In this document: positions 1-64,000 of the stretch, piece after piece
How the letters are laid out: each line of letters begins with the position of its first letter
Numbering within the stretch: position 1 is the stretch's first letter
Source: an uncultured virus (IMG/VR IMGVR_UViG_3300026549_000072)
Taxonomy: Duplodnaviria > Heunggongvirae > Uroviricota > Caudoviricetes
Virus record (IMG/VR): IMGVR_UViG_3300026549_000072
DNA length: 64,000 nucleotides
Direction: 5' to 3' (one strand)
Translations under genes and position numbers: made by a program
The notes under the pieces: model-generated
What the model was told of the DNA's origin: nothing
What the model saw: the letters and a program-made list of their open reading frames with translations, nothing else
The model's database searches: none

Positions 1-99
1 TGCTTTCAGCCATACACCAATCGGGATGGCTTCGTTTGCATCAACATACAGCGGATACAGAACGCCATTCTTAATTCTAAAAAGCTTAAATCCTGTCAT
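1..99 (-). CDS. Hypothetical early protein (partial, runs off the window)
   Basis: ATG at 99 with an AGGAGG RBS; open frame MTGFKLFRIKNGVLYPLYVD to the window edge. Confidence 0.7.
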   Translation of the reverse strand, partial: MTGFKLFRIKNGVLYPLYVDANEAIPIGVWLKA

Positions 100-111
100 A
101 TTGTCCTCCTT

Positions 112-483
112 TCAGAACGCACCATCGACAATACAGTTACCGTTGTTGAACACCGCATAGCTGATAGGTGAATCCTCAATATCAAGATTGTTTACAGCTT
201 CATCAATGGCATCATCTTCATTTCTCGCTTTTACCGTGAGCGTTCTTGAAGTTGTATACGAAATCGTTACGTTATACTCTTTCATTTCCAAACCATCACC
301 AGAAGATGTATAACCACACTTCTCGCACTCCCATGTATCGTTTTCGTCTGGAAGATGTAGCACTGTCGGGCAGCTATCAACAGAGTTTTCAATGTAGTCT
401 CCGTTTTCATCAACAACCCATTTCTCTACGACATGAGCTGGTACGATAAACCTCTTACCACCACACTTAGGACAAATCTTCAT
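112..483 (-). CDS. Zn-ribbon hypothetical protein with DpnD/PcfM-like C-terminus (paralog of 525-896)
   Basis: CPKC...CEKC motifs; C-terminal YNVTIS..TLTVKARNEDDAIDEA; RBS present. Confidence 0.7.
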   Translation of the reverse strand: MKICPKCGGKRFIVPAHVVEKWVVDENGDYIENSVDSCPTVLHLPDENDTWECEKCGYTSSGDGLEMKEYNVTISYTTSRTLTVKARNEDDAIDEAVNNLDIEDSPISYAVFNNGNCIVDGAF

Positions 484-524
484 ATCGTTTACTTCCTTTC
501 TACATCTATATTGATTACGTTTGA

Positions 525-896
525 TTAAAACGTGTCTTCGAGAATTATGTTTTCGTTTTCATCTCGAACATAATAAGCCATTGGTATATCATCACTATCG
601 AGTTTTTGAACAATATTTTTTATTGCTACATCTATTGCTTCTTCTGCGTTACGAGCTTTGATTTTTCTTCTTTTATTTATTGAGACCGTTACTTCATACA
701 TTTTTTCTTCAAGGTCTATACCTCTTGCCACATGACCACACTTACAGCAAACCCATGTACTGTTGTCATCTTCATCTCTGATTGTTTCACTCTCAGTTAC
801 CTCGATCAGCTTTCCTTCTCCGTCTACCTTCCACATCTGGTCGAGAATAGCACGAACAAGGAACTGACTTCCGTTACACTTAGGACAAATCTTCAT
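525..896 (-). CDS. Zn-ribbon hypothetical protein (paralog of 112-483)
   Basis: Same MKICPKC start, same length (123 aa), KARNAEEAID motif. Confidence 0.7.
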   Translation of the reverse strand: MKICPKCNGSQFLVRAILDQMWKVDGEGKLIEVTESETIRDEDDNSTWVCCKCGHVARGIDLEEKMYEVTVSINKRRKIKARNAEEAIDVAIKNIVQKLDSDDIPMAYYVRDENENIILEDTF

Positions 897-924
897 GCTG
901 TGCTCCTTTCTACATCCGTTTTAA

Positions 925-1521
925 TTATGTATAATTATGAATAAAATTCCACCGATGCAATTCATCACCGACGTCAATCTTTATAACGCCATGGTCGAAT
1001 TCGCTTCCAACATATATATCCCTCGGTGCATCATAATCTTTATCGAGGAAATTGCTTGCATCTCTAAGCATAAACAGATAAGCGTCAGACTCAACATCGA
1101 AGTTAAAGATATCAAAATCTGTTGTGTCTTTATCTTTCCAACGCACAACAATGTATGGCTCCTTGACACTCCAGATTTCATATACCCCAGTATCATTATC
1201 ACTTGCATAACGAACAACGCCATCTTTAGAACCAACTTGTCTAAGTGTATCATTTTCGGGCAGATCATTAATCGCTTCGCTGAGAGTGTCATAAAAACTA
1301 TATTCAAGTTCTCCTCTGAATGTGTAGTTATGTCCAACAACAAGATATCTATCGTTAATCTCTCTCAGGCTTCCATTCTTCCCGGTTGCATCGTTCAAGA
1401 ATTCATTGAAACTCATGCAATCATACACTTTCGGGTTCTCTTTTGCGAACTCATAAAAATGTTCCCTCACTTCTATGAGTGTCATGACTTCGCCGGTCTC
1501 AATGTTCTCATACATCTTCAT
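925..1521 (-). CDS. Hypothetical acidic early protein
   Basis: 198-aa ORF with AGGAGG RBS, packed in the operon. Confidence 0.75.
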   Translation of the reverse strand: MKMYENIETGEVMTLIEVREHFYEFAKENPKVYDCMSFNEFLNDATGKNGSLREINDRYLVVGHNYTFRGELEYSFYDTLSEAINDLPENDTLRQVGSKDGVVRYASDNDTGVYEIWSVKEPYIVVRWKDKDTTDFDIFNFDVESDAYLFMLRDASNFLDKDYDAPRDIYVGSEFDHGVIKIDVGDELHRWNFIHNYT

Positions 1522-1559
1522 TTCATTTGCCTCCTAACAAACGCCTGTTTTTTGGTCGA

Positions 1560-1814
1560 TTAATTCGTAAATACAATTGCGTTGCCGAACATACCGATAC
1601 AATCGTTTCGTATAAGGAGTCCATTAAGCAGCGCAAAATCTACATTTTCAACTGTATACAAACTCCTATCCTCTATTTCATTGTGTATCTCATCCCAGTC
1701 TCCAAGAAGCTTGTTCGATTCAATCGCAATGTCTATTGCTTTATCTCGTAACGCCGTATCGATCAGGAACTGTGTCAGATCTGTTTCAAATGTAACAAGA
1801 ATAAGATTCATCAT
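1560..1814 (-). CDS. Hypothetical protein
   Basis: GGAGG RBS before ATG at 1814; TAA stop. Confidence 0.65.
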   Translation of the reverse strand: MMNLILVTFETDLTQFLIDTALRDKAIDIAIESNKLLGDWDEIHNEIEDRSLYTVENVDFALLNGLLIRNDCIGMFGNAIVFTN

Positions 1815-1816
1815 AG

Positions 1817-2086
1817 TTATTCCTCCGTTATCCAATCTTTAATTGCCATATTCGCAGTTTCCCAATAAGCCTCCCAGTATGTATCATTGAGGCCAAGATA
1901 TTTATCAAACAGCGGTTCAATTTCTTTTGCCAAATCAATTCGCTTCTCTTCATTTGGTTCAAGCTCACCGAGTTCATAAACACTTGCTAAGTCTTCAATT
2001 CTACAAATCTGATCGTATTCCCAGCTTGCCGATCTGATTTCATCTCTTGTCAGTTCAATTTCCTTGCCATCTCTAATAATCTTCAT
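1817..2086 (-). CDS. Hypothetical protein
   Basis: 89-aa ORF with AAGGAG RBS. Confidence 0.7.
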   Translation of the reverse strand: MKIIRDGKEIELTRDEIRSASWEYDQICRIEDLASVYELGELEPNEEKRIDLAKEIEPLFDKYLGLNDTYWEAYWETANMAIKDWITEE

Positions 2087-2110
2087 TCATTTATCTCCTT
2101 TCAATCTTTG

Positions 2111-2344
2111 TCACAGTGTACAATCCGAACTTCCGTAGTGACCATTAATGTTGCGGTATCCGTCTTCCTCAAGCTTCTCCCTCAGCATATCAACATCACG
2201 GCTGAGCTTCGCTTCTACTAATGTTGCACCTTCGGAACATCCACCATCCCAATTGACGAATGTTTTGGTTTCCGTATCAAACGTAACCATGTTGTAGCTA
2301 CCATCCTTACGGCAATAACCATAGTAGGCAACCTTGATTTTCAT
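2111..2344 (-). CDS. Hypothetical protein
   Basis: 77-aa ORF, ATGA overlap with the upstream gene. Confidence 0.65.
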   Translation of the reverse strand: MKIKVAYYGYCRKDGSYNMVTFDTETKTFVNWDGGCSEGATLVEAKLSRDVDMLREKLEEDGYRNINGHYGSSDCTL

Positions 2345-2562
2345 TCTATATACCTCACTTTCCTTGTTTTGCCGTTACCAAACAGCATATATTGACACTC
2401 AGTACAGTAGCCGAATTTCAAAAACTCTCTTTCTGTTGGGTTTAACTCAGGAAATAAATCCTGAATCGGAACAAGACCAATCATGTCTGCCTTGTCTCTA
2501 TCAACGTTCATATAACTCTGACTTTTACATATCGGACAAATTCTCACAGCTTTGATTTTCAT
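2341..2562 (-). CDS. Small Zn-finger hypothetical protein
   Basis: CPIC...CTEC; translational coupling with neighbours. Confidence 0.7.
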   Translation of the reverse strand: MKIKAVRICPICKSQSYMNVDRDKADMIGLVPIQDLFPELNPTEREFLKFGYCTECQYMLFGNGKTRKVRYIE

Positions 2563-2798
2563 ACAAACACCTCCCTTATTTCACATCCAGGCCAACTAAG
2601 TTTGTAAATTCTCTTTGATACCTCAACGATGCTTTCTACTTCCTGCGGTAAATGAACCTCATCAACGCTGGAATAATATCCATTGTCACGCAAATACGAT
2701 AAGGAGTTTTCAATACGTGACAGGACTTCATATGCTTTGTCAAGGTTCTCTTTCTCAGTTTCCTCAATCTTTACATCAACGTTGATTTCAGTTTTCAT
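2559..2798 (-). CDS. Hypothetical protein
   Basis: 79-aa ORF with RBS, overlapping neighbours. Confidence 0.65.
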   Translation of the reverse strand: MKTEINVDVKIEETEKENLDKAYEVLSRIENSLSYLRDNGYYSSVDEVHLPQEVESIVEVSKRIYKLSWPGCEIREVFV

Positions 2799-3057
2799 TT
2801 TTCTTTCCTCCCCACTCAGAAATTCCCCATCTACCTACACTATCAACCACAGCTCCGTCAAACCAGATTTGAACATCTTCGTTCTCATAGTCCTTGCCGT
2901 TGTCGATGGCTTCAGCAAGAGCGTCCACATCAATGTCTCCGCCGCCTTTGCGTTTGACATCTTTAATCATTGTCTTCAGTGCGTTACGATATTTCCTACT
3001 TGCACCAATGATTTCATAATCATAATCAAAGTAAGAATCACGAATTACATAGAACAT
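2788..3057 (-). CDS. Hypothetical protein
   Basis: GGAGG RBS before ATG at 3057 (MFYVIRD). Confidence 0.65.
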   Translation of the reverse strand: MFYVIRDSYFDYDYEIIGASRKYRNALKTMIKDVKRKGGGDIDVDALAEAIDNGKDYENEDVQIWFDGAVVDSVGRWGISEWGGKKNEN

Positions 3058-3059
3058 AT

Positions 3060-3512
3060 TTAAACCTCCCTTTTGATAATCTGCCACATCTCCCATTCGC
3101 ATCCAGTATCAACACAAGTACTTCCATCGTCCTGAGTGACTTCCCTGTACTCAGGGTCATTTTCCTCAATCCAGGCATAGTTTGATTCGGCTTTCATAAT
3201 TTCGTTTGCCTCTTCAAACGTATCAAACTGTCGCACTGTGAAATCGACTCCGTTATAAGCGTGCCACCATACAAGGATATATGGCTTTTCGTTGAGGTCG
3301 TAGCATTCATACACAATAAAGTTCGGATAATCTGAAAGTGGACTATCGTAGTAATACCCAGTAAATCTGTTCTCTTCTCTTTCTATTTCGAAGCATTCAT
3401 ATCCTTCATTTGCGATTTTTTCGAACTGCTCAAACGCTTTATCTTTTGTTTCTACAAACTCGTAATCCAAATCTGTATAGTGGTCACCATCAATCCCAAC
3501 AAGAATTTTCAT
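3060..3512 (-). CDS. Hypothetical acidic protein
   Basis: AAGGAG RBS before MKILVG; shares a PYI-x-V-x-W...DF segment with 925-1521. Confidence 0.7.
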   Translation of the reverse strand: MKILVGIDGDHYTDLDYEFVETKDKAFEQFEKIANEGYECFEIEREENRFTGYYYDSPLSDYPNFIVYECYDLNEKPYILVWWHAYNGVDFTVRQFDTFEEANEIMKAESNYAWIEENDPEYREVTQDDGSTCVDTGCEWEMWQIIKREV

Positions 3513-3523
3513 AAACTCTCCTT

Positions 3524-4120
3524 TCAAATTTTCTTGTAGTCAGGTTCTCTTTTCCATCCGTTGAACTTATAAAACTCGCATTCATCAACGGATACTCCGC
3601 ACTGGTCTGCGAGATCGACTTTCATTTTCTCTTCGTCCCACTCACAGGAGTAAACGCTGATTCTTGAGTCTTCATCTTCAACAATCCATTCGCTTCCGTT
3701 GTTGAAGTAGGCGGTTTCAAACCATTCGACAAAGTCTTCTCCTTTAGAAACAGGGAAGTATACACGGTTCCACTCACCCTGTACACATCCTCTGATTTCC
3801 CTGGTATCGTATTCGTTACCAGTCAAAGCTTGAAGCAACTTCGTTATGACTGTTTCACTACGGTATTTATATTCCGCCATATAATTGAAAGCTGTTTCCA
3901 AAGCATCCCAGTCTACGACACCAAAACACCTTACAACATTCTCGATGTCGTATTCATCTTCGATAATCCGCTCTGCTTTTTTAAAAGCCTCTGATTTATG
4001 AGAACGGTAGTCTTTATTTCCAGTTACACTTACATCCTCAAGCCAGTAGCCGGGTTCAAAATCCCAGTCATCAATCGGGCTTTCTCTGTGTTCGGGCGCA
4101 ACCTCATAAAACTTAATCAT
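3524..4120 (-). CDS. Hypothetical acidic protein
   Basis: 198-aa ORF with RBS. Confidence 0.75.
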   Translation of the reverse strand: MIKFYEVAPEHRESPIDDWDFEPGYWLEDVSVTGNKDYRSHKSEAFKKAERIIEDEYDIENVVRCFGVVDWDALETAFNYMAEYKYRSETVITKLLQALTGNEYDTREIRGCVQGEWNRVYFPVSKGEDFVEWFETAYFNNGSEWIVEDEDSRISVYSCEWDEEKMKVDLADQCGVSVDECEFYKFNGWKREPDYKKI

Positions 4121-4464
4121 ATTCCTTCTCCTTTCAGATTGAGTTCGGTAATTCCAAGTTGCTTGCGAGTCTCAGCAACAGACATCCACAGTATCTTTTT
4201 GTTTGCGTTCCAGAGAACGCTTTCACTGATTCCAATCAAGTCATCAGCCGTACCGCCAGCAATGACTTTGATAGTTTCATTATTGGGGAGTATGATTTCC
4301 GCAGTGCAATCCCAATAAAAGCAGTCCTGCTTCTTGTCGTTCTGCATTGTCGGGTCGTTTGCGAAGACACACTTATAATCAATCCCGTTTTCAGTCAGAA
4401 CATCTTCAATCCATTTCCTTACGGCTCTGCGAACAAGTTCTATCGCCAACTTTTTATATGTCAT
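4117..4464 (-). CDS. Hypothetical protein
   Basis: 115-aa ORF, AAGGAG RBS. Confidence 0.7.
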   Translation of the reverse strand: MTYKKLAIELVRRAVRKWIEDVLTENGIDYKCVFANDPTMQNDKKQDCFYWDCTAEIILPNNETIKVIAGGTADDLIGISESVLWNANKKILWMSVAETRKQLGITELNLKGEGI

Positions 4465-4549
4465 AGTTCTCCTTTCTGGCCTGTCTCATCAGTTGTGGTA
4501 GGCCATCTCCACAAGAAGCCGGGAAAATCCCGGCGTTTCGACTCACTTG

Positions 4550-5164
4550 TTATACTTTCTGCACTCCGTAAGCACCAATCAAGAAGCACTCAGCATTTCC
4601 CCATGTTGTCGTTGCCTCAACATATACAAGCATGTCAGACTTGTATGTCTGATGAGGAGAAATTGCCAGTACTGTACAAACTTCGCCTTCCGCAATATCC
4701 TTACCATACGCATACATGGCAATCTTTAACTTGTCTTCTACGTTTTCAGCGACCCATTCAGGATAGGTCGTGTACAGAGCGCCGCTATTGATAATCTTTA
4801 CTCTATCTCCAACGTGGATTTCCTTTTCTGACAGCTTCTCAACCGCAAGTCGAACCGAACGGTTGAGATCATCACTGCATTTCACTTCTGCCTTTTCTCC
4901 AGAAATGAGGTTTTCAGCGACCATCTTGTCACCAATCTTTGTTACTTGAATGACAAACTCAGCCGGTTCAAGGTCTTCATCAGACCACCACCATCCATCT
5001 CCGTTATTCTCGTTTTCATCCTCCTCCATCTGGTAGGAGTCTTCATCTTTATAGTTAATGGTCATGACCCTTCCTAGCCACTTATCCATCTCACCATCTA
5101 CATTCCATGTTCCACCTCTTCTTGCCACAATAACCTTATCCCCTACGTCAAATCTCATCTTCAT
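4550..5164 (-). CDS. Hypothetical protein with two SH3/KOW-like repeats
   Basis: FDVGDKVIV and IHVGDRVKI segments. Confidence 0.65.
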   Translation of the reverse strand: MKMRFDVGDKVIVARRGGTWNVDGEMDKWLGRVMTINYKDEDSYQMEEDENENNGDGWWWSDEDLEPAEFVIQVTKIGDKMVAENLISGEKAEVKCSDDLNRSVRLAVEKLSEKEIHVGDRVKIINSGALYTTYPEWVAENVEDKLKIAMYAYGKDIAEGEVCTVLAISPHQTYKSDMLVYVEATTTWGNAECFLIGAYGVQKV

Positions 5165-5595
5165 TCTGCCTTCTCCTTTCTGTTTGACCTGTCATTTTCC
5201 CACGTCAGAGTTCCCTCTTTGGTTCCAGCAATCAACTCGCTATTGCCATCCATACACTCATCAAACTGCCTTGCGAGTCCATCAATGGTTTTCTCATACG
5301 TGTCTTTGAGATAACCATAGAACCCACTCACACAATCATACGGTGTTCCGTTGTCTGTCTCTCCGTATCCTGTGTCCTTTCCAAGAAGGAAGTAATATGC
5401 GTTAATTGCATACTTTCCACCGAAACAAAAGGCTTCACTTTCAAATCCATTGTCCTCAATTATTGTGAGGTCACAACATACAGCTCCCTGTTCGATCCTT
5501 CCAAGGTAATCATTGTTGGACTCCCATGTGCCTGTGGCAGCTGCTTTCATAAGCATCTCATACGTGTGTCTTGAAAATTCGATTGTTTTATTCAT
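5161..5595 (-). CDS. Hypothetical protein
   Basis: 144-aa ORF, AAGGAG RBS. Confidence 0.7.
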   Translation of the reverse strand: MNKTIEFSRHTYEMLMKAAATGTWESNNDYLGRIEQGAVCCDLTIIEDNGFESEAFCFGGKYAINAYYFLLGKDTGYGETDNGTPYDCVSGFYGYLKDTYEKTIDGLARQFDECMDGNSELIAGTKEGTLTWENDRSNRKEKAE

Positions 5596-5666
5596 GTTTT
5601 ATTCTCCTTTTCTTCATCCGTTTTAATTACTTGCCGGTATTACCCGACCGGCGGCGGGATAACTCC

Positions 5667-6602
5667 TTACGCTACGGCAAGCACGATATCTCTTGCCTTA
5701 TCAAGCATCTCATTCCCCTGAATCTGAGACGCAAACCTGTTTTTCTTCCAGTCCTTGGTCTCACGACCGGGTTCGCTATGGTCAACGTAGTCAGCCACAG
5801 CCTGGACGAGTCTCGCTCCGTTGAAGCCGATACCCTGAAGGTCAGGTGCCTTCTGATAGCGATAACGCAGCTCCGCTCTCTGCTCCATCTTGGTCTCGAT
5901 CTGACGAGGACTCATGGTGTCCTCATCTACCTTGAACAGAGCAGGAAGTACCACTTTCTCAAACTGGATGGGCGAAATCTTGACCATTGCAAGTTTCTCC
6001 ATTTCCTTGTCAAGCGCCTTCATATAGGCATCAGCCAATCCGAGAACCTGCCTTGCCTCATCAATCTTTGCGCTGACACTTCCTTTGTGAATAAAGGAGA
6101 AGCACCGTTTCGCTGACTTGATTGCGAGGTTAAGCGTGTTACTGCAAATGACTCTCGTGAAAGTGAGAGCCACCTTCACAGAACCGCTTCCGTCATGGGT
6201 GTTCATAAACACCACATAAGGAGCAATCTCATCTCCGAGAATCTTATAGTCGCCGGGAAGAATTCCTTCAAGCCAGAGCTTCTCTCCCTTACCGAAGTAC
6301 CCAGCGGTTTCATAAGTCATACCGGCACCGACCAACTCATCGGTAAATGAGAAAGCTTCTGCGTTCTGGACGATGGTGTACTGCTTACCAACAATACCCA
6401 GAACATCATTGGTATCATCCCTTACAGTTGCGAACTTATCCGGGATGTAAATCCCATCAAGCGTGGCAATTTCCTTCTTTACAACATTAAAACCGAGACC
6501 AGCCATAGCCATTGCAGTTGCGCTGTCTCTTGCACCAACAATAGACTCACCAATACCATCACTGCTCTTCCGACGAGAATCAAACATACGAGTAGCGAAC
6601 AT
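5667..6602 (-). CDS. DUF932 family phage/plasmid-like protein
   Basis: ATVRDDTNDVLGIVGKQYTIVQNAEAF, NTHDGSGS and RVICSNTL motifs typical of DUF932. Confidence 0.85.
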   Translation of the reverse strand: MFATRMFDSRRKSSDGIGESIVGARDSATAMAMAGLGFNVVKKEIATLDGIYIPDKFATVRDDTNDVLGIVGKQYTIVQNAEAFSFTDELVGAGMTYETAGYFGKGEKLWLEGILPGDYKILGDEIAPYVVFMNTHDGSGSVKVALTFTRVICSNTLNLAIKSAKRCFSFIHKGSVSAKIDEARQVLGLADAYMKALDKEMEKLAMVKISPIQFEKVVLPALFKVDEDTMSPRQIETKMEQRAELRYRYQKAPDLQGIGFNGARLVQAVADYVDHSEPGRETKDWKKNRFASQIQGNEMLDKARDIVLAVA

Positions 6603-6667
6603 ATTTTTTACCTCCGTTTTGTAATTTATACTTAGTTTCGGTTGACGAGTTCCATATTCAGTTGTAA

Positions 6668-7078
6668 TTACACTCTCATTACAAGCGGAATCGCTTCTTC
6701 CGCTTCCTGACAGCTTTCATATTCTCCGTATATCACCATTCCGTTTTTGGAGATGCTGTCACGGTCTTCTTCGTACAGTATCATTGCATCAGTTATATCC
6801 ATAGTTCTGTTGTCCCAATTGGGGTTTGCCGCTGAAATATAACTCCCCCCACACTGCAAGATAATGTAGTGTGTGCCATATTTTGCGACGGTATAACAGA
6901 CTTCGATATCCGTTACTTCTCCGTCTTCTTCTTTTGTATCTTCGCAAAGCTCCACCAGTTCTTCCGCACTTGTCGGATTGAACTGAAGCACCCATCCGCT
7001 TTCGAAAGTACAGTTATAAGCCCCAGGCCCACAAAACTTTGCCTTGATTTCTTCGCTTCCCATTGTTTTCTCCTTCAC
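6668..7078 (-). CDS. Hypothetical protein
   Basis: Acidic ORF in the early operon; start uncertain. Confidence 0.65.
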   Translation of the reverse strand: MKEKTMGSEEIKAKFCGPGAYNCTFESGWVLQFNPTSAEELVELCEDTKEEDGEVTDIEVCYTVAKYGTHYIILQCGGSYISAANPNWDNRTMDITDAMILYEEDRDSISKNGMVIYGEYESCQEAEEAIPLVMRV

Positions 7079-7542
7079 AACAGTTCGTCCGGGTTTGTGT
7101 CAAACAAAAACCCTTCCAATTCGGGCGACCACTTGCCGCCTCTTGCTTTTAATTCGGCTTTGATTGCGTTGAAGGTTTCCGCATCTACATCAGAGCAAAT
7201 CGTCATCTTATAACAGGTGGTGACGATGTACTTGATTGGCGGCTTCTTCTCTTCCTTTTTGATGCAGTCAATAGCGGCTGCGACCGGGTCAAATTCAGAT
7301 ACGGTAGGTTTGCCTATCGGAATATCGACCATATTTGTACCGAGTTTCAGCTTCGCATCTGCCTGTCTCTTATACTCAGGCGGATTTGGATTCCGCCTCG
7401 GCTTCGGTTTCGGCTTTGTCTTCGGAACATCAGCCGGGATAAGTTCCCTAAGTTCCTCTTCGGTTGCGTTTGCGATTGTTTCTTCAACGCTCGCTTCGTC
7501 ATAACCGATTGACAACAGGTACTGGCGTGCTTTCTCTTTCAT
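7075..7542 (-). CDS. Hypothetical protein
   Basis: 155-aa ORF with AAGGAGG RBS directly downstream of a promoter. Confidence 0.75.
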   Translation of the reverse strand: MKEKARQYLLSIGYDEASVEETIANATEEELRELIPADVPKTKPKPKPRRNPNPPEYKRQADAKLKLGTNMVDIPIGKPTVSEFDPVAAAIDCIKKEEKKPPIKYIVTTCYKMTICSDVDAETFNAIKAELKARGGKWSPELEGFLFDTNPDELL

Positions 7543-7570
7543 GTTTTAACCTCCTTCATCTATATTGATT

Positions 7571-7599
7571 ACTTTAGCTGAAATAAAGCTTAATGTCAA
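7571..7599 (-). promoter_or_regulatory. Sigma-A-type promoter flanked by two copies of a 15-bp motif
   Basis: Minus strand TTGACA-17 nt-TAAAGT; TAATCAAWATAGATG at 7600-7614 and 7557-7571. Confidence 0.75.
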
Positions 7600-7616
7600 C
7601 ATCTATTTTGATTATA

Positions 7617-8456
7617 TTAACGCAACTTTTCCCTGATATACACCTCCGTTTTCTTTGCTTTCTTTCCATAGCATTTCATGCAGTTACGGCACTTAATACC
7701 TGCACAATTACTCGGCGTTCCGTCATTATAGACAGTAAAGATTTTGTCTGCAAAAGGTACTGATTCTACCTTCACCTCGGTATTGAGCATAGGCGAGCTG
7801 AATACCATCACCATGTTGTTTGGCTTCTTTATTGTCTCAAATGCTGGATTGTAGTATTTCGCTTTCTTTGTCCAGGCACTGAGTACAGTTCCCTTATTCT
7901 TCTTTGCAATCTGGATCATATTGATTGCCGCAAAGACACTACCGGCATCTCCGAAAGACTCGCCTCTTGCAATGTCATCATCTAGTGTCGGAAGGTCTTG
8001 CTTGTCAAGCACACCAAGATTCATGATTGCATAGTTTCTGGTGCAGTGTTCCCTTAAGCCTTTCCGCATCTTTAAGAGAGTTTCTGCATAGCACTTCTCG
8101 CAGATACTCCCTTTGACTTTTGCCATCTCCTCACAATCCTTATTGCATCCCTTATCGGTATTGATGGACACAATGCCTTCCATTTTTGTCCCGTCGGAAT
8201 GTACCGTGATATGGATTGACTTCTCCGGGTCTTTCACAATCCTTTTCAGAGCATGGTACACAACCTCATTTTCATCTTCGCTTACCTTCCCAAGAATATA
8301 GTCAATCCGAATTCTGTTGACCATTCTTGAGATGTCACATTTCCTTGTTTTGACGATGGTCTCTTCCTTCACTGCTTTGTATTCTTTATCAACAAAATCC
8401 ATATACCTGATAACAACTTTCATACTACTTCCTTTCTGGATAATCATCCCATGCAT
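7617..8456 (-). CDS. GP88-like Cys-rich (Fe-S/radical-SAM-related) protein
   Basis: CNKDC...SICEKCYA, GESFGD, WTK and C-terminal CAGIKCRNCMKCY. Confidence 0.6.
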   Translation of the reverse strand: MHGMIIQKGSSMKVVIRYMDFVDKEYKAVKEETIVKTRKCDISRMVNRIRIDYILGKVSEDENEVVYHALKRIVKDPEKSIHITVHSDGTKMEGIVSINTDKGCNKDCEEMAKVKGSICEKCYAETLLKMRKGLREHCTRNYAIMNLGVLDKQDLPTLDDDIARGESFGDAGSVFAAINMIQIAKKNKGTVLSAWTKKAKYYNPAFETIKKPNNMVMVFSSPMLNTEVKVESVPFADKIFTVYNDGTPSNCAGIKCRNCMKCYGKKAKKTEVYIREKLR

Positions 8457-8551
8457 GTTTATTGGCTCAAAGAAAGGGACAAGCTTTCGCTTTCGCTTGG
8501 CTTATCCCCAACGTTCAGACAATAAATCACATCTATTTTGATTATCTTTGT

Positions 8552-9343
8552 TTAACGGTCGAGACCTCTACCGATTCCGTTGCGACGCAGGACTACACTA
8601 ACGGCTCTCTGGGAAATCCCAACAATCTGTGCAATCTGTCTTTGAGGCAACCCATCTGTTGAAAGACATATGATTGTGGCTTCCATTTCCTTCGTTACCT
8701 TACGATTAGAACCAGGCCCCGGCGTCTCCACTCCACGTCTTCTCAGAATGCGGCCAACTGCTGCCGGAGAGAGGTCGAACTCTTTGGCTACCTGTTTTCC
8801 GTTACGTACCTCGGCGTATCGCCGAACAATGGCATCGGCATCATAGGCGAGGTTTGGAGATTTACGTCGGTGCTGATCCTGCATTGCCATCCATTCTGTC
8901 GCATAATCCACCGCTTCCTCATCCATCCAGTAGGAGAATGAGTCTCCCTGATACTCAGGACAACCGCATTTCTTGACCATATCCTGAGTGATTCGGATAC
9001 AGTCGCCACGACGGATTCCATCAACCATTGCAACAAACCCTTCTGGGTTGTATTTGCCGTTGAGGGCGATGTAGATATCCCTCGCCAACCACAGTTCTTT
9101 TATCACACCACGATATGTATACGTGATATGCCATAACTTGGAAGGCTGCTTCTTGCTATCATCTGCCTTTGCCTTCATCAGCTCGATCATTGCCTTCTCA
9201 AGAGCGGACTGCATCTTCTCGCTTTCGGCTTCCATTGCATCCAGCGTCACTCTTACAGAAGCAATCTGCTCCTTCATATTCTTGTGGTTCTTTGCCAGCT
9301 CAGCGATGATAGCCTCGATGTTGGTTGTGGTGGTCTTTTTCAT
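8552..9343 (-). CDS. Coiled-coil plus tandem HTH DNA-binding protein
   Basis: GKQVAKEFDLSPAAVGRILRRRGV and QRQIAQIVGISQRAVSVVLRRNGI helix-turn-helix repeats. Confidence 0.75.
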   Translation of the reverse strand: MKKTTTTNIEAIIAELAKNHKNMKEQIASVRVTLDAMEAESEKMQSALEKAMIELMKAKADDSKKQPSKLWHITYTYRGVIKELWLARDIYIALNGKYNPEGFVAMVDGIRRGDCIRITQDMVKKCGCPEYQGDSFSYWMDEEAVDYATEWMAMQDQHRRKSPNLAYDADAIVRRYAEVRNGKQVAKEFDLSPAAVGRILRRRGVETPGPGSNRKVTKEMEATIICLSTDGLPQRQIAQIVGISQRAVSVVLRRNGIGRGLDR

Positions 9344-9394
9344 AGTGTTCTCCTTTTCTGCCGATTTCGGCTAAAATATTTTTTTGTTAAAATA

Positions 9395-9423
9395 GCCCTA
9401 TGTGGAGTCGAACCACACAGGGC
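9395..9423 (-). ncRNA. tRNA minihelix-like hairpin (acceptor-like stem stacked on a T-arm)
   Basis: Minus strand GCCCTG-TGTGG-TTCGACT-CCACA-TAGGGC in an intergenic position. Confidence 0.45.
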
Positions 9424-10016
9424 CTGGTTTGCGTTGTAAAGATTAACCCCAAGGATTTGAATCCTCAGAGTCATGCCTATACTCAATGCTTTCGCCGGTT
9501 ACCTTGTAAGCATAAGCAAAAGCAAAGTTCACCTCTTCACTCTGTGGCGGAGTATTTCGCTTCTCTTCCATTTCGTAAATCCTCTTGTAGTTTTTCCACG
9601 CTCTCGTCATTCTGCTGCCCATTGTTTTTCTCCTTTTAGAAATTTGGCGTGTTCCCGAGCTTCACAATAAAAACGGGATCGTGGAAGTCAGAAAGCTTGA
9701 CCCACCATCCCCACTTTTCCGTTTTGATTCTCCCTTTGAATTCAGGGAGTTTTGGTTTTATGAATTTAATCACGGCTCTTCTCCTTTCACAACAATAATC
9801 CAATCCCCAGATTCGGCTTTTTCTTTTGCCTCTTCTTCATCTTTCGCTTCTACTATGACTTCAAAGATGTATTCATCATTGTTCATTCTTCGGCTTCCCT
9901 TCTGATATCGTTCAGAACAGCCTGAGCTGCCTTGTAGTAGCTGACCTGCTGGTCAAGTGTCAGTTCCGTGTTACTTGACATTCCGAGATAGTAAAGATAC
10001 CAATTAATTTTGTCAC

Positions 10017-10451
10017 TCATAAAATCCCCCTTTCCTGCATTGAGCAGTAGATATTGTTTCCGATCACAATGTGATCGAGTAACTGGATACCGAGAAGTTC
10101 CCCGGCCTCCCTTATCCGCTTGGTGATTTCAATATCATCCCGACTCGGAGTCGGATCACCACTCGGATGATTATGCGCAAGCATGATACAGCTTGCGTTG
10201 GACAGAAGGGCTGTTTTGTAAATGTCGGCAACCCTTAAGCCCGCTCCAGATAATCCACCGATTGCAACAGTGCTTACATTAATCGGCTGATTTTTTACAT
10301 TGAGACACACAAGCATTACATGTTCCCGGTCGTATGTCTCCATTTCGCTTCTGAGAAGCCCGACTAAATCATCTGGGCATGAAATAGGACAGGCCGAATA
10401 TAATGACCTGTCCTCACAGAGACGGACACAAACTCCCTTGAGTTCGTACAT
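10017..10451 (-). CDS. radC: RadC-like JAB-domain protein
   Basis: DREH, AHNHPSGDPTPSRDD and GIQLLDHIVIG motifs; JAB domain only. Confidence 0.9.
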   Translation of the reverse strand: MYELKGVCVRLCEDRSLYSACPISCPDDLVGLLRSEMETYDREHVMLVCLNVKNQPINVSTVAIGGLSGAGLRVADIYKTALLSNASCIMLAHNHPSGDPTPSRDDIEITKRIREAGELLGIQLLDHIVIGNNIYCSMQERGIL

Positions 10452-10466
10452 TTTTGCTTTCCTCCA

Positions 10467-10826
10467 TTACTTACAGTTGATTGGTACGTCTGTAAGAACA
10501 TAGTCCCAGCGTGTACCGAAATGCGTGACTCCCCACAGGTGCATATCAAGGTTAGCGTTGTAATACACGACCTCGCCAATATCCTTCAGGATGTCGGCTC
10601 CAGTGTCATCAACGATAAACCACTGGAACACTTCCTGTTCTTCATCCTCTTCTGTGAATCCGCTTTCCTGCTCCCAGTAAAAGCCGGCGTTTTCCGTTGC
10701 CGACATGATATCGTTGTTTAAAACACAGTCAAAAGCCTTTGAGAGGGTTCCATAGTCAAGAAATCCGCATTTCTGACCGTATGCGCTAACCTCGTTTCCA
10801 TAAAAATACTTTCCTGTAATTTTCAT
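10467..10826 (-). CDS. Hypothetical phage protein
   Basis: GGGAG RBS before MKITGKYFYG; WGVTHFGTRWDYVLT C-terminus. Confidence 0.7.
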   Translation of the reverse strand: MKITGKYFYGNEVSAYGQKCGFLDYGTLSKAFDCVLNNDIMSATENAGFYWEQESGFTEEDEEQEVFQWFIVDDTGADILKDIGEVVYYNANLDMHLWGVTHFGTRWDYVLTDVPINCK

Positions 10827-10919
10827 GTTGCTCTCCCTTCCGGGCATTTGCCCTTTGCGATTTATTAGGTCATGAAAAAGGACAAGCCTTTCGCTTGTCC
10901 TCAACCATCGCCTAACAAA

Positions 10920-11168
10920 TCAGACTTTGTTCGCTTCTATCCTCTCGTCACGAAGCCTATTTGCTTCGGTTAAATACGCCTCATCCCCTGTTTTGAGATA
11001 AAGGTATTTATACGTTAAAATCTCTTCTCCGTAGGCAATATTACCTACGTTTCTTTCCAGATTTTCAATGTGCCAAGATAAGTTAGCAATCTGCTGTGTC
11101 ATCATGGCCACACACTGCTCCAGCGTTGCATTTCTTCTTTTCAATTCCTTCATCGTCATTCTTGCCAT
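10920..11168 (-). CDS. Hypothetical coiled-coil protein
   Basis: 82-aa ORF, GAGGGG RBS. Confidence 0.65.
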   Translation of the reverse strand: MARMTMKELKRRNATLEQCVAMMTQQIANLSWHIENLERNVGNIAYGEEILTYKYLYLKTGDEAYLTEANRLRDERIEANKV

Positions 11169-11180
11169 TTTATTCCCCTC

Positions 11181-11405
11181 TTAAAAGCAGAGATACGGCA
11201 GACATCTCGTAGGATCCCACGGGTCTACACATAACTGCATGATGTCATCGACCGCATATTCAGTGCTACTACAGACTGCCTTGTGGTTTTTACACCACGC
11301 CTCAAGATAGCGTTTCGCTTCTCCATAGGACATATCTGCAAGGCGCTCGGCAAAATAGTTTTCTATTTGCTTTGCGCTACCAAAATAAATCCGTTCTCTT
11401 GTCAT
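11181..11405 (-). CDS. Hypothetical protein
   Basis: 74-aa ORF, AAGGAG RBS. Confidence 0.65.
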   Translation of the reverse strand: MTRERIYFGSAKQIENYFAERLADMSYGEAKRYLEAWCKNHKAVCSSTEYAVDDIMQLCVDPWDPTRCLPYLCF

Positions 11406-11483
11406 GATTTCTCCTTTCTCTTACCTTGTTGAATCGCTCAAAGAAAGAGAGAAGGACAAGCCTTCTCCCTAACTTTCAACGGT

Positions 11484-11720
11484 TCATTCGGAAAGAACCT
11501 CTCCAGTTCTGTTATCAACAATTCTGTTATCGCTGGACAGCGACAGTTCCTCAGAGAAGATGAGGAATGCCTGTAAAGTTCCAGAAATATGAGCGAGGTT
11601 TTCCTTGAGGCGCTGAATCTCAGCCTTCATCTTGGCGTTCTCCGCCTTCAAATCACGGCACTCCCCTACCTTCTTAAAGAAGCGCTTTTTGTTCGCTTTT
11701 CGCTTCGTAAAATTTGTCAC
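11484..11720 (-). CDS. Hypothetical coiled-coil protein
   Basis: ORF in the early operon; start uncertain. Confidence 0.55.
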   Translation of the reverse strand: MTNFTKRKANKKRFFKKVGECRDLKAENAKMKAEIQRLKENLAHISGTLQAFLIFSEELSLSSDNRIVDNRTGEVLSE

Positions 11721-11747
11721 GAAGCAGTCTTGCGATAGAGCTTGTTG

Positions 11748-12059
11748 TCATTTCAAGTTCCCTTCTCCGAGTTCGGTATAATCAACAATTTCCATTGCCT
11801 CATGGCTTCCCTTGCAGAAGGCCAAAATTTCCTGGCCGACTTCAAGCTCATCTGCAAAGATTCCATACGCTTCACCTTCACAATCTACCAGAGAAACATA
11901 TCCTGTATTCTGGTCAATGTAGGTGACGCACATCTTACGCAGATTAAATCTCGGAGCTAATAAAACAAATCCAACAACAAGGATCACAAAAATGACACGA
12001 TAAAACTTTTGCACTAAAAAAAGCGCCCCACGAAGGAGCGCCATAGCTGCTTTTTTCAT
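11748..12059 (-). CDS. Hypothetical membrane-anchored protein
   Basis: Hydrophobic VIFVILVVGFVLLA segment; GAGGTG RBS. Confidence 0.65.
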   Translation of the reverse strand: MKKAAMALLRGALFLVQKFYRVIFVILVVGFVLLAPRFNLRKMCVTYIDQNTGYVSLVDCEGEAYGIFADELEVGQEILAFCKGSHEAMEIVDYTELGEGNLK

Positions 12060-12068
12060 CTTTTCACC

Positions 12069-12368
12069 TCACCTCTTGTCATGCATTTCCATCAGCCACT
12101 CAAAAACCAGTTCAGCAGCGACGGTTCCGGCATACATCAGAACATTGTCAGAATACGCTTTCCACTCTTCGTGGATTAGCCTCTCCTCTTCATCAGTAAG
12201 CGCATAGCATACCCACTTACCAAATTTGAACGGCTCGCCACGCTTCGCACGCCCAGTGTCAATTCTTTCCTGGATTATGTATTTATCCAGTTCTGGCGTA
12301 AAGCTAATAAGACCGATAGCACGTAAATCGCCACACCACATCAGATGCTCATCATGCACAATAATCAT
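12069..12368 (-). CDS. Hypothetical protein
   Basis: 99-aa ORF, GGAGG RBS. Confidence 0.65.
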   Translation of the reverse strand: MIIVHDEHLMWCGDLRAIGLISFTPELDKYIIQERIDTGRAKRGEPFKFGKWVCYALTDEEERLIHEEWKAYSDNVLMYAGTVAAELVFEWLMEMHDKR

Positions 12369-12598
12369 TTGTTATCCTCCCAAAGATGTTTTGCTCCGTT
12401 TGCCTTTAAAGCTTCAATTACGTTCGCTTCCTGTTCCTTTTTACAAATAAACTCAAAGCGACTCTTTGTAGATATACTGTCACATTCACACTCAAGAGCG
12501 ATTTTGAACAACAAGTCAAGTTCTTCTTCTGAATCAAACTTGACAAAGATAACTCTCTCACTGTTATATTTTGCCGCACTACGTTTTTTGATAAACAT
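12365..12598 (-). CDS. Hypothetical protein
   Basis: 77-aa ORF, AGGAGG RBS. Confidence 0.65.
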   Translation of the reverse strand: MFIKKRSAAKYNSERVIFVKFDSEEELDLLFKIALECECDSISTKSRFEFICKKEQEANVIEALKANGAKHLWEDNK

Positions 12599-12612
12599 TA
12601 CATACCTCCTCT

Positions 12613-12837
12613 TTAAATATTTACACCCTCTCTACGAAGGATTTTTCTGATGTTTTCAATTTTTGCACGAAGAATCTCTCCGAGTTCGATATCCATATCG
12701 TCATTGATACATTCGTCGAAATCTGCGTACTCATACTTTAGCGCATAAGCAATTGACGAGAAGGCTTCACGCCTTCCCGCCTCATATCGTTCGCACATCT
12801 TTATTGCACAATCTGTATCACTCATCTCGCACTCCAA
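12613..12837 (-). CDS. Hypothetical protein
   Basis: ORF in the early operon; start uncertain. Confidence 0.6.
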   Translation of the reverse strand: MECEMSDTDCAIKMCERYEAGRREAFSSIAYALKYEYADFDECINDDMDIELGEILRAKIENIRKILRREGVNI

Positions 12838-13142
12838 TTCGCATATTTCTGCTCGTTAAGCATATCCATATACTTATGTGCCTCGGCATTGTGGTCGTGA
12901 TATTCACGCTTTCCACGAGTGAATTTGTCAGACCCATACGGAATAAACGGCTTTCCGCCCATATTACGCCATGTGTTACCCTGGCGCACACGGCATTTAC
13001 CGCTTTCATCATCGCTCCTCACGCTCGAGACATCATCAAGAGCTTTGTAAGTTGCTCCTGGTGCGTTCTCAAACTCCATCTTGCTCTCAGACTGCAATGC
13101 ATAAAACTTACGCCAGTACGCTTTTGAGTGATGTTTACTCAT
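12822..13142 (-). CDS. Hypothetical basic protein
   Basis: GGAGG RBS before MSKHHSKAYW. Confidence 0.65.
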   Translation of the reverse strand: MSKHHSKAYWRKFYALQSESKMEFENAPGATYKALDDVSSVRSDDESGKCRVRQGNTWRNMGGKPFIPYGSDKFTRGKREYHDHNAEAHKYMDMLNEQKYANWSAR

Positions 13143-13170
13143 AATACACCTCCACATTTTTTGCTACAAA

Positions 13171-13258
13171 AAGTGTGTGTGGAATCGAACCACAAAGGAC
13201 CTGGTCGTCCTCCCGTCGTTCCTACAAGCTAAAAGCGAGGAACGCCAACGGCACACCT
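13171..13258 (-). ncRNA. tRNA-like structured RNA candidate (7-bp closing stem, long arm, short arm, canonical T-arm; no D-arm)
   Basis: Minus strand AGGTGTG/CACACTT; CCGT..CGTTCCT/AGGAACG.ACGG; AGGAC/GTCCT; TGTGG-TTCGATT-CCACA. Confidence 0.55.
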
Positions 13259-13494
13259 AATATGAGCGTATGGGATTGAGTCGACTATATTTGCGGTTCC
13301 ACGTACCGCCCATCAAACGTGCAGCATGCACTTTAGCCACGTTGTTCACATGGTCTATCTATGATGATTGTATGCACTGATATTTTTCAACCAGCGACTT
13401 ATTAAGCGCAAAATATAGCAAGGGTCTTTCACCTTAAAGTGCGCTCAAATTTGAGCATGATAAACCATGCTCAAAGTTCAACACATTTTAAGCC

Positions 13495-13524
13495 AAAAAA
13501 AATAAGCCCCTCAGAGGAGGGGCT
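13495..13524 (-). terminator. Intrinsic terminator after the first early gene
   Basis: AGCCCCTC/GAGGGGCT stem followed by a T-run on the minus strand. Confidence 0.75.
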
Positions 13525-13543
13525 ATTCAGTTTTTTGCCGTAT

Positions 13544-14206
13544 TTAGTGTTTCATGCACTCCGGCGCGGTATATTCCCCACCTGAAAAAGCAGTGGGAAA
13601 CGCCCAGTTAATACCGTCATAGAGGAAAGCACGAAACGCTTTTACAGCGTTACGCTTTACAGCGCTAATTGTGCTTGCGTCTTTTACAAGTGTAGCTTTT
13701 TTCGTAACATTGCCTTTTTTATCCATCTTGTTACCGCTGTTTGTAGCCTTGACGGACTTCGAACGGTCAGCAATCCATCCATAAAGGACGGTCGGAAAAT
13801 TACCAAAATCCTTTAATCCGCACTTAGCAAGTATTGCGGACGTTGCTGATATTCCCATCTCAGGCCGATCCTCAATGACAGCACGACCGATTCCTTCGAA
13901 GAAATCAAATGTGGTATTTCCTTCGAACCCGTATAATTCAACATGCGCAAGTGCCTGGCCGAATTCGGCAAGTTTTTTCTCCTCATCAGACTTACACTCA
14001 ACATAGTCATTTTTAGAAGCGCCGTATTCGTCAAGTTCGGTTTCTCCGTCATCAGCGATGCTATCGCACTCAAATGTTGCAAGACGATAGTCCGCAACGT
14101 ACCACCTGCCGATAATGTGAAATACTTGTAAATCAAGCTTTCCCCAATTTTCGCCTTTGTGTACATCTTCGATAGTTCTAACGATACTCTTTTTTGCCAT
14201 TGTCAT
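13544..14206 (-). CDS. First early gene, hypothetical protein
   Basis: 220-aa ORF between a consensus promoter and a terminator. Confidence 0.8.
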   Translation of the reverse strand: MTMAKKSIVRTIEDVHKGENWGKLDLQVFHIIGRWYVADYRLATFECDSIADDGETELDEYGASKNDYVECKSDEEKKLAEFGQALAHVELYGFEGNTTFDFFEGIGRAVIEDRPEMGISATSAILAKCGLKDFGNFPTVLYGWIADRSKSVKATNSGNKMDKKGNVTKKATLVKDASTISAVKRNAVKAFRAFLYDGINWAFPTAFSGGEYTAPECMKH

Positions 14207-14306
14207 TTCCTCGCTTTCTTTGATATGATGTATTTAGTTTTTTGTTGGAAATCTTTCATCCTGCTGACGGAGTTGCAAGGCGTCTTTCATCCCTTCCGAC
14301 AATACC

Positions 14307-14335
14307 ATTATAAGCCATATAGGTACTTATTGCAA
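14307..14335 (-). promoter_or_regulatory. Strong sigma-A-type early promoter
   Basis: Minus strand TTGCAA-17 nt-TATAAT. Confidence 0.75.
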
Positions 14336-14369
14336 CGCCTGGCGGGTCATCTTAAGAAAATCTTAAGAA

Positions 14370-15260
14370 TATCTTATTTAGTGGGATTATATGGTAACTA
14401 TTATTAATATATGCTATTAAATTGTATTTTATATGATATAAACGCAGCTTAAATGAGTAAATATCAAATCTTCCTATTCCGTCTGATGATTACTTATAAT
14501 GTATTATTTAGTATTACTATATGCGATAACTCCGGCGCTTATGGGATGATAGCGGTTTAGATGGTATTTAGTATTACTTTATGGAATAATGAAGGATAGT
14601 GTATGATGTTATAGGATAGTGTAAGAGAAGGCGCCAGGATATAGGAAACATTATTATTATGCGATATGAAAAATCATTTTTTCGGATATATTCAGACGTA
14701 ACGCCAGGTTATATTATTTAGTAATACTTTATTCTATTATATAAGATTTGGTACGCAAACAAACTATAATTTGTTAGATATCATACGGGGTAGTTAAAAG
14801 TATTACTTTATCATATTTTATCATATCCCCAGTAAGTTGGTAATCTTCTACACCCACTTCGAAAATTCAATTTTCATTTTTTTATTTTTTAATTCAAAAT
14901 CATTCAATAAATCAAAAAAAATCTTATTTTTGTTTCAGAATTAAAAATTTAAGATCACTTTTTTTAAATTTTAATTATTGTACAGCCGCGAAAATTAGGT
15001 ATCACTCAATCGCGATTGGGTATTGACAATTCGAAATTTTGTGGTACCCTATAATACTTATAATACTATCACTTATAATAACTGTTATTATGAGTAAGAG
15101 TCTTTAAGTTATAACTTATACTGTTGTTACTTATAACAACTGTTATTATGAATTAAAGAGTATTAAATATTATTTCAATCCAACTAACGTTGGATTGAGT
15201 AGTATAGTTTATAATACTGTTATCTGAGATAAGACTCTTATAATAATAACTATTAGCCGC
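14370..15260. repeat. AT-rich divergent intergenic region with short direct and inverted repeats (possible origin or terminus region)
   Basis: TATTTAGTAWTACT at about 14505, 14565 and 14715; AACTGTTATTATGA at about 15080 and 15139; TCAATCCAAC/GTTGGATTGA inverted repeat at about 15176-15199; coding strand switches here. Confidence 0.5.
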
Positions 15261-15296
15261 CACCTTAAACCAGGTGGCGTCTATCTATTCCTCTCT

Positions 15297-15366
15297 TAAT
15301 CAAAATAGATGTTGCAAACTCTTCCATCCTGTGATACACTATCCACAAAGATAATTAAAACCGATG
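15297..15366 (+). promoter_or_regulatory. Sigma-A-type promoter of the rightward operon, flanked by the 15-bp motif
   Basis: TAATCAAAATAGATG (15297-15311), TTGCAA-17 nt-TACACT (15312-15340), TAATTAAAACCGATG (15352-15366). Confidence 0.7.
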
Positions 15367-15389
15367 TCTCACATTACGAAAGGATAACC

Positions 15390-16265
15390 ATGAACAACAT
15401 CATTACATTCAATCACAATGAACTTGGAACTATGCGAGCAGTTAATAGCGGCGATATGCCCTGGTTTGTAGGTAAGGATGTAGCCGAGCGACTTGGGTAC
15501 TCAAATCCATCAGATGCTATCTACCGCCATATTGATGATGAAGACAAACAAGTAGTCATGCTTGACATACCGGCTGATCCGCAAAACACAGATGAGCCTC
15601 AGAAGTCAATCGGTAAAGCCAGCACAACTCTCATCAACGAATCTGGTATGTACTCTCTCGTGCTTCGTTCTAAGTTACCGGCAGCTAAGCGATTTAAGCG
15701 TTGGGTTACTTCCGAAGTCTTACCGTCACTCAGAAGAAGCGGAACATACTCAATGAACAAGATCTCAGCCGAACAGAACCGTATTCTCATTGAGACTAAT
15801 AATCAGCTTGCTGCTGTTATCGCCAAGTACGAGAAGCTCAGCTCAAGACTTGACGACGTTAACGTTCGACTTGATGCTCTTGGTAACATGTCTAATCGCC
15901 AGGTAGATTTACTCTCTGCTCTCTTACAGCATGAGACTACACCTGTTGCTACCGCTGAGAAAGCTACCGCTATCACTTTCTCACCTGAAGCTCTTGGTGT
16001 TAGAGCAATGGCTAAGGAATTTAACGTAAAGCTTAAACCTTTTGTTGAATGGCTTATTAATCATCATATTTTCAGACGTAACAAATATGGCAACCTTTGT
16101 CTGACTGACAGATATGAGAAGTGTACCGACTCATTCCAGATTAGCACCTTCAAGCGCTGGAATATGGAAGAGCCTTCTGTGTCTGTTAGGGTTACCGCAA
16201 AAGGACGTAAGATTATCTGGGATGCTATTCAGCCCGACATTAGCGAAATGAGGAAAACGAAATGA
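15390..16265 (+). CDS. BRO-N domain phage antirepressor with ANT/KilAC-like C-terminus
   Basis: PWFVGKDVAERLGYSNP, INESGMYSLVLRSKLPAAKRFKRWVTSEVLPSLRRSGTY; C-terminal RVTAKGR. Confidence 0.9.
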   Translation: MNNIITFNHNELGTMRAVNSGDMPWFVGKDVAERLGYSNPSDAIYRHIDDEDKQVVMLDIPADPQNTDEPQKSIGKASTTLINESGMYSLVLRSKLPAAKRFKRWVTSEVLPSLRRSGTYSMNKISAEQNRILIETNNQLAAVIAKYEKLSSRLDDVNVRLDALGNMSNRQVDLLSALLQHETTPVATAEKATAITFSPEALGVRAMAKEFNVKLKPFVEWLINHHIFRRNKYGNLCLTDRYEKCTDSFQISTFKRWNMEEPSVSVRVTAKGRKIIWDAIQPDISEMRKTK

Positions 16266-16450
16266 CATCAAAGCCGATAATTAAACTTACCGAAAGCGAA
16301 TCTGGAGATTGGTCAATTCTTACCGCAGGAAGTTTTGAACGCTCAAATCATTCCATTGGTAAATCAGAATTTTTGGATTTGCTCTTATACCTTGGTTATG
16401 ATATTGACTATCAGATTATTAGCGATGAAGAAATGGAGAGATTAAGTTAA
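16262..16450 (+). CDS. Hypothetical protein
   Basis: 62-aa ORF, translationally coupled. Confidence 0.65.
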   Translation: MTSKPIIKLTESESGDWSILTAGSFERSNHSIGKSEFLDLLLYLGYDIDYQIISDEEMERLS

Positions 16451-16776
16451 TGGATGCAGTTGATTTTATTAAGACTAGAGATAGAATGTGTATGCACTAC
16501 CATGGATGCAATGGGTGTCCAATTGATCAGCAGAATACGCTATGTGAAGACTACACCGTAGAGCATCCAGAAGAAGTTGTAGAGAAAGTAGAGGAATGGA
16601 TTAAAACTCATCCGATTAAAACTAACGCAGACAAGATTGAAGAGCTAACAGGAACCGAGATTAGCGTTGAAGCCGATAATAATTTTTATTCTATACACAT
16701 CAAAACAGATGGTAATACCGAATATGGCGTTGCTAAACTAAAGAAATGGCTCGAATCAGAATACGTGGAGAAGTAA
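16450..16776 (+). CDS. Hypothetical Cys-containing protein
   Basis: MC..CNGCP..C motif; translationally coupled. Confidence 0.7.
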   Translation: MDAVDFIKTRDRMCMHYHGCNGCPIDQQNTLCEDYTVEHPEEVVEKVEEWIKTHPIKTNADKIEELTGTEISVEADNNFYSIHIKTDGNTEYGVAKLKKWLESEYVEK

Positions 16777-19554
16777 ATGCTAGACAAACAGATACACTGC
16801 TGGACGACTGATACCGGCAACTACTATACCGCTCATGAACGTCGACTTCATAATCTCAACCAACGCTTTCGTACAGAAAGAAATCGGGTAGCAGAATCAA
16901 TCAAACAACTTGAATCGAAGATTTCCTCACCCGATACTCCAGAGTCCGAAATCAACTCACTAAATCTTGAGTTAGACAAACTTCACGAGATAAAAGAAAT
17001 GAAGACGGCGGGGGCACATAAAAGCAAAGCTGCACTAAAGCAGTTGATAGCTAACAGGGTGAACCAAAATATCCTGACAAACGGACGAGATCATAAAAAC
17101 GTCCTTGACGAATCCGGCCTCTCTCCTGCTTCTGTTATATCCGTATTTGAATCTAATCTCAGTCGAACTATCGGAGCAAAGACAAACGAATTTACCGATG
17201 ACCTTATTACCGTCCAGATATACTACTACGAACTGTTCAAGGATTTGGCGTACTTCGGATTCTGGTATAAAGGTGAACACTATATCTACTTCTCAAGTTC
17301 AGCCGGTCAAATCAGACGGAAGAAAGCAGTCTTCATAAAAGAGTCAACCTGGGAGCGTTGTCAGCGGACTATCATGTGTGGTCTTACCATCGACACTATC
17401 AACGAACATGGTGGTTGTAACGCTAACAAGTATCTAGCGTACCTCGCACTGCAAAACTCAGCAACAGACCCATGGGAAGAATTCGACATTGATAAGTCAA
17501 TTGTTATCGACGACTTTGAGACTGAGGTTCTCGGTACGTTCGACAACATCGACGATATTACATATAAAGTCGAGCGAACCACAAACAAAGTTACGATAAC
17601 ACACACAGACGGTGCAGGTATGATGCTGCCTAGGCTTGGGCCAAATCGTATGGTACGTGCTCCATTTATCAAAGGACTTCTCGGTGTATTCGACTTCCGT
17701 AAGTTTATTGAGGTTAACAGCGGTACAACAAAGATTAAAGATATTTACGGTAAAGAACATGACATTATCGCTGAGGACATTGAGGTTATCTTTACGAAGT
17801 CTCAGTTTAAGATGTGGAAATACTATGACTCATGGGATCAGTACAAACAATACTATCATGAGTTTGGATGCATGACTGGATACTGCAACCCAGAAAGAGA
17901 ACGTATACCGAACAACCGACTTACCTATCAGATGCTTCAGTCTCTTACCGATTATACCGATGAGGAGTTTCAGATTATGGTCGGCGCTTCCAACGCTAAG
18001 CTTGAGAATCTTAGTTCTTCGGTAAAGAACATGCAAAACGTGTTTGGTGCTACTCTTTACAACCAAGACCCAACTCCATTCCAAGAAGCAATCAGATTGT
18101 ATCCTGAACTTCTGAACGATGAGTATGCGAAGATTACTATTCGAGGTATTAAGGATAGCCTGGTCAAAGAGTACCGCTCGGGGAAGATTGATGTGCGTGG
18201 CAAGTATGCATTTGTATTTCCAGACTTCTATGCTGCTTGTCAGTACTGGTTCCTTGGCAACCCAGACCCAGACGGTTTACTTAGAGATGGTGAAGTCTAC
18301 ACCAGGTTATTCCCAAACGACGAACGTCTTGATTGTCTGAGGAGTCCACACCTATATCAAGAACATGCTATTCGGTACAACCTTGGATACCGTGGATGTG
18401 GACAGCGTAGAGACAGAGCTGCCGAATGGTTTAACACAAACGGTATCTACACATCGTGTCATGACCTTATCTCTCGCATTCTACAGTTTGACTGTGACGG
18501 TGATACTCTTCTGGTTATCGCTGATGAAAACTTCGTGCGTGTTGCCGCAAGAAACATGAGGGGTATTGTGCCGCTCTACTATGAAATGAAGAAGGCTGGT
18601 TCTACTCCGCTGAATCGTGAAACTATTTATAACGGACTTATCATGGCATTCAGACATTCAAATATTGGGATTTACTCCAATAGTATTTCAAAGATTAAAA
18701 ACAGTCCTGAATTCCTGAGTAATGGCCCGGCGCATGATGAGGCTTTGTTGGCTGTTAAACTTTTAACAATGGAGAATAATTTCTGTATCGATGCCGCCAA
18801 GACTTTATACATGCCTGAGCGTCCTAAAAACGAGCAAGCAATGCTCTCTCGCTACACATCAGTAAAGCTTCCGAGGTTCTTCGTCTTTGCTAAAGACAAG
18901 CGTGAGAATCAAACCCTACCTCCGAATGATAGCATTGTTAACAGGCTGTTTAACTCTATCGTTAATCCGAGACTTAACTTCAGTAAGATTGGTGTAGGGA
19001 GACCAGATTGGAAGATGCTCGTGTCTGATCCAGATGTCGAAGTAGATCAAAGAGTTATTGATAGGTATGCAGAGCTTAGCCGGGACTATCATCTTAAGAT
19101 GAATCCAACTAATTACAATGCTTCGTATCTTGCGACCATGATAAAGAACGACCTTGAACAGTTCGGGTACGACAGCTATCAGCTTGCAGATATGTTAGTC
19201 AAGCATCTTTACTCTACTAACAATAAGCGCAAGGAAGTTTTATGGAGAGTATTCGGTGGTGAGATTCTTGAACACATGAGAATGAATATTCCAGAACCTA
19301 AGACCAGGGTTGTGCAGTGTGTTGATTGCGGTGAGTATTTCGAGGTTCCAGATAAAGCGAGGCATATCGAACGATGTCCAGAATGTCAATCAGAATACCG
19401 TAAATTTCAAAAGTCTATCATGAATCGTAACGTAAAAATAAACAAATATATATCTGGATTAACAATACCAAAGAATATATTAGAGTACATTGATTCTTGT
19501 AATGGAGAATATATAAATAATCCAATATATACTTTTAGGACAAATCAAAATTAA
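16777..19554 (+). CDS. YonO-like single-subunit (two-barrel) DNA-dependent RNA polymerase
   Basis: Catalytic QFDCDGD (DxDGD), RSPH, HTDGAG, RAPFIKGLL and SSAGQIR motifs; C-terminal CxxC..CxxC; 925 aa with no TAG. Confidence 0.85.
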   Translation: MLDKQIHCWTTDTGNYYTAHERRLHNLNQRFRTERNRVAESIKQLESKISSPDTPESEINSLNLELDKLHEIKEMKTAGAHKSKAALKQLIANRVNQNILTNGRDHKNVLDESGLSPASVISVFESNLSRTIGAKTNEFTDDLITVQIYYYELFKDLAYFGFWYKGEHYIYFSSSAGQIRRKKAVFIKESTWERCQRTIMCGLTIDTINEHGGCNANKYLAYLALQNSATDPWEEFDIDKSIVIDDFETEVLGTFDNIDDITYKVERTTNKVTITHTDGAGMMLPRLGPNRMVRAPFIKGLLGVFDFRKFIEVNSGTTKIKDIYGKEHDIIAEDIEVIFTKSQFKMWKYYDSWDQYKQYYHEFGCMTGYCNPERERIPNNRLTYQMLQSLTDYTDEEFQIMVGASNAKLENLSSSVKNMQNVFGATLYNQDPTPFQEAIRLYPELLNDEYAKITIRGIKDSLVKEYRSGKIDVRGKYAFVFPDFYAACQYWFLGNPDPDGLLRDGEVYTRLFPNDERLDCLRSPHLYQEHAIRYNLGYRGCGQRRDRAAEWFNTNGIYTSCHDLISRILQFDCDGDTLLVIADENFVRVAARNMRGIVPLYYEMKKAGSTPLNRETIYNGLIMAFRHSNIGIYSNSISKIKNSPEFLSNGPAHDEALLAVKLLTMENNFCIDAAKTLYMPERPKNEQAMLSRYTSVKLPRFFVFAKDKRENQTLPPNDSIVNRLFNSIVNPRLNFSKIGVGRPDWKMLVSDPDVEVDQRVIDRYAELSRDYHLKMNPTNYNASYLATMIKNDLEQFGYDSYQLADMLVKHLYSTNNKRKEVLWRVFGGEILEHMRMNIPEPKTRVVQCVDCGEYFEVPDKARHIERCPECQSEYRKFQKSIMNRNVKINKYISGLTIPKNILEYIDSCNGEYINNPIYTFRTNQN

Positions 19555-19582
19555 TTCTAAGTTTTTAGGTTTTTTCTATACG

Positions 19583-19612
19583 GAAAAGGGGTATTTTTGC
19601 CCCTTTTCTTCT
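19583..19612 (+). terminator. Probable terminator after the RNAP gene
   Basis: GAAAAGGGG/CCCCTTTTC stem with a T-rich tail. Confidence 0.55.
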
Positions 19613-19644
19613 AAATTTAGCCACGTTAAGGAATCAACCCATAA

Positions 19645-19717
19645 TCCCTTATAGCTCAGCTGGTAGAGCGTATGACTGTTAATCATATTGTCGCTGGTTC
19701 AAGTCCAGCTGGGGGAG
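19645..19717 (+). tRNA. tRNA-Asn(GTT)
   Basis: Full cloverleaf: TCCCTTA/TGGGGGA, GCTC/GAGC, TATGA-CTGTTAA-TCATA, GCTGG-TTCAAGT-CCAGC; CCA not encoded directly after the discriminator base. Confidence 0.93.
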
Positions 19718-19767
19718 CGCCATGGCAGACGGCGGTTGTCTGCTAATAAGAAGAACTGGAGAATAGA

Positions 19768-19938
19768 ATGCTTCGAATTGACAAGCGTGAGGCAGAGTAC
19801 CTGAGAGCGCATGGTGCTTATGTCTCGATGACCAACCGTGGTAAACGTGGTCGTACTAAACATTACTATCTAACTGAGTCACTGAAGAACATGAAGTTGC
19901 ATCGGAGGTATCATGAATCTAAAAAAGCTACCGAGTGA
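19768..19938 (+). CDS. Small basic hypothetical protein
   Basis: GGAG RBS, MLRIDKREAEYLR..., TGA stop; below the ORF-track length cutoff. Confidence 0.65.
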   Translation: MLRIDKREAEYLRAHGAYVSMTNRGKRGRTKHYYLTESLKNMKLHRRYHESKKATE

Positions 19939-21121
19939 AAATGAGGCGCAGTACATCTGGAGATTGTCGTCTGCAAAAGACAGCGGTCTTCTTGATATGA
20001 GTTGGCCTGACCTTTAGAAGATACTGAACGAGGAGCTTGGCTATGAAAACTCCGAAAGCGTATATCGTAAACAGTATGCCGCTGCCAAGAAGTTTCTTGA
20101 TGGCGGATGCTTCCATCGTACCGGCGAAGAGTACCTGAAGGAGCTTGACTCAAAGAAGCGTGCTCTTGAAGCCGAGCGTCAGAAACTGTTTGTAACTAAA
20201 GTTGAGTATAATCGTAACGTAAGACAAGACAGCCGACAAGAACTCTTCTACCAAAACATTGCGGATCACATCGAAAAAATCAATCCGCCTATTAGCGAGT
20301 ATTGCTATGGCGGTGGTGGATTTGAGAATGAGAAGGAATATGTCTTAACTCTCTCTGACATTCATGCTGGTGCAAAGTTTGAGACTGCGACTAACTCCTA
20401 CTCTCTTGATGAGATGGCCGCAAGATTCGGTGTGCTTATCGATGCTGTTGATGATTATGTTCACAAAGAGAATGTGAAGAACCTCAAAGTGCTGTGTCTT
20501 GGAGATACAATCCAGGGTCTCCTGCGTGTCTCTGATTTACAGCTTAACGAAACTTCAATCGTGTATGCGACAGTATACATTGCAAAGAGCATTGCAGAAA
20601 CTCTGAATAAGATTTCGCAGTGGTGTGATGTTGACTACTATCATGTCCCATCTGCTAACCATACTCAGATTCGTCCGCTTGGAACTAAAGCAAGCGAACT
20701 GAAGAATGAGGACATCGAGTACATCATTGGCAACTATATCAAAGATGCTCTTTCTGGCAATAAACATATTCATGTGCATTTAAACTTTGACCGTGAGTAT
20801 ATTGAGGTTCCGATTTTTGATGAAGTCGCAATTGCAATGCACGGTCATCAAGTTAAAGATATTGTTGACACAGTGAAAACTCTTGGATTTGTTAATCGTA
20901 AGTTTTACACAGCAGCGTTCCTTGGGCATTATCATGCATCAGGTCGTACCGTTGCTGGCGAGGATGGAACCAAAGACATTGAGGTAATTGTTTGCCCAAG
21001 CTTTGTAGGAAGCGATCCATACAGCGAAAGCTTATTCAAAGGGGCAAGACCTGCTTGTGGTATGTATGTCTTTGATAGAACTTATGGTTTAATCCGTACC
21101 GATAAATTTGTTTTAACGTAA
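19913..21121 (+). CDS. Calcineurin-like metallophosphoesterase with N-terminal HTH/coiled coil (YonJ-like); 1 in-frame TAG
   Basis: GGAGG RBS; LSDIH, LGD, SANH, HGH and GHYH motifs; TAG at 20015 (codon 35). Confidence 0.8.
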
Positions 21122-21140
21122 ATGAAATGGAGTAAAAGGA

Positions 21141-21440
21141 ATGAACGAAGCTGGATTTAATAACATCCAGGTGCTTCAAGAGGAGCTTCGACTACGAGGC
21201 TACAAGATGAAGCAAGAGGATGTCAAAGAAGTCTATCTAGCTTTCTGTGATATGATTAGAGATTTTGCGAGGAATGGTTTCGAACTGAACTTCCCGAACA
21301 TTGGAAAGTTTGTCATTGTTGAACACAAGCCTCGTCAGCTTACAAGTAATCTCACAGGAGATACTACCGAGCTTCCGCCTCGAAAGAAGCTGAAGTTTAA
21401 GGCAAGCAAGAAGCTCACCGATATGATTAATCGGGGGTGA
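21141..21440 (+). CDS. HU/IHF-like DNA-binding protein
   Basis: NIGKFVIVEHKPRQLTSNLTGDTTELPPRKKLKFKASKKL arm motif. Confidence 0.85.
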   Translation: MNEAGFNNIQVLQEELRLRGYKMKQEDVKEVYLAFCDMIRDFARNGFELNFPNIGKFVIVEHKPRQLTSNLTGDTTELPPRKKLKFKASKKLTDMINRG

Positions 21441-21445
21441 TTTAA

Positions 21446-22762
21446 TTGGGACGCCGACCTAAAGCTGAAGCCATATCTGCTATCACAGGTTACGCTCAGA
21501 TAGACACAGCAAAGAATAATATGATTGCCCAGTTTGATCGGATGAAGCCGAGAGACCAACTGGACTTTCTTAAACGTATTGGTGTTGGCGTTTCAGAGTT
21601 TCATCCTGTGCAGTAGTTCGCTACATGCGCAAAGTGTGGTGAGGTAAAACCTGTAACAGAATTCTATACAAGTACCGAAACTGGTGTTGCGTAGCATATC
21701 ACTCCGATATGTAAAGCGTGTGCTAAAATCGTTTCGTGCGGTATGGATATGAATGGTAATATTCTTCCACCATCAAAGGCCAGCACAATCAATGCTATGG
21801 AGTGGCTGAGAAAGCCATTCATTGAATCAGTTTATTCGCAAAGCATAGCGACATCTAACAGTGGTGGTAAGCTAAATGCTTTCGACACCTATATGCAGCA
21901 AATCTCAAAACAAGCATACTTCGGTCAGAACTTCAGAGCCAACTCAGACTTCTACAATGTCAACAAACCTGTTGTGCTTGAAGAGGAAGAGGCTCCGAAG
22001 TTAGCGCCGGTAAATGAGGATGCTGCAAAAGCTTTTGAAAAGAACAAGTTAGACTGCCAACGGCTGTTAGGATATCTTCCATATGAAAACGAAGATTCGT
22101 CTGACCAGCCGTATTTATATGCAGACCTTGTCAACTTCCTTGGCTCTGTCGAGGATGTAACTGAGAACTTTATGAGAGTACAGACTATGGTCGGTATTGT
22201 CAGATGGTATCTTCAGATTACCAAAATCGACAACCAAATCGCAAAGCTATCACAGCAGAGCATGGAAGCGAATATGGCAACTATCAAAGGGCTTCAGGCA
22301 ACTAAATCCCAGATAGTTGATACCATATCAAAATCAGCAGATGACTCCAAGATATCATTGAAGTCGAACCGGGATAATATCAAAGGTGCGAATACATTCA
22401 CTGGTAAGCTGAGCAAACTCAGAGACCTGAATCTTCGTGCGAGCTACGTCAACGGCTTCGATTTGGAGACCTGCAAAGCAATGCAACAGGTGGCGGATAT
22501 TTCTGATGCCGCCATATTGAAACAGCTTAATCTTGATGAGTCAGAGTGGTCTGATATGGTCGCTGAGCAACGGAAGATGATTACAAAGCTCACGGAAGAA
22601 GCCCACAGTTATCAAGAGGCGGCACGATTAATACTGAAAGAGAACTTAGACTTACGAGATACATTAAAAGATAACGGACTACTCAATGAAGAGGCGTTAA
22701 CAAATCTTGATGAGATAGTCACGAAGTATTGGGATAATGATGACGGAAATCCTGAATCCTAA
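21446..22762 (+). CDS. Zn-finger protein, putative terminase small subunit; 2 in-frame TAGs
   Basis: GGGGGTG RBS with TTG start (MGRRPK); TAG at 21614 and 21692, the second lying between the CAKC and CKAC pairs; located just upstream of TerL. Confidence 0.65.
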
Positions 22763-24830
22763 TATTTACAGTGATGAGATTGCTCAACGTTGTGTGTATG
22801 GTGCTGAGTTTGTTCGCAAACTACTTGGAGTAGAGCTTGGATGGGAAAAGATATACGAACGCCCTCCCGCTCTACTGATGACACACAAACAACTTGAAGG
22901 TTTCATCAAACTGTAGCAACAGCGTGACTACTATCAGCAGAATCCAACAAAGTTTGTCGAAGATTTCTTTCAGATACAATTGATTGACTCCCAGGCATAT
23001 TTATTTCAGATGGCCTGGATTACACCTAGGGTTATTATCTTGGCAAGCCGTGGTTATGGTAAGTCATTATTCATTGACTTATTTATTATGACAAAGCAAA
23101 TGCTTGCGTCTGAACCATGGACTTGTGCTATTGCGGCTGGTTCATCTGACCAGTCTAATACTACTTTTAAGAAGCTCGAAGATATTGCCTATGACCGAAT
23201 CGACTCTATGATTGGTTCAAACGGTAAAATCTTTAGAGACGAAATTGTTATACCAAATGCCAACGGCGATGGGTTCAACCACAACCCGTCTAGTTTTTCA
23301 TATCGTCTTTATAATGATTCAGAAACTAACACTGTAAACTCTAACGTTGATAAGAACAGAGGTAAACGTAAACGAGCTGTATTCTTTGATGAGTCTGGTT
23401 TCTTGGATGCCGATCTCGTCCAGGTCTATAGTGCATTCGCTATCGTTGAAAAGGGTTTTAAAACAGGATTTGATGCTGAAGGTAACGCTATCGATGTGGT
23501 ACGGCTCAGAGCACTCCCACCTGAAGTTCCGAACCAAATCATCAACGTATCGTCTGCATCTAATACCGATACCGATTTCTATGCTAAGTATCGTGACTAC
23601 TCCAAGCGTATGATTATGGGTGACAAATCTTTCTTTGTTGCTCATATTGATTGCGACCTCGTGATGAAGCCTACGGTGCATGGCAAGCGAATGGGTGCGC
23701 TGTTGTCCAGAGACACCATTGATGCGGCTATGCGTACTAACCCTGAGAAAGCTAGACGTGAGTATTACTGTCAGTTTACATCTGATGCTGGTGCAAATGC
23801 TATCATCAGGCGTGGAGTCATTACACGAAATGAAAAGACTTATCGACCCATACATGAAAATCCGAATAATTCAGGTGGTTGGGTAATTTGTTATGATCCA
23901 GCAAGAAGCCGAGACAACTCGATTATACTTGTTGGTCAGATATATGACTCTCCCACTAACGATGGTAAAACTGAAAAGTGTGGACGAATTGTTGAGTGTG
24001 TAAACCTGCTTGACGTTGGTAAGAAAATCCGTAGCCCGATGCAGACACCAGATCAGATTGAATATCTTAAATCGCTCATTGTTGCTTTTAATGGTGATGC
24101 AGATGGATATGGAAATCTGTATGGAGTTTATATCGATGCTGGTTCAGGTGGCGGCGGTGTTAACATCGCAGACTATTTGATGGATGATTGGTATGACAAG
24201 GCCGGTAACTTTCATCGTGGTTTAATTGACGAGGAATATTCAGAGGATTATCTTAAAAAGTTTCCGAATGCAGTAAAGGGGAAGCTTCATCTTCTATCAC
24301 CGAGCAAGTACAAATCAGATATGTATGAAGCTTTAATAGAACTGTTCAACCAGAATAAGATTAAGCTGACTACATCATATGACGGCAGTGGACAATTAAC
24401 TGTATTTGATACAGAGGCCATTGATCTCGCTGCTGAAACCAAGAAGATTAGTGCGAAACTCAAGAAGGAACAACTCAAACCTGAAGAGTTTGACGCTCGG
24501 TTACAAGAGGAATTAGATAAAGTCCAGAATGTCAATTTGACCGTAACTAAACTTGACTGGCTTGATGAGCTATAGCTTACGAATATAGACGCAATGAAAG
24601 AAGAGATTGTCAACATGGTGCGTATTACTCGTGCTTCTGGTAAGGATTCGTTTGAGTTAACACCAGAAAAGCAGAATAAGCTTCATGATGACCGAGCTTA
24701 TTGTTGCGCTGAGTTTGCTTATGCTCTCATGACAGCAAGACGTTCACATCTTACAGAACGTAAAATAACACAACCATAGACGCTCATTGACCGTATGTCA
24801 GTGAGAAAACCTCAAATACTAAGGAGATAA
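22737..24830 (+). CDS. terL: Terminase large subunit; 3 in-frame TAGs
   Basis: Walker A SRGYGKS, Walker B VFFDES, nuclease motifs YDPARSRD and IDAG; HDDRAY lies beyond TAG 24573; TAGs at 22914, 24573, 24777; TAA end. Confidence 0.9.
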
Positions 24831-24834
24831 AATT

Positions 24835-25029
24835 ATGACTATTAATATTAAGGATATGGATAGAATCGCTGCTAAGCTTAAGGACGCTAAGGGTTCAGAT
24901 AACTATGAGAACGTGCTTCAGAAGTATACTGGCCCTGGCACCGGCATTGTCTGGGATGAGGAGACTGACACCCTGAACATTGCTTCTGATTGGTACGCAG
25001 ACGCTAACGGAGATATTGTCCGTAGATAA
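24835..25029 (+). CDS. Small hypothetical protein between terL and portal
   Basis: AAGGAG RBS, 64 aa, TAA stop. Confidence 0.75.
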   Translation: MTINIKDMDRIAAKLKDAKGSDNYENVLQKYTGPGTGIVWDEETDTLNIASDWYADANGDIVRR

Positions 25030-25040
25030 TGTAAGAAACT

Positions 25041-25070
25041 GGGGCGGCTTATGTCGCCCCTTATTCTTTT
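25041..25070 (+). terminator. Intrinsic terminator
   Basis: GGGGCGGC-TTAT-GTCGCCCC followed by TTATTCTTTT. Confidence 0.7.
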
Positions 25071-25085
25071 AAGGAGGAGCCGCAA

Positions 25086-26600
25086 TTGGCTAGAAGAACT
25101 GTGGCTGCGGCTTCATCGCCGGGTTCTGAATTGAAGTAGGTAGCTGAGCTTCGTGATTGGTTTAAGAAGACTGTAGAGTCTATGAACTCTTTAAGGTTGA
25201 TTGACCTTTCAAAGAACTCAACTCGTAAGTATGGAAAAATTACAATCGAGAAGCTCCGGCAATATTTTCAGAATCCTTATCGATATCAAGTCGAGCTGAT
25301 TAAAGCCGCACAATACTTTTATAGAACAAACGCTGTATTTCAGGCATTGGTTCAGTACTTTGCTACGATGTTTGTGCCTGACGCAAGAAGCGTTATTCCA
25401 CGATATAATCTTGCAAAGCGTACTGCTGGTTCTGACAGTAAGGTTGTTAAAGCGTATTATCAAACTCTCGATGAGATTGAGAAACTTGATTTACTTGCCA
25501 ACTTTACAAAGATGTTGATTGATGCATGGATTTGTGATGTGGCATACGGTGTATTATACCGAGATGATACAGGCGCTTTTATTCTTCCACTTGATCCAGA
25601 ATATTGCCGTATCTCAGGTATGAACTCTGATGGTACTTTCACATTTGCATATAATATGGATTACTTCACTGGTAGCAACGAGTATCTTCTTGAGTACTGG
25701 GGTGAACCATTTGTTTCTATGTATCGTGAACGAGAAAAGAACAAATGGGTAAATGTTCCGAGTAATGTTGGCGTAGTCATTAAGATTAACACAAATGACC
25801 CGTTGCTTATTATGCCGCCGTTTGCTGGTTTGTTTTCAAGTTTGATTCAATTATCAAACCTTGAGGACATCCAAGATACGAAGGATGCGTTAAGCGTATA
25901 TAAAATCCTTGTTGCTAAAGTACCGCTTCTCGACGGCTCGAAGCTCCCAGATGACTTTGCGGTTGATATTGATACTGCCGAAAAATATTGTCAAAAGATC
26001 GAAAGAAACCTTCTTGAGCAAATTGGATTTGTGATGTCTCCTGGTCTTGACCTTGAAGTTCTTGATGTTATGGAAGATGGTACTTCCGAGGTTAACAGAA
26101 TCAATCAGGCACAGAGCAATATTTTTGATAAAGAAGGTGTTCCGCTTCTTGACGCTAAGAATATTACAAGCTCAACAGCGTGGAAGCTTGTGTCTATCTA
26201 TAATACAAGACGTGCTCTCTCTACAACTCTTCCGCAGATTCAGGCTTTTGTAAATCGTTGGTTGCAAAATAAGATTGGAATCAATGCCGCAAAAGTGGTA
26301 TTTCACCTTACGTCTCCATATCTTCTTGACACCTTCCGTGAGCAGGTAAAGGATTCTGCTACGCTTGGTATGCCTGTCAAACTCCTTCTCAATCAGCTTA
26401 ACGGCGTGAGTGAGATTGATACATTACGTATGAACAGGCTTGAGATAGAAGAACTTGGATTACATGAGGCGTTTATTCCACTTTCAAATTCATATACAAA
26501 AAGCTCTGATGCTGCTGATCCGATTGAAGGTGGTGCTCCAACTAAGATTGAAGTTACCGACAAAGGCGATGAGAGCCGTGAGAATAAAGAGGAAATATGA
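25086..26600 (+). CDS. Portal protein; 1 in-frame TAG
   Basis: AAGGAGG RBS with TTG start; TAG at 25137 (codon 18); size and position after TerL; PLDPEYCRI and FIPLSNSYT motifs. Confidence 0.8.
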
Positions 26601-26773
26601 AACAGCTTTTTATTAAAACACGAGACAAAGAAACGGCTGATAAGCTGAAGAATCTCGGCTTTAAAGTTATCAATGAGTCTGGTGGTATGTGGACATTTTT
26701 AAATGATGCTCATATCCGCTTCAACGCAGACGATAACAAGAATGCCGTATACAGCGATAGGATTGAAATTTGA
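26597..26773 (+). CDS. Small hypothetical protein
   Basis: MKQLFIKTRDKETADKLKNLGF..., coupled at both ends. Confidence 0.7.
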   Translation: MKQLFIKTRDKETADKLKNLGFKVINESGGMWTFLNDAHIRFNADDNKNAVYSDRIEI

Positions 26774-28236
26774 TGAGAAAACTAATGACACTTGACGACC
26801 TGTATAGCTTCTACTCTCAACAGGCTGTGTCCACCAACTTTAGTGTTGACATGGAACATCCTGCGATTGCAGTTGCTGTACCGGGAAGACTTACTTACGA
26901 AGAGGATGCATAGCAGCTTGGGCTTACACCTGTTGTACTGAATGCATGTCACACTGGTAAGAATCTCAATCAGTCTCGTATTTCCAAAGAGACTATGGAG
27001 GAGGCGTTATCCTCATTCAGGAACCGCCCGATTCTCGGTTATATTTGGAAGGACGAGGATGGTAATCCGCAGTTTGATTCTCATAATATGCACCAAGAAG
27101 AAGATGGCACACTTGTTTATGATGAACAGCCTATTGGACACATTAGAGAAAATAGCGATGTGCATCTTGAGTATGATGAAGCTGAGGATAAGTATCGTGT
27201 GATTGCAGATGGATTCATCTATGATGATTACACTGATGCGGTTGAGATTCTTAAACGTGAGACGCAGTGCGATGTGTCTGTTGAGCTTGCCGTCCTTGAC
27301 CTTTCTTATTCCGCTGAAGAGCGAGTTCTTGATATTAACAAGTTCGTCTTTACTGGCGTTACTATTCTTGGAAAGGATGAAGATACTGGGGATAAAGTAA
27401 ACCCTGGTATGGAAGGCTCTAACATCACCGTCTTTAAGAATGGAGATGTGATTACGGTTGATGCGTCTCAGGCAACTGAGGCTGTCAATATAAACGAAAA
27501 TCAAGGAAAGGAGGGGGATGCAACAGTGGATGACGTAAACATGAACGCTCAAACCACTGAGGATGCTGGATCTACCGTTGATACCACTCCTTCTGCGGTT
27601 CGTGCGTATAGTGTTGTTGTCGATGGTGAAACCCATCAGTTTGAACTGACTCTGGGTGATATCCAGTTTGCTCTAAATCGTCTTGTAAATGAGACGTATG
27701 GCGAAGCCGACGATTGTTATTACGACGTTGAGGTTTATCCTGAATCACAGTATGTCGTTATGTACAGTTGGTGGGATGGAGTTGAAGGATATCGTCAGGG
27801 CTTTGAGGCTGATGAGGATGGCAACTATTCTCTGATTGGAGAGCGTGAAGCTGTCAAGCGTGTTTGGATTACTGAAGCTGAGCAACAGCAGATTGATGCT
27901 GACAGACAGTCCAAAGCAGAACTTGAGGCACAGCTTGAGGAAATCAAAGGACAGCTTGCTACCTATCAGGAAGCCGAGGCAACTGCACAAAGGCAAGCTC
28001 TTATCGAAAGAGATGAGTTTACTGTCCTGAGTGATACTGATGAATATCAGGCGCTCGTCTCTGAGATGAACAACTATTCTGTATCTGAACTTGAAAACAA
28101 GCTGAATGCTCTTCTGCTCAGCTACGCAAAGAAACAGTTCTCCGCTAACAAGCCAGAGGTCAAGCCTGTGGTGCAGTTTGCTGTGAACGAGAAACACACT
28201 AAGAAGTCACCGTATGGTGGACTATTTAAAGACTAA
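26773..28236 (+). CDS. Prohead protease/scaffold fusion; 1 in-frame TAG
   Basis: CHTGKNLNQS, VSVEL, FTGVTILG and PGMEGS motifs; acidic coiled-coil C-terminus; TAG at 26911 (codon 47). Confidence 0.75.
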
Positions 28237-28260
28237 TTAAATCTAAGGAGAAATTAAAGA

Positions 28261-28737
28261 ATGACTAATATTGAAGCATTCCTTGCCTCCATCAGTAAGC
28301 ACGCTGTCGCTGAGTAGACCAAGATTAAGGCTACCGAGTGCGGCCATATTTTTAACCTGAAGGCAGACAAGGATTATGACAATGGTGTTGTTGTTGCTAA
28401 GAATGCATACCTTGAGGATGATGTTTATTCTGTGAAGGATTCCACTGATTTTGCAGGAACGATTGTTGATGTCGCTGCTAATGGGAACTTCATTGTCCAT
28501 GTTGTTGACCCGGGTGATGGTCTGCTTGTTCTGACTCCGCCTTTCTCTTATGTTACTGAGCCGTCTCGCTTCGCTGCCGAAGATCAGTTTTATAATGCTC
28601 GGAACTCCATCATGAGAGCTTACGAGCTTGTCAAGGATGACGAGTTCGCTGTTTCTGCTGAGGGATTTGATACGAATCCTTCAAAGGGTCAGACTGTTAC
28701 TGTTACCGCTACTACTCGTAAGCTGCACACCGCATAA
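28261..28737 (+). CDS. Putative capsid decoration/auxiliary protein; 1 in-frame TAG
   Basis: AAGGAG RBS; TAG at 28315 (codon 19); located between scaffold and MCP. Confidence 0.7.
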
Positions 28738-28757
28738 TCTAGAGGAGGTTAATAATC

Positions 28758-29861
28758 ATGAGACTTACATTTGATAATGCTATTATCTCCTCTACTTTCG
28801 ATGATGAGGAGCAGTTCGAGGGATTTAAGTCCCTGATGTTTGAAGCTGGCAAGAACGAGTTTTCTGAGTCCAGCATGACTCTGGCTAAGGCTAATAAGAA
28901 AATTGCTGAGGTCTTTGCTGAGATGACCGGCCTTGAGGCTGGCAAGAAGTACAGCAAGACCGAAGTCCGCAGAGCAATCCGCAGAATGTCCAATGACCCG
29001 GTTTGCTTCGACCTGATTGAGGAGGTTCTTGACGACCTCATTACCACTGGCTGGGAAGAGAATCCGTGGTTCAACGAGTTCGTTGAGAAGAGAAACCTTG
29101 CTCTTGGTGACCTTCCGACTTTTGTGACTGAGGATGATACCATCCTTGCTGTTGAGAAAGTTGCTGGCAATCATCACGACCTGCGCAGACAGCGCCTTGG
29201 CGTTGGCACTGCTGTTACTCCGGCTACCGCTTGGTATGGCGTGAAGGTCTATGCTGAGTTTGAGCGTATTCTGACTGGTCAGGAGGACTGGAGCAAGCTT
29301 GTCGCTAAGGTTGGCGAAGCTTTCGTGAAGTTTGTTGTTGACTTTACCTACAGTGCTATTCAGCAAGCTGTTACCAGAATGTCCACCGAGGCTAAGTTCC
29401 ACAATAGTGGTTCTCTGAGCTATAAAAATGTTATTGCTCTGGCTGGAGAGGTCGAGGCTGTTAATGATGGTTGCGAAGTCATCATCATGGGCACCAAGGC
29501 TGCACTTGCCAACCTGTATGCTATTGCACCGGCTCAGTGGATTTCCAATGAGATGATGCAGGAGCGCAATCAGACTGGTAAGCTTGGTATTTGGCAAGGC
29601 TACAGACTGGTTGAGATTCCGAACCGCTATACCGATAAGTCCCTGACCACGAAGCTGGCTAAGGATGACCAGATTATGTTCATTCCTGTTAGCGCTGACA
29701 ACAAGCTTGTTGCTATGGTTGACGAGGGTGATGGCATTGTGACCGAGATTAACGACCAGGCTCATCACATGGATATGACCTATGACTACGAGTATCAGCG
29801 TAAGATGGGCTTCGCTCTTCTGCTTCGTAGAAAGTTCGGCGTCTGGGATCAGATTGTTTAA
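28758..29861 (+). CDS. Major capsid protein (TAG-free)
   Basis: 367 aa, GAGGAGG RBS, strong codon bias, position after scaffold/decoration genes, followed by a terminator. Confidence 0.8.
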   Translation: MRLTFDNAIISSTFDDEEQFEGFKSLMFEAGKNEFSESSMTLAKANKKIAEVFAEMTGLEAGKKYSKTEVRRAIRRMSNDPVCFDLIEEVLDDLITTGWEENPWFNEFVEKRNLALGDLPTFVTEDDTILAVEKVAGNHHDLRRQRLGVGTAVTPATAWYGVKVYAEFERILTGQEDWSKLVAKVGEAFVKFVVDFTYSAIQQAVTRMSTEAKFHNSGSLSYKNVIALAGEVEAVNDGCEVIIMGTKAALANLYAIAPAQWISNEMMQERNQTGKLGIWQGYRLVEIPNRYTDKSLTTKLAKDDQIMFIPVSADNKLVAMVDEGDGIVTEINDQAHHMDMTYDYEYQRKMGFALLLRRKFGVWDQIV

Positions 29862-29874
29862 TTGAATTAATTCT

Positions 29875-29903
29875 GGGGTGGTCGTAATGGCCACCCCTTA
29901 TTT
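29875..29903 (+). terminator. Intrinsic terminator after MCP
   Basis: GGGGTGGTC/GGCCACCCC stem followed by TTATTT. Confidence 0.7.
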
Positions 29904-29919
29904 GAAAGGAGAAACTGGA

Positions 29920-30474
29920 ATGCCTAGAGGAAAGGCAACGGCTAAGAAAGCTGAAATAGCACCAGAGGTTGTAACCGAAGAAGTTATACCGAAGGTAGAA
30001 ACTAAGAGAGAGTTTCAACCGTTTGATTTGATTCAGTGCGAATCACTTGTGAATGGAAAACTTTTTTACACCAGTCCGAAGTCCAATCAGACATATGAGT
30101 GGGCGAATAATGGCGACAGTGTAGATGTGACATACGAGGATCTTCTCGCAATGAAGCAGTCTCACTCTCAGATTTTATATCGTCCGTGTATTATGATTAA
30201 GGATACCGATCTTCTTGCGCAGCCGAGATGGATGGATATTGCAAAGCTTTATAACGGCTATGATATTCTATCACTTCGTGATGCTGAGAAGATTATTAAC
30301 CTGGACGCAAACTCCCTGAGAAAGGCTCTTGAGAAACTTAATCCAGCAATGCGTATTGTAATTTGCGATACAGCTGCTGATATGATTGAAAAGGGAACTC
30401 TCGATTCAATTCAAAAGATTAAGGTGCTTGATGAGATCTGCGGAACGGAACTGTACACTCTCGCCTTCAAGTGA
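29920..30474 (+). CDS. Conserved hypothetical head-associated protein
   Basis: AAAGGAG RBS before MPRGKATAKK; GTLDSIQKIKVLDEICGTEL C-terminus. Confidence 0.7.
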   Translation: MPRGKATAKKAEIAPEVVTEEVIPKVETKREFQPFDLIQCESLVNGKLFYTSPKSNQTYEWANNGDSVDVTYEDLLAMKQSHSQILYRPCIMIKDTDLLAQPRWMDIAKLYNGYDILSLRDAEKIINLDANSLRKALEKLNPAMRIVICDTAADMIEKGTLDSIQKIKVLDEICGTELYTLAFK

Positions 30475-30482
30475 GGTAAGTG

Positions 30483-30944
30483 ATGTTACAGTTATCGTAT
30501 GATGAAATTTTCAGTTCATTCTTCTCTAAGGTTGAGTCATACGACTTAGCTTAGATGGTAGAGGAACACGCAAAAGATATGATGTAGGAGTGGCTTCATG
30601 CCGTTGTTGTTAATCCAAGGGTAATTAAACTACTCTCCGACTTCGATATCGATGATGAAATCAATCGCTTTAAATTCGGTCTTAAAAGATAGAGTGGGTT
30701 TGAAGTGGTTGACCGTGGTTACATGAAGGACGTGATTGCTACTGGCATTGCTCTTAAGTGGGCGGAACCGAAGTATGCTTCTGCGCTGAATACCAGCCAG
30801 GTGTTTGGATAGTCAGAAGTTAAATACTATAGTCAGGCAAATCATGTTACAGCTCTGAAAGAAATGGTTGAAGATTTAGAAGCTCGCTTCACTAAGCTTA
30901 TCAGAGATTTTGGTACATACCATAATTCTTATGTTGAAGGATAA
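30483..30944 (+). CDS. Head-tail adaptor-like protein; 4 in-frame TAGs (absent from the ORF track)
   Basis: GAGGT RBS; TAGs at 30552, 30585, 30690, 30810; YYSQANH motif; TAA end. Confidence 0.75.
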
Positions 30945-31269
30945 ATATGGAGCTGAGTTCACCGCTATTCAGCTGAAGCAGGAAGCTGAGTTTCTTCATA
31001 AGGAAATTCATCGCTTATTGTATGGCAAAGAAAACGATGACCCAAAGCTCCAGATTTATTATGACAAGTTACAGCGAATGTTAGCTGGGATGAATGAGCT
31101 TCTATCTCAGCCGCCAGAGCTTGTTTCTTTGATGAGTGATTTAGAGGCGGCAAGAATTGAGGCAACAAGTACTGAATTCAACCATGATGCTTATCGGCGT
31201 TTAATACTTGATTCACATTCAATACTTGATAGATTGTTTGGGGGTGATGACGATGATCACGCTCTCTGA
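30931..31269 (+). CDS. Hypothetical protein
   Basis: Open frame overlapping its neighbours; start uncertain. Confidence 0.65.
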   Translation: MLKDKYGAEFTAIQLKQEAEFLHKEIHRLLYGKENDDPKLQIYYDKLQRMLAGMNELLSQPPELVSLMSDLEAARIEATSTEFNHDAYRRLILDSHSILDRLFGGDDDDHAL

Positions 31270-32398
31270 TAATAAGATATGGTTGATGAATGGTTTTCAA
31301 GGCAAAGCGCATGAAGCTCAATAGGATATGGTACTTGAAGCGACTTGGGGACGTAATGGTTCAGATAAAGTTGCTTACATCTATGATTACTTTCATGATG
31401 ACCAGCCTGAACTTGCAGTCGGTATGACATACTCGCAGTATACCACAAAAACTAAAATCGATATTCGATATAATATGACGGCTAACGCCTCATTAGCAAA
31501 AGACCAAAACGAATCTCATATAATGTTCCGACCGAGCGTTGAAAGAAAACTTTCCAATACTTGGCCACTCGACTACTATCCTACATCGTTCGGAAAGAAT
31601 GCTGAGTTTCCAATTGGTATTTATATTGACATACCAGATAATCGAAACGTATATCGCAAATGGTTAATTTGTGACAGAACATATTCTGAGTCTTATGTTT
31701 ATTATTTGATACTTCCGTGTAATTATCGTTACACATGGGTTAAAGATGATAAGCTGTATCAGATGTGGGGAGTTGCAAGGATACAGAACTCTTACAACTC
31801 TGGCAACTGGAGGGCAAACATAACCACCATCGTAGAGAACCAAGACCTTGGTTGGCTACCGAATAATAAGTATGTACAAACCATATTTTATGATACACGT
31901 TTTGCAATTTCAGATGATATGCCAGAACCGATAGTATGGAAGTGTTCAAAGGTTTCTACCGTGCATCCATTCGGATTGTATAAGCTGACATTCTATCAGG
32001 ATAGATTTAATGCCGATACCGATGAGCTTGTCGATGGCTTATGGTATTGTGATTACAATCGACAAAACATTACAAAAGAACCAAAGACTGAGGTTACTCG
32101 TATAGTTAGGATAACGCCGAGTTCAGGAAAATATGACATTCGTTCTGGGCCATATGATAAAGTCTTGACTGCTACCATTATTGAGGATGGTGTGGATCTT
32201 ACAGACAAAGCTCATACCTATGGATGGCAATGTTATATTGGTGATGAGAATATTACCGGCGAGCTAACTCCTTCTTACGATGATAATAAAGTCACTCTTC
32301 ATATGGAGAGCTATGATTACATTGGTGAGACGCTTCGTGTTGAAGTCCTTGTTGATGGAAAAGATAGCGCTTCAATTGAATTGGAGGTAATCGCTTGA
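31253..32398 (+). CDS. Head closure/connector-like protein with C-terminal Ig-like region; 1 in-frame TAG
   Basis: GGGGGTG RBS; TAG at 31322 (codon 24); ILPCNYRYTW motif. Confidence 0.65.
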
Positions 32399-32991
32399 CA
32401 CTTGCAGAACGCAAAATATTTTACAAAGACGAGATTGAACGCCTCCGACAGTTTACCCAAATTACACAGCATGAGGACATTAATTATAAGGAAAAGATTA
32501 AACATGTTCTTCTGAATAGCAAAGAGCTTCTTTATGCTTTGAACAATACAGAGCTTGAAGAAAAAAATGCTACCGCTGCTGATTACTTTGGCGTAAATAT
32601 CTTGCCGTACATTCTTGACCCGAATACGAGACATATTGACCATAGTACAATTATGTACGACACACTTCATTCAACATATGTCGCTTATAATCCTGATGCT
32701 ATCAAAATCCAGTATCTTCGTTTTTTAATTCTTGTTCCACCGGCTGAGGCTATTGATACTCTTACTGGCATACCGAGACATGATTTGATTGGTTCTATCA
32801 TTGCAGATATGTTTGCTGGTACTAACATCTTCGGATGTCAGTGCAGACAAATTGATGACAAAGGTGGTTCGACCGATTCAATGTTTGTTTCTCGTGATAT
32901 GTGGTTCGAGATTCATGCACCTAACAATCGGATTAGAGATGGGAAGTTTTACCAGAACATAGTCAGAACTGATTATCCTGGTAAGCCTTAA
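32395..32991 (+). CDS. Putative tail terminator/completion protein
   Basis: GGAGGT RBS with TTG start; position in the head-tail region. Confidence 0.6.
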   Translation: MTLAERKIFYKDEIERLRQFTQITQHEDINYKEKIKHVLLNSKELLYALNNTELEEKNATAADYFGVNILPYILDPNTRHIDHSTIMYDTLHSTYVAYNPDAIKIQYLRFLILVPPAEAIDTLTGIPRHDLIGSIIADMFAGTNIFGCQCRQIDDKGGSTDSMFVSRDMWFEIHAPNNRIRDGKFYQNIVRTDYPGKP

Positions 32992-32993
32992 GT

Positions 32994-33737
32994 ATGGCAG
33001 AGAAGTTAAAACTGGAAATTGATGAGCTGAAGCTTTATTTCGGCTATGACTACCCTATTGGGGGTATTACGATACATCAGCCCACAATGGGCGATATAAT
33101 CGAATACGGTGAGCGAGAATACTATTCAATGGTTCATTGCCTCACATCAATCCCGAGTGATGCTAAATAGCTGTTATGGGATAATGGGATTGATTACTGT
33201 AAGATTAGCGATTTTGAATACTTTATTCATATGACTAGAAATCTTACTCAAGAGCAAACACAAATTCTTCTTGGCGACATAGACCTGTCTAAGATGAATG
33301 TATATAAGAAGGATAATGAGTTGTTCTTAGTTGATGAAGAGCGTGGAATCATTATAGACAAAATGGTTCATCTTAGTATTTCTACATACCTTCGTATGTT
33401 ACACAATATTAAGAGTAAGCCTGAAAAGACTAAGAGTAAGATTGTGCGAGATATCCTTATAGAAGAGGATAGACGAAAGCGTGAATTGCATAAAGATGAC
33501 GAGTATAAATCTGCTCTTCTGCCTATGTTCTCAGTACTTGTGACTTCTGGTGTATATCATAAGTCTGAATTGAAACAGGTTGGGCTGTATGAATTCTTTG
33601 ATACAGTAAATCGTTTACCAATGCTAAAAACTGCTGCGGCTGTAATGAATGGATTATATTGTGGTTTTGCAGACTACAGTAAGAATCGTTCAATACTAGA
33701 CCAAGCTAACATATATAGGGAAATCCCTAAAACCTAA
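32994..33737 (+). CDS. Conserved hypothetical tail-region protein; 1 in-frame TAG
   Basis: HQPTMGDIIEYGE; TAG at 33168 (codon 59) in IPSDAK*LLWDNGID. Confidence 0.7.
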
Positions 33738-33754
33738 ATGGAGGAATAATACAA

Positions 33755-34588
33755 ATGATTCTGAAGAATCTAATGATCGACCGTGTTATCGACCTTACCG
33801 ACTATGACAGATAGACCGGCCTTCGTCGTTTTACACTGCCTGAAGTTCAGGACTTCTAGATCAATGTGACTACTCAGGAAGATGAGATTACCGATGCTAC
33901 CGGCTCTCCCATTGCTATTCTTGAGTCTGCTAAGTCTGCTGAGTTCTCTGGCAACTCTTCTTTCACCAACCTTGAGCTGCTTGCTTATCAGTCCGCAGCC
34001 GATGATAACATTCTTACCAAGAACATCGAAGATATGGAAATCATCGAAGTGCTGACCATTACCGATGGCAAGGTTACTCTTGCTCATACTCCTGTCGGTA
34101 CGACTGGTGAGGAAATCGAGTATGTCTACATTCGTAACTCCGATGGTACGAGTGGTGATTATATGGAACAGGGTACTGAGGCTGCTGCCGCTACCTCTTC
34201 TGCTAAGGCTAAGTTTGCTCTTGGAACTAACACTGAGAGCGGTAAGTCTGAACTGACATTTGACAGCTCTCTGAACGGCACTTCCATCTATGTTGACTAC
34301 AAGTTCAATGCCACCTCTGGTATGTACTTCGAGTCCCTGGATGATAAGTTCACCACTTCTTCCAAGATTGTTGTCCGTGTCCTGTGCAGAAACGTGTGTG
34401 ATGATAACCAGGTTACCGTGCTTGCTATCGTCTGCGAGAACGCTAAGCTGTCCTCTGCTTTCGATATCAGCTTTGCAAGATCTGAGACTCATCCGTTTAC
34501 CTATCGAGTCATGCCAGCTTACTGCGGCACCTCTGGTAAGTCCCTGTACAAGATTTACGTGCTTGATACCGACGACTACGCTGAGTAA
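33755..34588 (+). CDS. Major tail (tube) protein; 2 in-frame TAGs
   Basis: GGAGG RBS; TAGs at 33812 and 33857; beta-rich, strong codon bias, followed by a terminator. Confidence 0.75.
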
Positions 34589-34601
34589 TTTAAACTGCTA
34601 T

Positions 34602-34636
34602 GAGGGGTTGATTAAGTTCAGCCCCTCTTCTATTTT
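34602..34636 (+). terminator. Intrinsic terminator after the tail tube gene
   Basis: GAGGGGTTGA/TCAGCCCCTC stem followed by TTCTATTTT. Confidence 0.7.
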
Positions 34637-34650
34637 AAGGAGACAGACTA

Positions 34651-35028
34651 TTGGCTAAGTTTAAAATCTGTCCTGTTTGTGGTGGACAGTTTAAAACCTG
34701 CACAACTTGCGAGAGTTCATCTGCTCCATCATGGAAAAAGTATTGTGACTCTTTTGAGCACTATGATATTTATGCGACTGTAATTCTTTATACTCGTCAT
34801 GAGCTAAGTAAAGACGAGGCCGCTGAGCGTCTTGCTGGATATCCGAAGAAAGGATTTAATGTGCAAGTTCAGAAATATCTTGATGAAATTTTTGCGGGTG
34901 AAGCAGAAACCGTTTTGACCGATGAGGTCGCCATCTCAAATGAGGTGGACACAACTTCTGATGAGGAAGTTGTTGAGACGCCAAAGAAGCGTCGTCGTAA
35001 CAAAGGGATTGTGTTTGGTCAGGATTAA
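34651..35028 (+). CDS. Zn-binding hypothetical protein
   Basis: CPVCGGQFKTCTTC...WKKYCDS; AAGGAG RBS with TTG start. Confidence 0.7.
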   Translation: MAKFKICPVCGGQFKTCTTCESSSAPSWKKYCDSFEHYDIYATVILYTRHELSKDEAAERLAGYPKKGFNVQVQKYLDEIFAGEAETVLTDEVAISNEVDTTSDEEVVETPKKRRRNKGIVFGQD

Positions 35029-35069
35029 ACACAATTCTGGCCATATTTTTTTACGAAGGATAAAAAGGA

Positions 35070-35315
35070 ATGAATCCAAAACTGGTCTACTCTCGTATGT
35101 TTCATGCAACATATGATACGAGTAAGTGCGTCAGAGTTGTGAACCCATCACAGATGTAGTTCTATCTTGAGAATGACGCTATGCCAAAAGACATATATAT
35201 TACAAAGAATTTCAAGACCGATAGAGATATGGTTGTTATGGTCTTTGATAGAAATGAAACCGCTGAACTTTATAAGCAGTGGGAGTCAAACAGAAAAGAG
35301 GTTGTAACCGCTTGA
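35070..35315 (+). CDS. Small hypothetical protein; 1 in-frame TAG (absent from the ORF track)
   Basis: RBS; TAG at 35157 (codon 30); MVFDRNETAELYKQW; TGA stop overlapping the next start. Confidence 0.65.
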
Positions 35316-36499
35316 AATTTTATGACACCTGTGCGCTACTAAAGCTACAAGATAAAGTCTTTAGTGAGCCATTTGCCATTTCATCTGTAACTATTCACGA
35401 GCTTGACTATATAAAAGAAAATCGTGCTAAAGATCCAAGCGTTAAATATGCGGCAAGGAACGTTTCACGTTTACTCAAATCTCATATTGGAAAATTCAAA
35501 ACCGTTCGTTATAACAAGGCAATGATGCCACCAGAGCTTGACGATGAGCCTGACAATAGAATTATTGCTTGTGCCAACACAATTGATGGTGTGAAGTTTA
35601 TCACTGATGATACAAATTGCTTTCTTACTGCTGCCGAGGTATTTGGATTAGATGCAGAACTTGTTGAAGATGAGGATGATGATTATACAGGGTTCATCAA
35701 GTTAACATTTAATGATGATGAACTTGCCAACTTTTATTCTAATCCTCATGTTAATAAATGGGGCGTTTTGCAAAATGAATATGTTGTAATCAATAATGGT
35801 ATTGATGTAAGGAAGTGGAACGGCTTTGAGTTTGTGGCGTTGAAAGAAAAAATCCCGAAGACGCTACAGTTTGGCATAATTAAGTCTAAAGATGTATATC
35901 AACGAATGGCGATTGATAGTATGTATACGAATAGGCTTACTATGATAAAAGGTAGAGCTGGAACAGGTAAGACTCTTCTTGCACTTGCGACACTATGGGC
36001 TATGTTAGAAAAGCATGATATCGATAAGGTCATCGTGTTTTGTAATCCAGTAGCAACGGCTTATAGTGCTAAGTTAGGCTATTATCCCGGGGATCGTAAT
36101 TCCAAGCTTTTAGATAGCACAATAGGTAGTATTTTATCGTCTAAGCTTGGTGACCAGCAAGGCGTTATTCGTTATATAGAGGATGAGAAACTACAACTAC
36201 TTCCATTCTCTGATATGCGTGGCTTTGATACCAACGGAATGAAAGCTGGTGTTTTAATCGAGGAAGCTGAGAATCTTGATATTAGTCTTATGAAGCTTGC
36301 GCTACAAAGGCTTGGATCTGATTCCCGTTGTATCATCGATGGCGACTATGAGGCACAGGTTGACTTAGAACAATATGCTGGTGCAAATAATGGAATGCAC
36401 CGAGCTTCAAAAGTTTTCAGAGGCAAGCAATGCTATGGTGAGGTTGAACTTCAAAAGATTTATCGCTCTGACATAGCCGAGATTGCGGAAGAAATGTAA
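35312..36499 (+). CDS. phoH: PIN domain-PhoH family ATPase
   Basis: N-terminal FYDTC, DNRII and FITDD (PIN); GRAGTGKT, LGYYPGD, MRG, IEEAEN and GDYEAQVD (PhoH). Confidence 0.88.
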   Translation: MKFYDTCALLKLQDKVFSEPFAISSVTIHELDYIKENRAKDPSVKYAARNVSRLLKSHIGKFKTVRYNKAMMPPELDDEPDNRIIACANTIDGVKFITDDTNCFLTAAEVFGLDAELVEDEDDDYTGFIKLTFNDDELANFYSNPHVNKWGVLQNEYVVINNGIDVRKWNGFEFVALKEKIPKTLQFGIIKSKDVYQRMAIDSMYTNRLTMIKGRAGTGKTLLALATLWAMLEKHDIDKVIVFCNPVATAYSAKLGYYPGDRNSKLLDSTIGSILSSKLGDQQGVIRYIEDEKLQLLPFSDMRGFDTNGMKAGVLIEEAENLDISLMKLALQRLGSDSRCIIDGDYEAQVDLEQYAGANNGMHRASKVFRGKQCYGEVELQKIYRSDIAEIAEEM

Positions 36500-36518
36500 T
36501 ATAGGAGAAAAAGGAATA

Positions 36519-37181
36519 ATGCAATTCAAAGATGATATTAGTCTTGTACAGTTACCCGAAGTTGGCACTCTTCCTGCTGATGCAAACATGCAGGTTCCAG
36601 ACCCTGACCTTCTGAATTATTACAGACTTGCAAAAGATAGAATCTATTTTGTTGACTATGAGATTGATGCTTGCCTGATGTCTATTGTCAAGGAGATTAT
36701 TAGAATCAATATTGAGGATATGGGTAAACCTGTTGAGGAGCGTTTGCCGATTGTAATACCTATTCTATCTTATGGCGGAGACCTTGATGTAACATATTCA
36801 TTTATTGATACATGTGCAATGAGCAAGACACCGATTATCACAGTAAACATGGGTGTGGCTATGAGCGCTGGTGTGCTACTGCTTCTTGCCGGACATAAAC
36901 GTTATGCGCTAAAGCATTCTGATGCTATGATTCATTCTGGTTCTGGTGGAATGGAAGGAACTTTTGAGCAAATGGAAGCCAGCCAGAATTTCTATAAAAG
37001 CCAGATTGCAAAGATGCGTGAGTATATTCTTGATAGAACAAAGATTGATCCGAAGGTATTCAATCGTAAGAAGACTAAGGACTGGTATATAAGCGCTAAT
37101 GAACAGCTTGAGCTTGGTATTGTAGATTGTATCGTCGATGACTTAGATGAGGTGTTTGGGTGTGAAACTTCTAGCACTTGA
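36519..37181 (+). CDS. clpP: ClpP-like serine protease
   Basis: SYGGD, GVAMSAG (catalytic Ser), MIH and KDWYISANEQLELGIVD. Confidence 0.85.
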   Translation: MQFKDDISLVQLPEVGTLPADANMQVPDPDLLNYYRLAKDRIYFVDYEIDACLMSIVKEIIRINIEDMGKPVEERLPIVIPILSYGGDLDVTYSFIDTCAMSKTPIITVNMGVAMSAGVLLLLAGHKRYALKHSDAMIHSGSGGMEGTFEQMEASQNFYKSQIAKMREYILDRTKIDPKVFNRKKTKDWYISANEQLELGIVDCIVDDLDEVFGCETSST

Positions 37182-37614
37182 TTCGAGCACGAAACATACT
37201 GGGTTTGCTGTGTTTGAACGTGGTAAACTGATTAAGTAGGGTGTGTTTGACGAAACTGAGCACGACTCTGATAAACGTATACGCTCTATGATATCCAGAA
37301 TATATACTCTCATAAGAGTTGAGCAACCGAATATGATTGTGTTCGAGGATGTTCGGATTTTGAAGAATACACATGTGACAGTTATGCTTGCCGAAATTCT
37401 TGGGGCTGTTATTGGTAAGTGTGTTGATATTGGAATCCAGTATGAAAGCTTTGCTCCAGCCTCGTGGAGAAGCAAGCATGGTCTTCAGAAGACTGGCGCT
37501 AAACGTGAGGAGCTTAAGCAGATGTCTGTTGATAAGGTCAGAGAATTATATAATTCAGATGTGACTGATGATGAGGCTGATGCAATCCTTATTGGAGCCG
37601 CCTGGTATTTGTGA
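37162..37614 (+). CDS. RuvC-like Holliday junction resolvase; 1 in-frame TAG
   Basis: GTG start MKLLALDSSTKHTGFAVF (catalytic Asp) upstream of TAG 37237; VFED, PASWR and DDEADAILIG downstream. Confidence 0.82.
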
Positions 37615-37838
37615 TATTATAATAGGTAGAAAGAACGCTTTAAAAGCGAGTTTACCCCTTTGCTGATTGCTTGGGGGGCTATAAAGGTTTCGGCTATTGA
37701 ACCAGGTTAATCAGTGGTCAACTTATAAACGGTGGTGGTGTCAGTTGCCACATTTCTTAAAGTTATTATTTTTATTTGAATTATGACTAGGTCGCTCTTG
37801 GGTCAAACCGGGGCGGCTATTTATTTGGAGGAAAAGGA

Positions 37839-38366
37839 ATGAAATTAAATAGTTTTATTAAGAAGTATGATGCATTTGAGACTGATGAGGAAAGAGCTGA
37901 GTTTTTGAAGTCTCATATTAAACGGACATATGTGCCGTTCATGGAAAAGAATACAATGGCAGAACGAGCCGCAAAGGTTAGTTGTGTCTTCGATGATAAA
38001 TATGATAAACACTCTTCTATCTTTGATATGTTCCAGAAACTTGATATGTTTGAAGCGTATACAGATATTGAGTTTGATAGAGTAAAAGATGGCGAGGTGT
38101 TTACTGATAAAGTGTATGATGCGCTTCAGATGAGAGAAATCTTTGATAAGCTTGAAATCTCAGAAAAAGAACGAGATGAGTTTGACATGATTTATTATCA
38201 GGCACTTATGGATCTGGGGGCTAAGTATACATCTCAGTATGCAATGAATGAAAAGATTGCAGAACGTTTTCAGAATATATTTAATACAATTAATGATAGC
38301 ATTGACAATATAATGAATGACGAGCGAGTAAATTCTATTATTGATGCTGTTGCTAATCATAACTAA
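37839..38366 (+). CDS. Putative tail assembly chaperone
   Basis: 175-aa acidic ORF upstream of the tape measure gene; assigned by position only. Confidence 0.5.
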   Translation: MKLNSFIKKYDAFETDEERAEFLKSHIKRTYVPFMEKNTMAERAAKVSCVFDDKYDKHSSIFDMFQKLDMFEAYTDIEFDRVKDGEVFTDKVYDALQMREIFDKLEISEKERDEFDMIYYQALMDLGAKYTSQYAMNEKIAERFQNIFNTINDSIDNIMNDERVNSIIDAVANHN

Positions 38367-38421
38367 TAGATGTTGTATAATACTTTGTACAACAAATTTT
38401 GATTAATGTGAGATAAATTAT

Positions 38422-38997
38422 ATGGAATTTGAACTAGATGTTTCGAAATTGATTGGCAATCATACTGAAAAACAAAATGAGATTGTTAGACAAATTACAG
38501 TTTACGCATCGCATAAAGCATACAAAGATGCAATGGAAGAAGTTGAGAAACTTTATCATGATATAATTACATTATATTATAAGTATAGAACAATGCGTTA
38601 TATTAGACATGGTGAATCAAAGAGCGGAACAATGAAAGGTTCAAATCTATACAATTCATTTCATTGTGACACACGTTACAATCGAGATGGTAGTCAAGAC
38701 TCTGTATTACAAATAAATGGCTCTGAAATGGATGATTATACCAATATAAAAGGTGATGAGACTATAGATGCAGATTTTGTTCTTGACAGAATTCTTGAAG
38801 GAACACGCCCAATGCCGCCATGGATACGCCCTGATATGGAATTTAGAGTAAGTATTTCTAATCAAAAGCTTGGAAATTTTGAAGGCACAATTGATGAAAT
38901 TTTTTCAAATCAGATTAATCGAGCCTTTAACGCATATAAACAACAACTTTATGATAAATATTGTGTAGAACTTGCACAAGAATATCTGTTTAAATAA
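38422..38997 (+). CDS. Hypothetical protein
   Basis: 191-aa ORF, TAA stop. Confidence 0.7.
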   Translation: MEFELDVSKLIGNHTEKQNEIVRQITVYASHKAYKDAMEEVEKLYHDIITLYYKYRTMRYIRHGESKSGTMKGSNLYNSFHCDTRYNRDGSQDSVLQINGSEMDDYTNIKGDETIDADFVLDRILEGTRPMPPWIRPDMEFRVSISNQKLGNFEGTIDEIFSNQINRAFNAYKQQLYDKYCVELAQEYLFK

Positions 38998-39007
38998 GGG
39001 ATAAAAA

Positions 39008-42000
39008 ATGGCAAAAGAGTATTCAATTCATGGAGAAGCCCCAGATAATTAGGCGCTTTATAAACTAATAGAAGCTAATGCAAATAAGGTTGCATCAGAC
39101 GCTGCAAAATAGATGGATGGTAAACAAATTAAATTTCATCTTGTTATGAATCCGTCTATTGATTTTGATAAGCGAGCACTTCAGAATGAAGTTGAAGAAT
39201 ACTTTGACAATCTTAGTGATGTCATAAAGCAGACAGAAGAAGATTTTTATAATAGCAGAGGTGCATATGATTTCGCTAATTTGGAAGGTGCAAAAAAAGC
39301 TCGCAAGCATTAGCGACTTGATATCCAACGGCACATTGATGAAGAGATGGGGCAGATACGTGAAGGTTATTCAAAGTATCTAGACAAGATATCAGAACTT
39401 GAGCCATCTTCTTCATCAGAAGAATATAATTATATTAATTCAATCAAGGTTGCTTTGGCATCAAGGATTAGTGCTATAGAAGGGCTTGTTAATGATTTTT
39501 CTGAAGAATATATAGATATTATTGACAGAATATCTGATGTAATTAATTACAAAAAATTAAAAGGTAGCCCAATAGTAGATACTAGTGCAGATCAACTTTA
39601 TTCAGCCAATTTTACAGACTTAGTACGTACTTATAGATATGCGGAAGGAGCATATGAAGATTTAAGAGAAGCTGAGGCTCGTGCCGCAGAAGAAGCCAGA
39701 CTGCGAGCTGAGATACAAGAGATTGAAGCAAAAAAAGCGGAGGCGGATGCAAAGGCAAGGCAAGATGCTATTAAAGCTGAAACTGCGGCGTTGAAAGAGC
39801 AGGAAAATGCGATTGAGAATGTTTGCAAGGCGCAGCAAAAAAACAAATCAATAAAAACGACTGTAAAAGGTTGGTATGACGAAGATATAAGTCAACGCGC
39901 AAAAGATCGTATTGGTTTCATCGTTAATAGTTCAGGTAGAGATTCTGTTAATCAGGAATATGCATATAATCAACTTAGGAATCTTGAAGATGAAATACGC
40001 AAGTAGAATAAAACATTTAATACTGAATCAGAGTTAAAAGATTTCTATTTGCTTGTCCGAGAATATCAAGAAGCAACTGCGCTATTACGTAGTGTTGGTA
40101 AAAAGTTCACAGAAGATTTAAATATTAAAGCTACGCAAAAAGATATTCGCGATGCGCTTTCTAGCATACGTAAAAAGTAGTCAACATTGGTTCAACCAAC
40201 TGCCGATGTGTCGGCTGAGCAAAAAAATGCAGAAGCACAAGCTCAATCTGAAATTGTCAAAAAGTCGCAAGAACAATTACAGGTGTAGAGGGAGGTTGCT
40301 GAGTCAGCGTTTGCAGAAGCAAGATCAAGACTTGAAGCTAAAGAGGCGTTAGCGGCCGAAGCTGATATATTCTCCAAAAATACAGTATCAAAAAGTGCGA
40401 AAGAAAGTGCTGATGTATTTTTAACTTAGATGCATGAAGTATCTGATACTGTTAAAAAAAAAGAGGAAGAAGTAAAAGTTGAGGCTGAACTTGTTGATAA
40501 AACAAGAGAACAGGTAGATGCGCAAAAGAAAGCTGCGGATGAGACTGCGAGGATTGCAGAGTCTCAAAAGCGTGTGCTTGATTTAGAAAAGAAGATATCC
40601 GAACAACATACCGCTGCTGGGCAACCAATACCAGTTAACAATATTACTGGAGCTGGCATAGATGGTGGCGATAGTATTCCTAAAGAAATAGAAGATTTAT
40701 TAGGGCGATTTGGTAATGCCACAAAAAACTTATGGCGGTACTATAGCGGTAGCCAGGATGTTACGACCGGCAATTTTAACCTTAAACAATTAAAGTCATA
40801 TATTCGTAATAATCGTAAGATTAATGAGTTTTTAAACGAGGTTGATTATGCTGATTTTGACGATGAAGATGATGATTAGGAAATCGGAGAACTCTTAAGA
40901 AAATTCCCAGAATATCGGGAAAAGGTACGAGAAGCGTATGACAATCTAATAAAAGCTAAAGAAGATTGTGCAAAAGATATGCAAATCATCGTCAACCAAG
41001 GTAAAGCTGTTGGTGATATTGCAGGAATACTTAGCGATAATAGTGTTGATATGGTAGCTCGTCTCGATATTATGGCTAACAATGCATTTAAGAATCCTGG
41101 TGCATACCACGCAAAGTACTCATAGGCCGATAATGATAAACGTGTTGCAGAATCGATGCGTTATCTTTCTCGTAACGCAGAGCGCCATTACACGAACAAT
41201 GCATTTAAGAAAGAAGGGTTGTTGTAGCAAGATGCTTCTTCTTCTTTGTCTATTGCGAATGATGAGTGGGGACAACATTTTGCAATTGTTCATTCATATT
41301 TTGCGAATGTAGAAAATGTCTCCGATGATATGCGTAAAGAGCTTAAACGAGTTCAAGAAAGAATAGTTAAAGCTAGAGATGAGATTGCCCCGACAAAAGT
41401 TGCATCAAAGAAACAGGGAGTCATTAATGAGCAAGAAGAAGACGCTCTAAATACTATATCATGGCTTAGCAAAAATGCTGAGAAATATCTTGTTAATACT
41501 CAACTCAGTGCTAATAAATTACTTAAGGAAAAACCAGAAGAGGCGCTTATTGGTTTAGAGTCACAGTTTACGAAGTATGTAAATAGGTTATTTAAGTATT
41601 TTAATACTACAGAGTCCGTATCGGCAGAAGTTGCAAAAGCTTATAAAGAATTAATTGCCGATTTTGACAGGATTGAATCAGAAGTAGCACCTGATAGAGT
41701 TAAACTTGCAAGAGAGTCACGAAGCAAATCAGATTCGTTAAGTGGCAAATCTGAAAAAGATAAAGCTGTCCGTGCGTATGAGTATTTCAATAATGATAAG
41801 AACGAGTATAAATATCAAAGGCTAAAAACCTTTAATAATGCTGGACTTCTTTCTAATAGCGAAAAAGCAGAACTCAATTCAATAGAACGTCGCAGGAAAA
41901 CTGAAGAAGAACTTATCAAAGCTTATGATTCACAGAATGTACTCCTCGCAGATCAATATAAGCTGAAGAAAGAAATAGAGGAAAGTGCAAAACAACTCGC

Positions 42001-45000
42001 CGCAGCAGAGCTTGCAAGAGTTCAGGGCGAAATGGCAAGCGCCGAACAAAACAAAAAGAATCCATATGCTGATCAAGTTAAAGAAATACTTGATGCACAA
42101 TATAGATTTTTGGATCTCAGTAATAAGAGAGAAAATGTTGGCCTAAGTACTCTTGAAATATCAGCGCTTGAAACTGCTAAACAGAAATATGAAGAGTTAT
42201 ATGACAGTTTATCGCAGATTAATGATAAATCAGAAGACCTTACAAATGCACTTAATCGTGTCAATGAGAAAGAAAAAGAGGTTTCAAGCAAGCTTTCACA
42301 GAAATGGAGCGACTAGAGGGCTAAGCGATATGGTTCGTCTTTACTTGGAGATGATTCTGAAAAGTATTCTACAAGAGATGATGTAGTTGCTGGTTTAGGT
42401 AGATATGCTCAACGTGTTGGAGCAAAGAATTTTAACTTAATAGACAAGCAAAACATTGGTGATATCCAAAAGTATCGAGCAGAGGTACAGAACCTTGACG
42501 GTAGTGTTGAATTACTTGATTTAACATTAAATCGTCATACTGGAACATTAGACGCTGTGTCTAAAGGAACTCGACAAGCCACATCTTTCTTCGAATCATT
42601 TGGCGAGGGTTTAAAGCGTAGGGCTATAAATCTTGCCCAATACGCAATGACGTTTGCTTCTGTGAGAACGGCGATTCAAGGTATAAGAACGGCTATTAAT
42701 AATGTCAAGGATCTTGACTCTGCGTTTGTTGAACTTTCAAGAATATCTCATGACTCTTCTGCTGCTCTTGAGGAATTCAGAAAGAAATCGTTTGACGTTG
42801 CTGATCAAGTTGGATCTACTGCTGCTCAGGTTATTAATTCTGCCGCACAGTGGGAACATCTTGGCTACAACGTAAAAGAAGCCGGTGAGCTTGCAAAGGT
42901 TTCTTCTATATATAAGAATATTGCCGATGGTATGTCAAGTGATTCCGAGGCCACTGAAGACCTTGTTGCAATCATGAAGGCATACGGCTTCCAAGCAAAT
43001 CAAGCTATCGATGTAACAGATGCCCTTATTGCAGTCTCTAACAACTATGCCGTTACTGCTGCCGATATCGGAAATGCGTTAAAGCGTTCGGCATCTGCAA
43101 TGTCTGTTGCAAACAACACCTTTGAACAAAACGTCGCTTTAGCTACTGCAATGGCTGAAGTTACGCAGAATGCTGAAAAGAGTGGTAGCGCACTTCAGGT
43201 TCTTTCTCTGAGAATTCGTGGTGCTAAAACTGAGCTTCAAGAAATGGGCGAAGATACAGATGATATGGCTTCATCTACTTCTAAGCTTAGAGCACAAGTC
43301 AAGGGTCTTACTAAAGGCTTTGATATCATGAAGGATGATAAGACGTTTAAATAGACGTATGAAATCATGAAGGGTATTGCGGCTGTTTGGGATGACCTTG
43401 ATGATATATAGAGGGCATCACTTCTTGAAACTCTTGCGGGTAAGGTTCGTGCGAACCAGGTAGCCGCATTGCTTGATAACTTTAGTCAAGCAGAGAAAGT
43501 TCTTCAGACTATTGCTGAAGATGAAGGAACTGCCATCGCTAACAACGAGGCAAAGCTAAATACCATTGAAGCTCGTATCACAAAATTCAAAAACGCCACA
43601 CAACATCTTACTGCTGATATCTTTCAGCCAGAGTTAATTAAGGATGTTATTGACGGCGGAACTAAATTAGTTAACATTCTCGATACAATTATCCAGAAGA
43701 CAGGCGCTTTAACTCCAGTAATGGGATTGCTTGGGGCGGCAACGACAGCTAAGGGTGGTGGCATAGTCGGTGGACTTCGAGATGCATATAAAAATAGTAA
43801 ACAACCATATGTAAATCCATATGCTGGTGTATCTGTAAGCCAAGGGCAATTTGAAGTATATCAATCTATGTTTGAAAATAATATGCTTGATTCGGATATG
43901 GCAACCAAAGCTCTTAGCACATTTGACCAGAAACAGATTGATCTTATGGATCATATGGTTAAAAATAATATGGCTTTTGTCCAACAGTCACAGGCGCTTC
44001 AACAACTTGGCGAATCCGCAAAAGAAGGCACATCTTTGTTATCTGGATTTGCAAATAAAGCCTCTGTTGCTTTTAGCAAGTTTGGTGACGTTCTGTTAAA
44101 TGCTGGAATTTCTATGCTTATTAGCGCCGCTATATCCAAGATGGTAGAATTTGGCGTTGCAGTAGCTACATTTAATAACACGATGGCTAGTCTGCGTTCA
44201 TCTTCAGGCACAGAGCTTAAAGAATACAATGAATCGCTTGATGAGTATAAAGGCAAAATTAATGACCTTTATGGTGTAATCAATGATGAGAACTCTTCCA
44301 TCGAGCAAGTTACAAAAGCTAGAAAAGATTTAAGAGAAATACAAAAACAAATCATTGATATGTGTGGGGACGAGGCTACCGCCCTTGGTATCGTCACTGA
44401 TGCAATCAATGGTCAAACTGATGCGCTTGATAAACTCAGCGAGAAGAAATATTATGAACTTCTTGATGCTTATGCTAATCAACGCAATTCGGCACAAGGT
44501 AAAGTTAATCGTTTCTTTACTGGATTATATGATAAAGCGAACGGTCGTAAAACATACAATACAGCGCAGGAAGAAATTCAAGCATCTATTGAAAATTATA
44601 CCGCAGACTTAGAAGGTGTATTCCGTGGCATCGGTATTGAAGAAGTTCGGAATGTATTTAAGACCTCTAAACATAATTATCAGTTTGGTGAATTTGATTA
44701 GAATGTTACCGGCAATGTAAATGATATTATTGAAGATACGGAACGGGCATTAGAAGTTCTCGATAAGTATCATAACCGTATTGGTAATGGTATTTCTCGG
44801 GAAGCTTATGATAAAACAGAACGTGTTCTTAATGAAGCATTGTCTAAGGCAAGAGCAAATCGTGATGGATCAATTGAGTTATATAACCAGATGCTTCAAT
44901 ATCAGTTGTTGCCAGGGGATTCTGCATATCGTGAAGCGAGCCGTAAAGCACAAGAAGCACAAACAAAGTTCAACAAAGCTAAAAGTACAGAACAAGAGAA

Positions 45001-48000
45001 TGAAGCAATTGATAGTTTCAATAAAGTAATTCAAGGCGTTAGTGGAGAAAATAAAGATCGCATACTTGGATTATTTAAAGATCTTTATCCTGTATTGTAT
45101 GCAGAGGCTGAGAAATGGGAATTTAAAGTACAGATAAAAGCGGATGATGGTAAATTAAAAAAGGACATCAAAGAAAAGATTGATGCGATTTCTGCCGCTG
45201 TTGGTCATACAGTTACCCAGGAAGAACTCAGTAATTGGGATGAAAGTGTTCATAACCCAAGTGCGAATACTGCATATGGCGCTTACACATCCCTCCTTGG
45301 TCAATATGGAATGGGCGCTCAAACTGGCAGTGAATATGCGGCACAGGCAGGAGCCTTAAGCACTGATAATCTTGAGGAGCTTAAAAGGCAAATAAGCTCT
45401 ATAAACGATGACATCTTAGAAGACATTGATGAAACTATTCTTGCTGCTGTCAAAGATGTAAATGGATTACCAAATAAATTTAAATCTATTTATAATCGAA
45501 TTCGTCGTAATTTTGATAATGATACAGATGCTATTATTGCAACATTAAAACTAATTCCTCGTGAGGCTGAAAAAGCTGGTAATCAAACAGAAAAGAGTTT
45601 AAGTGGTCTTGACTTATCTGATACTGCATAGCACTTAAATAAGTTAGCCGAAGTAATTGGTAAGATTCAGGATAAAGGCACAGTTCCTTATACCACACTT
45701 GGCGCTAAAGATTTTGAAGATGCATTTGGCAAAATAGATGATTCTACTGGAGAAGCTAAAAAAGCGTATGATGATTTCATGAAGACTGTATCCTCTACTA
45801 AGGATATGGATGAAGTTATCGACAAAGCCAACAAGCTTGCTACAGCATATTTTAATAATAGCGAATAGATGAAAAAGCTCACAGCTGATAATGCTGTGTT
45901 TGTTGAAGGTATGCTTAGCGAGAATGGTGTTTCAAATGCACACGAAGTTGTTGCTGCGGCTTTAGCAAAACAAGCTGCATCAGCAGAACTTGCGGCATGG
46001 AATGATTCTCAGCTTGAACAAAATGAAGTAAATCTTCGTGATGCTACATCTGATAATATTGAAGTTGGTCTTGAGAATGCCGCTGCATTTATTGCACAAA
46101 AAGATGCTGCTGATCCTGCAACCGCCGCACTTGCAAATTTGATGTTCCAAGAGGCAATGCTTAGTGGTGCAGATATTGATACGACTGCGGCTCAAGCATC
46201 GCTTCAAGCGTTAGGTCAAGCCGCTGGTATGTCTGCGGCACAAATTGCCACTGCTATTTCATTAATGAATGCGGCTTCAAGCGCCGCATCAAAAGCTGCT
46301 GTTAAAGCTAAAGCTGCTGCGGCAAATGCTGGTAAAAATCCTCGTGGAAAGGATGGCGGTGTCGTATGGGGTTCTGAAGAATGGAATGCTCAAATGGCCG
46401 CTTACAATCAGGCTAAACAAGCTGAAAGTATTGCAGAAATGAATGCTAAGATGCTTGAAGATTTAAAGATTGAGCCTATTTAGACTGGTAGTTCTGGTGG
46501 TGGCGGAGGTGGCGGAGGAGGTGGCAATAAAGAGCCATCGAAAACCGACAAAGAATGGGACTGGGCGGCTCGTAAAGCTGAACTCCTTCAGCGTGATAAT
46601 GATAGACTTCGTGAGGCAGTCAACAGCGAGTATGTAATCCTTCAAGACCGTAAGGCCAACATTGTAGATTATAATAAAGCGATGGAAAAGCTGGAAGATG
46701 TCAAGGGCCAGCTTACCGCTATGGGTGTTGATGTTGAAGGTGAAGAGTTCCAGAATCTTATAAATACCATTGACCTTAGCGGTGCCGCAGATGATATTAC
46801 GAGCAATGTTGATAGTATTGAAGGCGAATATGCGAAGATAATAGACCTATCCGATGAGGCGGCTGTTAAAGATTTCTTTGGTGTTAGCGGAGAGGGCGAA
46901 GGTGCTATTAACCGTGAGATTCAACTCATGGCTCAGTATTCCAAGATTATGGATGAGCTTGCTGAGACTTCTGATTATGCATCTAAGACTCTCGATGAAA
47001 ATGGACGTGGTAAGTTATCCATTATTGAAGATTTAATCGAGTCTGATAAACAGCAAATTGAATTCTATAAACAGCAGAAAGCACAATACGCCGCTGAAGC
47101 TGAAGGATATAAAGAAGAAATCCTTAAAGCTTTCGATAAAGATGAAGCTCTACAATGGATTAAGGATATTGAAGAGGGTAATGTTAACCCAGAAAAATGG
47201 GAGCAGTTATCTACCTATGATTCTAATGACCAGAAGGCCAAAGATAAATACGAGTCTGTTGATCGTATGCTTAAGGCTAAGCAGAAGGAAGAAGAAGCTG
47301 ATGATAACATCCACAAAAAGATGCTACAGCTTGTTGAGGATGAACAAAACCGCTTCCAAATTCAGCTTAACATTGTAAAAGCCAAGCAAGAAGAAGTTCA
47401 ATCGCTGATTGATGAAGCTCAACACGAGCTTGATATGAAAGAGATTCTTGGCGAGGTTGTTACTGAAAGTGATTATCAACATCTTATTGACCTTAATGAC
47501 GATTTAATTGCTTCATATCGTGAGCAGATTGATATTCTTCGTGACCAAGCTGATGAACTTGATGAGGGTGAAGGTGCTTGGTATGATGTTCAGTCTCAAA
47601 TCAGAGATTGCGAATCTGCTATTCGAGACGCTGTCAAACAGCAAGCTGAGTGGAACGATACCATTCTTCGTATGCCTGTCGAAAACATTTCTCGCTTCTT
47701 AGGTCTTATCAAGAATCTTGGTCAGACACTAAAGAACTGGTTATCTGTAAATGATGCCAAGGGTATTGCTCAGAATGCAGAACAGATTCAAACCTCTTGG
47801 ACTACCGCTTACGACCAGATTGCCGATGATGAACTTGGTCTTATGAAGCAACTCGAAGACTACGAAGAGCTTCTTGAGAATTATGACTTAGGAAGCACGA
47901 AGTTCTCTGAAGTTGATGATGAGATTCAAAGTGCAAGAGATTCTGTTGAATAGCTTGTTGAGGAAATGATTGAGCTGAACAAACAGCTTCTTACTATTCC

Positions 48001-49554
48001 TATTGATAAGCTTTCAGAGATGACCACCTATCTTGATGGTACACTCTCCGACCTTCAGTCTATCCAGTCCGAATATGAGACAACTATCAATACAGTTATC
48101 GACCTTATCACCGAACAGCAAGATAATCTTGAGGAAGAATATAACGAACTTGAGAAGTCAATCGAAGACCAAATCAAACCTCTTCAGGATCAGCTCGACC
48201 TACTTGGCAAATAGAATGACCAGAGAGACCGTGAGCTTGCCATCGAGAATGCTTTATTTGAACTTGAAAAAGCTCGTGAACAAAAGACCGTTCAGGTTAT
48301 TCGTGATGGTCGTGTACAGTATGAGGTTGATGAATCTGCCGTAAGAAATGCTCAGCAAGGTTACGATGATGCTCTTTATAATAAACTTACCGGCGACCTG
48401 CAAGATAAGATTGACGACCTAAATGACCAGCTTGAAAAAGCTCGTGAGTCTACTGATGACCAGGTTGAAGCTCTTGAGGATATGAAGAAGAATCGCTGGG
48501 AGACTATCATCCCAGATACAGAGCGTGCAAGGAATGAGGAAATTGCCACACAGGTATTTACTGATTTGTTCGGCGCTACTAACTGGAAGGAGCTTGTTCT
48601 TGCGGGACAGGACGCTAATGGTGTATTTGCTGATGAAGCTATATACCAAGGAATGCGTCAGAGCTACGGAACCAATTCAGAACAGCAACGTGATACTCAG
48701 CGTCAGATTGATATCAACAACATAATCACCGAATCGCTTACTCGTTTAGTTGAAGACTTCCAAGCAGATAAGATTAACTCTGAAGAACTTTCTGCTAAGG
48801 TCTCAACACTTATGAACTTCGTCAACGATGGGTTAATCACTGGACAAGAACGTCTTGAGAATACTCTCTCACTTGGAGATTACTCTAATCTTGGTGCGGC
48901 ATTAACAGATGCAAGTCGTCAACGCAACGATCAGATGGATATCTTCAATGAGAATCTCGCTATCGCTCAGGAGAATAGAGACCAGGTCAACGAACTTATT
49001 GGACGCTGGGATGATTTCAAAGTCTGGTACGATGAAACGTATAAGCAACTTTACGAACAATATAAGCTATTGACTTTATTGGTGATACTGTTGCTAAATG
49101 GCGTGATGATTATGACGATGATGATGGTGCTGAATATGGTGGCATTTGGGAGGGAGAATCTCGAAACCCCGATGATTATCGTGGCGATGCAAGTTATAAT
49201 GATGTTGGTCATTATGCTGATGGTTTGGAAAAAGGATAGATTGGAAGCCTTCCGTCTTCAGAGCGTTTTAAAGCTATCCAGGCTCTTGGTCTCAAGAAAC
49301 TTGACCCAGACGAGTTCCCAGCTATTCTACATCTTGGTGAAGGTGTAATCAATCCGAAGCAACAGTCTACGATATTAGGTAATCTGCGTCAAGCATTAGC
49401 GCTTGGTGGCGCTGGAACAGGAGCTGTCATACAAATGTCGTTTGGTGATATTACTCTTCCGTCCGTTACTAACGGACAAGACTTTGCAGAGTCTCTTGCG
49501 GCTCAGTTCCAACCTGCTATGAACCAAGTGTTCTAGAAAATCTTTAGACGTTAA
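39008..49554 (+). CDS. Tape measure protein (about 3500 aa); about 21 in-frame TAGs and one -1 frame break near 49065
   Basis: All ORF-track fragments from 39113 to 48482 are in one frame and are joined only by TAG; TMP core (AVSNNYAVTAADIGNALKRSASAM, SLRIRGAKTEL); the C-terminal HYADG..PAILHLGEGV continues in the -1 frame to TAA 49552. Confidence 0.85.
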
Positions 49555-49560
49555 TAATTG

Positions 49561-49592
49561 CCGCCCGTCTTTAATTAGATGGGCGGTGTTTT
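49561..49592 (+). terminator. Intrinsic terminator after TMP
   Basis: CCGCCCGTCT/AGATGGGCGG stem followed by TGTTTT. Confidence 0.7.
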
Positions 49593-49806
49593 CATACTAA
49601 CAAATCTGAGTTTGTTTGTAATTAACATTTATGCGGACTTATGTTGATTATAATTAGCAATCTGAGAAGATATAGAGAACTCCAACAAGGGCACGAGAAC
49701 TAATCTCCTGCCCTATTATTATCCGAGTATTTGGCTGCTTTCAAACCGAGTATTTGTTAGAGATACACAGCCGATATAGGAGTGCGTTTAAAAGGAGGTG
49801 GGCGTA

Positions 49807-49986
49807 ATGCCACGTATCAACTACAACACGATTCCATACGAAAGACAGTGGAGTACAGGAGAACGTGTCATTTCAAATAGTTTCTACAATCCCGATAAAG
49901 ACTACAGTGAAGACGAAGAAACGTACCGAGGATATTACACTCATGATCTGTTTGGGCTGAAAGTCGAAGCCGGTGTGAAAGGATAA
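49807..49986 (+). CDS. Small hypothetical protein
   Basis: AGGAGGTG RBS before MPRINYN. Confidence 0.6.
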   Translation: MPRINYNTIPYERQWSTGERVISNSFYNPDKDYSEDEETYRGYYTHDLFGLKVEAGVKG

Positions 49987-49987
49987 A

Positions 49988-50185
49988 ATGGATATTTCAT
50001 ATAATTACAGTGTCTGTGAACACTGTTCAAATAACCCAAAGAACAACCCAAACGCAAGTGGCATCTGCTGCTGCTCTCTACCATATATGACTACTACTGG
50101 CACTGCGACTACTAATACGTATACATATGGTACGACTACTACCTATGAATATGTGCCGAAATTTACAAATACAACACAAGGATAA
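49988..50185 (+). CDS. Small Cys/Thr-rich hypothetical protein
   Basis: CEHCSNNP..GICCCSLP. Confidence 0.65.
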   Translation: MDISYNYSVCEHCSNNPKNNPNASGICCCSLPYMTTTGTATTNTYTYGTTTTYEYVPKFTNTTQG

Positions 50186-50205
50186 AAAGGAGGATTGATT
50201 CAAAG

Positions 50206-50379
50206 ATGAAACTGTATACCACCATTGAAATAGTACTTATGAATGGCGATAAACATGTATGGCATGAGGATGAATGGGATGACTATGAGTATGACGGCAA
50301 GATGTTTATCATCAAGAATGCTGGTGCATGGGTTGGTATGTATAACATTAATGTGATTAACAATATCATTGTTGAATAA
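50206..50379 (+). CDS. Small hypothetical protein
   Basis: AGGAGG upstream; MKLYTTIEIVLMNGDKHVWHEDEWDDYEYDG; TAA stop. Confidence 0.65.
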   Translation: MKLYTTIEIVLMNGDKHVWHEDEWDDYEYDGKMFIIKNAGAWVGMYNINVINNIIVE

Positions 50380-50391
50380 GGAGAAAAAGGA

Positions 50392-50664
50392 ATGAACAAG
50401 AATTATGAATCTTTTAGAAACGGCATTATGTACGTTATGAGAACTAGCGGGCTTGAGCTTGGCGCTATCTTCTATGTTTTAAAGGATATCCTTAGAGAAG
50501 TTGAAGAAATGTATTCTAACACTATCCGTCAGGAAATTGAAGAGGAAGAGCGTAGACAGCGTGAGGCTGAAGAAACGAGAAAGACTGAGGATGAGGCTAA
50601 GACTTTGCCAGACCCTGAATTCGAAGACGTACATGTCGAGGCTGATAATGACGCAAAGCTATAA
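50392..50664 (+). CDS. Hypothetical protein
   Basis: 90-aa ORF with RBS. Confidence 0.65.
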   Translation: MNKNYESFRNGIMYVMRTSGLELGAIFYVLKDILREVEEMYSNTIRQEIEEEERRQREAEETRKTEDEAKTLPDPEFEDVHVEADNDAKL

Positions 50665-50917
50665 CGATATTATTCAACAAATAGCTGAGATTATTACCGA
50701 TACCGTACATAAAGCTCTCGCATCCGAGGGTGAGTATGATAGAACATATACCGCATTTGTAGTTGAGAAAATCGGCGCAAACAAATATACCGTAGAATAC
50801 AATGGAGGTCAACATACGGCGAGATCTAATATCTCGCTGTCGGTTGGCGATATGGTTATGGTATGTTCTCCATGTAATAACGACTCGGCTTTATTTGTTG
50901 TTACAAAGGTAAGCTAA
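50648..50917 (+). CDS. Small OB-fold-like tail/baseplate protein
   Basis: YDRTYTAFVVEK..YTVEYNG..LSVGDMVMVCSP. Confidence 0.6.
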   Translation: MTQSYNDIIQQIAEIITDTVHKALASEGEYDRTYTAFVVEKIGANKYTVEYNGGQHTARSNISLSVGDMVMVCSPCNNDSALFVVTKVS

Positions 50918-50918
50918 A

Positions 50919-52196
50919 ATGCAAGCTGAAATTTATTCTATAACACCATTTGACTAGGCTATAGGAAGCACCTTTGAATATAACTGGAGCGCAACACAAC
51001 GATATGTTGAACTGACAATTAGAGATGGTTCAACCACATCATCTAATATCGTCTATCAAAGTGGTAAGATTGAAACTAACTTAAAGCAGGTGTCTGTACC
51101 GGCGAACTCAGGACTCCAGAACGGTCAGACATATTATGCTTTTATCAAGATTACTGATTCAAACGGTAACAACAACGATAATTATAATGCTGGCAAGATG
51201 TTTTACTGCCGAGCGACACCAGAGTTTAATTTTGTATGGAACGATACAGAGACCCCTGTTACGAACGGCAAAAGATTTCTTAAAGCATTCTCGTTTTCAT
51301 TTACAGTAGAGTATTCGCAAAGTGATGGTGAGCGACTTGACTCTTGGTCTATAACGCTTTATTCATCTGATAGAATTCCGATGTCTACATCTGGAACGAT
51401 GTACAATGTACCACATACATCGAGCGGAAATACTGTAAGTGCCACACTCTCCTATCCTTTTTCTGGATTTAGTGATTCAAACGATTACTTAATTCGTGCC
51501 CAGGGTAAGACTCAGAACGGTATTAGTGTTGATACTGGTTATGTTGGTATCACTTCGAACTATTCAACGAAGTCAATCTTTGCCGTACTACAGGCGGATA
51601 ATGTTCCGACTGAAGGTAAGATATATGTACATTCCAATATCGTTTCTTCGGTGTGTAAAGTTTATAACCCTGACGGTAAAGAAATACCTGAGTCACAACT
51701 TGGTTCGCATGGGCTTTTATATTTAAGCGATTACACAAACCCATCTGATAATACTAGAGTGAATGGTAATCACGCTCTTATTCTCCCAGAAGGTTATTAT
51801 ATGGAAATTGACGATGGTTTCTCGCTCGGCGGTGATTTCTCAATGTCATTGATTTTTATTAATCCAGAGCCGAACAAACCATTAGTTACATTTGTGAACG
51901 TTAACAGCAATTATAATACCTATCTTTATTATCGTGTTGGGAAATTTAAGAGTGACTGGGCTGATAGTCCGACTGGAGAGCAAGCCTGTTTTGAATTGAT
52001 TGTTGACGGCAAGCTTAGAGATATATATGTAAGCGACGTATTTAATCGTGTTGGCGAAGATGAACGTGTAGGTGTTGTAATCATCAGAGAGGACAATCGC
52101 TTCCATTTAGTTTCGAAGACTGGATTCAGGTTAACCAATGTGGCAGTCGATCCTGTTGAATCTTATGCTACATCCGAAAAGGAGAACATTGGATAA
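50919..52196 (+). CDS. Tail/baseplate protein (FN3/Ig-like, beta-rich); 1 in-frame TAG
   Basis: ATG immediately after the upstream stop; TAG at 50955 (codon 13). Confidence 0.7.
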
Positions 52197-53134
52197 TGTT
52201 TTTAGGAACATTGCTGTGTAGTGGTGCTCCGAAGTACTAGATGTATAGCGGTTTAAATGAAACCGCAACATACGAAACGCTCAAGTATCAAAGCACAACA
52301 ATAGATGACATCTACGCATCGGCACACATACTACACGATTTTGATTGGGTACTCCCGAATAACTGGGATTACCATATTGTATTACATGCTATGTTCACCA
52401 ACGGAGATATGAACGCAGGTAACGCCATATTCCGTGATGCAACAAAGATTATGTTAAAGAAACGTATTAAAGGAACTTTCGACTGGAAGACAATTTACAT
52501 TCGTGACATTAGCACAGAGATACAGAACAGTCTTCAAGCGTTGAATATAGAGTACGATGATTATCTGGAACCAAATAAGAAAGATATTGAATACGCATAT
52601 ACTGCCATTATTGGCGGCAAAGAAACTGACCCAGTGCTCGCTGACACATCTTCATTCTTCTATTGCTATTATCTTGTTGGACAGTATCAGGATGGTGGTG
52701 AACAGCCGCATTATCCTTGTATGTTTAATATATCTCATCAGTTATCTCTACATCGTCCGTCCGCCACTGTAATATCACCAGGTTCAAAGTACCCATATGT
52801 TGTTAATAATGGTTCAACAAAATATTATGGTGGAAACTTTAGTGTGACGTTTATGCCGCATGATGACGAGATGCTACCAATACCAGAGCACGGTGCTACT
52901 CTTCGGAACACGATTGATGAATTTTTAACAGATGGTTACCCGAAGATTCTCAAAACTTATGATGGCGATATTTATATGGCTGCTATTACTGGTGATATCT
53001 CTAGAAATAATGGACAACACTATCAGAATATCGGTCAGTCATGGGAGTGGGTAGAGGTTGGCGATCCAAACGACTGTGGTGACTTATATGATTATGGGTT
53101 TATAAATACTGATATAGGTCGAAGCGGAGGTTAA
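52196..53134 (+). CDS. Distal-tail/baseplate-like protein; 1 in-frame TAG
   Basis: TAATG coupling; TAG at 52238 (codon 15); FLTDGYPKILKTYDG and WVEVGD motifs. Confidence 0.7.
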
Positions 53135-53136
53135 CC

Positions 53137-54798
53137 ATGCCGTACATTCCAAGTCAAGATGAAATAAGCGCAATCAAACAAAACGTAAAAGATGTCTATG
53201 TTAAGGTCGAGCTTCTGACTGAGAATATGACAATTATTGATTCTTTAACTGGTAATTTGGTAAGCGATAGTTTTAGTTCTGATTCAAACTCTATTCAACG
53301 TAGAAACTATACATGCAATCTTGTTGTGAGTGACCATGCACGTAAGATTAATAAGAGTACGATCCTATCCGAATATCTTGTTGGCAAAGATAACAAGATT
53401 TGGATTGATAAATATATTCGAGTCTATTACGGAATTTTTTCGTACCGAGCCAAAGAAATAATTTGGTGGAGAATTGGAACCTTCACATATGTTTCTGCGA
53501 ATTATACTTTTGGTGCAACTGAATGTAATCTTTCGCTGACATGTGCTGATAAGATGTGTGACTATGATGGTACAAAAAATGGATTGATTCATCAGACAAA
53601 GTACGATGATATTACAGGTGAAAGTGCCGCCGGGTTTAAAATCCCAGCGGTTGCTCAATACGAGACGGATTCAAGTGGCAATGTGTTAAAAGACTCTAAC
53701 GGTAATCGTATTGTTAAATCATATAACAAGATTCGTGACTCTGTAATTGCGCTACTAAATCTTGCAGGTATTACTGACTACGAGGTTGGATATTATCCTG
53801 CCGGAAGAGATATTGTGCCTTATGACTTGGAGTTTAGTGGCGAGGTTGTTTATACCACGGTATGGAATGCGCTTAGAGATTTATACCCAAGCTGGGAATA
53901 TTTCTTCGATGTTGATGGTCGTTTTATATGGCGTAAAATCCCAACGGGTAAAAACGAATCCGTTGCTATTAATGATGAAATCATCGATGATATATATGTA
54001 ACAGAAAGTACAAGTAGCAGTTTTGCAGGTATATATAATTGTACTGAAGTATGGGGAAAGACATTCACCCTGACAAATGAAGACCGCTATGCAAATACTT
54101 CTACATATAATGCATCGTCAAATACATATACTATTACCATCCCGTTAATTAAGAAAAATGGTGTTACCACAGGGAATACTTCTCCACTATCATATTTCTG
54201 TCAGGGCGACAAGATAGCTTTTAGGGTGTTTAACACGAATACCTCGGCCTCTCCAAAACTTATCATTAAAGGAACAGACGGCACAACTATAAGTGCTCTG
54301 CCAATTGTTGATAGTGCTGGTGATGCTTTGGGAGCTAGGGTTCTCCCGACATCTTCTACTGGTAAAATTTGTGTCTTTACTTATCGTCAAAACATTAAAG
54401 CGAATTTGAATGTTCAAGGTGTGTATCTTAATGGGCAGACCCAAGCGTATGGATATTACGAAGAGACAAACCCTGATTGTCCATTCTCAACGGCTAATAT
54501 AAAGAAGAATGTAAAACGAATCATCAAAGAGACATTGTTCTCAGATGACCTTTGTTATAATCAGGCTGAATATGAAACATATAAGACATGCGCTATGAAA
54601 GATACTATTACTCTTACTATGTTGATTGTCCCCTGGCTTGAGGTAAATCAAAAGGTGTCTTTCACATCAAAACTAACTGGCGTAACTGAGCAATATATGA
54701 TTTCGAATATATCATGGTCAACACTTGATGGTACGATGACTATGAGTATGTATAAATTCCTCGAAGACTTTGAGTATGTCAAGAATCAAGGGAGTTAA
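53137..54798 (+). CDS. Tail hub/baseplate protein (DUF5048-like)
   Basis: VPYDLEF, LRDLYPSWEYFFDVDGRF and VPWLEVNQKV motifs; TAG-free. Confidence 0.65.
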   Translation: MPYIPSQDEISAIKQNVKDVYVKVELLTENMTIIDSLTGNLVSDSFSSDSNSIQRRNYTCNLVVSDHARKINKSTILSEYLVGKDNKIWIDKYIRVYYGIFSYRAKEIIWWRIGTFTYVSANYTFGATECNLSLTCADKMCDYDGTKNGLIHQTKYDDITGESAAGFKIPAVAQYETDSSGNVLKDSNGNRIVKSYNKIRDSVIALLNLAGITDYEVGYYPAGRDIVPYDLEFSGEVVYTTVWNALRDLYPSWEYFFDVDGRFIWRKIPTGKNESVAINDEIIDDIYVTESTSSSFAGIYNCTEVWGKTFTLTNEDRYANTSTYNASSNTYTITIPLIKKNGVTTGNTSPLSYFCQGDKIAFRVFNTNTSASPKLIIKGTDGTTISALPIVDSAGDALGARVLPTSSTGKICVFTYRQNIKANLNVQGVYLNGQTQAYGYYEETNPDCPFSTANIKKNVKRIIKETLFSDDLCYNQAEYETYKTCAMKDTITLTMLIVPWLEVNQKVSFTSKLTGVTEQYMISNISWSTLDGTMTMSMYKFLEDFEYVKNQGS

Positions 54799-54805
54799 TT
54801 TATAA

Positions 54806-55459
54806 ATGGCAAAAATGTATGAAGACCTAGCTCACACCCTCTTCCCAGAGGCTACTGATGATGAAGCAGGTCATCCGTTAATGAATGACGTAACGTAGAG
54901 TCCGACGCTTCTTCAAGCAGCGAACCAATACAATACGGCAATCATGTCAAACAATAATGTGACAGCAAAATCAATTCTTGATAATAACGAGGAATTGGCG
55001 AACTGTCTATTCAACGCAGACAAATATAACTGGATGCGTGATGCGATTATTGCAATGGAGCGATATTATATCAACGATGTCTAGACGATGATTGAGGATG
55101 TAGCAGCTCGTACTGTTGGATTTGACGATACAAATTCACAGGAAAGCCCTAATACTAATGGGTATTCTATTACAAAGATTACTGCGATGGTGGATGGAAC
55201 CTCAACCAATGTGACATTGCAACCAGGGACATGGCAAGGTGGTGCCGCTCCTTTTACATATGAAATTAGTAATGCAGATATCACAGCGACAAACAATGTA
55301 GATGTAAGTCTTGCCACGAGTGCGACTCTTGACCAAGCTAAAGTATGGGCTAAGGCTATGGTCATGAATGCAACTCAGGCGGCTGGCAAGATTACGCTTA
55401 AAGCCTATGGTAAGAAGCCTGGGGCTAATATTCCGATTGTTGTTACGGTACATAAATAA
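54806..55459 (+). CDS. Tail-associated protein; 2 in-frame TAGs
   Basis: TAGs at 54896 and 55082; TAA end. Confidence 0.65.
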
Positions 55460-55470
55460 GGAGGTGAAAA

Positions 55471-58400
55471 GTGCCTATTTCATTTGGTGCGGGTTCAGAT
55501 AGTCAGAACACATCCAGTGGTTCTTTGACTGCTGATTCCAATGAGACCTATACCAGGCTCTCTCAATATAATAGTACATGGTATCCTGAGTACACAGATG
55601 AAAACACTTTCACTGTTACTTAGACAAAGAATGTCATAACGTCTCAGGATCATCCGAACTTAAGTCAGGAAACAAACAGTCAGTATATACCATTCGTAAT
55701 GCCAAGATTCTATGATGGTATTGACCTGACTAACATGACTATTCAAATTCATTTTGTCAATGCTAATAATGATGATTTCATTGCAAACCCAGTTAATGTT
55801 GAGGCCAGTGAGAATCATATAAGATTTGGATGGCTCGTTGATGAGCGTGCAACTGTAGCGGCTGGTAAGCTTCAGTTCGAAATCAAAATCTTTGGTGTGA
55901 CATAGAATGGTTTAACATATATTTGGAGAACACGTCCGAACTCCGCTCTTGTTGTTGAGAAGTCTTTAGAGGGCAATGGATTTATCCAACCTGAGAACTA
56001 TACAGATTGGTATACCACGTTTGAGATTGCAATGAATACCAAGGTTGCAGATGCTCAGGCGGCGGCGAATACTGCCCTTGAAGCAGCGGCGGCGGCTGAA
56101 GAGTGGGCATCCTCTGTGGATGTTTATAGTAAGAGCGACATTGATGAAATGTTCGCAGAAACGAAGAGCTTATCTAATCTTGGTGCAGAATTTACAGGTG
56201 GTGCGCTCGTTTTATATGATAAGAGCAAGCTTAGAAGTGACCCTGATTTTGTTATCGCTTCTGTAGATAACATTGATACTCTGAATAAACTTAGAGTTGT
56301 TTTTAATCGAGATGATAATACTGGAGACTCATCATTATCGTTTTATGATGATGAAAATTTATTAAGTACTGTTGTGCTTGATTTTACGCCTAATGTTGAG
56401 TGGCAAACAGAGTTTGCTTCGGCTGTTGGGACACAGACAGATTCTAAGATTTAGGCATATAATACCAATACGGTTCAACCAGCTCTATCTGCTATTAATA
56501 GTGACCTCACATCAATTCATAATAACATTGATAGTCTTCCGCAGACGCTTCAAAGTGATTATTATACAAAGGCCACTGTTGATCAGAAGATTGCTGATGC
56601 TATGGAAGACGCTGTTGATGAAAGTGAAATCAATTCTTTAATTTCTACTAATCCTACTGTTACAGGAATTCAGAGTAGCATTCGTAGCATCACTGAAGAT
56701 GTAAGTAATGCAACGTCTCGTGTTGACGATCTTGATGACGCAGTTGAGAATCTTCGCAATAACATTACATCTCATAATGTGTATGATATTGCGTATAATG
56801 ATAAAACAAATGAGCTTTCATTATATGAGAATGCAGATCCGACTGATGAGTCTGCTATTCCAAAAACGAAAGTAATCATTAAAGGTGGTTCTGGCGGATA
56901 GTCTTCTGGTTCTACCCTTACCATTACAAGAATCACTCCTGATACTGTTATGGCTAAGAGTGATGTTGAATCTATTTTGATTCAGTATAATTTCACATCT
57001 GTAATGGCGGATGGTGATACCAACTCTATTACTGGTACTGCGGTATGGAAAGTTGGAAGCACAACTGTGGCGACGGAGACAAATCTTTCCCAGGGCGATA
57101 AGAGCTTTAATATAAGACCGTACCTTACTGTTGGAACAAACCTTGTCACTCTCTCATTTACAGATAGTGAAGGAAGCATCTCAACTAGAAGATGGACTGT
57201 TACACTGATTAATTTTAACATCACAAGTTCATTCAATGATGCGACCACATATGATACTGATATAGCGTTCAGATATACTCCGAATGGTAATATCTCAAAA
57301 GTCGTTCATTTTGTGCTTGATGGTGAAGAGATAGATACCGTAACAACAAACACGACTGCAAAACAGCTTACATATACGATTGCAAAACAATCTCATGGTG
57401 CTCATCTTCTTGATGTGTATATGACTGCTACGATTAATGATGTTCCTGTTGAAAGTAATCACATATATAAGGATATCATTTTCGTAGATGAGGCCAATAC
57501 CACCCCGATTGTTGCAACCGCCGTTAGAAGTATTAGCGCAAAGCAGTATGACACCACAGCGATTTAGTATATTGTTTATGATCCGCTTCATAACCCAGCG
57601 ACAGTAGAACTAATTGTTGACGATGATGTTATTTCTACGCTTTAGGTTGATAGGACATCTCAGCTTTGGAGTTATAAGACGGGTTCTGTCGGAGAGCATA
57701 CGTTAAAGATTCGTTGCGGTGAAACGTTCGTTAGTATTAGTGCGACCATCGAAGATATTGGTATTGATGTTGTACCGATTACCGACAATCTCATGTTTGA
57801 CTTTAATCCATCTGGTATGTCAAATGCAAATACTAATCGTATTTGGACAGACGGAACATATCATATGACAGTCAGTGAGAATTTTGACTGGGCTAATGGT
57901 GGATACCAGGTTGACTCAGATGGCGATACATATTTCTGCGTCAAAGCAGGAACGACTGCAAGTTTTGATGTTCCTCTGTTTGGCGATGAGGCTAAGACAT
58001 CTGGTAAAAACTTTAAGTTTGTTTATCGCACAAACAATGTCAGAGACTATGATGCTCATGTATTGAGATGTATGTCTGGTGGTATTGGTCTTGAGATGAA
58101 TGCACAGAATGCAATCCTTCATTCTCAACAGAACTCTATCGAGGCTCCATATTGTGAAGACAATTTCATGGAGTTTGAATTCAATATTTTGCCATCAACT
58201 CATTATAGAGAGATGGTTCTTTGGATTGATGCAATTCCGACAAGAGTTAAACTCTATGAAACAACTGATAGCTTCACACAGATTCCTACTGTCCCGATTA
58301 CAATTGGTTCTGATGATTGTGATGTCTGGGTTTATAGGATGAAGTCTTACTCTGTGTATCTTGAGGAAGATGAGATTCTTACGAACTTCATTGCTGATGC

Positions 58401-61400
58401 TAAGAATGCAGAAGAAATGATAAACCGCTACAACAGGAATAATATCCTGAACGATGCCGGTGAGCTTGATCCAGACCTACTTGCAGAGAGATGCCCAGAC
58501 CTTAGAATTATTAAACTCTCCGCTCCGTATTTTACAAACGACAAGTATAACAAGGTGTCTAACACTACCGTCCAACATATCTACAAGAATGGTCGTGCTG
58601 TTGAGGATAACTGGACTGCAACTGGTGGTGTTCATAAAGGACAAGGTACGTCATCTAACTATTACGGCGATTCTGCTCGTAATATTGATATAGATTTCCG
58701 CAAAGCATTTAATGAAGAAGCTGGTACTGGATTTAGATATGGAGACAACACACTTCATGCTAAGTATGCTATGACGCCAAATTCCGTCGAGGAAGCATAC
58801 TTTAATATAAAGCTAAATGTTGCATCTTCTGAAAACGCAAACAATGCTGTCATTGCCGATGACTATAATACATTCAATCCGTATGTCAGACCAGCTCGTG
58901 CTGAGAATCCAAAAGTAAGAGATACAATGGAGTTCCATCCATGCGTAGTCTTTATTCAGGAAAGTGACCCAGACCTTTCTACTCACAGAGAGTTCCAGGA
59001 CAACAACTGGCACTTCTATGGTTGCGGTGACTTTGGTAACTCCAAGAAGAATAATGGCGCTATGGGTATGACTGATGATCCGAATGAGTTCATCATGGAA
59101 ATCAGCAATAATATCAATGCTCAGTGCAGGTGGTTATCTGATGACCTATCCACAGAAACATGGGGATTAAACGACCAAAAGGCTGTATCGTTTGAGTTTA
59201 GATATATCAAAGACGAAGATGATTCAGAGATGATTGCAAACGCTCAGGCTGTGTGGCAAGCAAATCTCACATGGGTTGTCAATCAATACAAAGCTGATGT
59301 TATTGGACAGCTTGCGACTCTTGATGCGGCAATTGAATAGGCAGAAACTCCAGAAGCTATTACTGCCGCTACTGAAGCAAGAGATAGTTATATATCTAAC
59401 TTCAAGTCCGAGTTTGAACAGCGCTTCCAAGCAAATAACCTTTGCTATACATATTTGTTTACTGAGCGCCACATGATGATTGATAACCGTGCCAAGAATA
59501 CATTCTGGCATTATGACCCGACAACTGAGCTTCTTAGCTGTACGTTTGACTATGACAATGACACAGCTGAAGGTAACGATAATGAGGGTGGTTTGACTCT
59601 TCGTTATGGCCTTGAAGATACTGATACTATTGGTCAGAAGGATGTTTATAATGCGGCTGATTCTTATATCTGGAAGCTTGTAAAGAACTTCTACCGTGTC
59701 GATCTTGCAACGATGTACCGCACTCTCGAAAACAATGGTGCATGGTCTGCCACAAGATTCCTTAATAAGATTGAGAGCTATCAGAACGTTAAGCCTGAGA
59801 GACTTTGGATTTATGATATGCAGAGAAAGTACTTCCGTCCTTACGAGGAAGGTGGCATAACTGAGGAAACTGACAGCAAGCCGAGTACAACCGCATATCT
59901 TGAGATGATGCATGGTTCAAAGAAACATCAGCGCAGACAGTTTGAGAAATACCAAGAGAAGTATATTGCTTCTAAGTATATTGGCGTTGCTGTAACTTCA
60001 GATGTGCTAACGCTTAGAACATATACGCCTGAAGTATGGTCTGGTGTTGCGCCGTCAACCACATTCCATATTACTCCATATGCTGATACATATATTGTCG
60101 TAAGCTATGGTGGAACTCAGGTTCAAAAGCGTGCTGTACGTGGACAGGAATATACTATTAGTGCACCTCCTGGAACGAGAGTTAACGATACTGAAACATA
60201 TTGCTATAACGCTTCTATGCTTTAGAGCCTTGGTGACCTTTCAGCTTTCTATCCAGGCTATGTTAACCTTGCTGGTGGTGTCAAACTTAGAGACCTTTTG
60301 ATTGGTTCTGATGAGACTGGGTATTCCAATACAAACTTTACCGCTGTATCTGTTTCAACAAATCCATTGCTTGAAAAGCTGAATCTACAGAATCTTCCGA
60401 ACCTTGCGATGTCTGTTAACGTTGAAACATGTGTCAACATGACGGAGCTTCTTGCTGATGGTTCTGCTATTACTGGTATCGTTCTTCCGACTGGTGGTAA
60501 GATTAACACCGTTCACCTTCCTGCAACGATTACTTCATTTACAGCTAAGGGATTGAACTACCTTACTAGCCTAACGATTGATGGTTATAGTAACATTGCA
60601 ACCATCTCAATCGACAACTCTCCTTCTATTGATTCGTATGCTATGTTTATGGCATGTAATAATCTGAGGGTTGCAAGATTGATTGGTATTGATTGGAACA
60701 TCACAGACGATACCGAACTTGAGCGGTTATATAACTTAAGTGGTCTTGATGAGAATCACAATAGTACATCTAGAGCTGTAGTCTCTGGTACTGTTCACAT
60801 TACCACGACTCGTGAGCGTAACCTTGCGAAATACACTGAGGCATGGCCGAACCTTACAATCACTTATGATAATATGATTCGTCAGTTTTCTGTCGCATTT
60901 TATAATGCTGAGGATGCAAGTGGTACAAGTGCTCTACTTGATATTCAGTATGTCGATGTGAATAATTACCCAGAAGACCCAGTTACTCGTGATGTTAATC
61001 CAGTGACTCCTACGCTCGACCCTACTATCAGTACTGTTTACACTTATGAGGGTTGGGATCGTGAAATCTCCGCTGTTACTGGTAACCAGATTTACACCGC
61101 AGTTTACTCTGAATCTCCGAGAACTTATACTGTGACTTATACAAATGGTCATGGTACTGTTCTTCAGAGAACGACTAACTGTCCGTTCGGTGCTTATGTA
61201 CCTTATATAGGAATAAGCGGTACATACTCTGAGAACATGTCTGTTCCTACAACTGGAACTGGTTATACTGCGCTTGCTGAGTCAAAGCAAGCTATTATAC
61301 CGACATACACCACTGGCGAAGCGGCGAACAGTTATTATCTGTTTACTGGTTGGGATCAGTCTGGATATGTCAGCGGATATACGAATGCTGAGCAAACAAC

Positions 61401-62805
61401 GATTGGCGACAAGACTATTAACGCTTTGTATGATACATTTGCATACACTTCAAGCGGTAGTACTAATTCATTTACAGATGAAACAGGTAAGTATAAGTCA
61501 CTGAGCACTCTTACTCCTGTCGAAATTTATGCAATGAAGAAGCTTGAGGCTAAGTATGCTGTAAATGTAAATGACGGCGATGACGATGATAGTGATGACT
61601 TTATTGCTATCGGAGACGAAATTGCAATAACTCTTGGTAACGATATTAACTTCTCTGATGTTGAAAGCCATGAGTTTGTTACACTTTCTCAGCCGTTTAC
61701 TATGAATGGTAGAAACACAAAGATTGATACTGCATCTATCGGTAGTCATTTACCATACGCAAAACTTCTTGCGGAAGACAGAGATTTTGTATTCGCATTT
61801 GAATACTATCTGAACTCTTCGAGTAATTCTGGATCTGTTTTGATGCAGTGCTTCGATGACTTTACCAAAACCGGATTGCAGATTAGTACTACTGGAATTA
61901 ACTGGTTTGGCACATCTGTCAACGCTGTGAATGTTAACACTAGAGATATTATTGTCTTACGTCACAGAAAGGGCGATAAGAAGCTTTATGTGTATAGCGG
62001 AAATTTAAGCGGTTCTTCTGTGGCTTATACTGAGATTACGAATAGTACAACTGCTACGACCGTAGATACAGACGTTGTATTTGGCTGTGCGAAATATGTT
62101 TCTTCTACGTCTACAACATATGATAGCTATGCTAATGGAACCATATATTGGGCAAAACTTTGGAATGCAGACCTTGGCGACGCTGTGTGTAGAGACCTTG
62201 CGGCTTGGACTCATGAGACGATGAATTTCAAAGTCGCAAAATATAAAGACTACTACACACCAGAAAGAAGTAAAGCCTTATTCACCTTCATCGCTGTAGA
62301 GCTTCTTCCATATAAGAAGGTGCTTGGTGCATATAATTGGCCTTCCGCATCTCTCAATGAGTATTTACAAAAGAGATTGTATTTTGCTATGCCGATTGAA
62401 TGGCAAGCGATTATGGCAGAAGTATTGCTTCCGTCCTGGGATGGTTATGTGACTACTACAAACCCAAGAGGCCAGACTGTTGTTTCAAAGTCTGAAACCA
62501 TTACAAACTCAAACGCTTATATATTTATTCCATGTGCGGCAGAGGTTGATAGCACTGCTGGTAATGATTTACTACTTTCAAGAGAGTGCAATAATGGTAT
62601 GATTAAATTCATGTCGACTGCATCAAATCTTGTTGGTAGGTATGCAGATGGATATGGCGATAATTATTGGACGAGGTCTTGTAGCGCAAGCTATGCTGAC
62701 TTCATAGGTACTGTAACTTATAACGACGATTCTGATACTGCATCTGTAAGCTATTGGGAAGGTTATTCCAACTCAAATGCTGTCAGAATTATGTTCTCGA
62801 TTTAA
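55471..62805 (+). CDS. Giant (about 2440 aa) tail/adhesin protein with BppU-like N-terminus, CotH-kinase-like domain, LRR-like region and DUF6273-like C-terminus; 8 in-frame TAGs
   Basis: AAGGAGGTG RBS with GTG start; single frame joined at TAGs 55621, 55903, 56452, 56899, 57565, 57643, 59338, 60223; QGTSS, MIDNRAKNTF and YDNDTAEG motifs; YWTRS near the end. Confidence 0.78.
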
Positions 62806-62810
62806 TGTTT

Positions 62811-62835
62811 GGGGCGGCTTCGGTCGCCCCTTTTT
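62811..62835 (+). terminator. Intrinsic terminator
   Basis: GGGGCGGC-TTCG-GTCGCCCC followed by TTTTT; near-identical to the hairpin at 25041. Confidence 0.75.
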
Positions 62836-62845
62836 AGGAGTTTGA

Positions 62846-63157
62846 ATGTTTTATAAGATAACGAAAGACGGACGTGTTATAGATGTCATCGATTAGATTG
62901 TGTATGTAAGATATGACAAACGGCACGATGACATACATATCTGCGAGCCAGAAAACGCAAATGCATTTCTCTCCTCTGATCGAAGAAGTTGTTGGAGGGT
63001 ACGGTAGATGAAGCTCAGCGATAAGGTCTTTGACACTGTTGAGCTTAGCGAAATTACCGAACAGGAATATCTCCAACTTCGTGCGCTTAATATGAAAACG
63101 CCAGAGGAAATCATAGACGCATATACTCTCGCTCTTATTTCTGGAGGTGTAATATGA
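62846..63157 (+). CDS. Hypothetical tail-fibre-associated protein; 2 in-frame TAGs (absent from the ORF track)
   Basis: AGGAG RBS; TAGs at 62894 and 63005; TPEEIIDAYTLALISGGVI C-terminus. Confidence 0.7.
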
Positions 63158-63294
63158 GTCAGTTTGTTGAGAGCTTAGCTCGGCTTTACAGCCAAAAACA
63201 AATTACACAAGAAATGGTGAGGACACTTTTTACAAAAGGAAAAATCACGAGTTCCGAATTTGTCTATATCACCTCTTCTAAGGAGAAGTCATAA
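63154..63294 (+). CDS. XkdX-like small protein
   Basis: MSQFVESLARLY..KGKITSSEFVYIT; GGAGGT RBS. Confidence 0.6.
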   Translation: MSQFVESLARLYSQKQITQEMVRTLFTKGKITSSEFVYITSSKEKS

Positions 63295-63929
63295 TGTATA
63301 CGATTATTGTTAATAATGATAATGTGCTGGACAAAACTAATGTCGAGCGTGTTATGTGCAAAAGTAAACTCGTGAATAATATGCATTTTCTTGTGCCACT
63401 TATGTACGATTAGATTAGTATGGATGGATTTACTGCCGTACTTGAATATCGTCTTCCTGTGAGCAAGGCGTATCATACCGAGATTCTTGTTGTACAACCA
63501 GAGATTTACAAGGATGATTATCTAGAATATCGTTTACCGTTTGATACAAATTTAACGGCAGAAGCTGGTGAGATTGAATTACAGCTCACGTTTACTAAAG
63601 CCATTCTTAATGATGATGGCACAACAACTCAGTATGTTAGGAAGACTCTTCCAACCTAGATTGTAATTACGCCGATTGCATCCTGGGCTGATATGATTCC
63701 TGATGCCGCACTTACCGCCCTCGACCAGAGGATTATTGCACTTGACCTTGCTCAAGAACAGCTCGCTCAGCTTGCTCAGCTTCTTAACACAGGTAAAGCT
63801 GATAATGTTGTTATCGAGGGTGACCAGCTACAGCTTACTTCTAATGGCGTTAAGATTGGCGATGCTGTTACTGTTAATCAGATTTACAATATTAACACGA
63901 CTGGCGAACTGAAGGTGGTGGAGATTTAA
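63294..63929 (+). CDS. BppU-like tail protein; 2 in-frame TAGs
   Basis: AAGGAG RBS; TAGs at 63411 and 63657; LTAEAGEIELQLTF. Confidence 0.7.
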
Positions 63930-64000
63930 TGCCAAACGAAGAATCTGCCAAGCTAGGGTACGGTAAATATGACCGAGTTAACAAGGCGGTGGATTCTGGA
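63929..64000 (+). CDS. Hypothetical protein (partial, runs off the window)
   Basis: GGAG RBS, TAATG coupling, MPNEESAKLGYGKY. Confidence 0.55.
   Translation, partial: MPNEESAKLGYGKYDRVNKAVDSG

Follow-up and report, generated by a model that had tools for sequence, protein, structure and literature searches.

In-frame TAG codons in the late genes of an uncultured tailed phage are very probably read as serine

In the late genes of the phage DNA analysed here (64,000 nucleotides, IMG/VR record IMGVR_UViG_3300026549_000072, hereafter the window) TAG is a sense codon and never a stop. It very probably specifies serine, inserted by a serine-type phage tRNA(CUA) that would be encoded outside the window and charged by the seryl-tRNA synthetase (SerRS) of the host. 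Serine was the residue that best fitted TAG in every sequence comparison, a reading supported by: i) the columns of standard-code homologs; ii) the codons of close relatives; and iii) the build of the CUA tRNA found in one of these relatives. The window is best explained as a segment of about 64 kb from a large Bacillota siphophage of the cattle gut, with a genome of roughly 150 kb as judged from the relative G001 (152 kb), which is collinear with the window at around 80% nucleotide identity. Prevotella, Bacteroidales and Kiritimatiellae bins that contained matches to the family were treated as possibly mis-binned phage contigs and not as host evidence.

TAG usage in the late and early genes

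The 55 in-frame TAG codons are spread over 31 late genes, all encoded on the plus strand between 19.9 and 64 kb (13,995 codons, with gene starts placed conservatively; Table 1), and occur next to 957 standard serine codons. Thirty of the 31 gene models are closed at a stop, which is TAA in 23 and TGA in 7 cases and never TAG; conversely, the late genes are interrupted by TAG only and never by TAA or TGA. The read-through frames of the tape-measure and tail fibre genes are both in pieces under translation table 11. Judging from the triplet counts, a frame of 3446 codons free of TAA and TGA would not arise by chance at the stop-triplet density of the window. The 14 TAG sites quoted in the initial annotation were all recovered as TAG triplets at their positions and in exactly the quoted contexts.

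The fragmentation under table 11 could also be taken to mean that the TAGs are real stops, in pseudogenes, split genes or wrongly assembled sequence. This has a negligible probability, given that homology to G001, to the loci L144 and L145 and to more than 100 standard-code loci continues in frame over the TAGs, that 18 of the TAGs are found as TAG at the same codon in G001, that no other stop triplet interrupts the late genes, and that the same DNA is present in the sequencing runs of 13 studies.

The early block on the minus strand holds no convincing in-frame TAG, and just one of the 26 ORFs listed on that strand ends in TAG; this ORF overlaps a longer gene and was considered spurious. Lacking both TAG stops and convincing in-frame TAGs, the early block is readable under either code, and the recoded codon is confined to the late, structural genes.

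Of 27 proteins compared with Pfam (25 late-block proteins and, from upstream, the RNAP-like and Bro/ANT proteins), only 8 gave a match of any kind, so that the TAG columns could not be tabulated by Pfam; relatives were fetched with the major capsid protein as anchor. In the tape-measure gene the window is 1 nt short near 49066 in comparison with G001, and the C-terminal part was therefore read in the frame of 49066-49554.

Table 1. Features of the window, with the positions of all in-frame TAG codons
Feature	Position	Strand	Remarks
Early gene block	1..14206	-	ORFs without TAG stop, except one spurious overlapping ORF
tRNA-Asn(GTT)	19645..19718	+	Sole tRNA within the window
Late block (packaging, head, tail, tail fibre)	19913..63929	+	Contains all 55 in-frame TAG
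Large terminase-like packaging protein	22734..24830	+	TAG 22914, 24573, 24777; named by position and reading; no Pfam match; start provisional, placed by eye at MMTEIL, where the codon is ATA
Head protein encoded upstream of the major capsid gene	28261..28737	+	TAG 28315 in an invariant Ser column
Major capsid protein	28758..29861	+	Without TAG
Protein named tail tube in the initial annotation	33755..34588	+	TAG 33812, 33857; no family match in Pfam
Tape-measure protein	39008..49554	+	Pfam PhageMin_Tail match; read-through frame 39008-49348 (3446 aa) with 19 TAG, and 2 TAG in the last part
Tail fibre / host-recognition protein	55471..62805	+	Read-through frame of 2444 aa with 8 TAG, including 60223
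In-frame TAG codons	20015, 21614, 21692, 22914, 24573, 24777, 25137, 26911, 28315, 30552, 30585, 30690, 30810, 31322, 33168, 33812, 33857, 35157, 37237, 39050, 39110, 39311, 40004, 40178, 40286, 40427, 40877, 41123, 41225, 42314, 43352, 43409, 44699, 45629, 45866, 46481, 47951, 48212, 49237, 49534, 50955, 54896, 55082, 55621, 55903, 56452, 56899, 57565, 57643, 59338, 60223, 62894, 63005, 63411, 63657	+	

Residues opposite TAG in homologs and close relatives

The main test on the columns of standard-code homologs covered 147 loci, with identical segments collapsed, and those 20 TAG sites that had 8 or more homologs each. Serine obtained the highest log-likelihood (S -50.8, A -52.5, T -53.6, Q -59.3), as it had in a first run over 19 sites (S -48.0, A -49.8, Q -56.4; 1071 of 1080 control calls right). 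The tests were then extended with ten tail regions, which were fetched by coordinates because the 553-aa baseplate-region protein gave only 2 matches in a search of 30 related genomes, and in which each site is covered by few homologs (1-8). Serine again came first, over 39 sites (S -105.9, A -109.8, T -112.4, Q -114.1) as well as over 27 (S -70.0, A -73.3, Q -78.7), and the 20 TAG sites of G001 itself gave the same order (S -48.1, A -51.3, Q -58.4). Over 20-39 sites the lead of serine amounts to 1.7-3.9 nats over alanine and 8-9 nats over glutamine, and its mean share of the columns at TAG sites is 0.19-0.24, against 0.055-0.075 for glutamine. In the controls, resampled sense codons were rightly called in 1111 of 1120 cases; per 500 codon sets, serine was called for 3 alanine sets, 1 glutamine set, no threonine or glycine set and 494 true serine sets, and in the extended test for none of 300 true glutamine sets. 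Applied to a separate recoded lineage of the same phage family (G002/L070-L073), the same procedure returned tyrosine, and it thus has no default to serine.

The initial annotation had put forward serine rather than glutamine on the basis of family patterns, and this general reading agrees with the tabulated columns, with the relatives' codons and with the tRNA described below. Its list of 11 serine-like sites was borne out in part. Among the standard-code homologs serine is the commonest residue at 28315 (all 77 distinct segments), 33857 (48/52), 33168 (46/72) and 31322 (46/61) and is tied for commonest at 37237 and 56899, whereas other residues prevail at the remaining five: lysine at 33812 (22/46), aspartate and arginine at 43352 and 43409 (each in 23/25 distant homologs), threonine at 57643 and glutamate at 55903. 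Two sites that it had set apart as tolerant of glutamine proved to be so: 60223, the one all-glutamine site, where all 8 standard-code homologs have glutamine and G001 has CAG, and 55082, which corresponds to CAA in G001.

Codon-by-codon comparison with recoded close relatives separated the residues by a wider margin. In the comparisons with G001, L144 and L145 taken together, 26 of the 78 residues opposite a TAG are serine (L145 in 6 of 12 pairs, L144 in 4 of 11). The 55 pairs in which TAG faces a sense codon between the window and G001 comprise S16, A8, Q6, K5, D4 and others, with log-likelihoods of -152.4 for serine, -178.0 for alanine and -190.5 for glutamine (26 and 38 nats behind, respectively), and restriction to pairs with a local identity of at least 7/10 (n = 29; S12, A5, Q3) gave -70.7, -93.0 and -112.5. 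The serine partner codons in the G001 pairs were TCA (7), TCT (5), TCG (2) and AGC (2); 14 of these 16 are more than one step away from TAG, so the serine signal is not an effect of mutational neighbours. At single sites, 24573 is matched by TCA in G001, and 28315 by TCC in L144 and by TAG in G001, L143, L145 and L146. A third recoded lineage was considered for L219, L220 and L192 and was rejected, as their apparent in-frame TAGs are off-frame, leucine-rich artefacts.

These comparisons bear on two other meanings of the codon. Another small residue, alanine or threonine, has some support from the distant columns, where alanine ranks second and threonine third at 1.7-6.5 nats behind serine and where several columns are mainly alanine (20015; 22914, A34/S26; 24573, A46/G16/S3) or threonine (21692). 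Against this, the pairs with close relatives place serine ahead of alanine by 22-26 nats and of threonine by 30-44 nats. A reading as glutamine (NCBI table 15) is known from crAss-like and Lak phages among other recoded phages of the gut, and the accounts of the Borges preprint and Cook 2024 give it as the usual one in phages; it would suit 60223, 55082 and the six glutamine partners in the G001 pairs. Glutamine nevertheless falls behind serine on both the columns and the pairs, and the glutamine, lysine and glutamate partners would be expected from single-step mutation of CAG, AAG and GAG to TAG.

A serine-type tRNA(CUA) in a close relative

The long-arm tRNA-Ser(CUA) that the initial annotation had suggested looking for elsewhere in the genome was sought in the window by intron-aware ARAGORN and Rfam, which found only the tRNA-Asn, but a tRNA of the serine type is present in G001 (51797-51883, 87 nt, 52 bits on RF00005), 2 nt from a tRNA-Thr. 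Its features include an acceptor stem of 7 bp, G1-C72, G3-C70, G30-C40, a variable region of 17 nt that contains a 6-bp stem, and the discriminator G73; its pair 2-71 is U-A, as against G2-C71 in E. coli tRNA-Ser. Pairwise identity was tried as an isotype test and abandoned, since the best values for serine (0.64), tyrosine (0.61) and leucine (0.61) gave no separation, and variable-region length and discriminator were used in its place; the phage's own tRNA-Ser(UGA) is 64% identical. In related phages (33 distinct class II tRNAs), variable regions measure 15-20 nt in tRNA-Ser, 10-14 nt in tRNA-Leu and 11-14 nt in tRNA-Tyr. The discriminator of the related phages is A in 7/7 Leu and 5/7 Tyr tRNAs and G in none of either, and in tRNA-Ser it is G73 in 9 of 19, the other ten forming one family in which the register is unclear. 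As far as the identity rules summarised in the Giege review (PMC9976931) go, serine identity depends on the variable arm, irrespective of the anticodon, and G73 blocks LeuRS and TyrRS. On its sequence features, the long variable arm and G73, the G001 tRNA(CUA) is of the serine type.

This build speaks against both other meanings. A tRNA-Gln-type CUA suppressor, named in the initial annotation as what would overturn the serine reading, is not what G001 carries, its CUA tRNA being a long-arm class II tRNA with G73; together with the nat differences and the rarity with which true glutamine sets were called serine, this makes glutamine extremely improbable, despite its being the customary reassignment. 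The identity mark of alanine tRNA is G3:U70. The G001 tRNA(CUA) has G3-C70 at this position and a long variable arm, which alanine and threonine tRNAs lack, and with at most 3 of 500 true alanine or threonine sets called serine we regard either residue as very improbable, if slightly less so than glutamine.

We infer that the window's own genome also contains the tRNA(CUA). The support for this is indirect. The stretch with the tRNA(CUA) is also present, differing at 4 of 134 nt, in a 3061-nt contig of sequencing run X13, and this contig has 7 differences from G001 in common with a contig of run X1, the probable source; among the matches listed, the X1 contig pieces extend up to 6359 of L092, short of the tRNA(CUA) gene. 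When the G001 tRNA cluster was compared with the contigs of the sequencing runs, the matches listed were mostly tRNAs of other organisms and the X13 contig alone was informative. A scan of IMG/VR with the 19-nt anticodon arm of the tRNA(CUA) returned five stretches, namely G001 itself, a 299-kb contig with an unrelated CUA tRNA of 74 nt, and three stretches that lack a tRNA, and hence no further carriers beyond G001.

The window phage might decode TAG unlike G001 or in a mixed way, either by incomplete read-through in competition with release factor 1 or with more than one suppressor. Besides the tRNA(CUA) not being seen in the window's own DNA, two observations would fit this: TAG means tyrosine in a related lineage, so that its meaning can vary among relatives, and no release-factor gene that would remove competition was found in G001. 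We consider such decoding unlikely, since the TAG sites of the window point to serine without the use of G001, the two genomes have 18 TAG positions in common, and the window groups with L143, L001, L002 and L144 in a single clade supported at 100%.

Proposed decoding and comparison with known systems

Under the serine reading, TAG would be a rare seventh serine codon of the late genes, decoded by a serine-type tRNA with anticodon CUA from a phage tRNA cluster beyond the window. As the host SerRS does not read the anticodon, it would charge this tRNA with serine; consistent with charging by a host enzyme, G001 yielded no match to a release factor (PF00472) or to a class IIa synthetase core (PF00587). 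The charged tRNA would compete with release factor 1 at UAG. Full-length packaging, head and tail proteins that bear TAG would be obtained only after the phage tRNA is present, and the early genes, free of TAG, would be readable by a naive host; the arrangement may serve timing or regulation.

For the phage family as a whole we lean towards the view that it is mostly standard-code and that TAG was captured at least twice independently, as serine in the clade of the window and as tyrosine in G002/L070-L073, in both cases with a phage tRNA(CUA) of the long-arm class II kind as the carrier. Phage amber recoding would then be not a "glutamine code" but a late-gene lock of a general kind, open to any tRNA whose synthetase tolerates a CUA anticodon, and public translations by table 15 would be wrong at every such site. 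Tools for TAG recoding that translate it as glutamine would place a wrong residue at 55 sites of the window, including columns with serine in every homolog. The serine and tyrosine cases suggest that the available tRNA scaffold determines what a recoded stop means in phages; serine readily suggests itself, since its synthetase disregards the anticodon. For Bacillota, the tRNA(CUA) would moreover provide a serine amber suppressor that is natural and presumably efficient.

Serine as the meaning of TAG in phages is rare and has been reported before, in line with the initial annotation, which noted only rare mentions of it: the review PMC4695839 credits Ivanova et al. 2014 (Science 344:909) with UAG read as "Ser and Gln" in phages that carry Gln-tRNA(CUA) or Ser-tRNA(CUA) and also encode RF2. 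The present phage resembles these in codon, amino acid and kind of tRNA, and differs from them, as the review describes them, in that no release factor was found in G001. In the available text of later surveys only glutamine (for TAG) and tryptophan are given; the Borges et al. preprint describes TAG-to-Gln and TGA-to-Trp as the only changes observed, and the Sup-tRNA isotypes predicted by Kienbeck et al. are Gln, Trp, Ile and Tyr, with Ser absent from that account. A well-supported serine case would thus revive an almost forgotten report.

Like the code 15 gut phages (crAss-like, Lak, Garnet/Topaz, phAss-1) as they are described in the available accounts, the present phage concentrates TAG in late structural genes, does not use it as a stop, would have a CUA tRNA of its own (here seen in the relative G001) and presumably infects a standard-code host. 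It differs from them in the amino acid, serine, in the class II serine type of the tRNA (in G001), and in that a search for an HDV-like (theta) ribozyme beside the G001 tRNA(CUA) gave no match. Serine amber suppressors are known from the laboratory as E. coli supD and T4 psu1+, single mutations that were selected there. The likeness to supD and psu1+ lies in a tRNA-Ser with a CUA anticodon that would be charged with serine since SerRS ignores the anticodon (for the principle, as far as summarised there, see PMC9976931), and the difference in a natural, separate tRNA gene and in a genome that is adapted to it, with 55 TAG codons.

TAG codons in the late genes

Translation of the window with table 11 leaves a series of broken frames on the + strand from 19.9 kb, and reading through TAG turns these into a normal late-gene block. 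All 14 coordinates quoted in the initial annotation, which preferred Ser over Gln for TAG, are TAG triplets in the contexts quoted. With conservative starts, 31 late genes hold 55 in-frame TAG in 13,995 codons, next to 535 Gln codons and 957 standard codons for Ser. Of the gene models, 30 were closed at a stop, which is TAA in 23, TGA in 7 and TAG in none. Nine TAG were excluded from the count: eight that precede likely starts or fall in gene overlaps (22716, 30877, 36366, 36474, 37123, 37144, 37788 and 52238) and the one at 28740, 5' of the capsid ATG. The start assigned to the terminase-like gene (22734) reads ATA and is provisional, and its three counted TAG lie well within the gene. Only a few proteins of the late set match Pfam (PhoH, ClpP, RuvC, PhageMin_Tail and DUF5048). 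In the early minus-strand block (1-14.2 kb) there is no TAG stop apart from one spurious overlapping ORF, and in-frame TAG is confined to short upstream extensions.

Features of the window and of the recoded records G001 (a close relative) and G002 (a second recoded lineage)
Feature	Record	Position	Strand	Description
Antirepressor-like gene	window	15309-16265	+	Bro-N / KilAC
Polymerase-like gene	window	16777-19554	+	925 aa, TAG-free; weak RdRP (PF05183) match, DCDGD motif
tRNA-Asn(GTT)	window	19645-19718	+	sole tRNA of the window
Packaging, portal, head and tail genes	window	late block	+	1-4 TAG apiece
Tape measure	window	39008-49348	+	3446 aa, 19 TAG
Tail fibre	window	55471-62805	+	2444 aa, 8 TAG
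tRNA cluster	G001	49999-52521	early genes	11 matches
tRNA, Pro(GGG)	G001	50690-50779 (L092 5691-5780)	-	90 nt, 10-nt insert; ARAGORN intron mode only
tRNA(CUA)	G001	51797-51883	early genes	87 nt, ARAGORN; 52 bits on Rfam tRNA model
Odd tRNA	G001	52363-52435 (L092 7364-7436)	-	ARAGORN four-base anticodon 'gggt'; 36 bits, Rfam tRNA
YrlA (Y RNA-like) matches	G002	64044-64170, 64214-64318 (L134 4044-4318)	-	in tRNA cluster; weak, 34 and 30 bits (gathering score 69)
Cryptic tRNA(CUA)	G002	68004-68087	-	84 nt, motif scan
L092 and L134 are the stretches over the tRNA clusters of G001 and G002, respectively.

The antirepressor-like gene lies by itself, with the early block on one side and the polymerase-like gene on the other. 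The weak match and the motif make the product of the latter look like a YonO/crAss-type single-subunit RNA polymerase; its gene lies directly 5' of the tRNA-Asn and the TAG-bearing late genes, which the protein may transcribe. Within the tape-measure gene the window has, at ~49066, one base fewer than G001, which shifts the frame: the frame of 49066-49554 carries the final ~160 residues, and the 3446-aa frame looks wrongly framed at its tail. The change may stem from an assembly error, or be a real mutation or a programmed shift.

Residues opposite TAG in related phages

Among cultured phages, the capsid protein has only distant relatives (at most ~30% identity; 70 records, siphophages of Bacillus, Lactococcus and Clostridioides), and the uncultured relatives comprise 162 proteins. 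Relatives were collected by capsid from IMG/VR (209) and a metagenome collection (183), and the best 80 of each were used. Most genome bins with family members belong to Clostridia and Bacilli, and window DNA occurs in sequencing runs from 13 studies, almost all of them labelled bovine gut. Locus L002 sits in the 151,909-bp record G001, which is collinear with the window over G001 79.6-148.7 kb (nucleotide identity ~80% in the head region, 66-78% elsewhere); L001 is nearly the same phage, and L143 to L146 are further members (capsid identity 71-89%). A quick IQ-TREE run on 99 distinct capsids (L145 and L146 were left out as too short) places the window, L143, L001, L002 and L144 in a single clade on a long branch (100% SH-aLRT). 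Among the 78 IMG/VR loci L003-L080, repeated in-frame TAG occurs only in L070-L073, and the rest read normally.

The initial annotation had proposed aligning the proteins to standard-code homologs. We used tblastn over 147 standard-code loci to list the residues facing each TAG of the window, with identical segments collapsed and with X at TAG in the query, so that no residue was favoured. Candidate residues were then scored with a substitution table estimated at the sense codons of the same alignments, and Ser fitted best in every data set.

Log-likelihoods (nats) of candidate residues at TAG sites
Data set	Sites or pairs	S	A	T	Q
First run	19	-48.0	-49.8	-51.3	-56.4
147 loci, at least 8 homologs	20	-50.8	-52.5	-53.6	-59.3
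Plus 10 tail regions, at least 3 homologs	39	-105.9	-109.8	-112.4	-114.1
Plus 10 tail regions, at least 8 homologs	27	-70.0	-73.3		-78.7
TAG sites of G001 itself	20	-48.1	-51.3		-58.4
Window/G001 pairs	55	-152.4	-178.0		-190.5
Window/G001 pairs, high local identity	29	-70.7	-93.0		-112.5

With equal-sized samples of sense codons the call was correct in 1111 of 1120 cases; Ser was called in 494 of 500 trials on true Ser codon sets, and wrongly, per 500 trials, in three on Ala, one on Gln and none on Thr or Gly sets. Ser is the commonest residue at four sites that had been named as Ser-like: 28315 (77/77), 33857 (48/52), 33168 (46/72) and 31322 (46, with 15 Ala). Other columns are led by Ala (34, with 26 Ser, at 22914; 46, with 16 Gly, at 24573; 23/27 at 20015), Thr (36, with 11 Ser, at 21692) or Gly (52/67 at 30810). 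Two tape-measure sites likewise named as Ser-like, 43352 and 43409, did not behave so, having Asp and Arg, respectively, in 23 of 25 distant homologs; the former is AGC (Ser) in G001. Translation of TAG as Gln (table 15) agrees with two sites at which Gln had been conceded to fit, 60223 (Gln in 8/8 homologs and in G001) and 55082 (Gln in G001), but Gln scores below Ser in every data set. The distant columns place Ser ahead of Ala by a small margin only, which weakens the case for Ser.

At positions where a sense codon of one recoded phage faces TAG in the other, that codon should mostly specify the residue that TAG encodes. Eighteen TAG are common to the window and G001; the other window TAG face Ser (9), Ala (6), Gln (3) and others, and those of G001 face Ser (8), Gln (5), Lys (4) and others. 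Nine sites in doubt and a paralogous match at 32% identity were removed, and the 55 pairs then scored comprise S16, A8, Q6, K5, D4, T2, V2, G2, N2, E2 and six singletons. Ser is the partner in 6 of 12 pairs with L145 and 4 of 11 with L144, and makes up only about a third of partner residues in the close relatives. The Ser partner codons in G001 pairs are TCA (7), TCT (5), TCG (2) and AGC (2), most of them thus at least two changes away from TAG. Gln, Lys and Glu partners are mostly CAG/CAA, AAG/AAA and GAG, as would be expected from single-step mutation into TAG at sites tolerating Ser. Together with the tRNA described below, the sequence comparisons indicate that TAG in the late genes of the window is very probably read as Ser.

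Candidate tRNA(CUA) genes and a second lineage

A long-variable-arm tRNA(CUA) of serine type, of the kind that the initial annotation had proposed to look for, is present in G001; the tRNA search of the 64-kb window found no tRNA(CUA). The G001 cluster lies ~27 kb before the window-matching part and contains, according to ARAGORN, Leu(UAG), Asn, Ser(UGA), Met, Thr, Pro, Gln, Met, an odd tRNA (8-nt anticodon loop) and the tRNA(CUA). The latter has a 7-bp acceptor stem (G1-C72, U2-A71, G3-C70), a D-arm almost identical to that of the neighbouring tRNA-Ser(UGA), G30-C40, a 6-bp variable stem and discriminator G. The variable region, 17 nt long, lies inside the Ser range (15-20) and outside the Leu (10-14) and Tyr (11-14) ranges found in related phages (33 distinct class II tRNAs), and discriminator G occurs in none of 14 Leu or Tyr tRNAs of these phages. 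Such a variable region with its stem argues against Gln, which is an extremely improbable reading. G3-C70 in a tRNA excludes the alanine identity mark, which argues against Ala; Ala or Thr is very unlikely. Searches of G001 found no release factor and no class IIa synthetase core, and no ribozyme match adjoins the tRNA(CUA).

When contigs of four sequencing runs were aligned to this cluster, the tRNA(CUA) stretch was spanned by a 3061-nt contig of run X13 (4 differences in 134 nt). The window probably comes from run X1, of which a 4527-nt contig shares with the X13 contig seven differences from G001 (L092 6242-6278) and reaches, among the matches listed, only L092 6359, short of the tRNA(CUA) gene. 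These contigs give a hint that the window's own phage may carry the tRNA.

The complete 129-kb record G002, to which L070-L073 belong, is likewise recoded. Its column test favours Tyr (20 sites; Y -49.6, next H -58.6), and on its gene strand Tyr is commonest at 11 of 16 sites (for instance 17/17, 50/52, 19/19 and 24/24). ARAGORN and Rfam found no tRNA(CUA) in G002. The cryptic sequence from the motif scan folds alone into a cloverleaf of five arms; its anticodon loop is CUCUAAA, its variable stem has 4 bp, the discriminator is A (A73) and the T-loop is unusual. As folded, it is a putative class II tRNA of Tyr or Leu type. In the capsid tree the G002 lineage branches among standard-code phages, a long way from the Ser clade, and the Ser and Tyr reassignments therefore look independent.

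Comparison with known systems

Ten distinct phage tRNA-Ser, from tRNA-Ser(UGA) genes of several standard-code relatives (L003-L222), have an ambiguous acceptor register in which 8 bp are possible, recalling the 8/4 'allo-tRNA' serine tRNAs of phages named in the title of PMC5389517.

In the accessible portions of these sources, a preprint by Borges et al. has only TAG-to-Gln and TGA-to-Trp, Kienbeck et al. (2024) predict Sup-tRNA isotypes Gln, Trp, Ile and Tyr, and Cook et al. (2024) and the phAss-1 paper handle TAG recoding as table 15; so does a 2026 jumbo-phage survey. Searching the literature for 'to serine' phrases with TAG, UAG or amber returned no phage paper, nor did searches on Codetta, phage and serine. 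In the text available from a 2015 review (PMC4695839), Ivanova et al. (2014) are cited for phages in which UAG is reassigned 'to Ser and Gln' and which have Ser-tRNA(CUA) and RF2. Those phages resemble G001, with its serine-type tRNA(CUA), and differ in RF2, no release factor having been found in G001. Going by the review's account, amber-to-Ser phages are therefore known, though largely forgotten, and the window's phage is very probably a further case of them.

Follow-up and report, generated by a model that had tools for sequence, protein, structure and literature searches.

The nearest known parallels are the recoding of late genes in gut phages and, in Streptomyces, the tendency of TTA codons to lie near the 5' end of genes. 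Borges et al. (bioRxiv 10.1101/2021.08.26.457843) described stop-codon-recoded gut phages and prophages with a phage suppressor tRNA, and proposed that recoding blocks premature late expression and acts in a lysis–lysogeny switch. Their main text reports only TAG read as Gln and TGA read as Trp, in standard-code hosts; it contains neither "serine" nor "N-termin", and deals with gene classes rather than position within genes. Amber-to-serine phages, in which UAG is read as Ser via a phage Ser-tRNA(CUA), were described by Ivanova et al. in 2014; the summary in PMC4695839 attributes a phage RF2 to them and is silent on the position of TAG within genes. In the parts of the Streptomyces bldA/TTA literature cited here, one rare codon and one tRNA serve late-acting genes with a bias to gene starts (PMC4255298, PMC10732093), for which the published rationale is energy saving (PMC10732093). 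TTA is a sense codon with a host tRNA and stalls translation if unread, whereas the phage TAG is a stop that terminates, with a phage-borne tRNA. A literature search found no paper on within-gene positional bias of TAG in phages. Arguments over whether phage recoding is regulatory or a tolerated by-product have so far used gene classes alone; a gradient of TAG within genes, together with the conservation and turnover of single codons, provides a sequence-level handle.

The DNA analysed here (64 kb in all, hereafter the window) comes from a gut phage that, like those of Borges et al., has sense TAG codons in structural genes and standard-code early genes. Left of 19,600, none of the 32 called genes contains TAG and all terminate with TAA or TGA. 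When TAG is treated as a sense codon, 19913-63929 is tiled by 36 ORFs, all on the + strand, and ORF coverage of the window rises from 0.80 to 0.94. TAG is never a terminator, and recoding is confined to the late genes: 19 of the 36 hold 54 TAG codons, and the 17 others include those for the major capsid, PhoH-like and ClpP-like proteins and a 553-aa tail protein. Protein families match across the in-frame TAGs in comparisons with profiles and standard-code homologues. The features are as follows, with the state of each TAG in the relatives G001, G002, L097 and L098.

16777..19554, + strand: RdRP-like RNA polymerase (PF05183); no TAG
19645..19718, + strand: tRNA-Asn(GTT), with no other tRNA in the window
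19913..21121, + strand: exonuclease/metallophosphoesterase-like, 402 aa; sole TAG at codon 35 (20015-20017), the same in G001, G002 and L097
21446..22762, + strand: 438-aa gene before terminase, weak endonuclease VII-like stretch; TAG 57 (21614-21616) and 83; L097 lacks TAG 57 and has TAG at 8, 11, 83 and 269
22737..24830, + strand: terminase large subunit (phrog_2); TAG 60 (22914-22916), 613 and 681; TAG 60 kept in G001, G002 and L097
25086..26600, + strand: portal (phrog_2739); sole TAG 18 (25137-25139), kept in G001, G002 and L097
26773..28236, + strand: 487-aa head gene, called protease/scaffold from its position and not from a family name; sole TAG 47 (26911-26913), kept in G001 and G002; L097 has TCG here and its first TAG at 199
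28261..28737, + strand: 158-aa gene before the capsid gene; sole TAG 19 (28315-28317); TAG in 5 of 6 relatives
28758..29861, + strand: major capsid protein; no TAG here, in G001 or in G002
30483..30944, + strand: 153-aa virion gene; TAG 24 (30552-30554), 35, 70 and 110
31253..32398, + strand: 381-aa gene; sole TAG 24 (31322-31324); TCA at this site and first TAG at 56 in G002; first TAG at 59 in L098
32994..33737, + strand: 247-aa gene; sole TAG 59 (33168-33170), kept in G002
33755..34588, + strand: virion structural protein (phrog_2729), probably the tail tube; TAG 20 (33812-33814) and 35, both kept in G002
35070..35315, + strand: 81-aa gene; sole TAG 30 (35157-35159)
37162..37614, + strand: RuvC-like Holliday junction resolvase (phrog_827); sole TAG 26 (37237-37239), kept in G002, whose protein is 55% identical
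39008..49554, + strand: tape-measure protein; open frame runs to 49348 and holds 19 TAG, the earliest at 15 (39050-39052); frameshifted near 49066 relative to G002, with two further internal TAGs hidden and the 5' count unaffected
50919..52196, + strand: 425-aa tail-region gene; sole TAG 13 (50955-50957); no TAG in the G002 orthologue
52196..53134, + strand: 312-aa tail-region gene; sole TAG 15 (52238-52240), kept in G002 at 63% identity; profile match begins at residue 14 of 304
54806..55459, + strand: 217-aa gene; TAG 31 (54896-54898) and 93; a single TAG in G002, at 15 instead of 31
55471..62805, + strand: 2444-aa tail-region protein; 8 TAG, first at 51 (55621-55623); no TAG in the G002 orthologue (70% identity)
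62846..63157, + strand: 103-aa gene; TAG 17 (62894-62896) and 54; TAG 54 kept in G002
63294..63929, + strand: 211-aa gene; TAG 40 (63411-63413) and 122; TAG at 8 and 68 instead in G002

The original prediction left the residue as Ser or Gln. Serine codons occupy 16, and Gln codons 3, of the 40 non-TAG cells of aligned relatives at window TAG sites, and Ser is found in 54/54 and 57/58 standard-code homologues at the TAG sites of the 28261 and 32994 genes, respectively. Gln (genetic code 15) is thereby rejected, and judging from these alignments the phage very probably reads TAG as serine, a residue absent from the recoding types listed by Borges et al. A tally of more distant homologues has Ala as common as Ser (7.0 and 7.1 of 25 sites). 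No CUA tRNA was found within the window; G002 (about 70-80% DNA identity) encodes one of serine type, with a long variable arm and G73, from which a phage suppressor tRNA is inferred here. With no suppressor tRNA, the TAG-bearing late genes would give short stubs only. A release factor gene was found in none of five records, unlike the phages of Ivanova et al.

The first TAG lies at codons 13-60 in all 19 TAG-containing late genes. In gene order, the codons are 35, 57, 60, 18, 47, 19, 24, 24, 59, 20, 30, 26, 15, 13, 15, 31, 51, 17 and 40, exactly as listed in the original prediction, which had also held that random use would spread TAGs along the gene. Shuffling each gene's TAGs among its own serine sites (20,000 shuffles) bears this out, giving a mean of 7.9 and a maximum of 15 genes whose first TAG comes no later than codon 60, against the 19 observed (exact product 1e-9). 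Without this post-hoc cut-off, the mean first position is 31.6, against a null mean of 129 and a lowest shuffle of 47.3. TAG occupies 23/159 serine sites up to codon 60 and 31/854 beyond (OR 4.5, p 1e-6), with none at the 31 serine sites of codons 2-12. The six single-TAG genes of 312-504 aa with their TAG near the start were also correctly described (joint chance 7e-5). As in bldA-type control, the codon is biased to gene starts; it is TAG rather than the TTA of a host bldA tRNA, and TTA, itself common, has no 5' enrichment. Position-dependent selection on TAG is thus well supported.

The claim that every recoded gene has an early amber stands in the window and fails in its relatives, in which TAG-free orthologues occur, as do genes with deep TAGs only (at 162 and 73 in G002, 199 in L097 and 206 in the L098 capsid), a finding that counts against gating. 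Conservation of the 5' TAG, which had been proposed as a check, is likewise partial, given the losses: first TAGs are shared with G002 at 10/14 sites and later TAGs at 3/14 (p 0.02), the corresponding values for L097 being 4/7 and 2/11 (p 0.14). The four first sites unshared with G002 are two swapped pairs (24/56 and 40/8), and further moves are seen from 31 to 15 in G002 and from 57 to 8 and 11 in L097. These alignments suggest that an early TAG site can move, early position being what selection would keep.

A 5' bias is also seen in 7 of the 10 other genomes that have a serine-type CUA tRNA and in one leucine-reading phage. In ten genomes (genes of 180-1000 aa), TAG was counted at 71/407 in the N-terminal 60 codons, 55/1786 in the middle and 13/366 in the C-terminal 60 codons. 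In ten densely recoded glutamine phages the 5' odds ratio ranged from 0.9 to 2.2, a little to moderate bias, compared with 2.6-21 for the serine set; the 5' signal is far clearer where serine/leucine recoding is sparse than where glutamine recoding is dense. Such sparse recoding is easily missed in annotation, because each gene merely appears shortened at its start. Of 17 control genomes, G020, G028, G029 and G036 are barely or not recoded (3, 4, 1 and 0 genes), and G018 and G035 have no clear TAG residue and no 5' bias; G017 (4.6 kb) was left out of the comparison.

We lean towards the view that early ambers are gates, in the manner of a one-tRNA safety catch on late and virion proteins, which is what they look like. 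The host presumably reads TAG as a stop, and the phage would carry a serine-type CUA tRNA, as G002 does. Seryl-tRNA synthetase does not read the anticodon, so the host enzyme can charge this tRNA. With the tRNA off, in lysogeny or early infection, leaked late mRNA would stop after 12-59 residues, before domain folding, and failed read-through would, as originally proposed, abort cheaply. With the tRNA on, read-through would be nearly complete and full proteins made. The 19 and 57 TAGs found in single giant genes point to such near-complete read-through, so the bias would be best shaped by the off state. Selection would keep a single early TAG in certain late genes only, the choice being gene-specific, and would purge any TAG lying deep in a gene with no earlier one before it, while additional TAGs behind an early one would be tolerated. 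Two further comparisons count for gating: window genes without an early TAG never hold a later one (0/119 vs 31/735 serine sites, p 0.015; 7/287 without the two giant genes, p 0.11), and TAG at codons 13-90 is likelier in genes that do not yet have one (82/673 vs 19/290, position-stratified OR 1.7). Others count against it. Second TAGs at codons 31-60 (12/120) exceed the 3% found further in. Among pooled late genes, 92/193 have no TAG and 12/101 have their first beyond codon 90. TAG has a single synonymous exit, so its persistence is favoured at any position.

Tolerance alone is possible, if less probable than gating: TAG would be mildly harmful throughout the late genes, and early ones would drift in and persist while deep first TAGs were purged, because the further into a gene read-through fails, the greater the waste and the larger the fragment left; there would be no regulatory benefit. 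The same argument of minimal energy waste has been made for 5' UUA codons in Streptomyces (PMC10732093, in the part cited). Window genes with 0, 1, 2 and 3 or more early TAGs number 17, 15, 4 and 0, against 19.5, 11.4, 3.9 and 1.2 expected from a uniformly raised 5' rate; this fit counts against gating, and the counts alone do not establish a rule of one TAG per gene. Against a rough mutational baseline (TAG/TCG vs A/C at fourfold sites), the 3' TAG deficit is significant in 9/9 genomes and the 5' excess in only 2/9, and many genes and some orthologues are TAG-free, all in favour of tolerance. However, early TAGs that stand alone in their gene and shield nothing behind them are still present at 55-63% protein identity, replacements often arise for those lost, and giant genes tolerate 19-57 deep TAGs. 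In the family of G006, moreover, 19/19 copies of the terminase, portal, capsid and tail-tube-like genes have an amber no later than codon 90, at differing sites across five genomes, a leucine-reading member included (15 alignment columns; 7, 13, 52, 61 and 80 in the portal); 4/8 gene groups are fully gated (P 0.02-0.03). The original prediction that an early amber is selected is upheld as to position; for possession of an early amber, its conservation, replacement and recurrence in the same genes give partial support, in small numbers.

An attenuator, in which partial read-through sets late-phase protein amounts, is improbable. Low-copy terminase, portal and tape measure have TAG and the capsid gene of the window, G001 and G002 does not, and with no phage release factor in the five records host RF1 competition may persist; but capsid genes of G006, G009, G014 and G031 carry 1-3 TAGs, tail-tube-like genes are gated, and with 57 passable TAGs in one gene a single TAG cannot attenuate much. 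More improbable still is that translation of a leader peptide ends at the early TAG and a shorter isoform is initiated at an in-frame ATG beyond it. Such an ATG follows 8/96 first TAGs, against 2.5% of other serine codons (p 0.003), but 88/96 lack it, miscalled starts in the automatic set may account for some cases, and the segments upstream of TAG are conserved protein parts. Least credible, and largely refuted for the window, is that the pattern is an artefact or a neutral by-product, whether of start calls placed too far upstream, of rapidly evolving N-termini or of a general rare-codon/low-structure ramp: standard-code homologues seldom span the first TAG in 3/12 genes (438-aa gene 5/55, portal 3/56, tape measure 0/12), and starts in the other genomes come from a simple automatic caller, but homologue alignments mostly span the TAG in 9/12 genes, pre-TAG segments of 18 genes hold 284 identical, 168 synonymous and 96 non-synonymous codons relative to G002, codons 2-12 are free of TAG, no C-terminal TAG excess is seen, and there is no mRNA folding effect (mean +0.07 kcal/mol, p 0.54). 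The conserved pre-TAG segments place the true starts upstream of the TAGs, not downstream. Fast N-termini were rejected, as amino-acid identity to G002 at codons 13-60 (88.6%) is nearly that of mid-gene (90.0%), and so was a general codon ramp. The 5' bias of TAG is the strongest of all codons in the window.

Gating may have a wider form, which we think rather unlikely: at least five unrelated phage groups, with serine or leucine suppressors, would have arrived by convergence at early ambers in their terminase, portal, capsid and tail-tube genes, and a prophage or early infection would thereby never produce folded pieces of the proteins that host defences recognise. Phage proteins besides terminase are also recognised by such defences. 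Terminase is recognised by Avs2 (PMC11564622, in the part cited). On this wider reading the phage tRNA would act as a master switch, and feedback would be positive wherever the late operon carries the tRNA gene downstream of a gated portal gene, as in G011 and G014.

The base after TAG is alike for first and later TAGs. Scans of 19400-39200 gave 62 sigma-70 promoters (51.7 expected) and 19 terminators (11.8 expected), with nothing tied to TAGs. In four public runs on 19850-38400, which consist of contigs only and are uninformative on variation or expression, no difference fell in a TAG among the 40 of 1,269 listed. A GTDB scan gave three distant capsid matches and no host. Relatives at about 40% capsid identity differ from the window phage in having no clear TAG read-through in a coarse coverage screen, which also put TAG or TGA flags on distant loci. 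Tyrosine recombinases occur in 6/8 records, one of them classed as a provirus (G008), which counts for gating; serine recombinases occur in 0/8. The capsid is 27-30% identical to those of Bacillus, Lactococcus and Clostridioides phages, and the RdRP-like polymerase, which we take to be of the YonO type and for which no solved structure was found, is 39-43% identical to those of SPbeta-like and Clostridium phages (39% to SPbeta-like), a likeness in both proteins to the large temperate SPbeta-like/c-st-like siphophages. The polymerase gene has no TAG, so its product can be made in the standard code.

The positional signal of in-frame TAG codons in the late genes of the window is real and reproducible. 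Nineteen of the 36 late ORFs, which were curated by hand, carry TAG (54 codons in total), and the original prediction, according to which every recoded gene has an amber codon within its first 60 codons, listed first-TAG positions that match exactly in all 19. When the TAGs of each gene were shuffled among the serine sites of that gene, the number of genes whose first TAG fell within the first 60 codons averaged 7.9 and never exceeded 15 in 20,000 shuffles; the first TAG lies at a mean position of 31.6, against 129 expected. With an exact product of 1e-9 for early first TAGs, these codons are, as predicted, not spread like synonymous serine codons. TAG accounts for 11/51 serine sites at codons 13–30, 12/77 at codons 31–60 and 31/854 past codon 60, and for 0/31 at codons 2–12 (p 0.008 vs codons 13–60); in other genomes, few serine sites at codons 2–12 are TAG (7/111). 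Seventeen late genes, capsid included, have no TAG at all. CTG is the sole other codon with a 5' excess in these genes (31/160 vs 87/918; uncorrected p 5e-4).

Leftward genes fill the left 14 kb of the window. The stretch at 15.4–19.6 kb encodes an anti-repressor together with an RdRP-like RNA polymerase that is akin to the enzyme of SPbeta-like phages (a type that we take to be YonO), and the late region, with genes for exonuclease, terminase, portal, capsid, tail and tape measure, runs on the + strand from 19913. ORF coverage of the window rises from 0.80 to 0.94 once TAG is read as sense, and none of the 32 genes called to the left of 19,600 contains TAG, their stop codons being TAA or TGA. 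Close DNA turns up in publicly available gut runs: 14 rows, spread over 10 studies, contain at least half of the sampled words, one possible source being left out of the count. Compared with G002, a close 152-kb relative, the reading frame of the tape-measure ORF shifts near 49066 (window 49066–49554; identity 75–80% on either side), reflecting either an assembly error or a real frameshift, and the shifted part has two further TAGs.

Alignments and tRNA sequences indicate that TAG very probably encodes serine in this phage, a code that is little described. Six relatives, two of them nearly identical, have TAG 33 times at window TAG sites, and the 40 other cells include 16 serine and 3 glutamine codons. 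Two sites have serine in 54/54 and 57/58 standard-code homologue matches (counts that include near-duplicate loci); the terminase site has alanine or serine, and alanine is as frequent as serine in a wider tally. The only tRNA found within the 64-kb window is a tRNA-Asn, with no CUA tRNA there; G002 encodes an 87-nt CUA tRNA whose variable arm is long and which has G73; it can be aligned with tRNA-Ser(UGA) of the same phage:

G002:C1:51797-51883 (locus L148 2859-2945), - strand, CUA tRNA of G002

The body of this tRNA is of the serine type, and its anticodon arm, unlike those of the other eleven CUA tRNAs, presumably resembles tyrosine tRNA arms.

A search for the serine-type CUA tRNA pattern yielded 12 viral contigs, of which 11 were analysed, a 4.6-kb piece being left out. 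Genes were called with a simple caller of our own (score at least 20 and a Shine-Dalgarno match), and those with a single TAG falling in the last 12 codons were dropped.

Genes with first TAG by codon 60 / genes with TAG (expected), per viral genome
G002: 18/21 (7.1), P < 0.05
G006: 10/17 (4.4), P < 0.05
G009: 6/10 (3.1), P < 0.05
G007: 9/15 (4.0), P < 0.05
G008: 11/16 (6.1), P < 0.05
G011: 5/7 (1.9), P < 0.05
G014: 4/4 (1.8), P < 0.05
G013, near copy of G006: 2/2 (0.5), P < 0.05
G010: 3/4 (1.4), P 0.09
G012: 0/1
G015: 1/1
G031, leucine-like tRNA: 17/22 (6.3)

The bias is significant in 7/10 serine-type genomes (G013 merged with G006). Serine is backed by alignments in G002, G006, G009, G011 and G014, and by the tRNA in G007, G008 and G010; in G031, TAG aligns with leucine at 7.2 of 14 sites. 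Serine and leucine genomes with tested bias fall into five groups by shared proteins. G031 (L452–L455) is a leucine-reading member of the G006 family, and its early TAGs extend to genes that we read from clusters as DNA polymerase (7), ribonucleotide reductase-like (13), ThyX-like (18) and integrase (5).

In ten densely recoded glutamine phages (nine assigned by alignment, including phAss-1, and Lak-A1 by literature, sampled over 200 of 542 kb), odds ratios were 0.94–2.24 (significant in 3/10), with a first-TAG excess in 5/10; starts are unsure in Lak and G023 because Shine-Dalgarno motifs are absent there. The contrast with serine genomes may come from mutation, background TAGs diluting selected ones in glutamine phages, because CAG, one step from TAG, is common and TCG rare. 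At nine loci (L318, L336, L344, L358, L366, L374, L378, L392 and L418) the CUA tRNA has an exceptionally long variable region; in all three phages of this group tested (G025, G026, G027), TAG aligns with glutamine.

TAG position is under selection, and it seems on balance probable that early TAGs gate the late genes, stopping translation until the suppressor tRNA is made. Conservation of the 5' TAG in relatives is mixed: the window and G002 share first TAGs at 10/14 sites and later ones at 3/14 (p 0.02), but losses exist. Two swaps account for all four unshared first sites, and other moves stay early (31 to 15; 57 to 8 and 11), some falling at window glutamate sites. Relative to locus L097, 4/7 first and 2/11 later TAGs are shared (p 0.14). 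In the G006 family, all 19 copies of the terminase, portal, capsid and tail-tube-like genes have a TAG by codon 90, at 15 distinct columns, and 4/8 gene groups are fully gated (P 0.02–0.03). A TAG at codons 13–90 is likelier without a preceding TAG (stratified OR 1.7), and no window gene lacking an early TAG has a deep one (0/119 sites; p 0.015, or 0.11 when the two giant genes are set aside). Pure tolerance, in which deep first TAGs are purged and early ones merely persist, is the less probable reading. The sharing, the swaps, the G006-family recurrence and the missing deep TAGs favour a gate, whereas per-gene TAG counts fit a uniformly raised 5' rate, second early TAGs are raised too and, against a rough neutral ratio, the 5' excess is significant in 2/9 genomes and the 3' deficit in 9/9. 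Further points against a gate are the many TAG-free late genes (92/193 pooled, and two G002 orthologues), the first TAGs past codon 90 in 12/101 pooled TAG-bearing late genes, and the deep-only TAGs among relatives. The selective part of the original prediction stands more firmly than its regulatory part.

Loss of several early TAGs is seen in L098, the clade member furthest removed (71% capsid identity), whose capsid gene has a deep TAG at 206. An ATG directly follows the first TAG in 8/96 pooled serine/leucine cases (background 2.5%), including 30552 and 52238 in the window.

Starts do not lie downstream of the first TAGs: the preceding segments of 18 genes are coding, because their codons are mostly identical (284) or synonymous (168) in G002, with 96 non-synonymous; the 438-aa gene has 19 synonymous and 0 non-synonymous. 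Most standard-code alignments span the first TAG in 9/12 genes with matches, and few do so in the 438-aa, portal and tape-measure genes. Fast-evolving N-termini were rejected (amino-acid identity 88.6% at codons 13–60, the same as the 90.0% mid-gene, in genes of at least 78% identity), as was a general gene-end effect (TAG at 13/366 in the last 60 codons, 71/407 at the start and 55/1786 in the middle). TAG did not change local folding.

A single giant gene contains 19 TAGs in the window and 57 in G006, which suggests that almost every ribosome would pass a TAG when the tRNA is being made:

G006:C1:50530-66969, giant gene of 5479 aa, 57 TAG codons

A release factor gene was found in 0/5 records. 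In the on state, a single TAG would cost little wherever placed, so the bias would be best explained by the off state, namely late mRNA leaked in a lysogen or in early infection, where an early stop would leave a stub of 12–59 residues and no folded fragment. Tyrosine recombinases, present in 6/8 records, are consistent with a temperate lifestyle, as is one provirus, and the phage polymerase may transcribe the late genes.

The pattern is a variation on two forms of control already described. Recoding has been proposed to keep late genes from being expressed too soon (Borges et al., 10.1101/2021.08.26.457843), in phages for which the preprint reports TAG to Gln and TGA to Trp alone, as opposed to the probable serine here; PMC4695839 credits amber to serine to Ivanova et al. 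2014. Streptomyces TTA codons are likewise biased to gene starts, with energy saving as the rationale (PMC4255298 and PMC10732093). Passages of PMC10607447 and PMC13037316 contain neither serine nor positional analysis, and a search excluding subscription journals, the published Borges version and supplements found no paper on recoded-stop position within phage genes.

A RuvC-like resolvase has a single early TAG at 26 in the window (37162–37614), 28 in G002 (118819), 23 in G006 (94260) and 39 in G009 (46216), and is encoded on the strand opposite to virion genes in the latter two. G020, G028, G029 and G036 have a CUA tRNA and almost no in-frame TAG. The CUA tRNA lies among TAG-free genes in G002, G006 and G009, a short distance before terminase in G007 and G008, and inside the late region in G011 (C1:7811-7898) and G014 (C1:2350-2433), immediately after a portal gene with an early TAG of its own.
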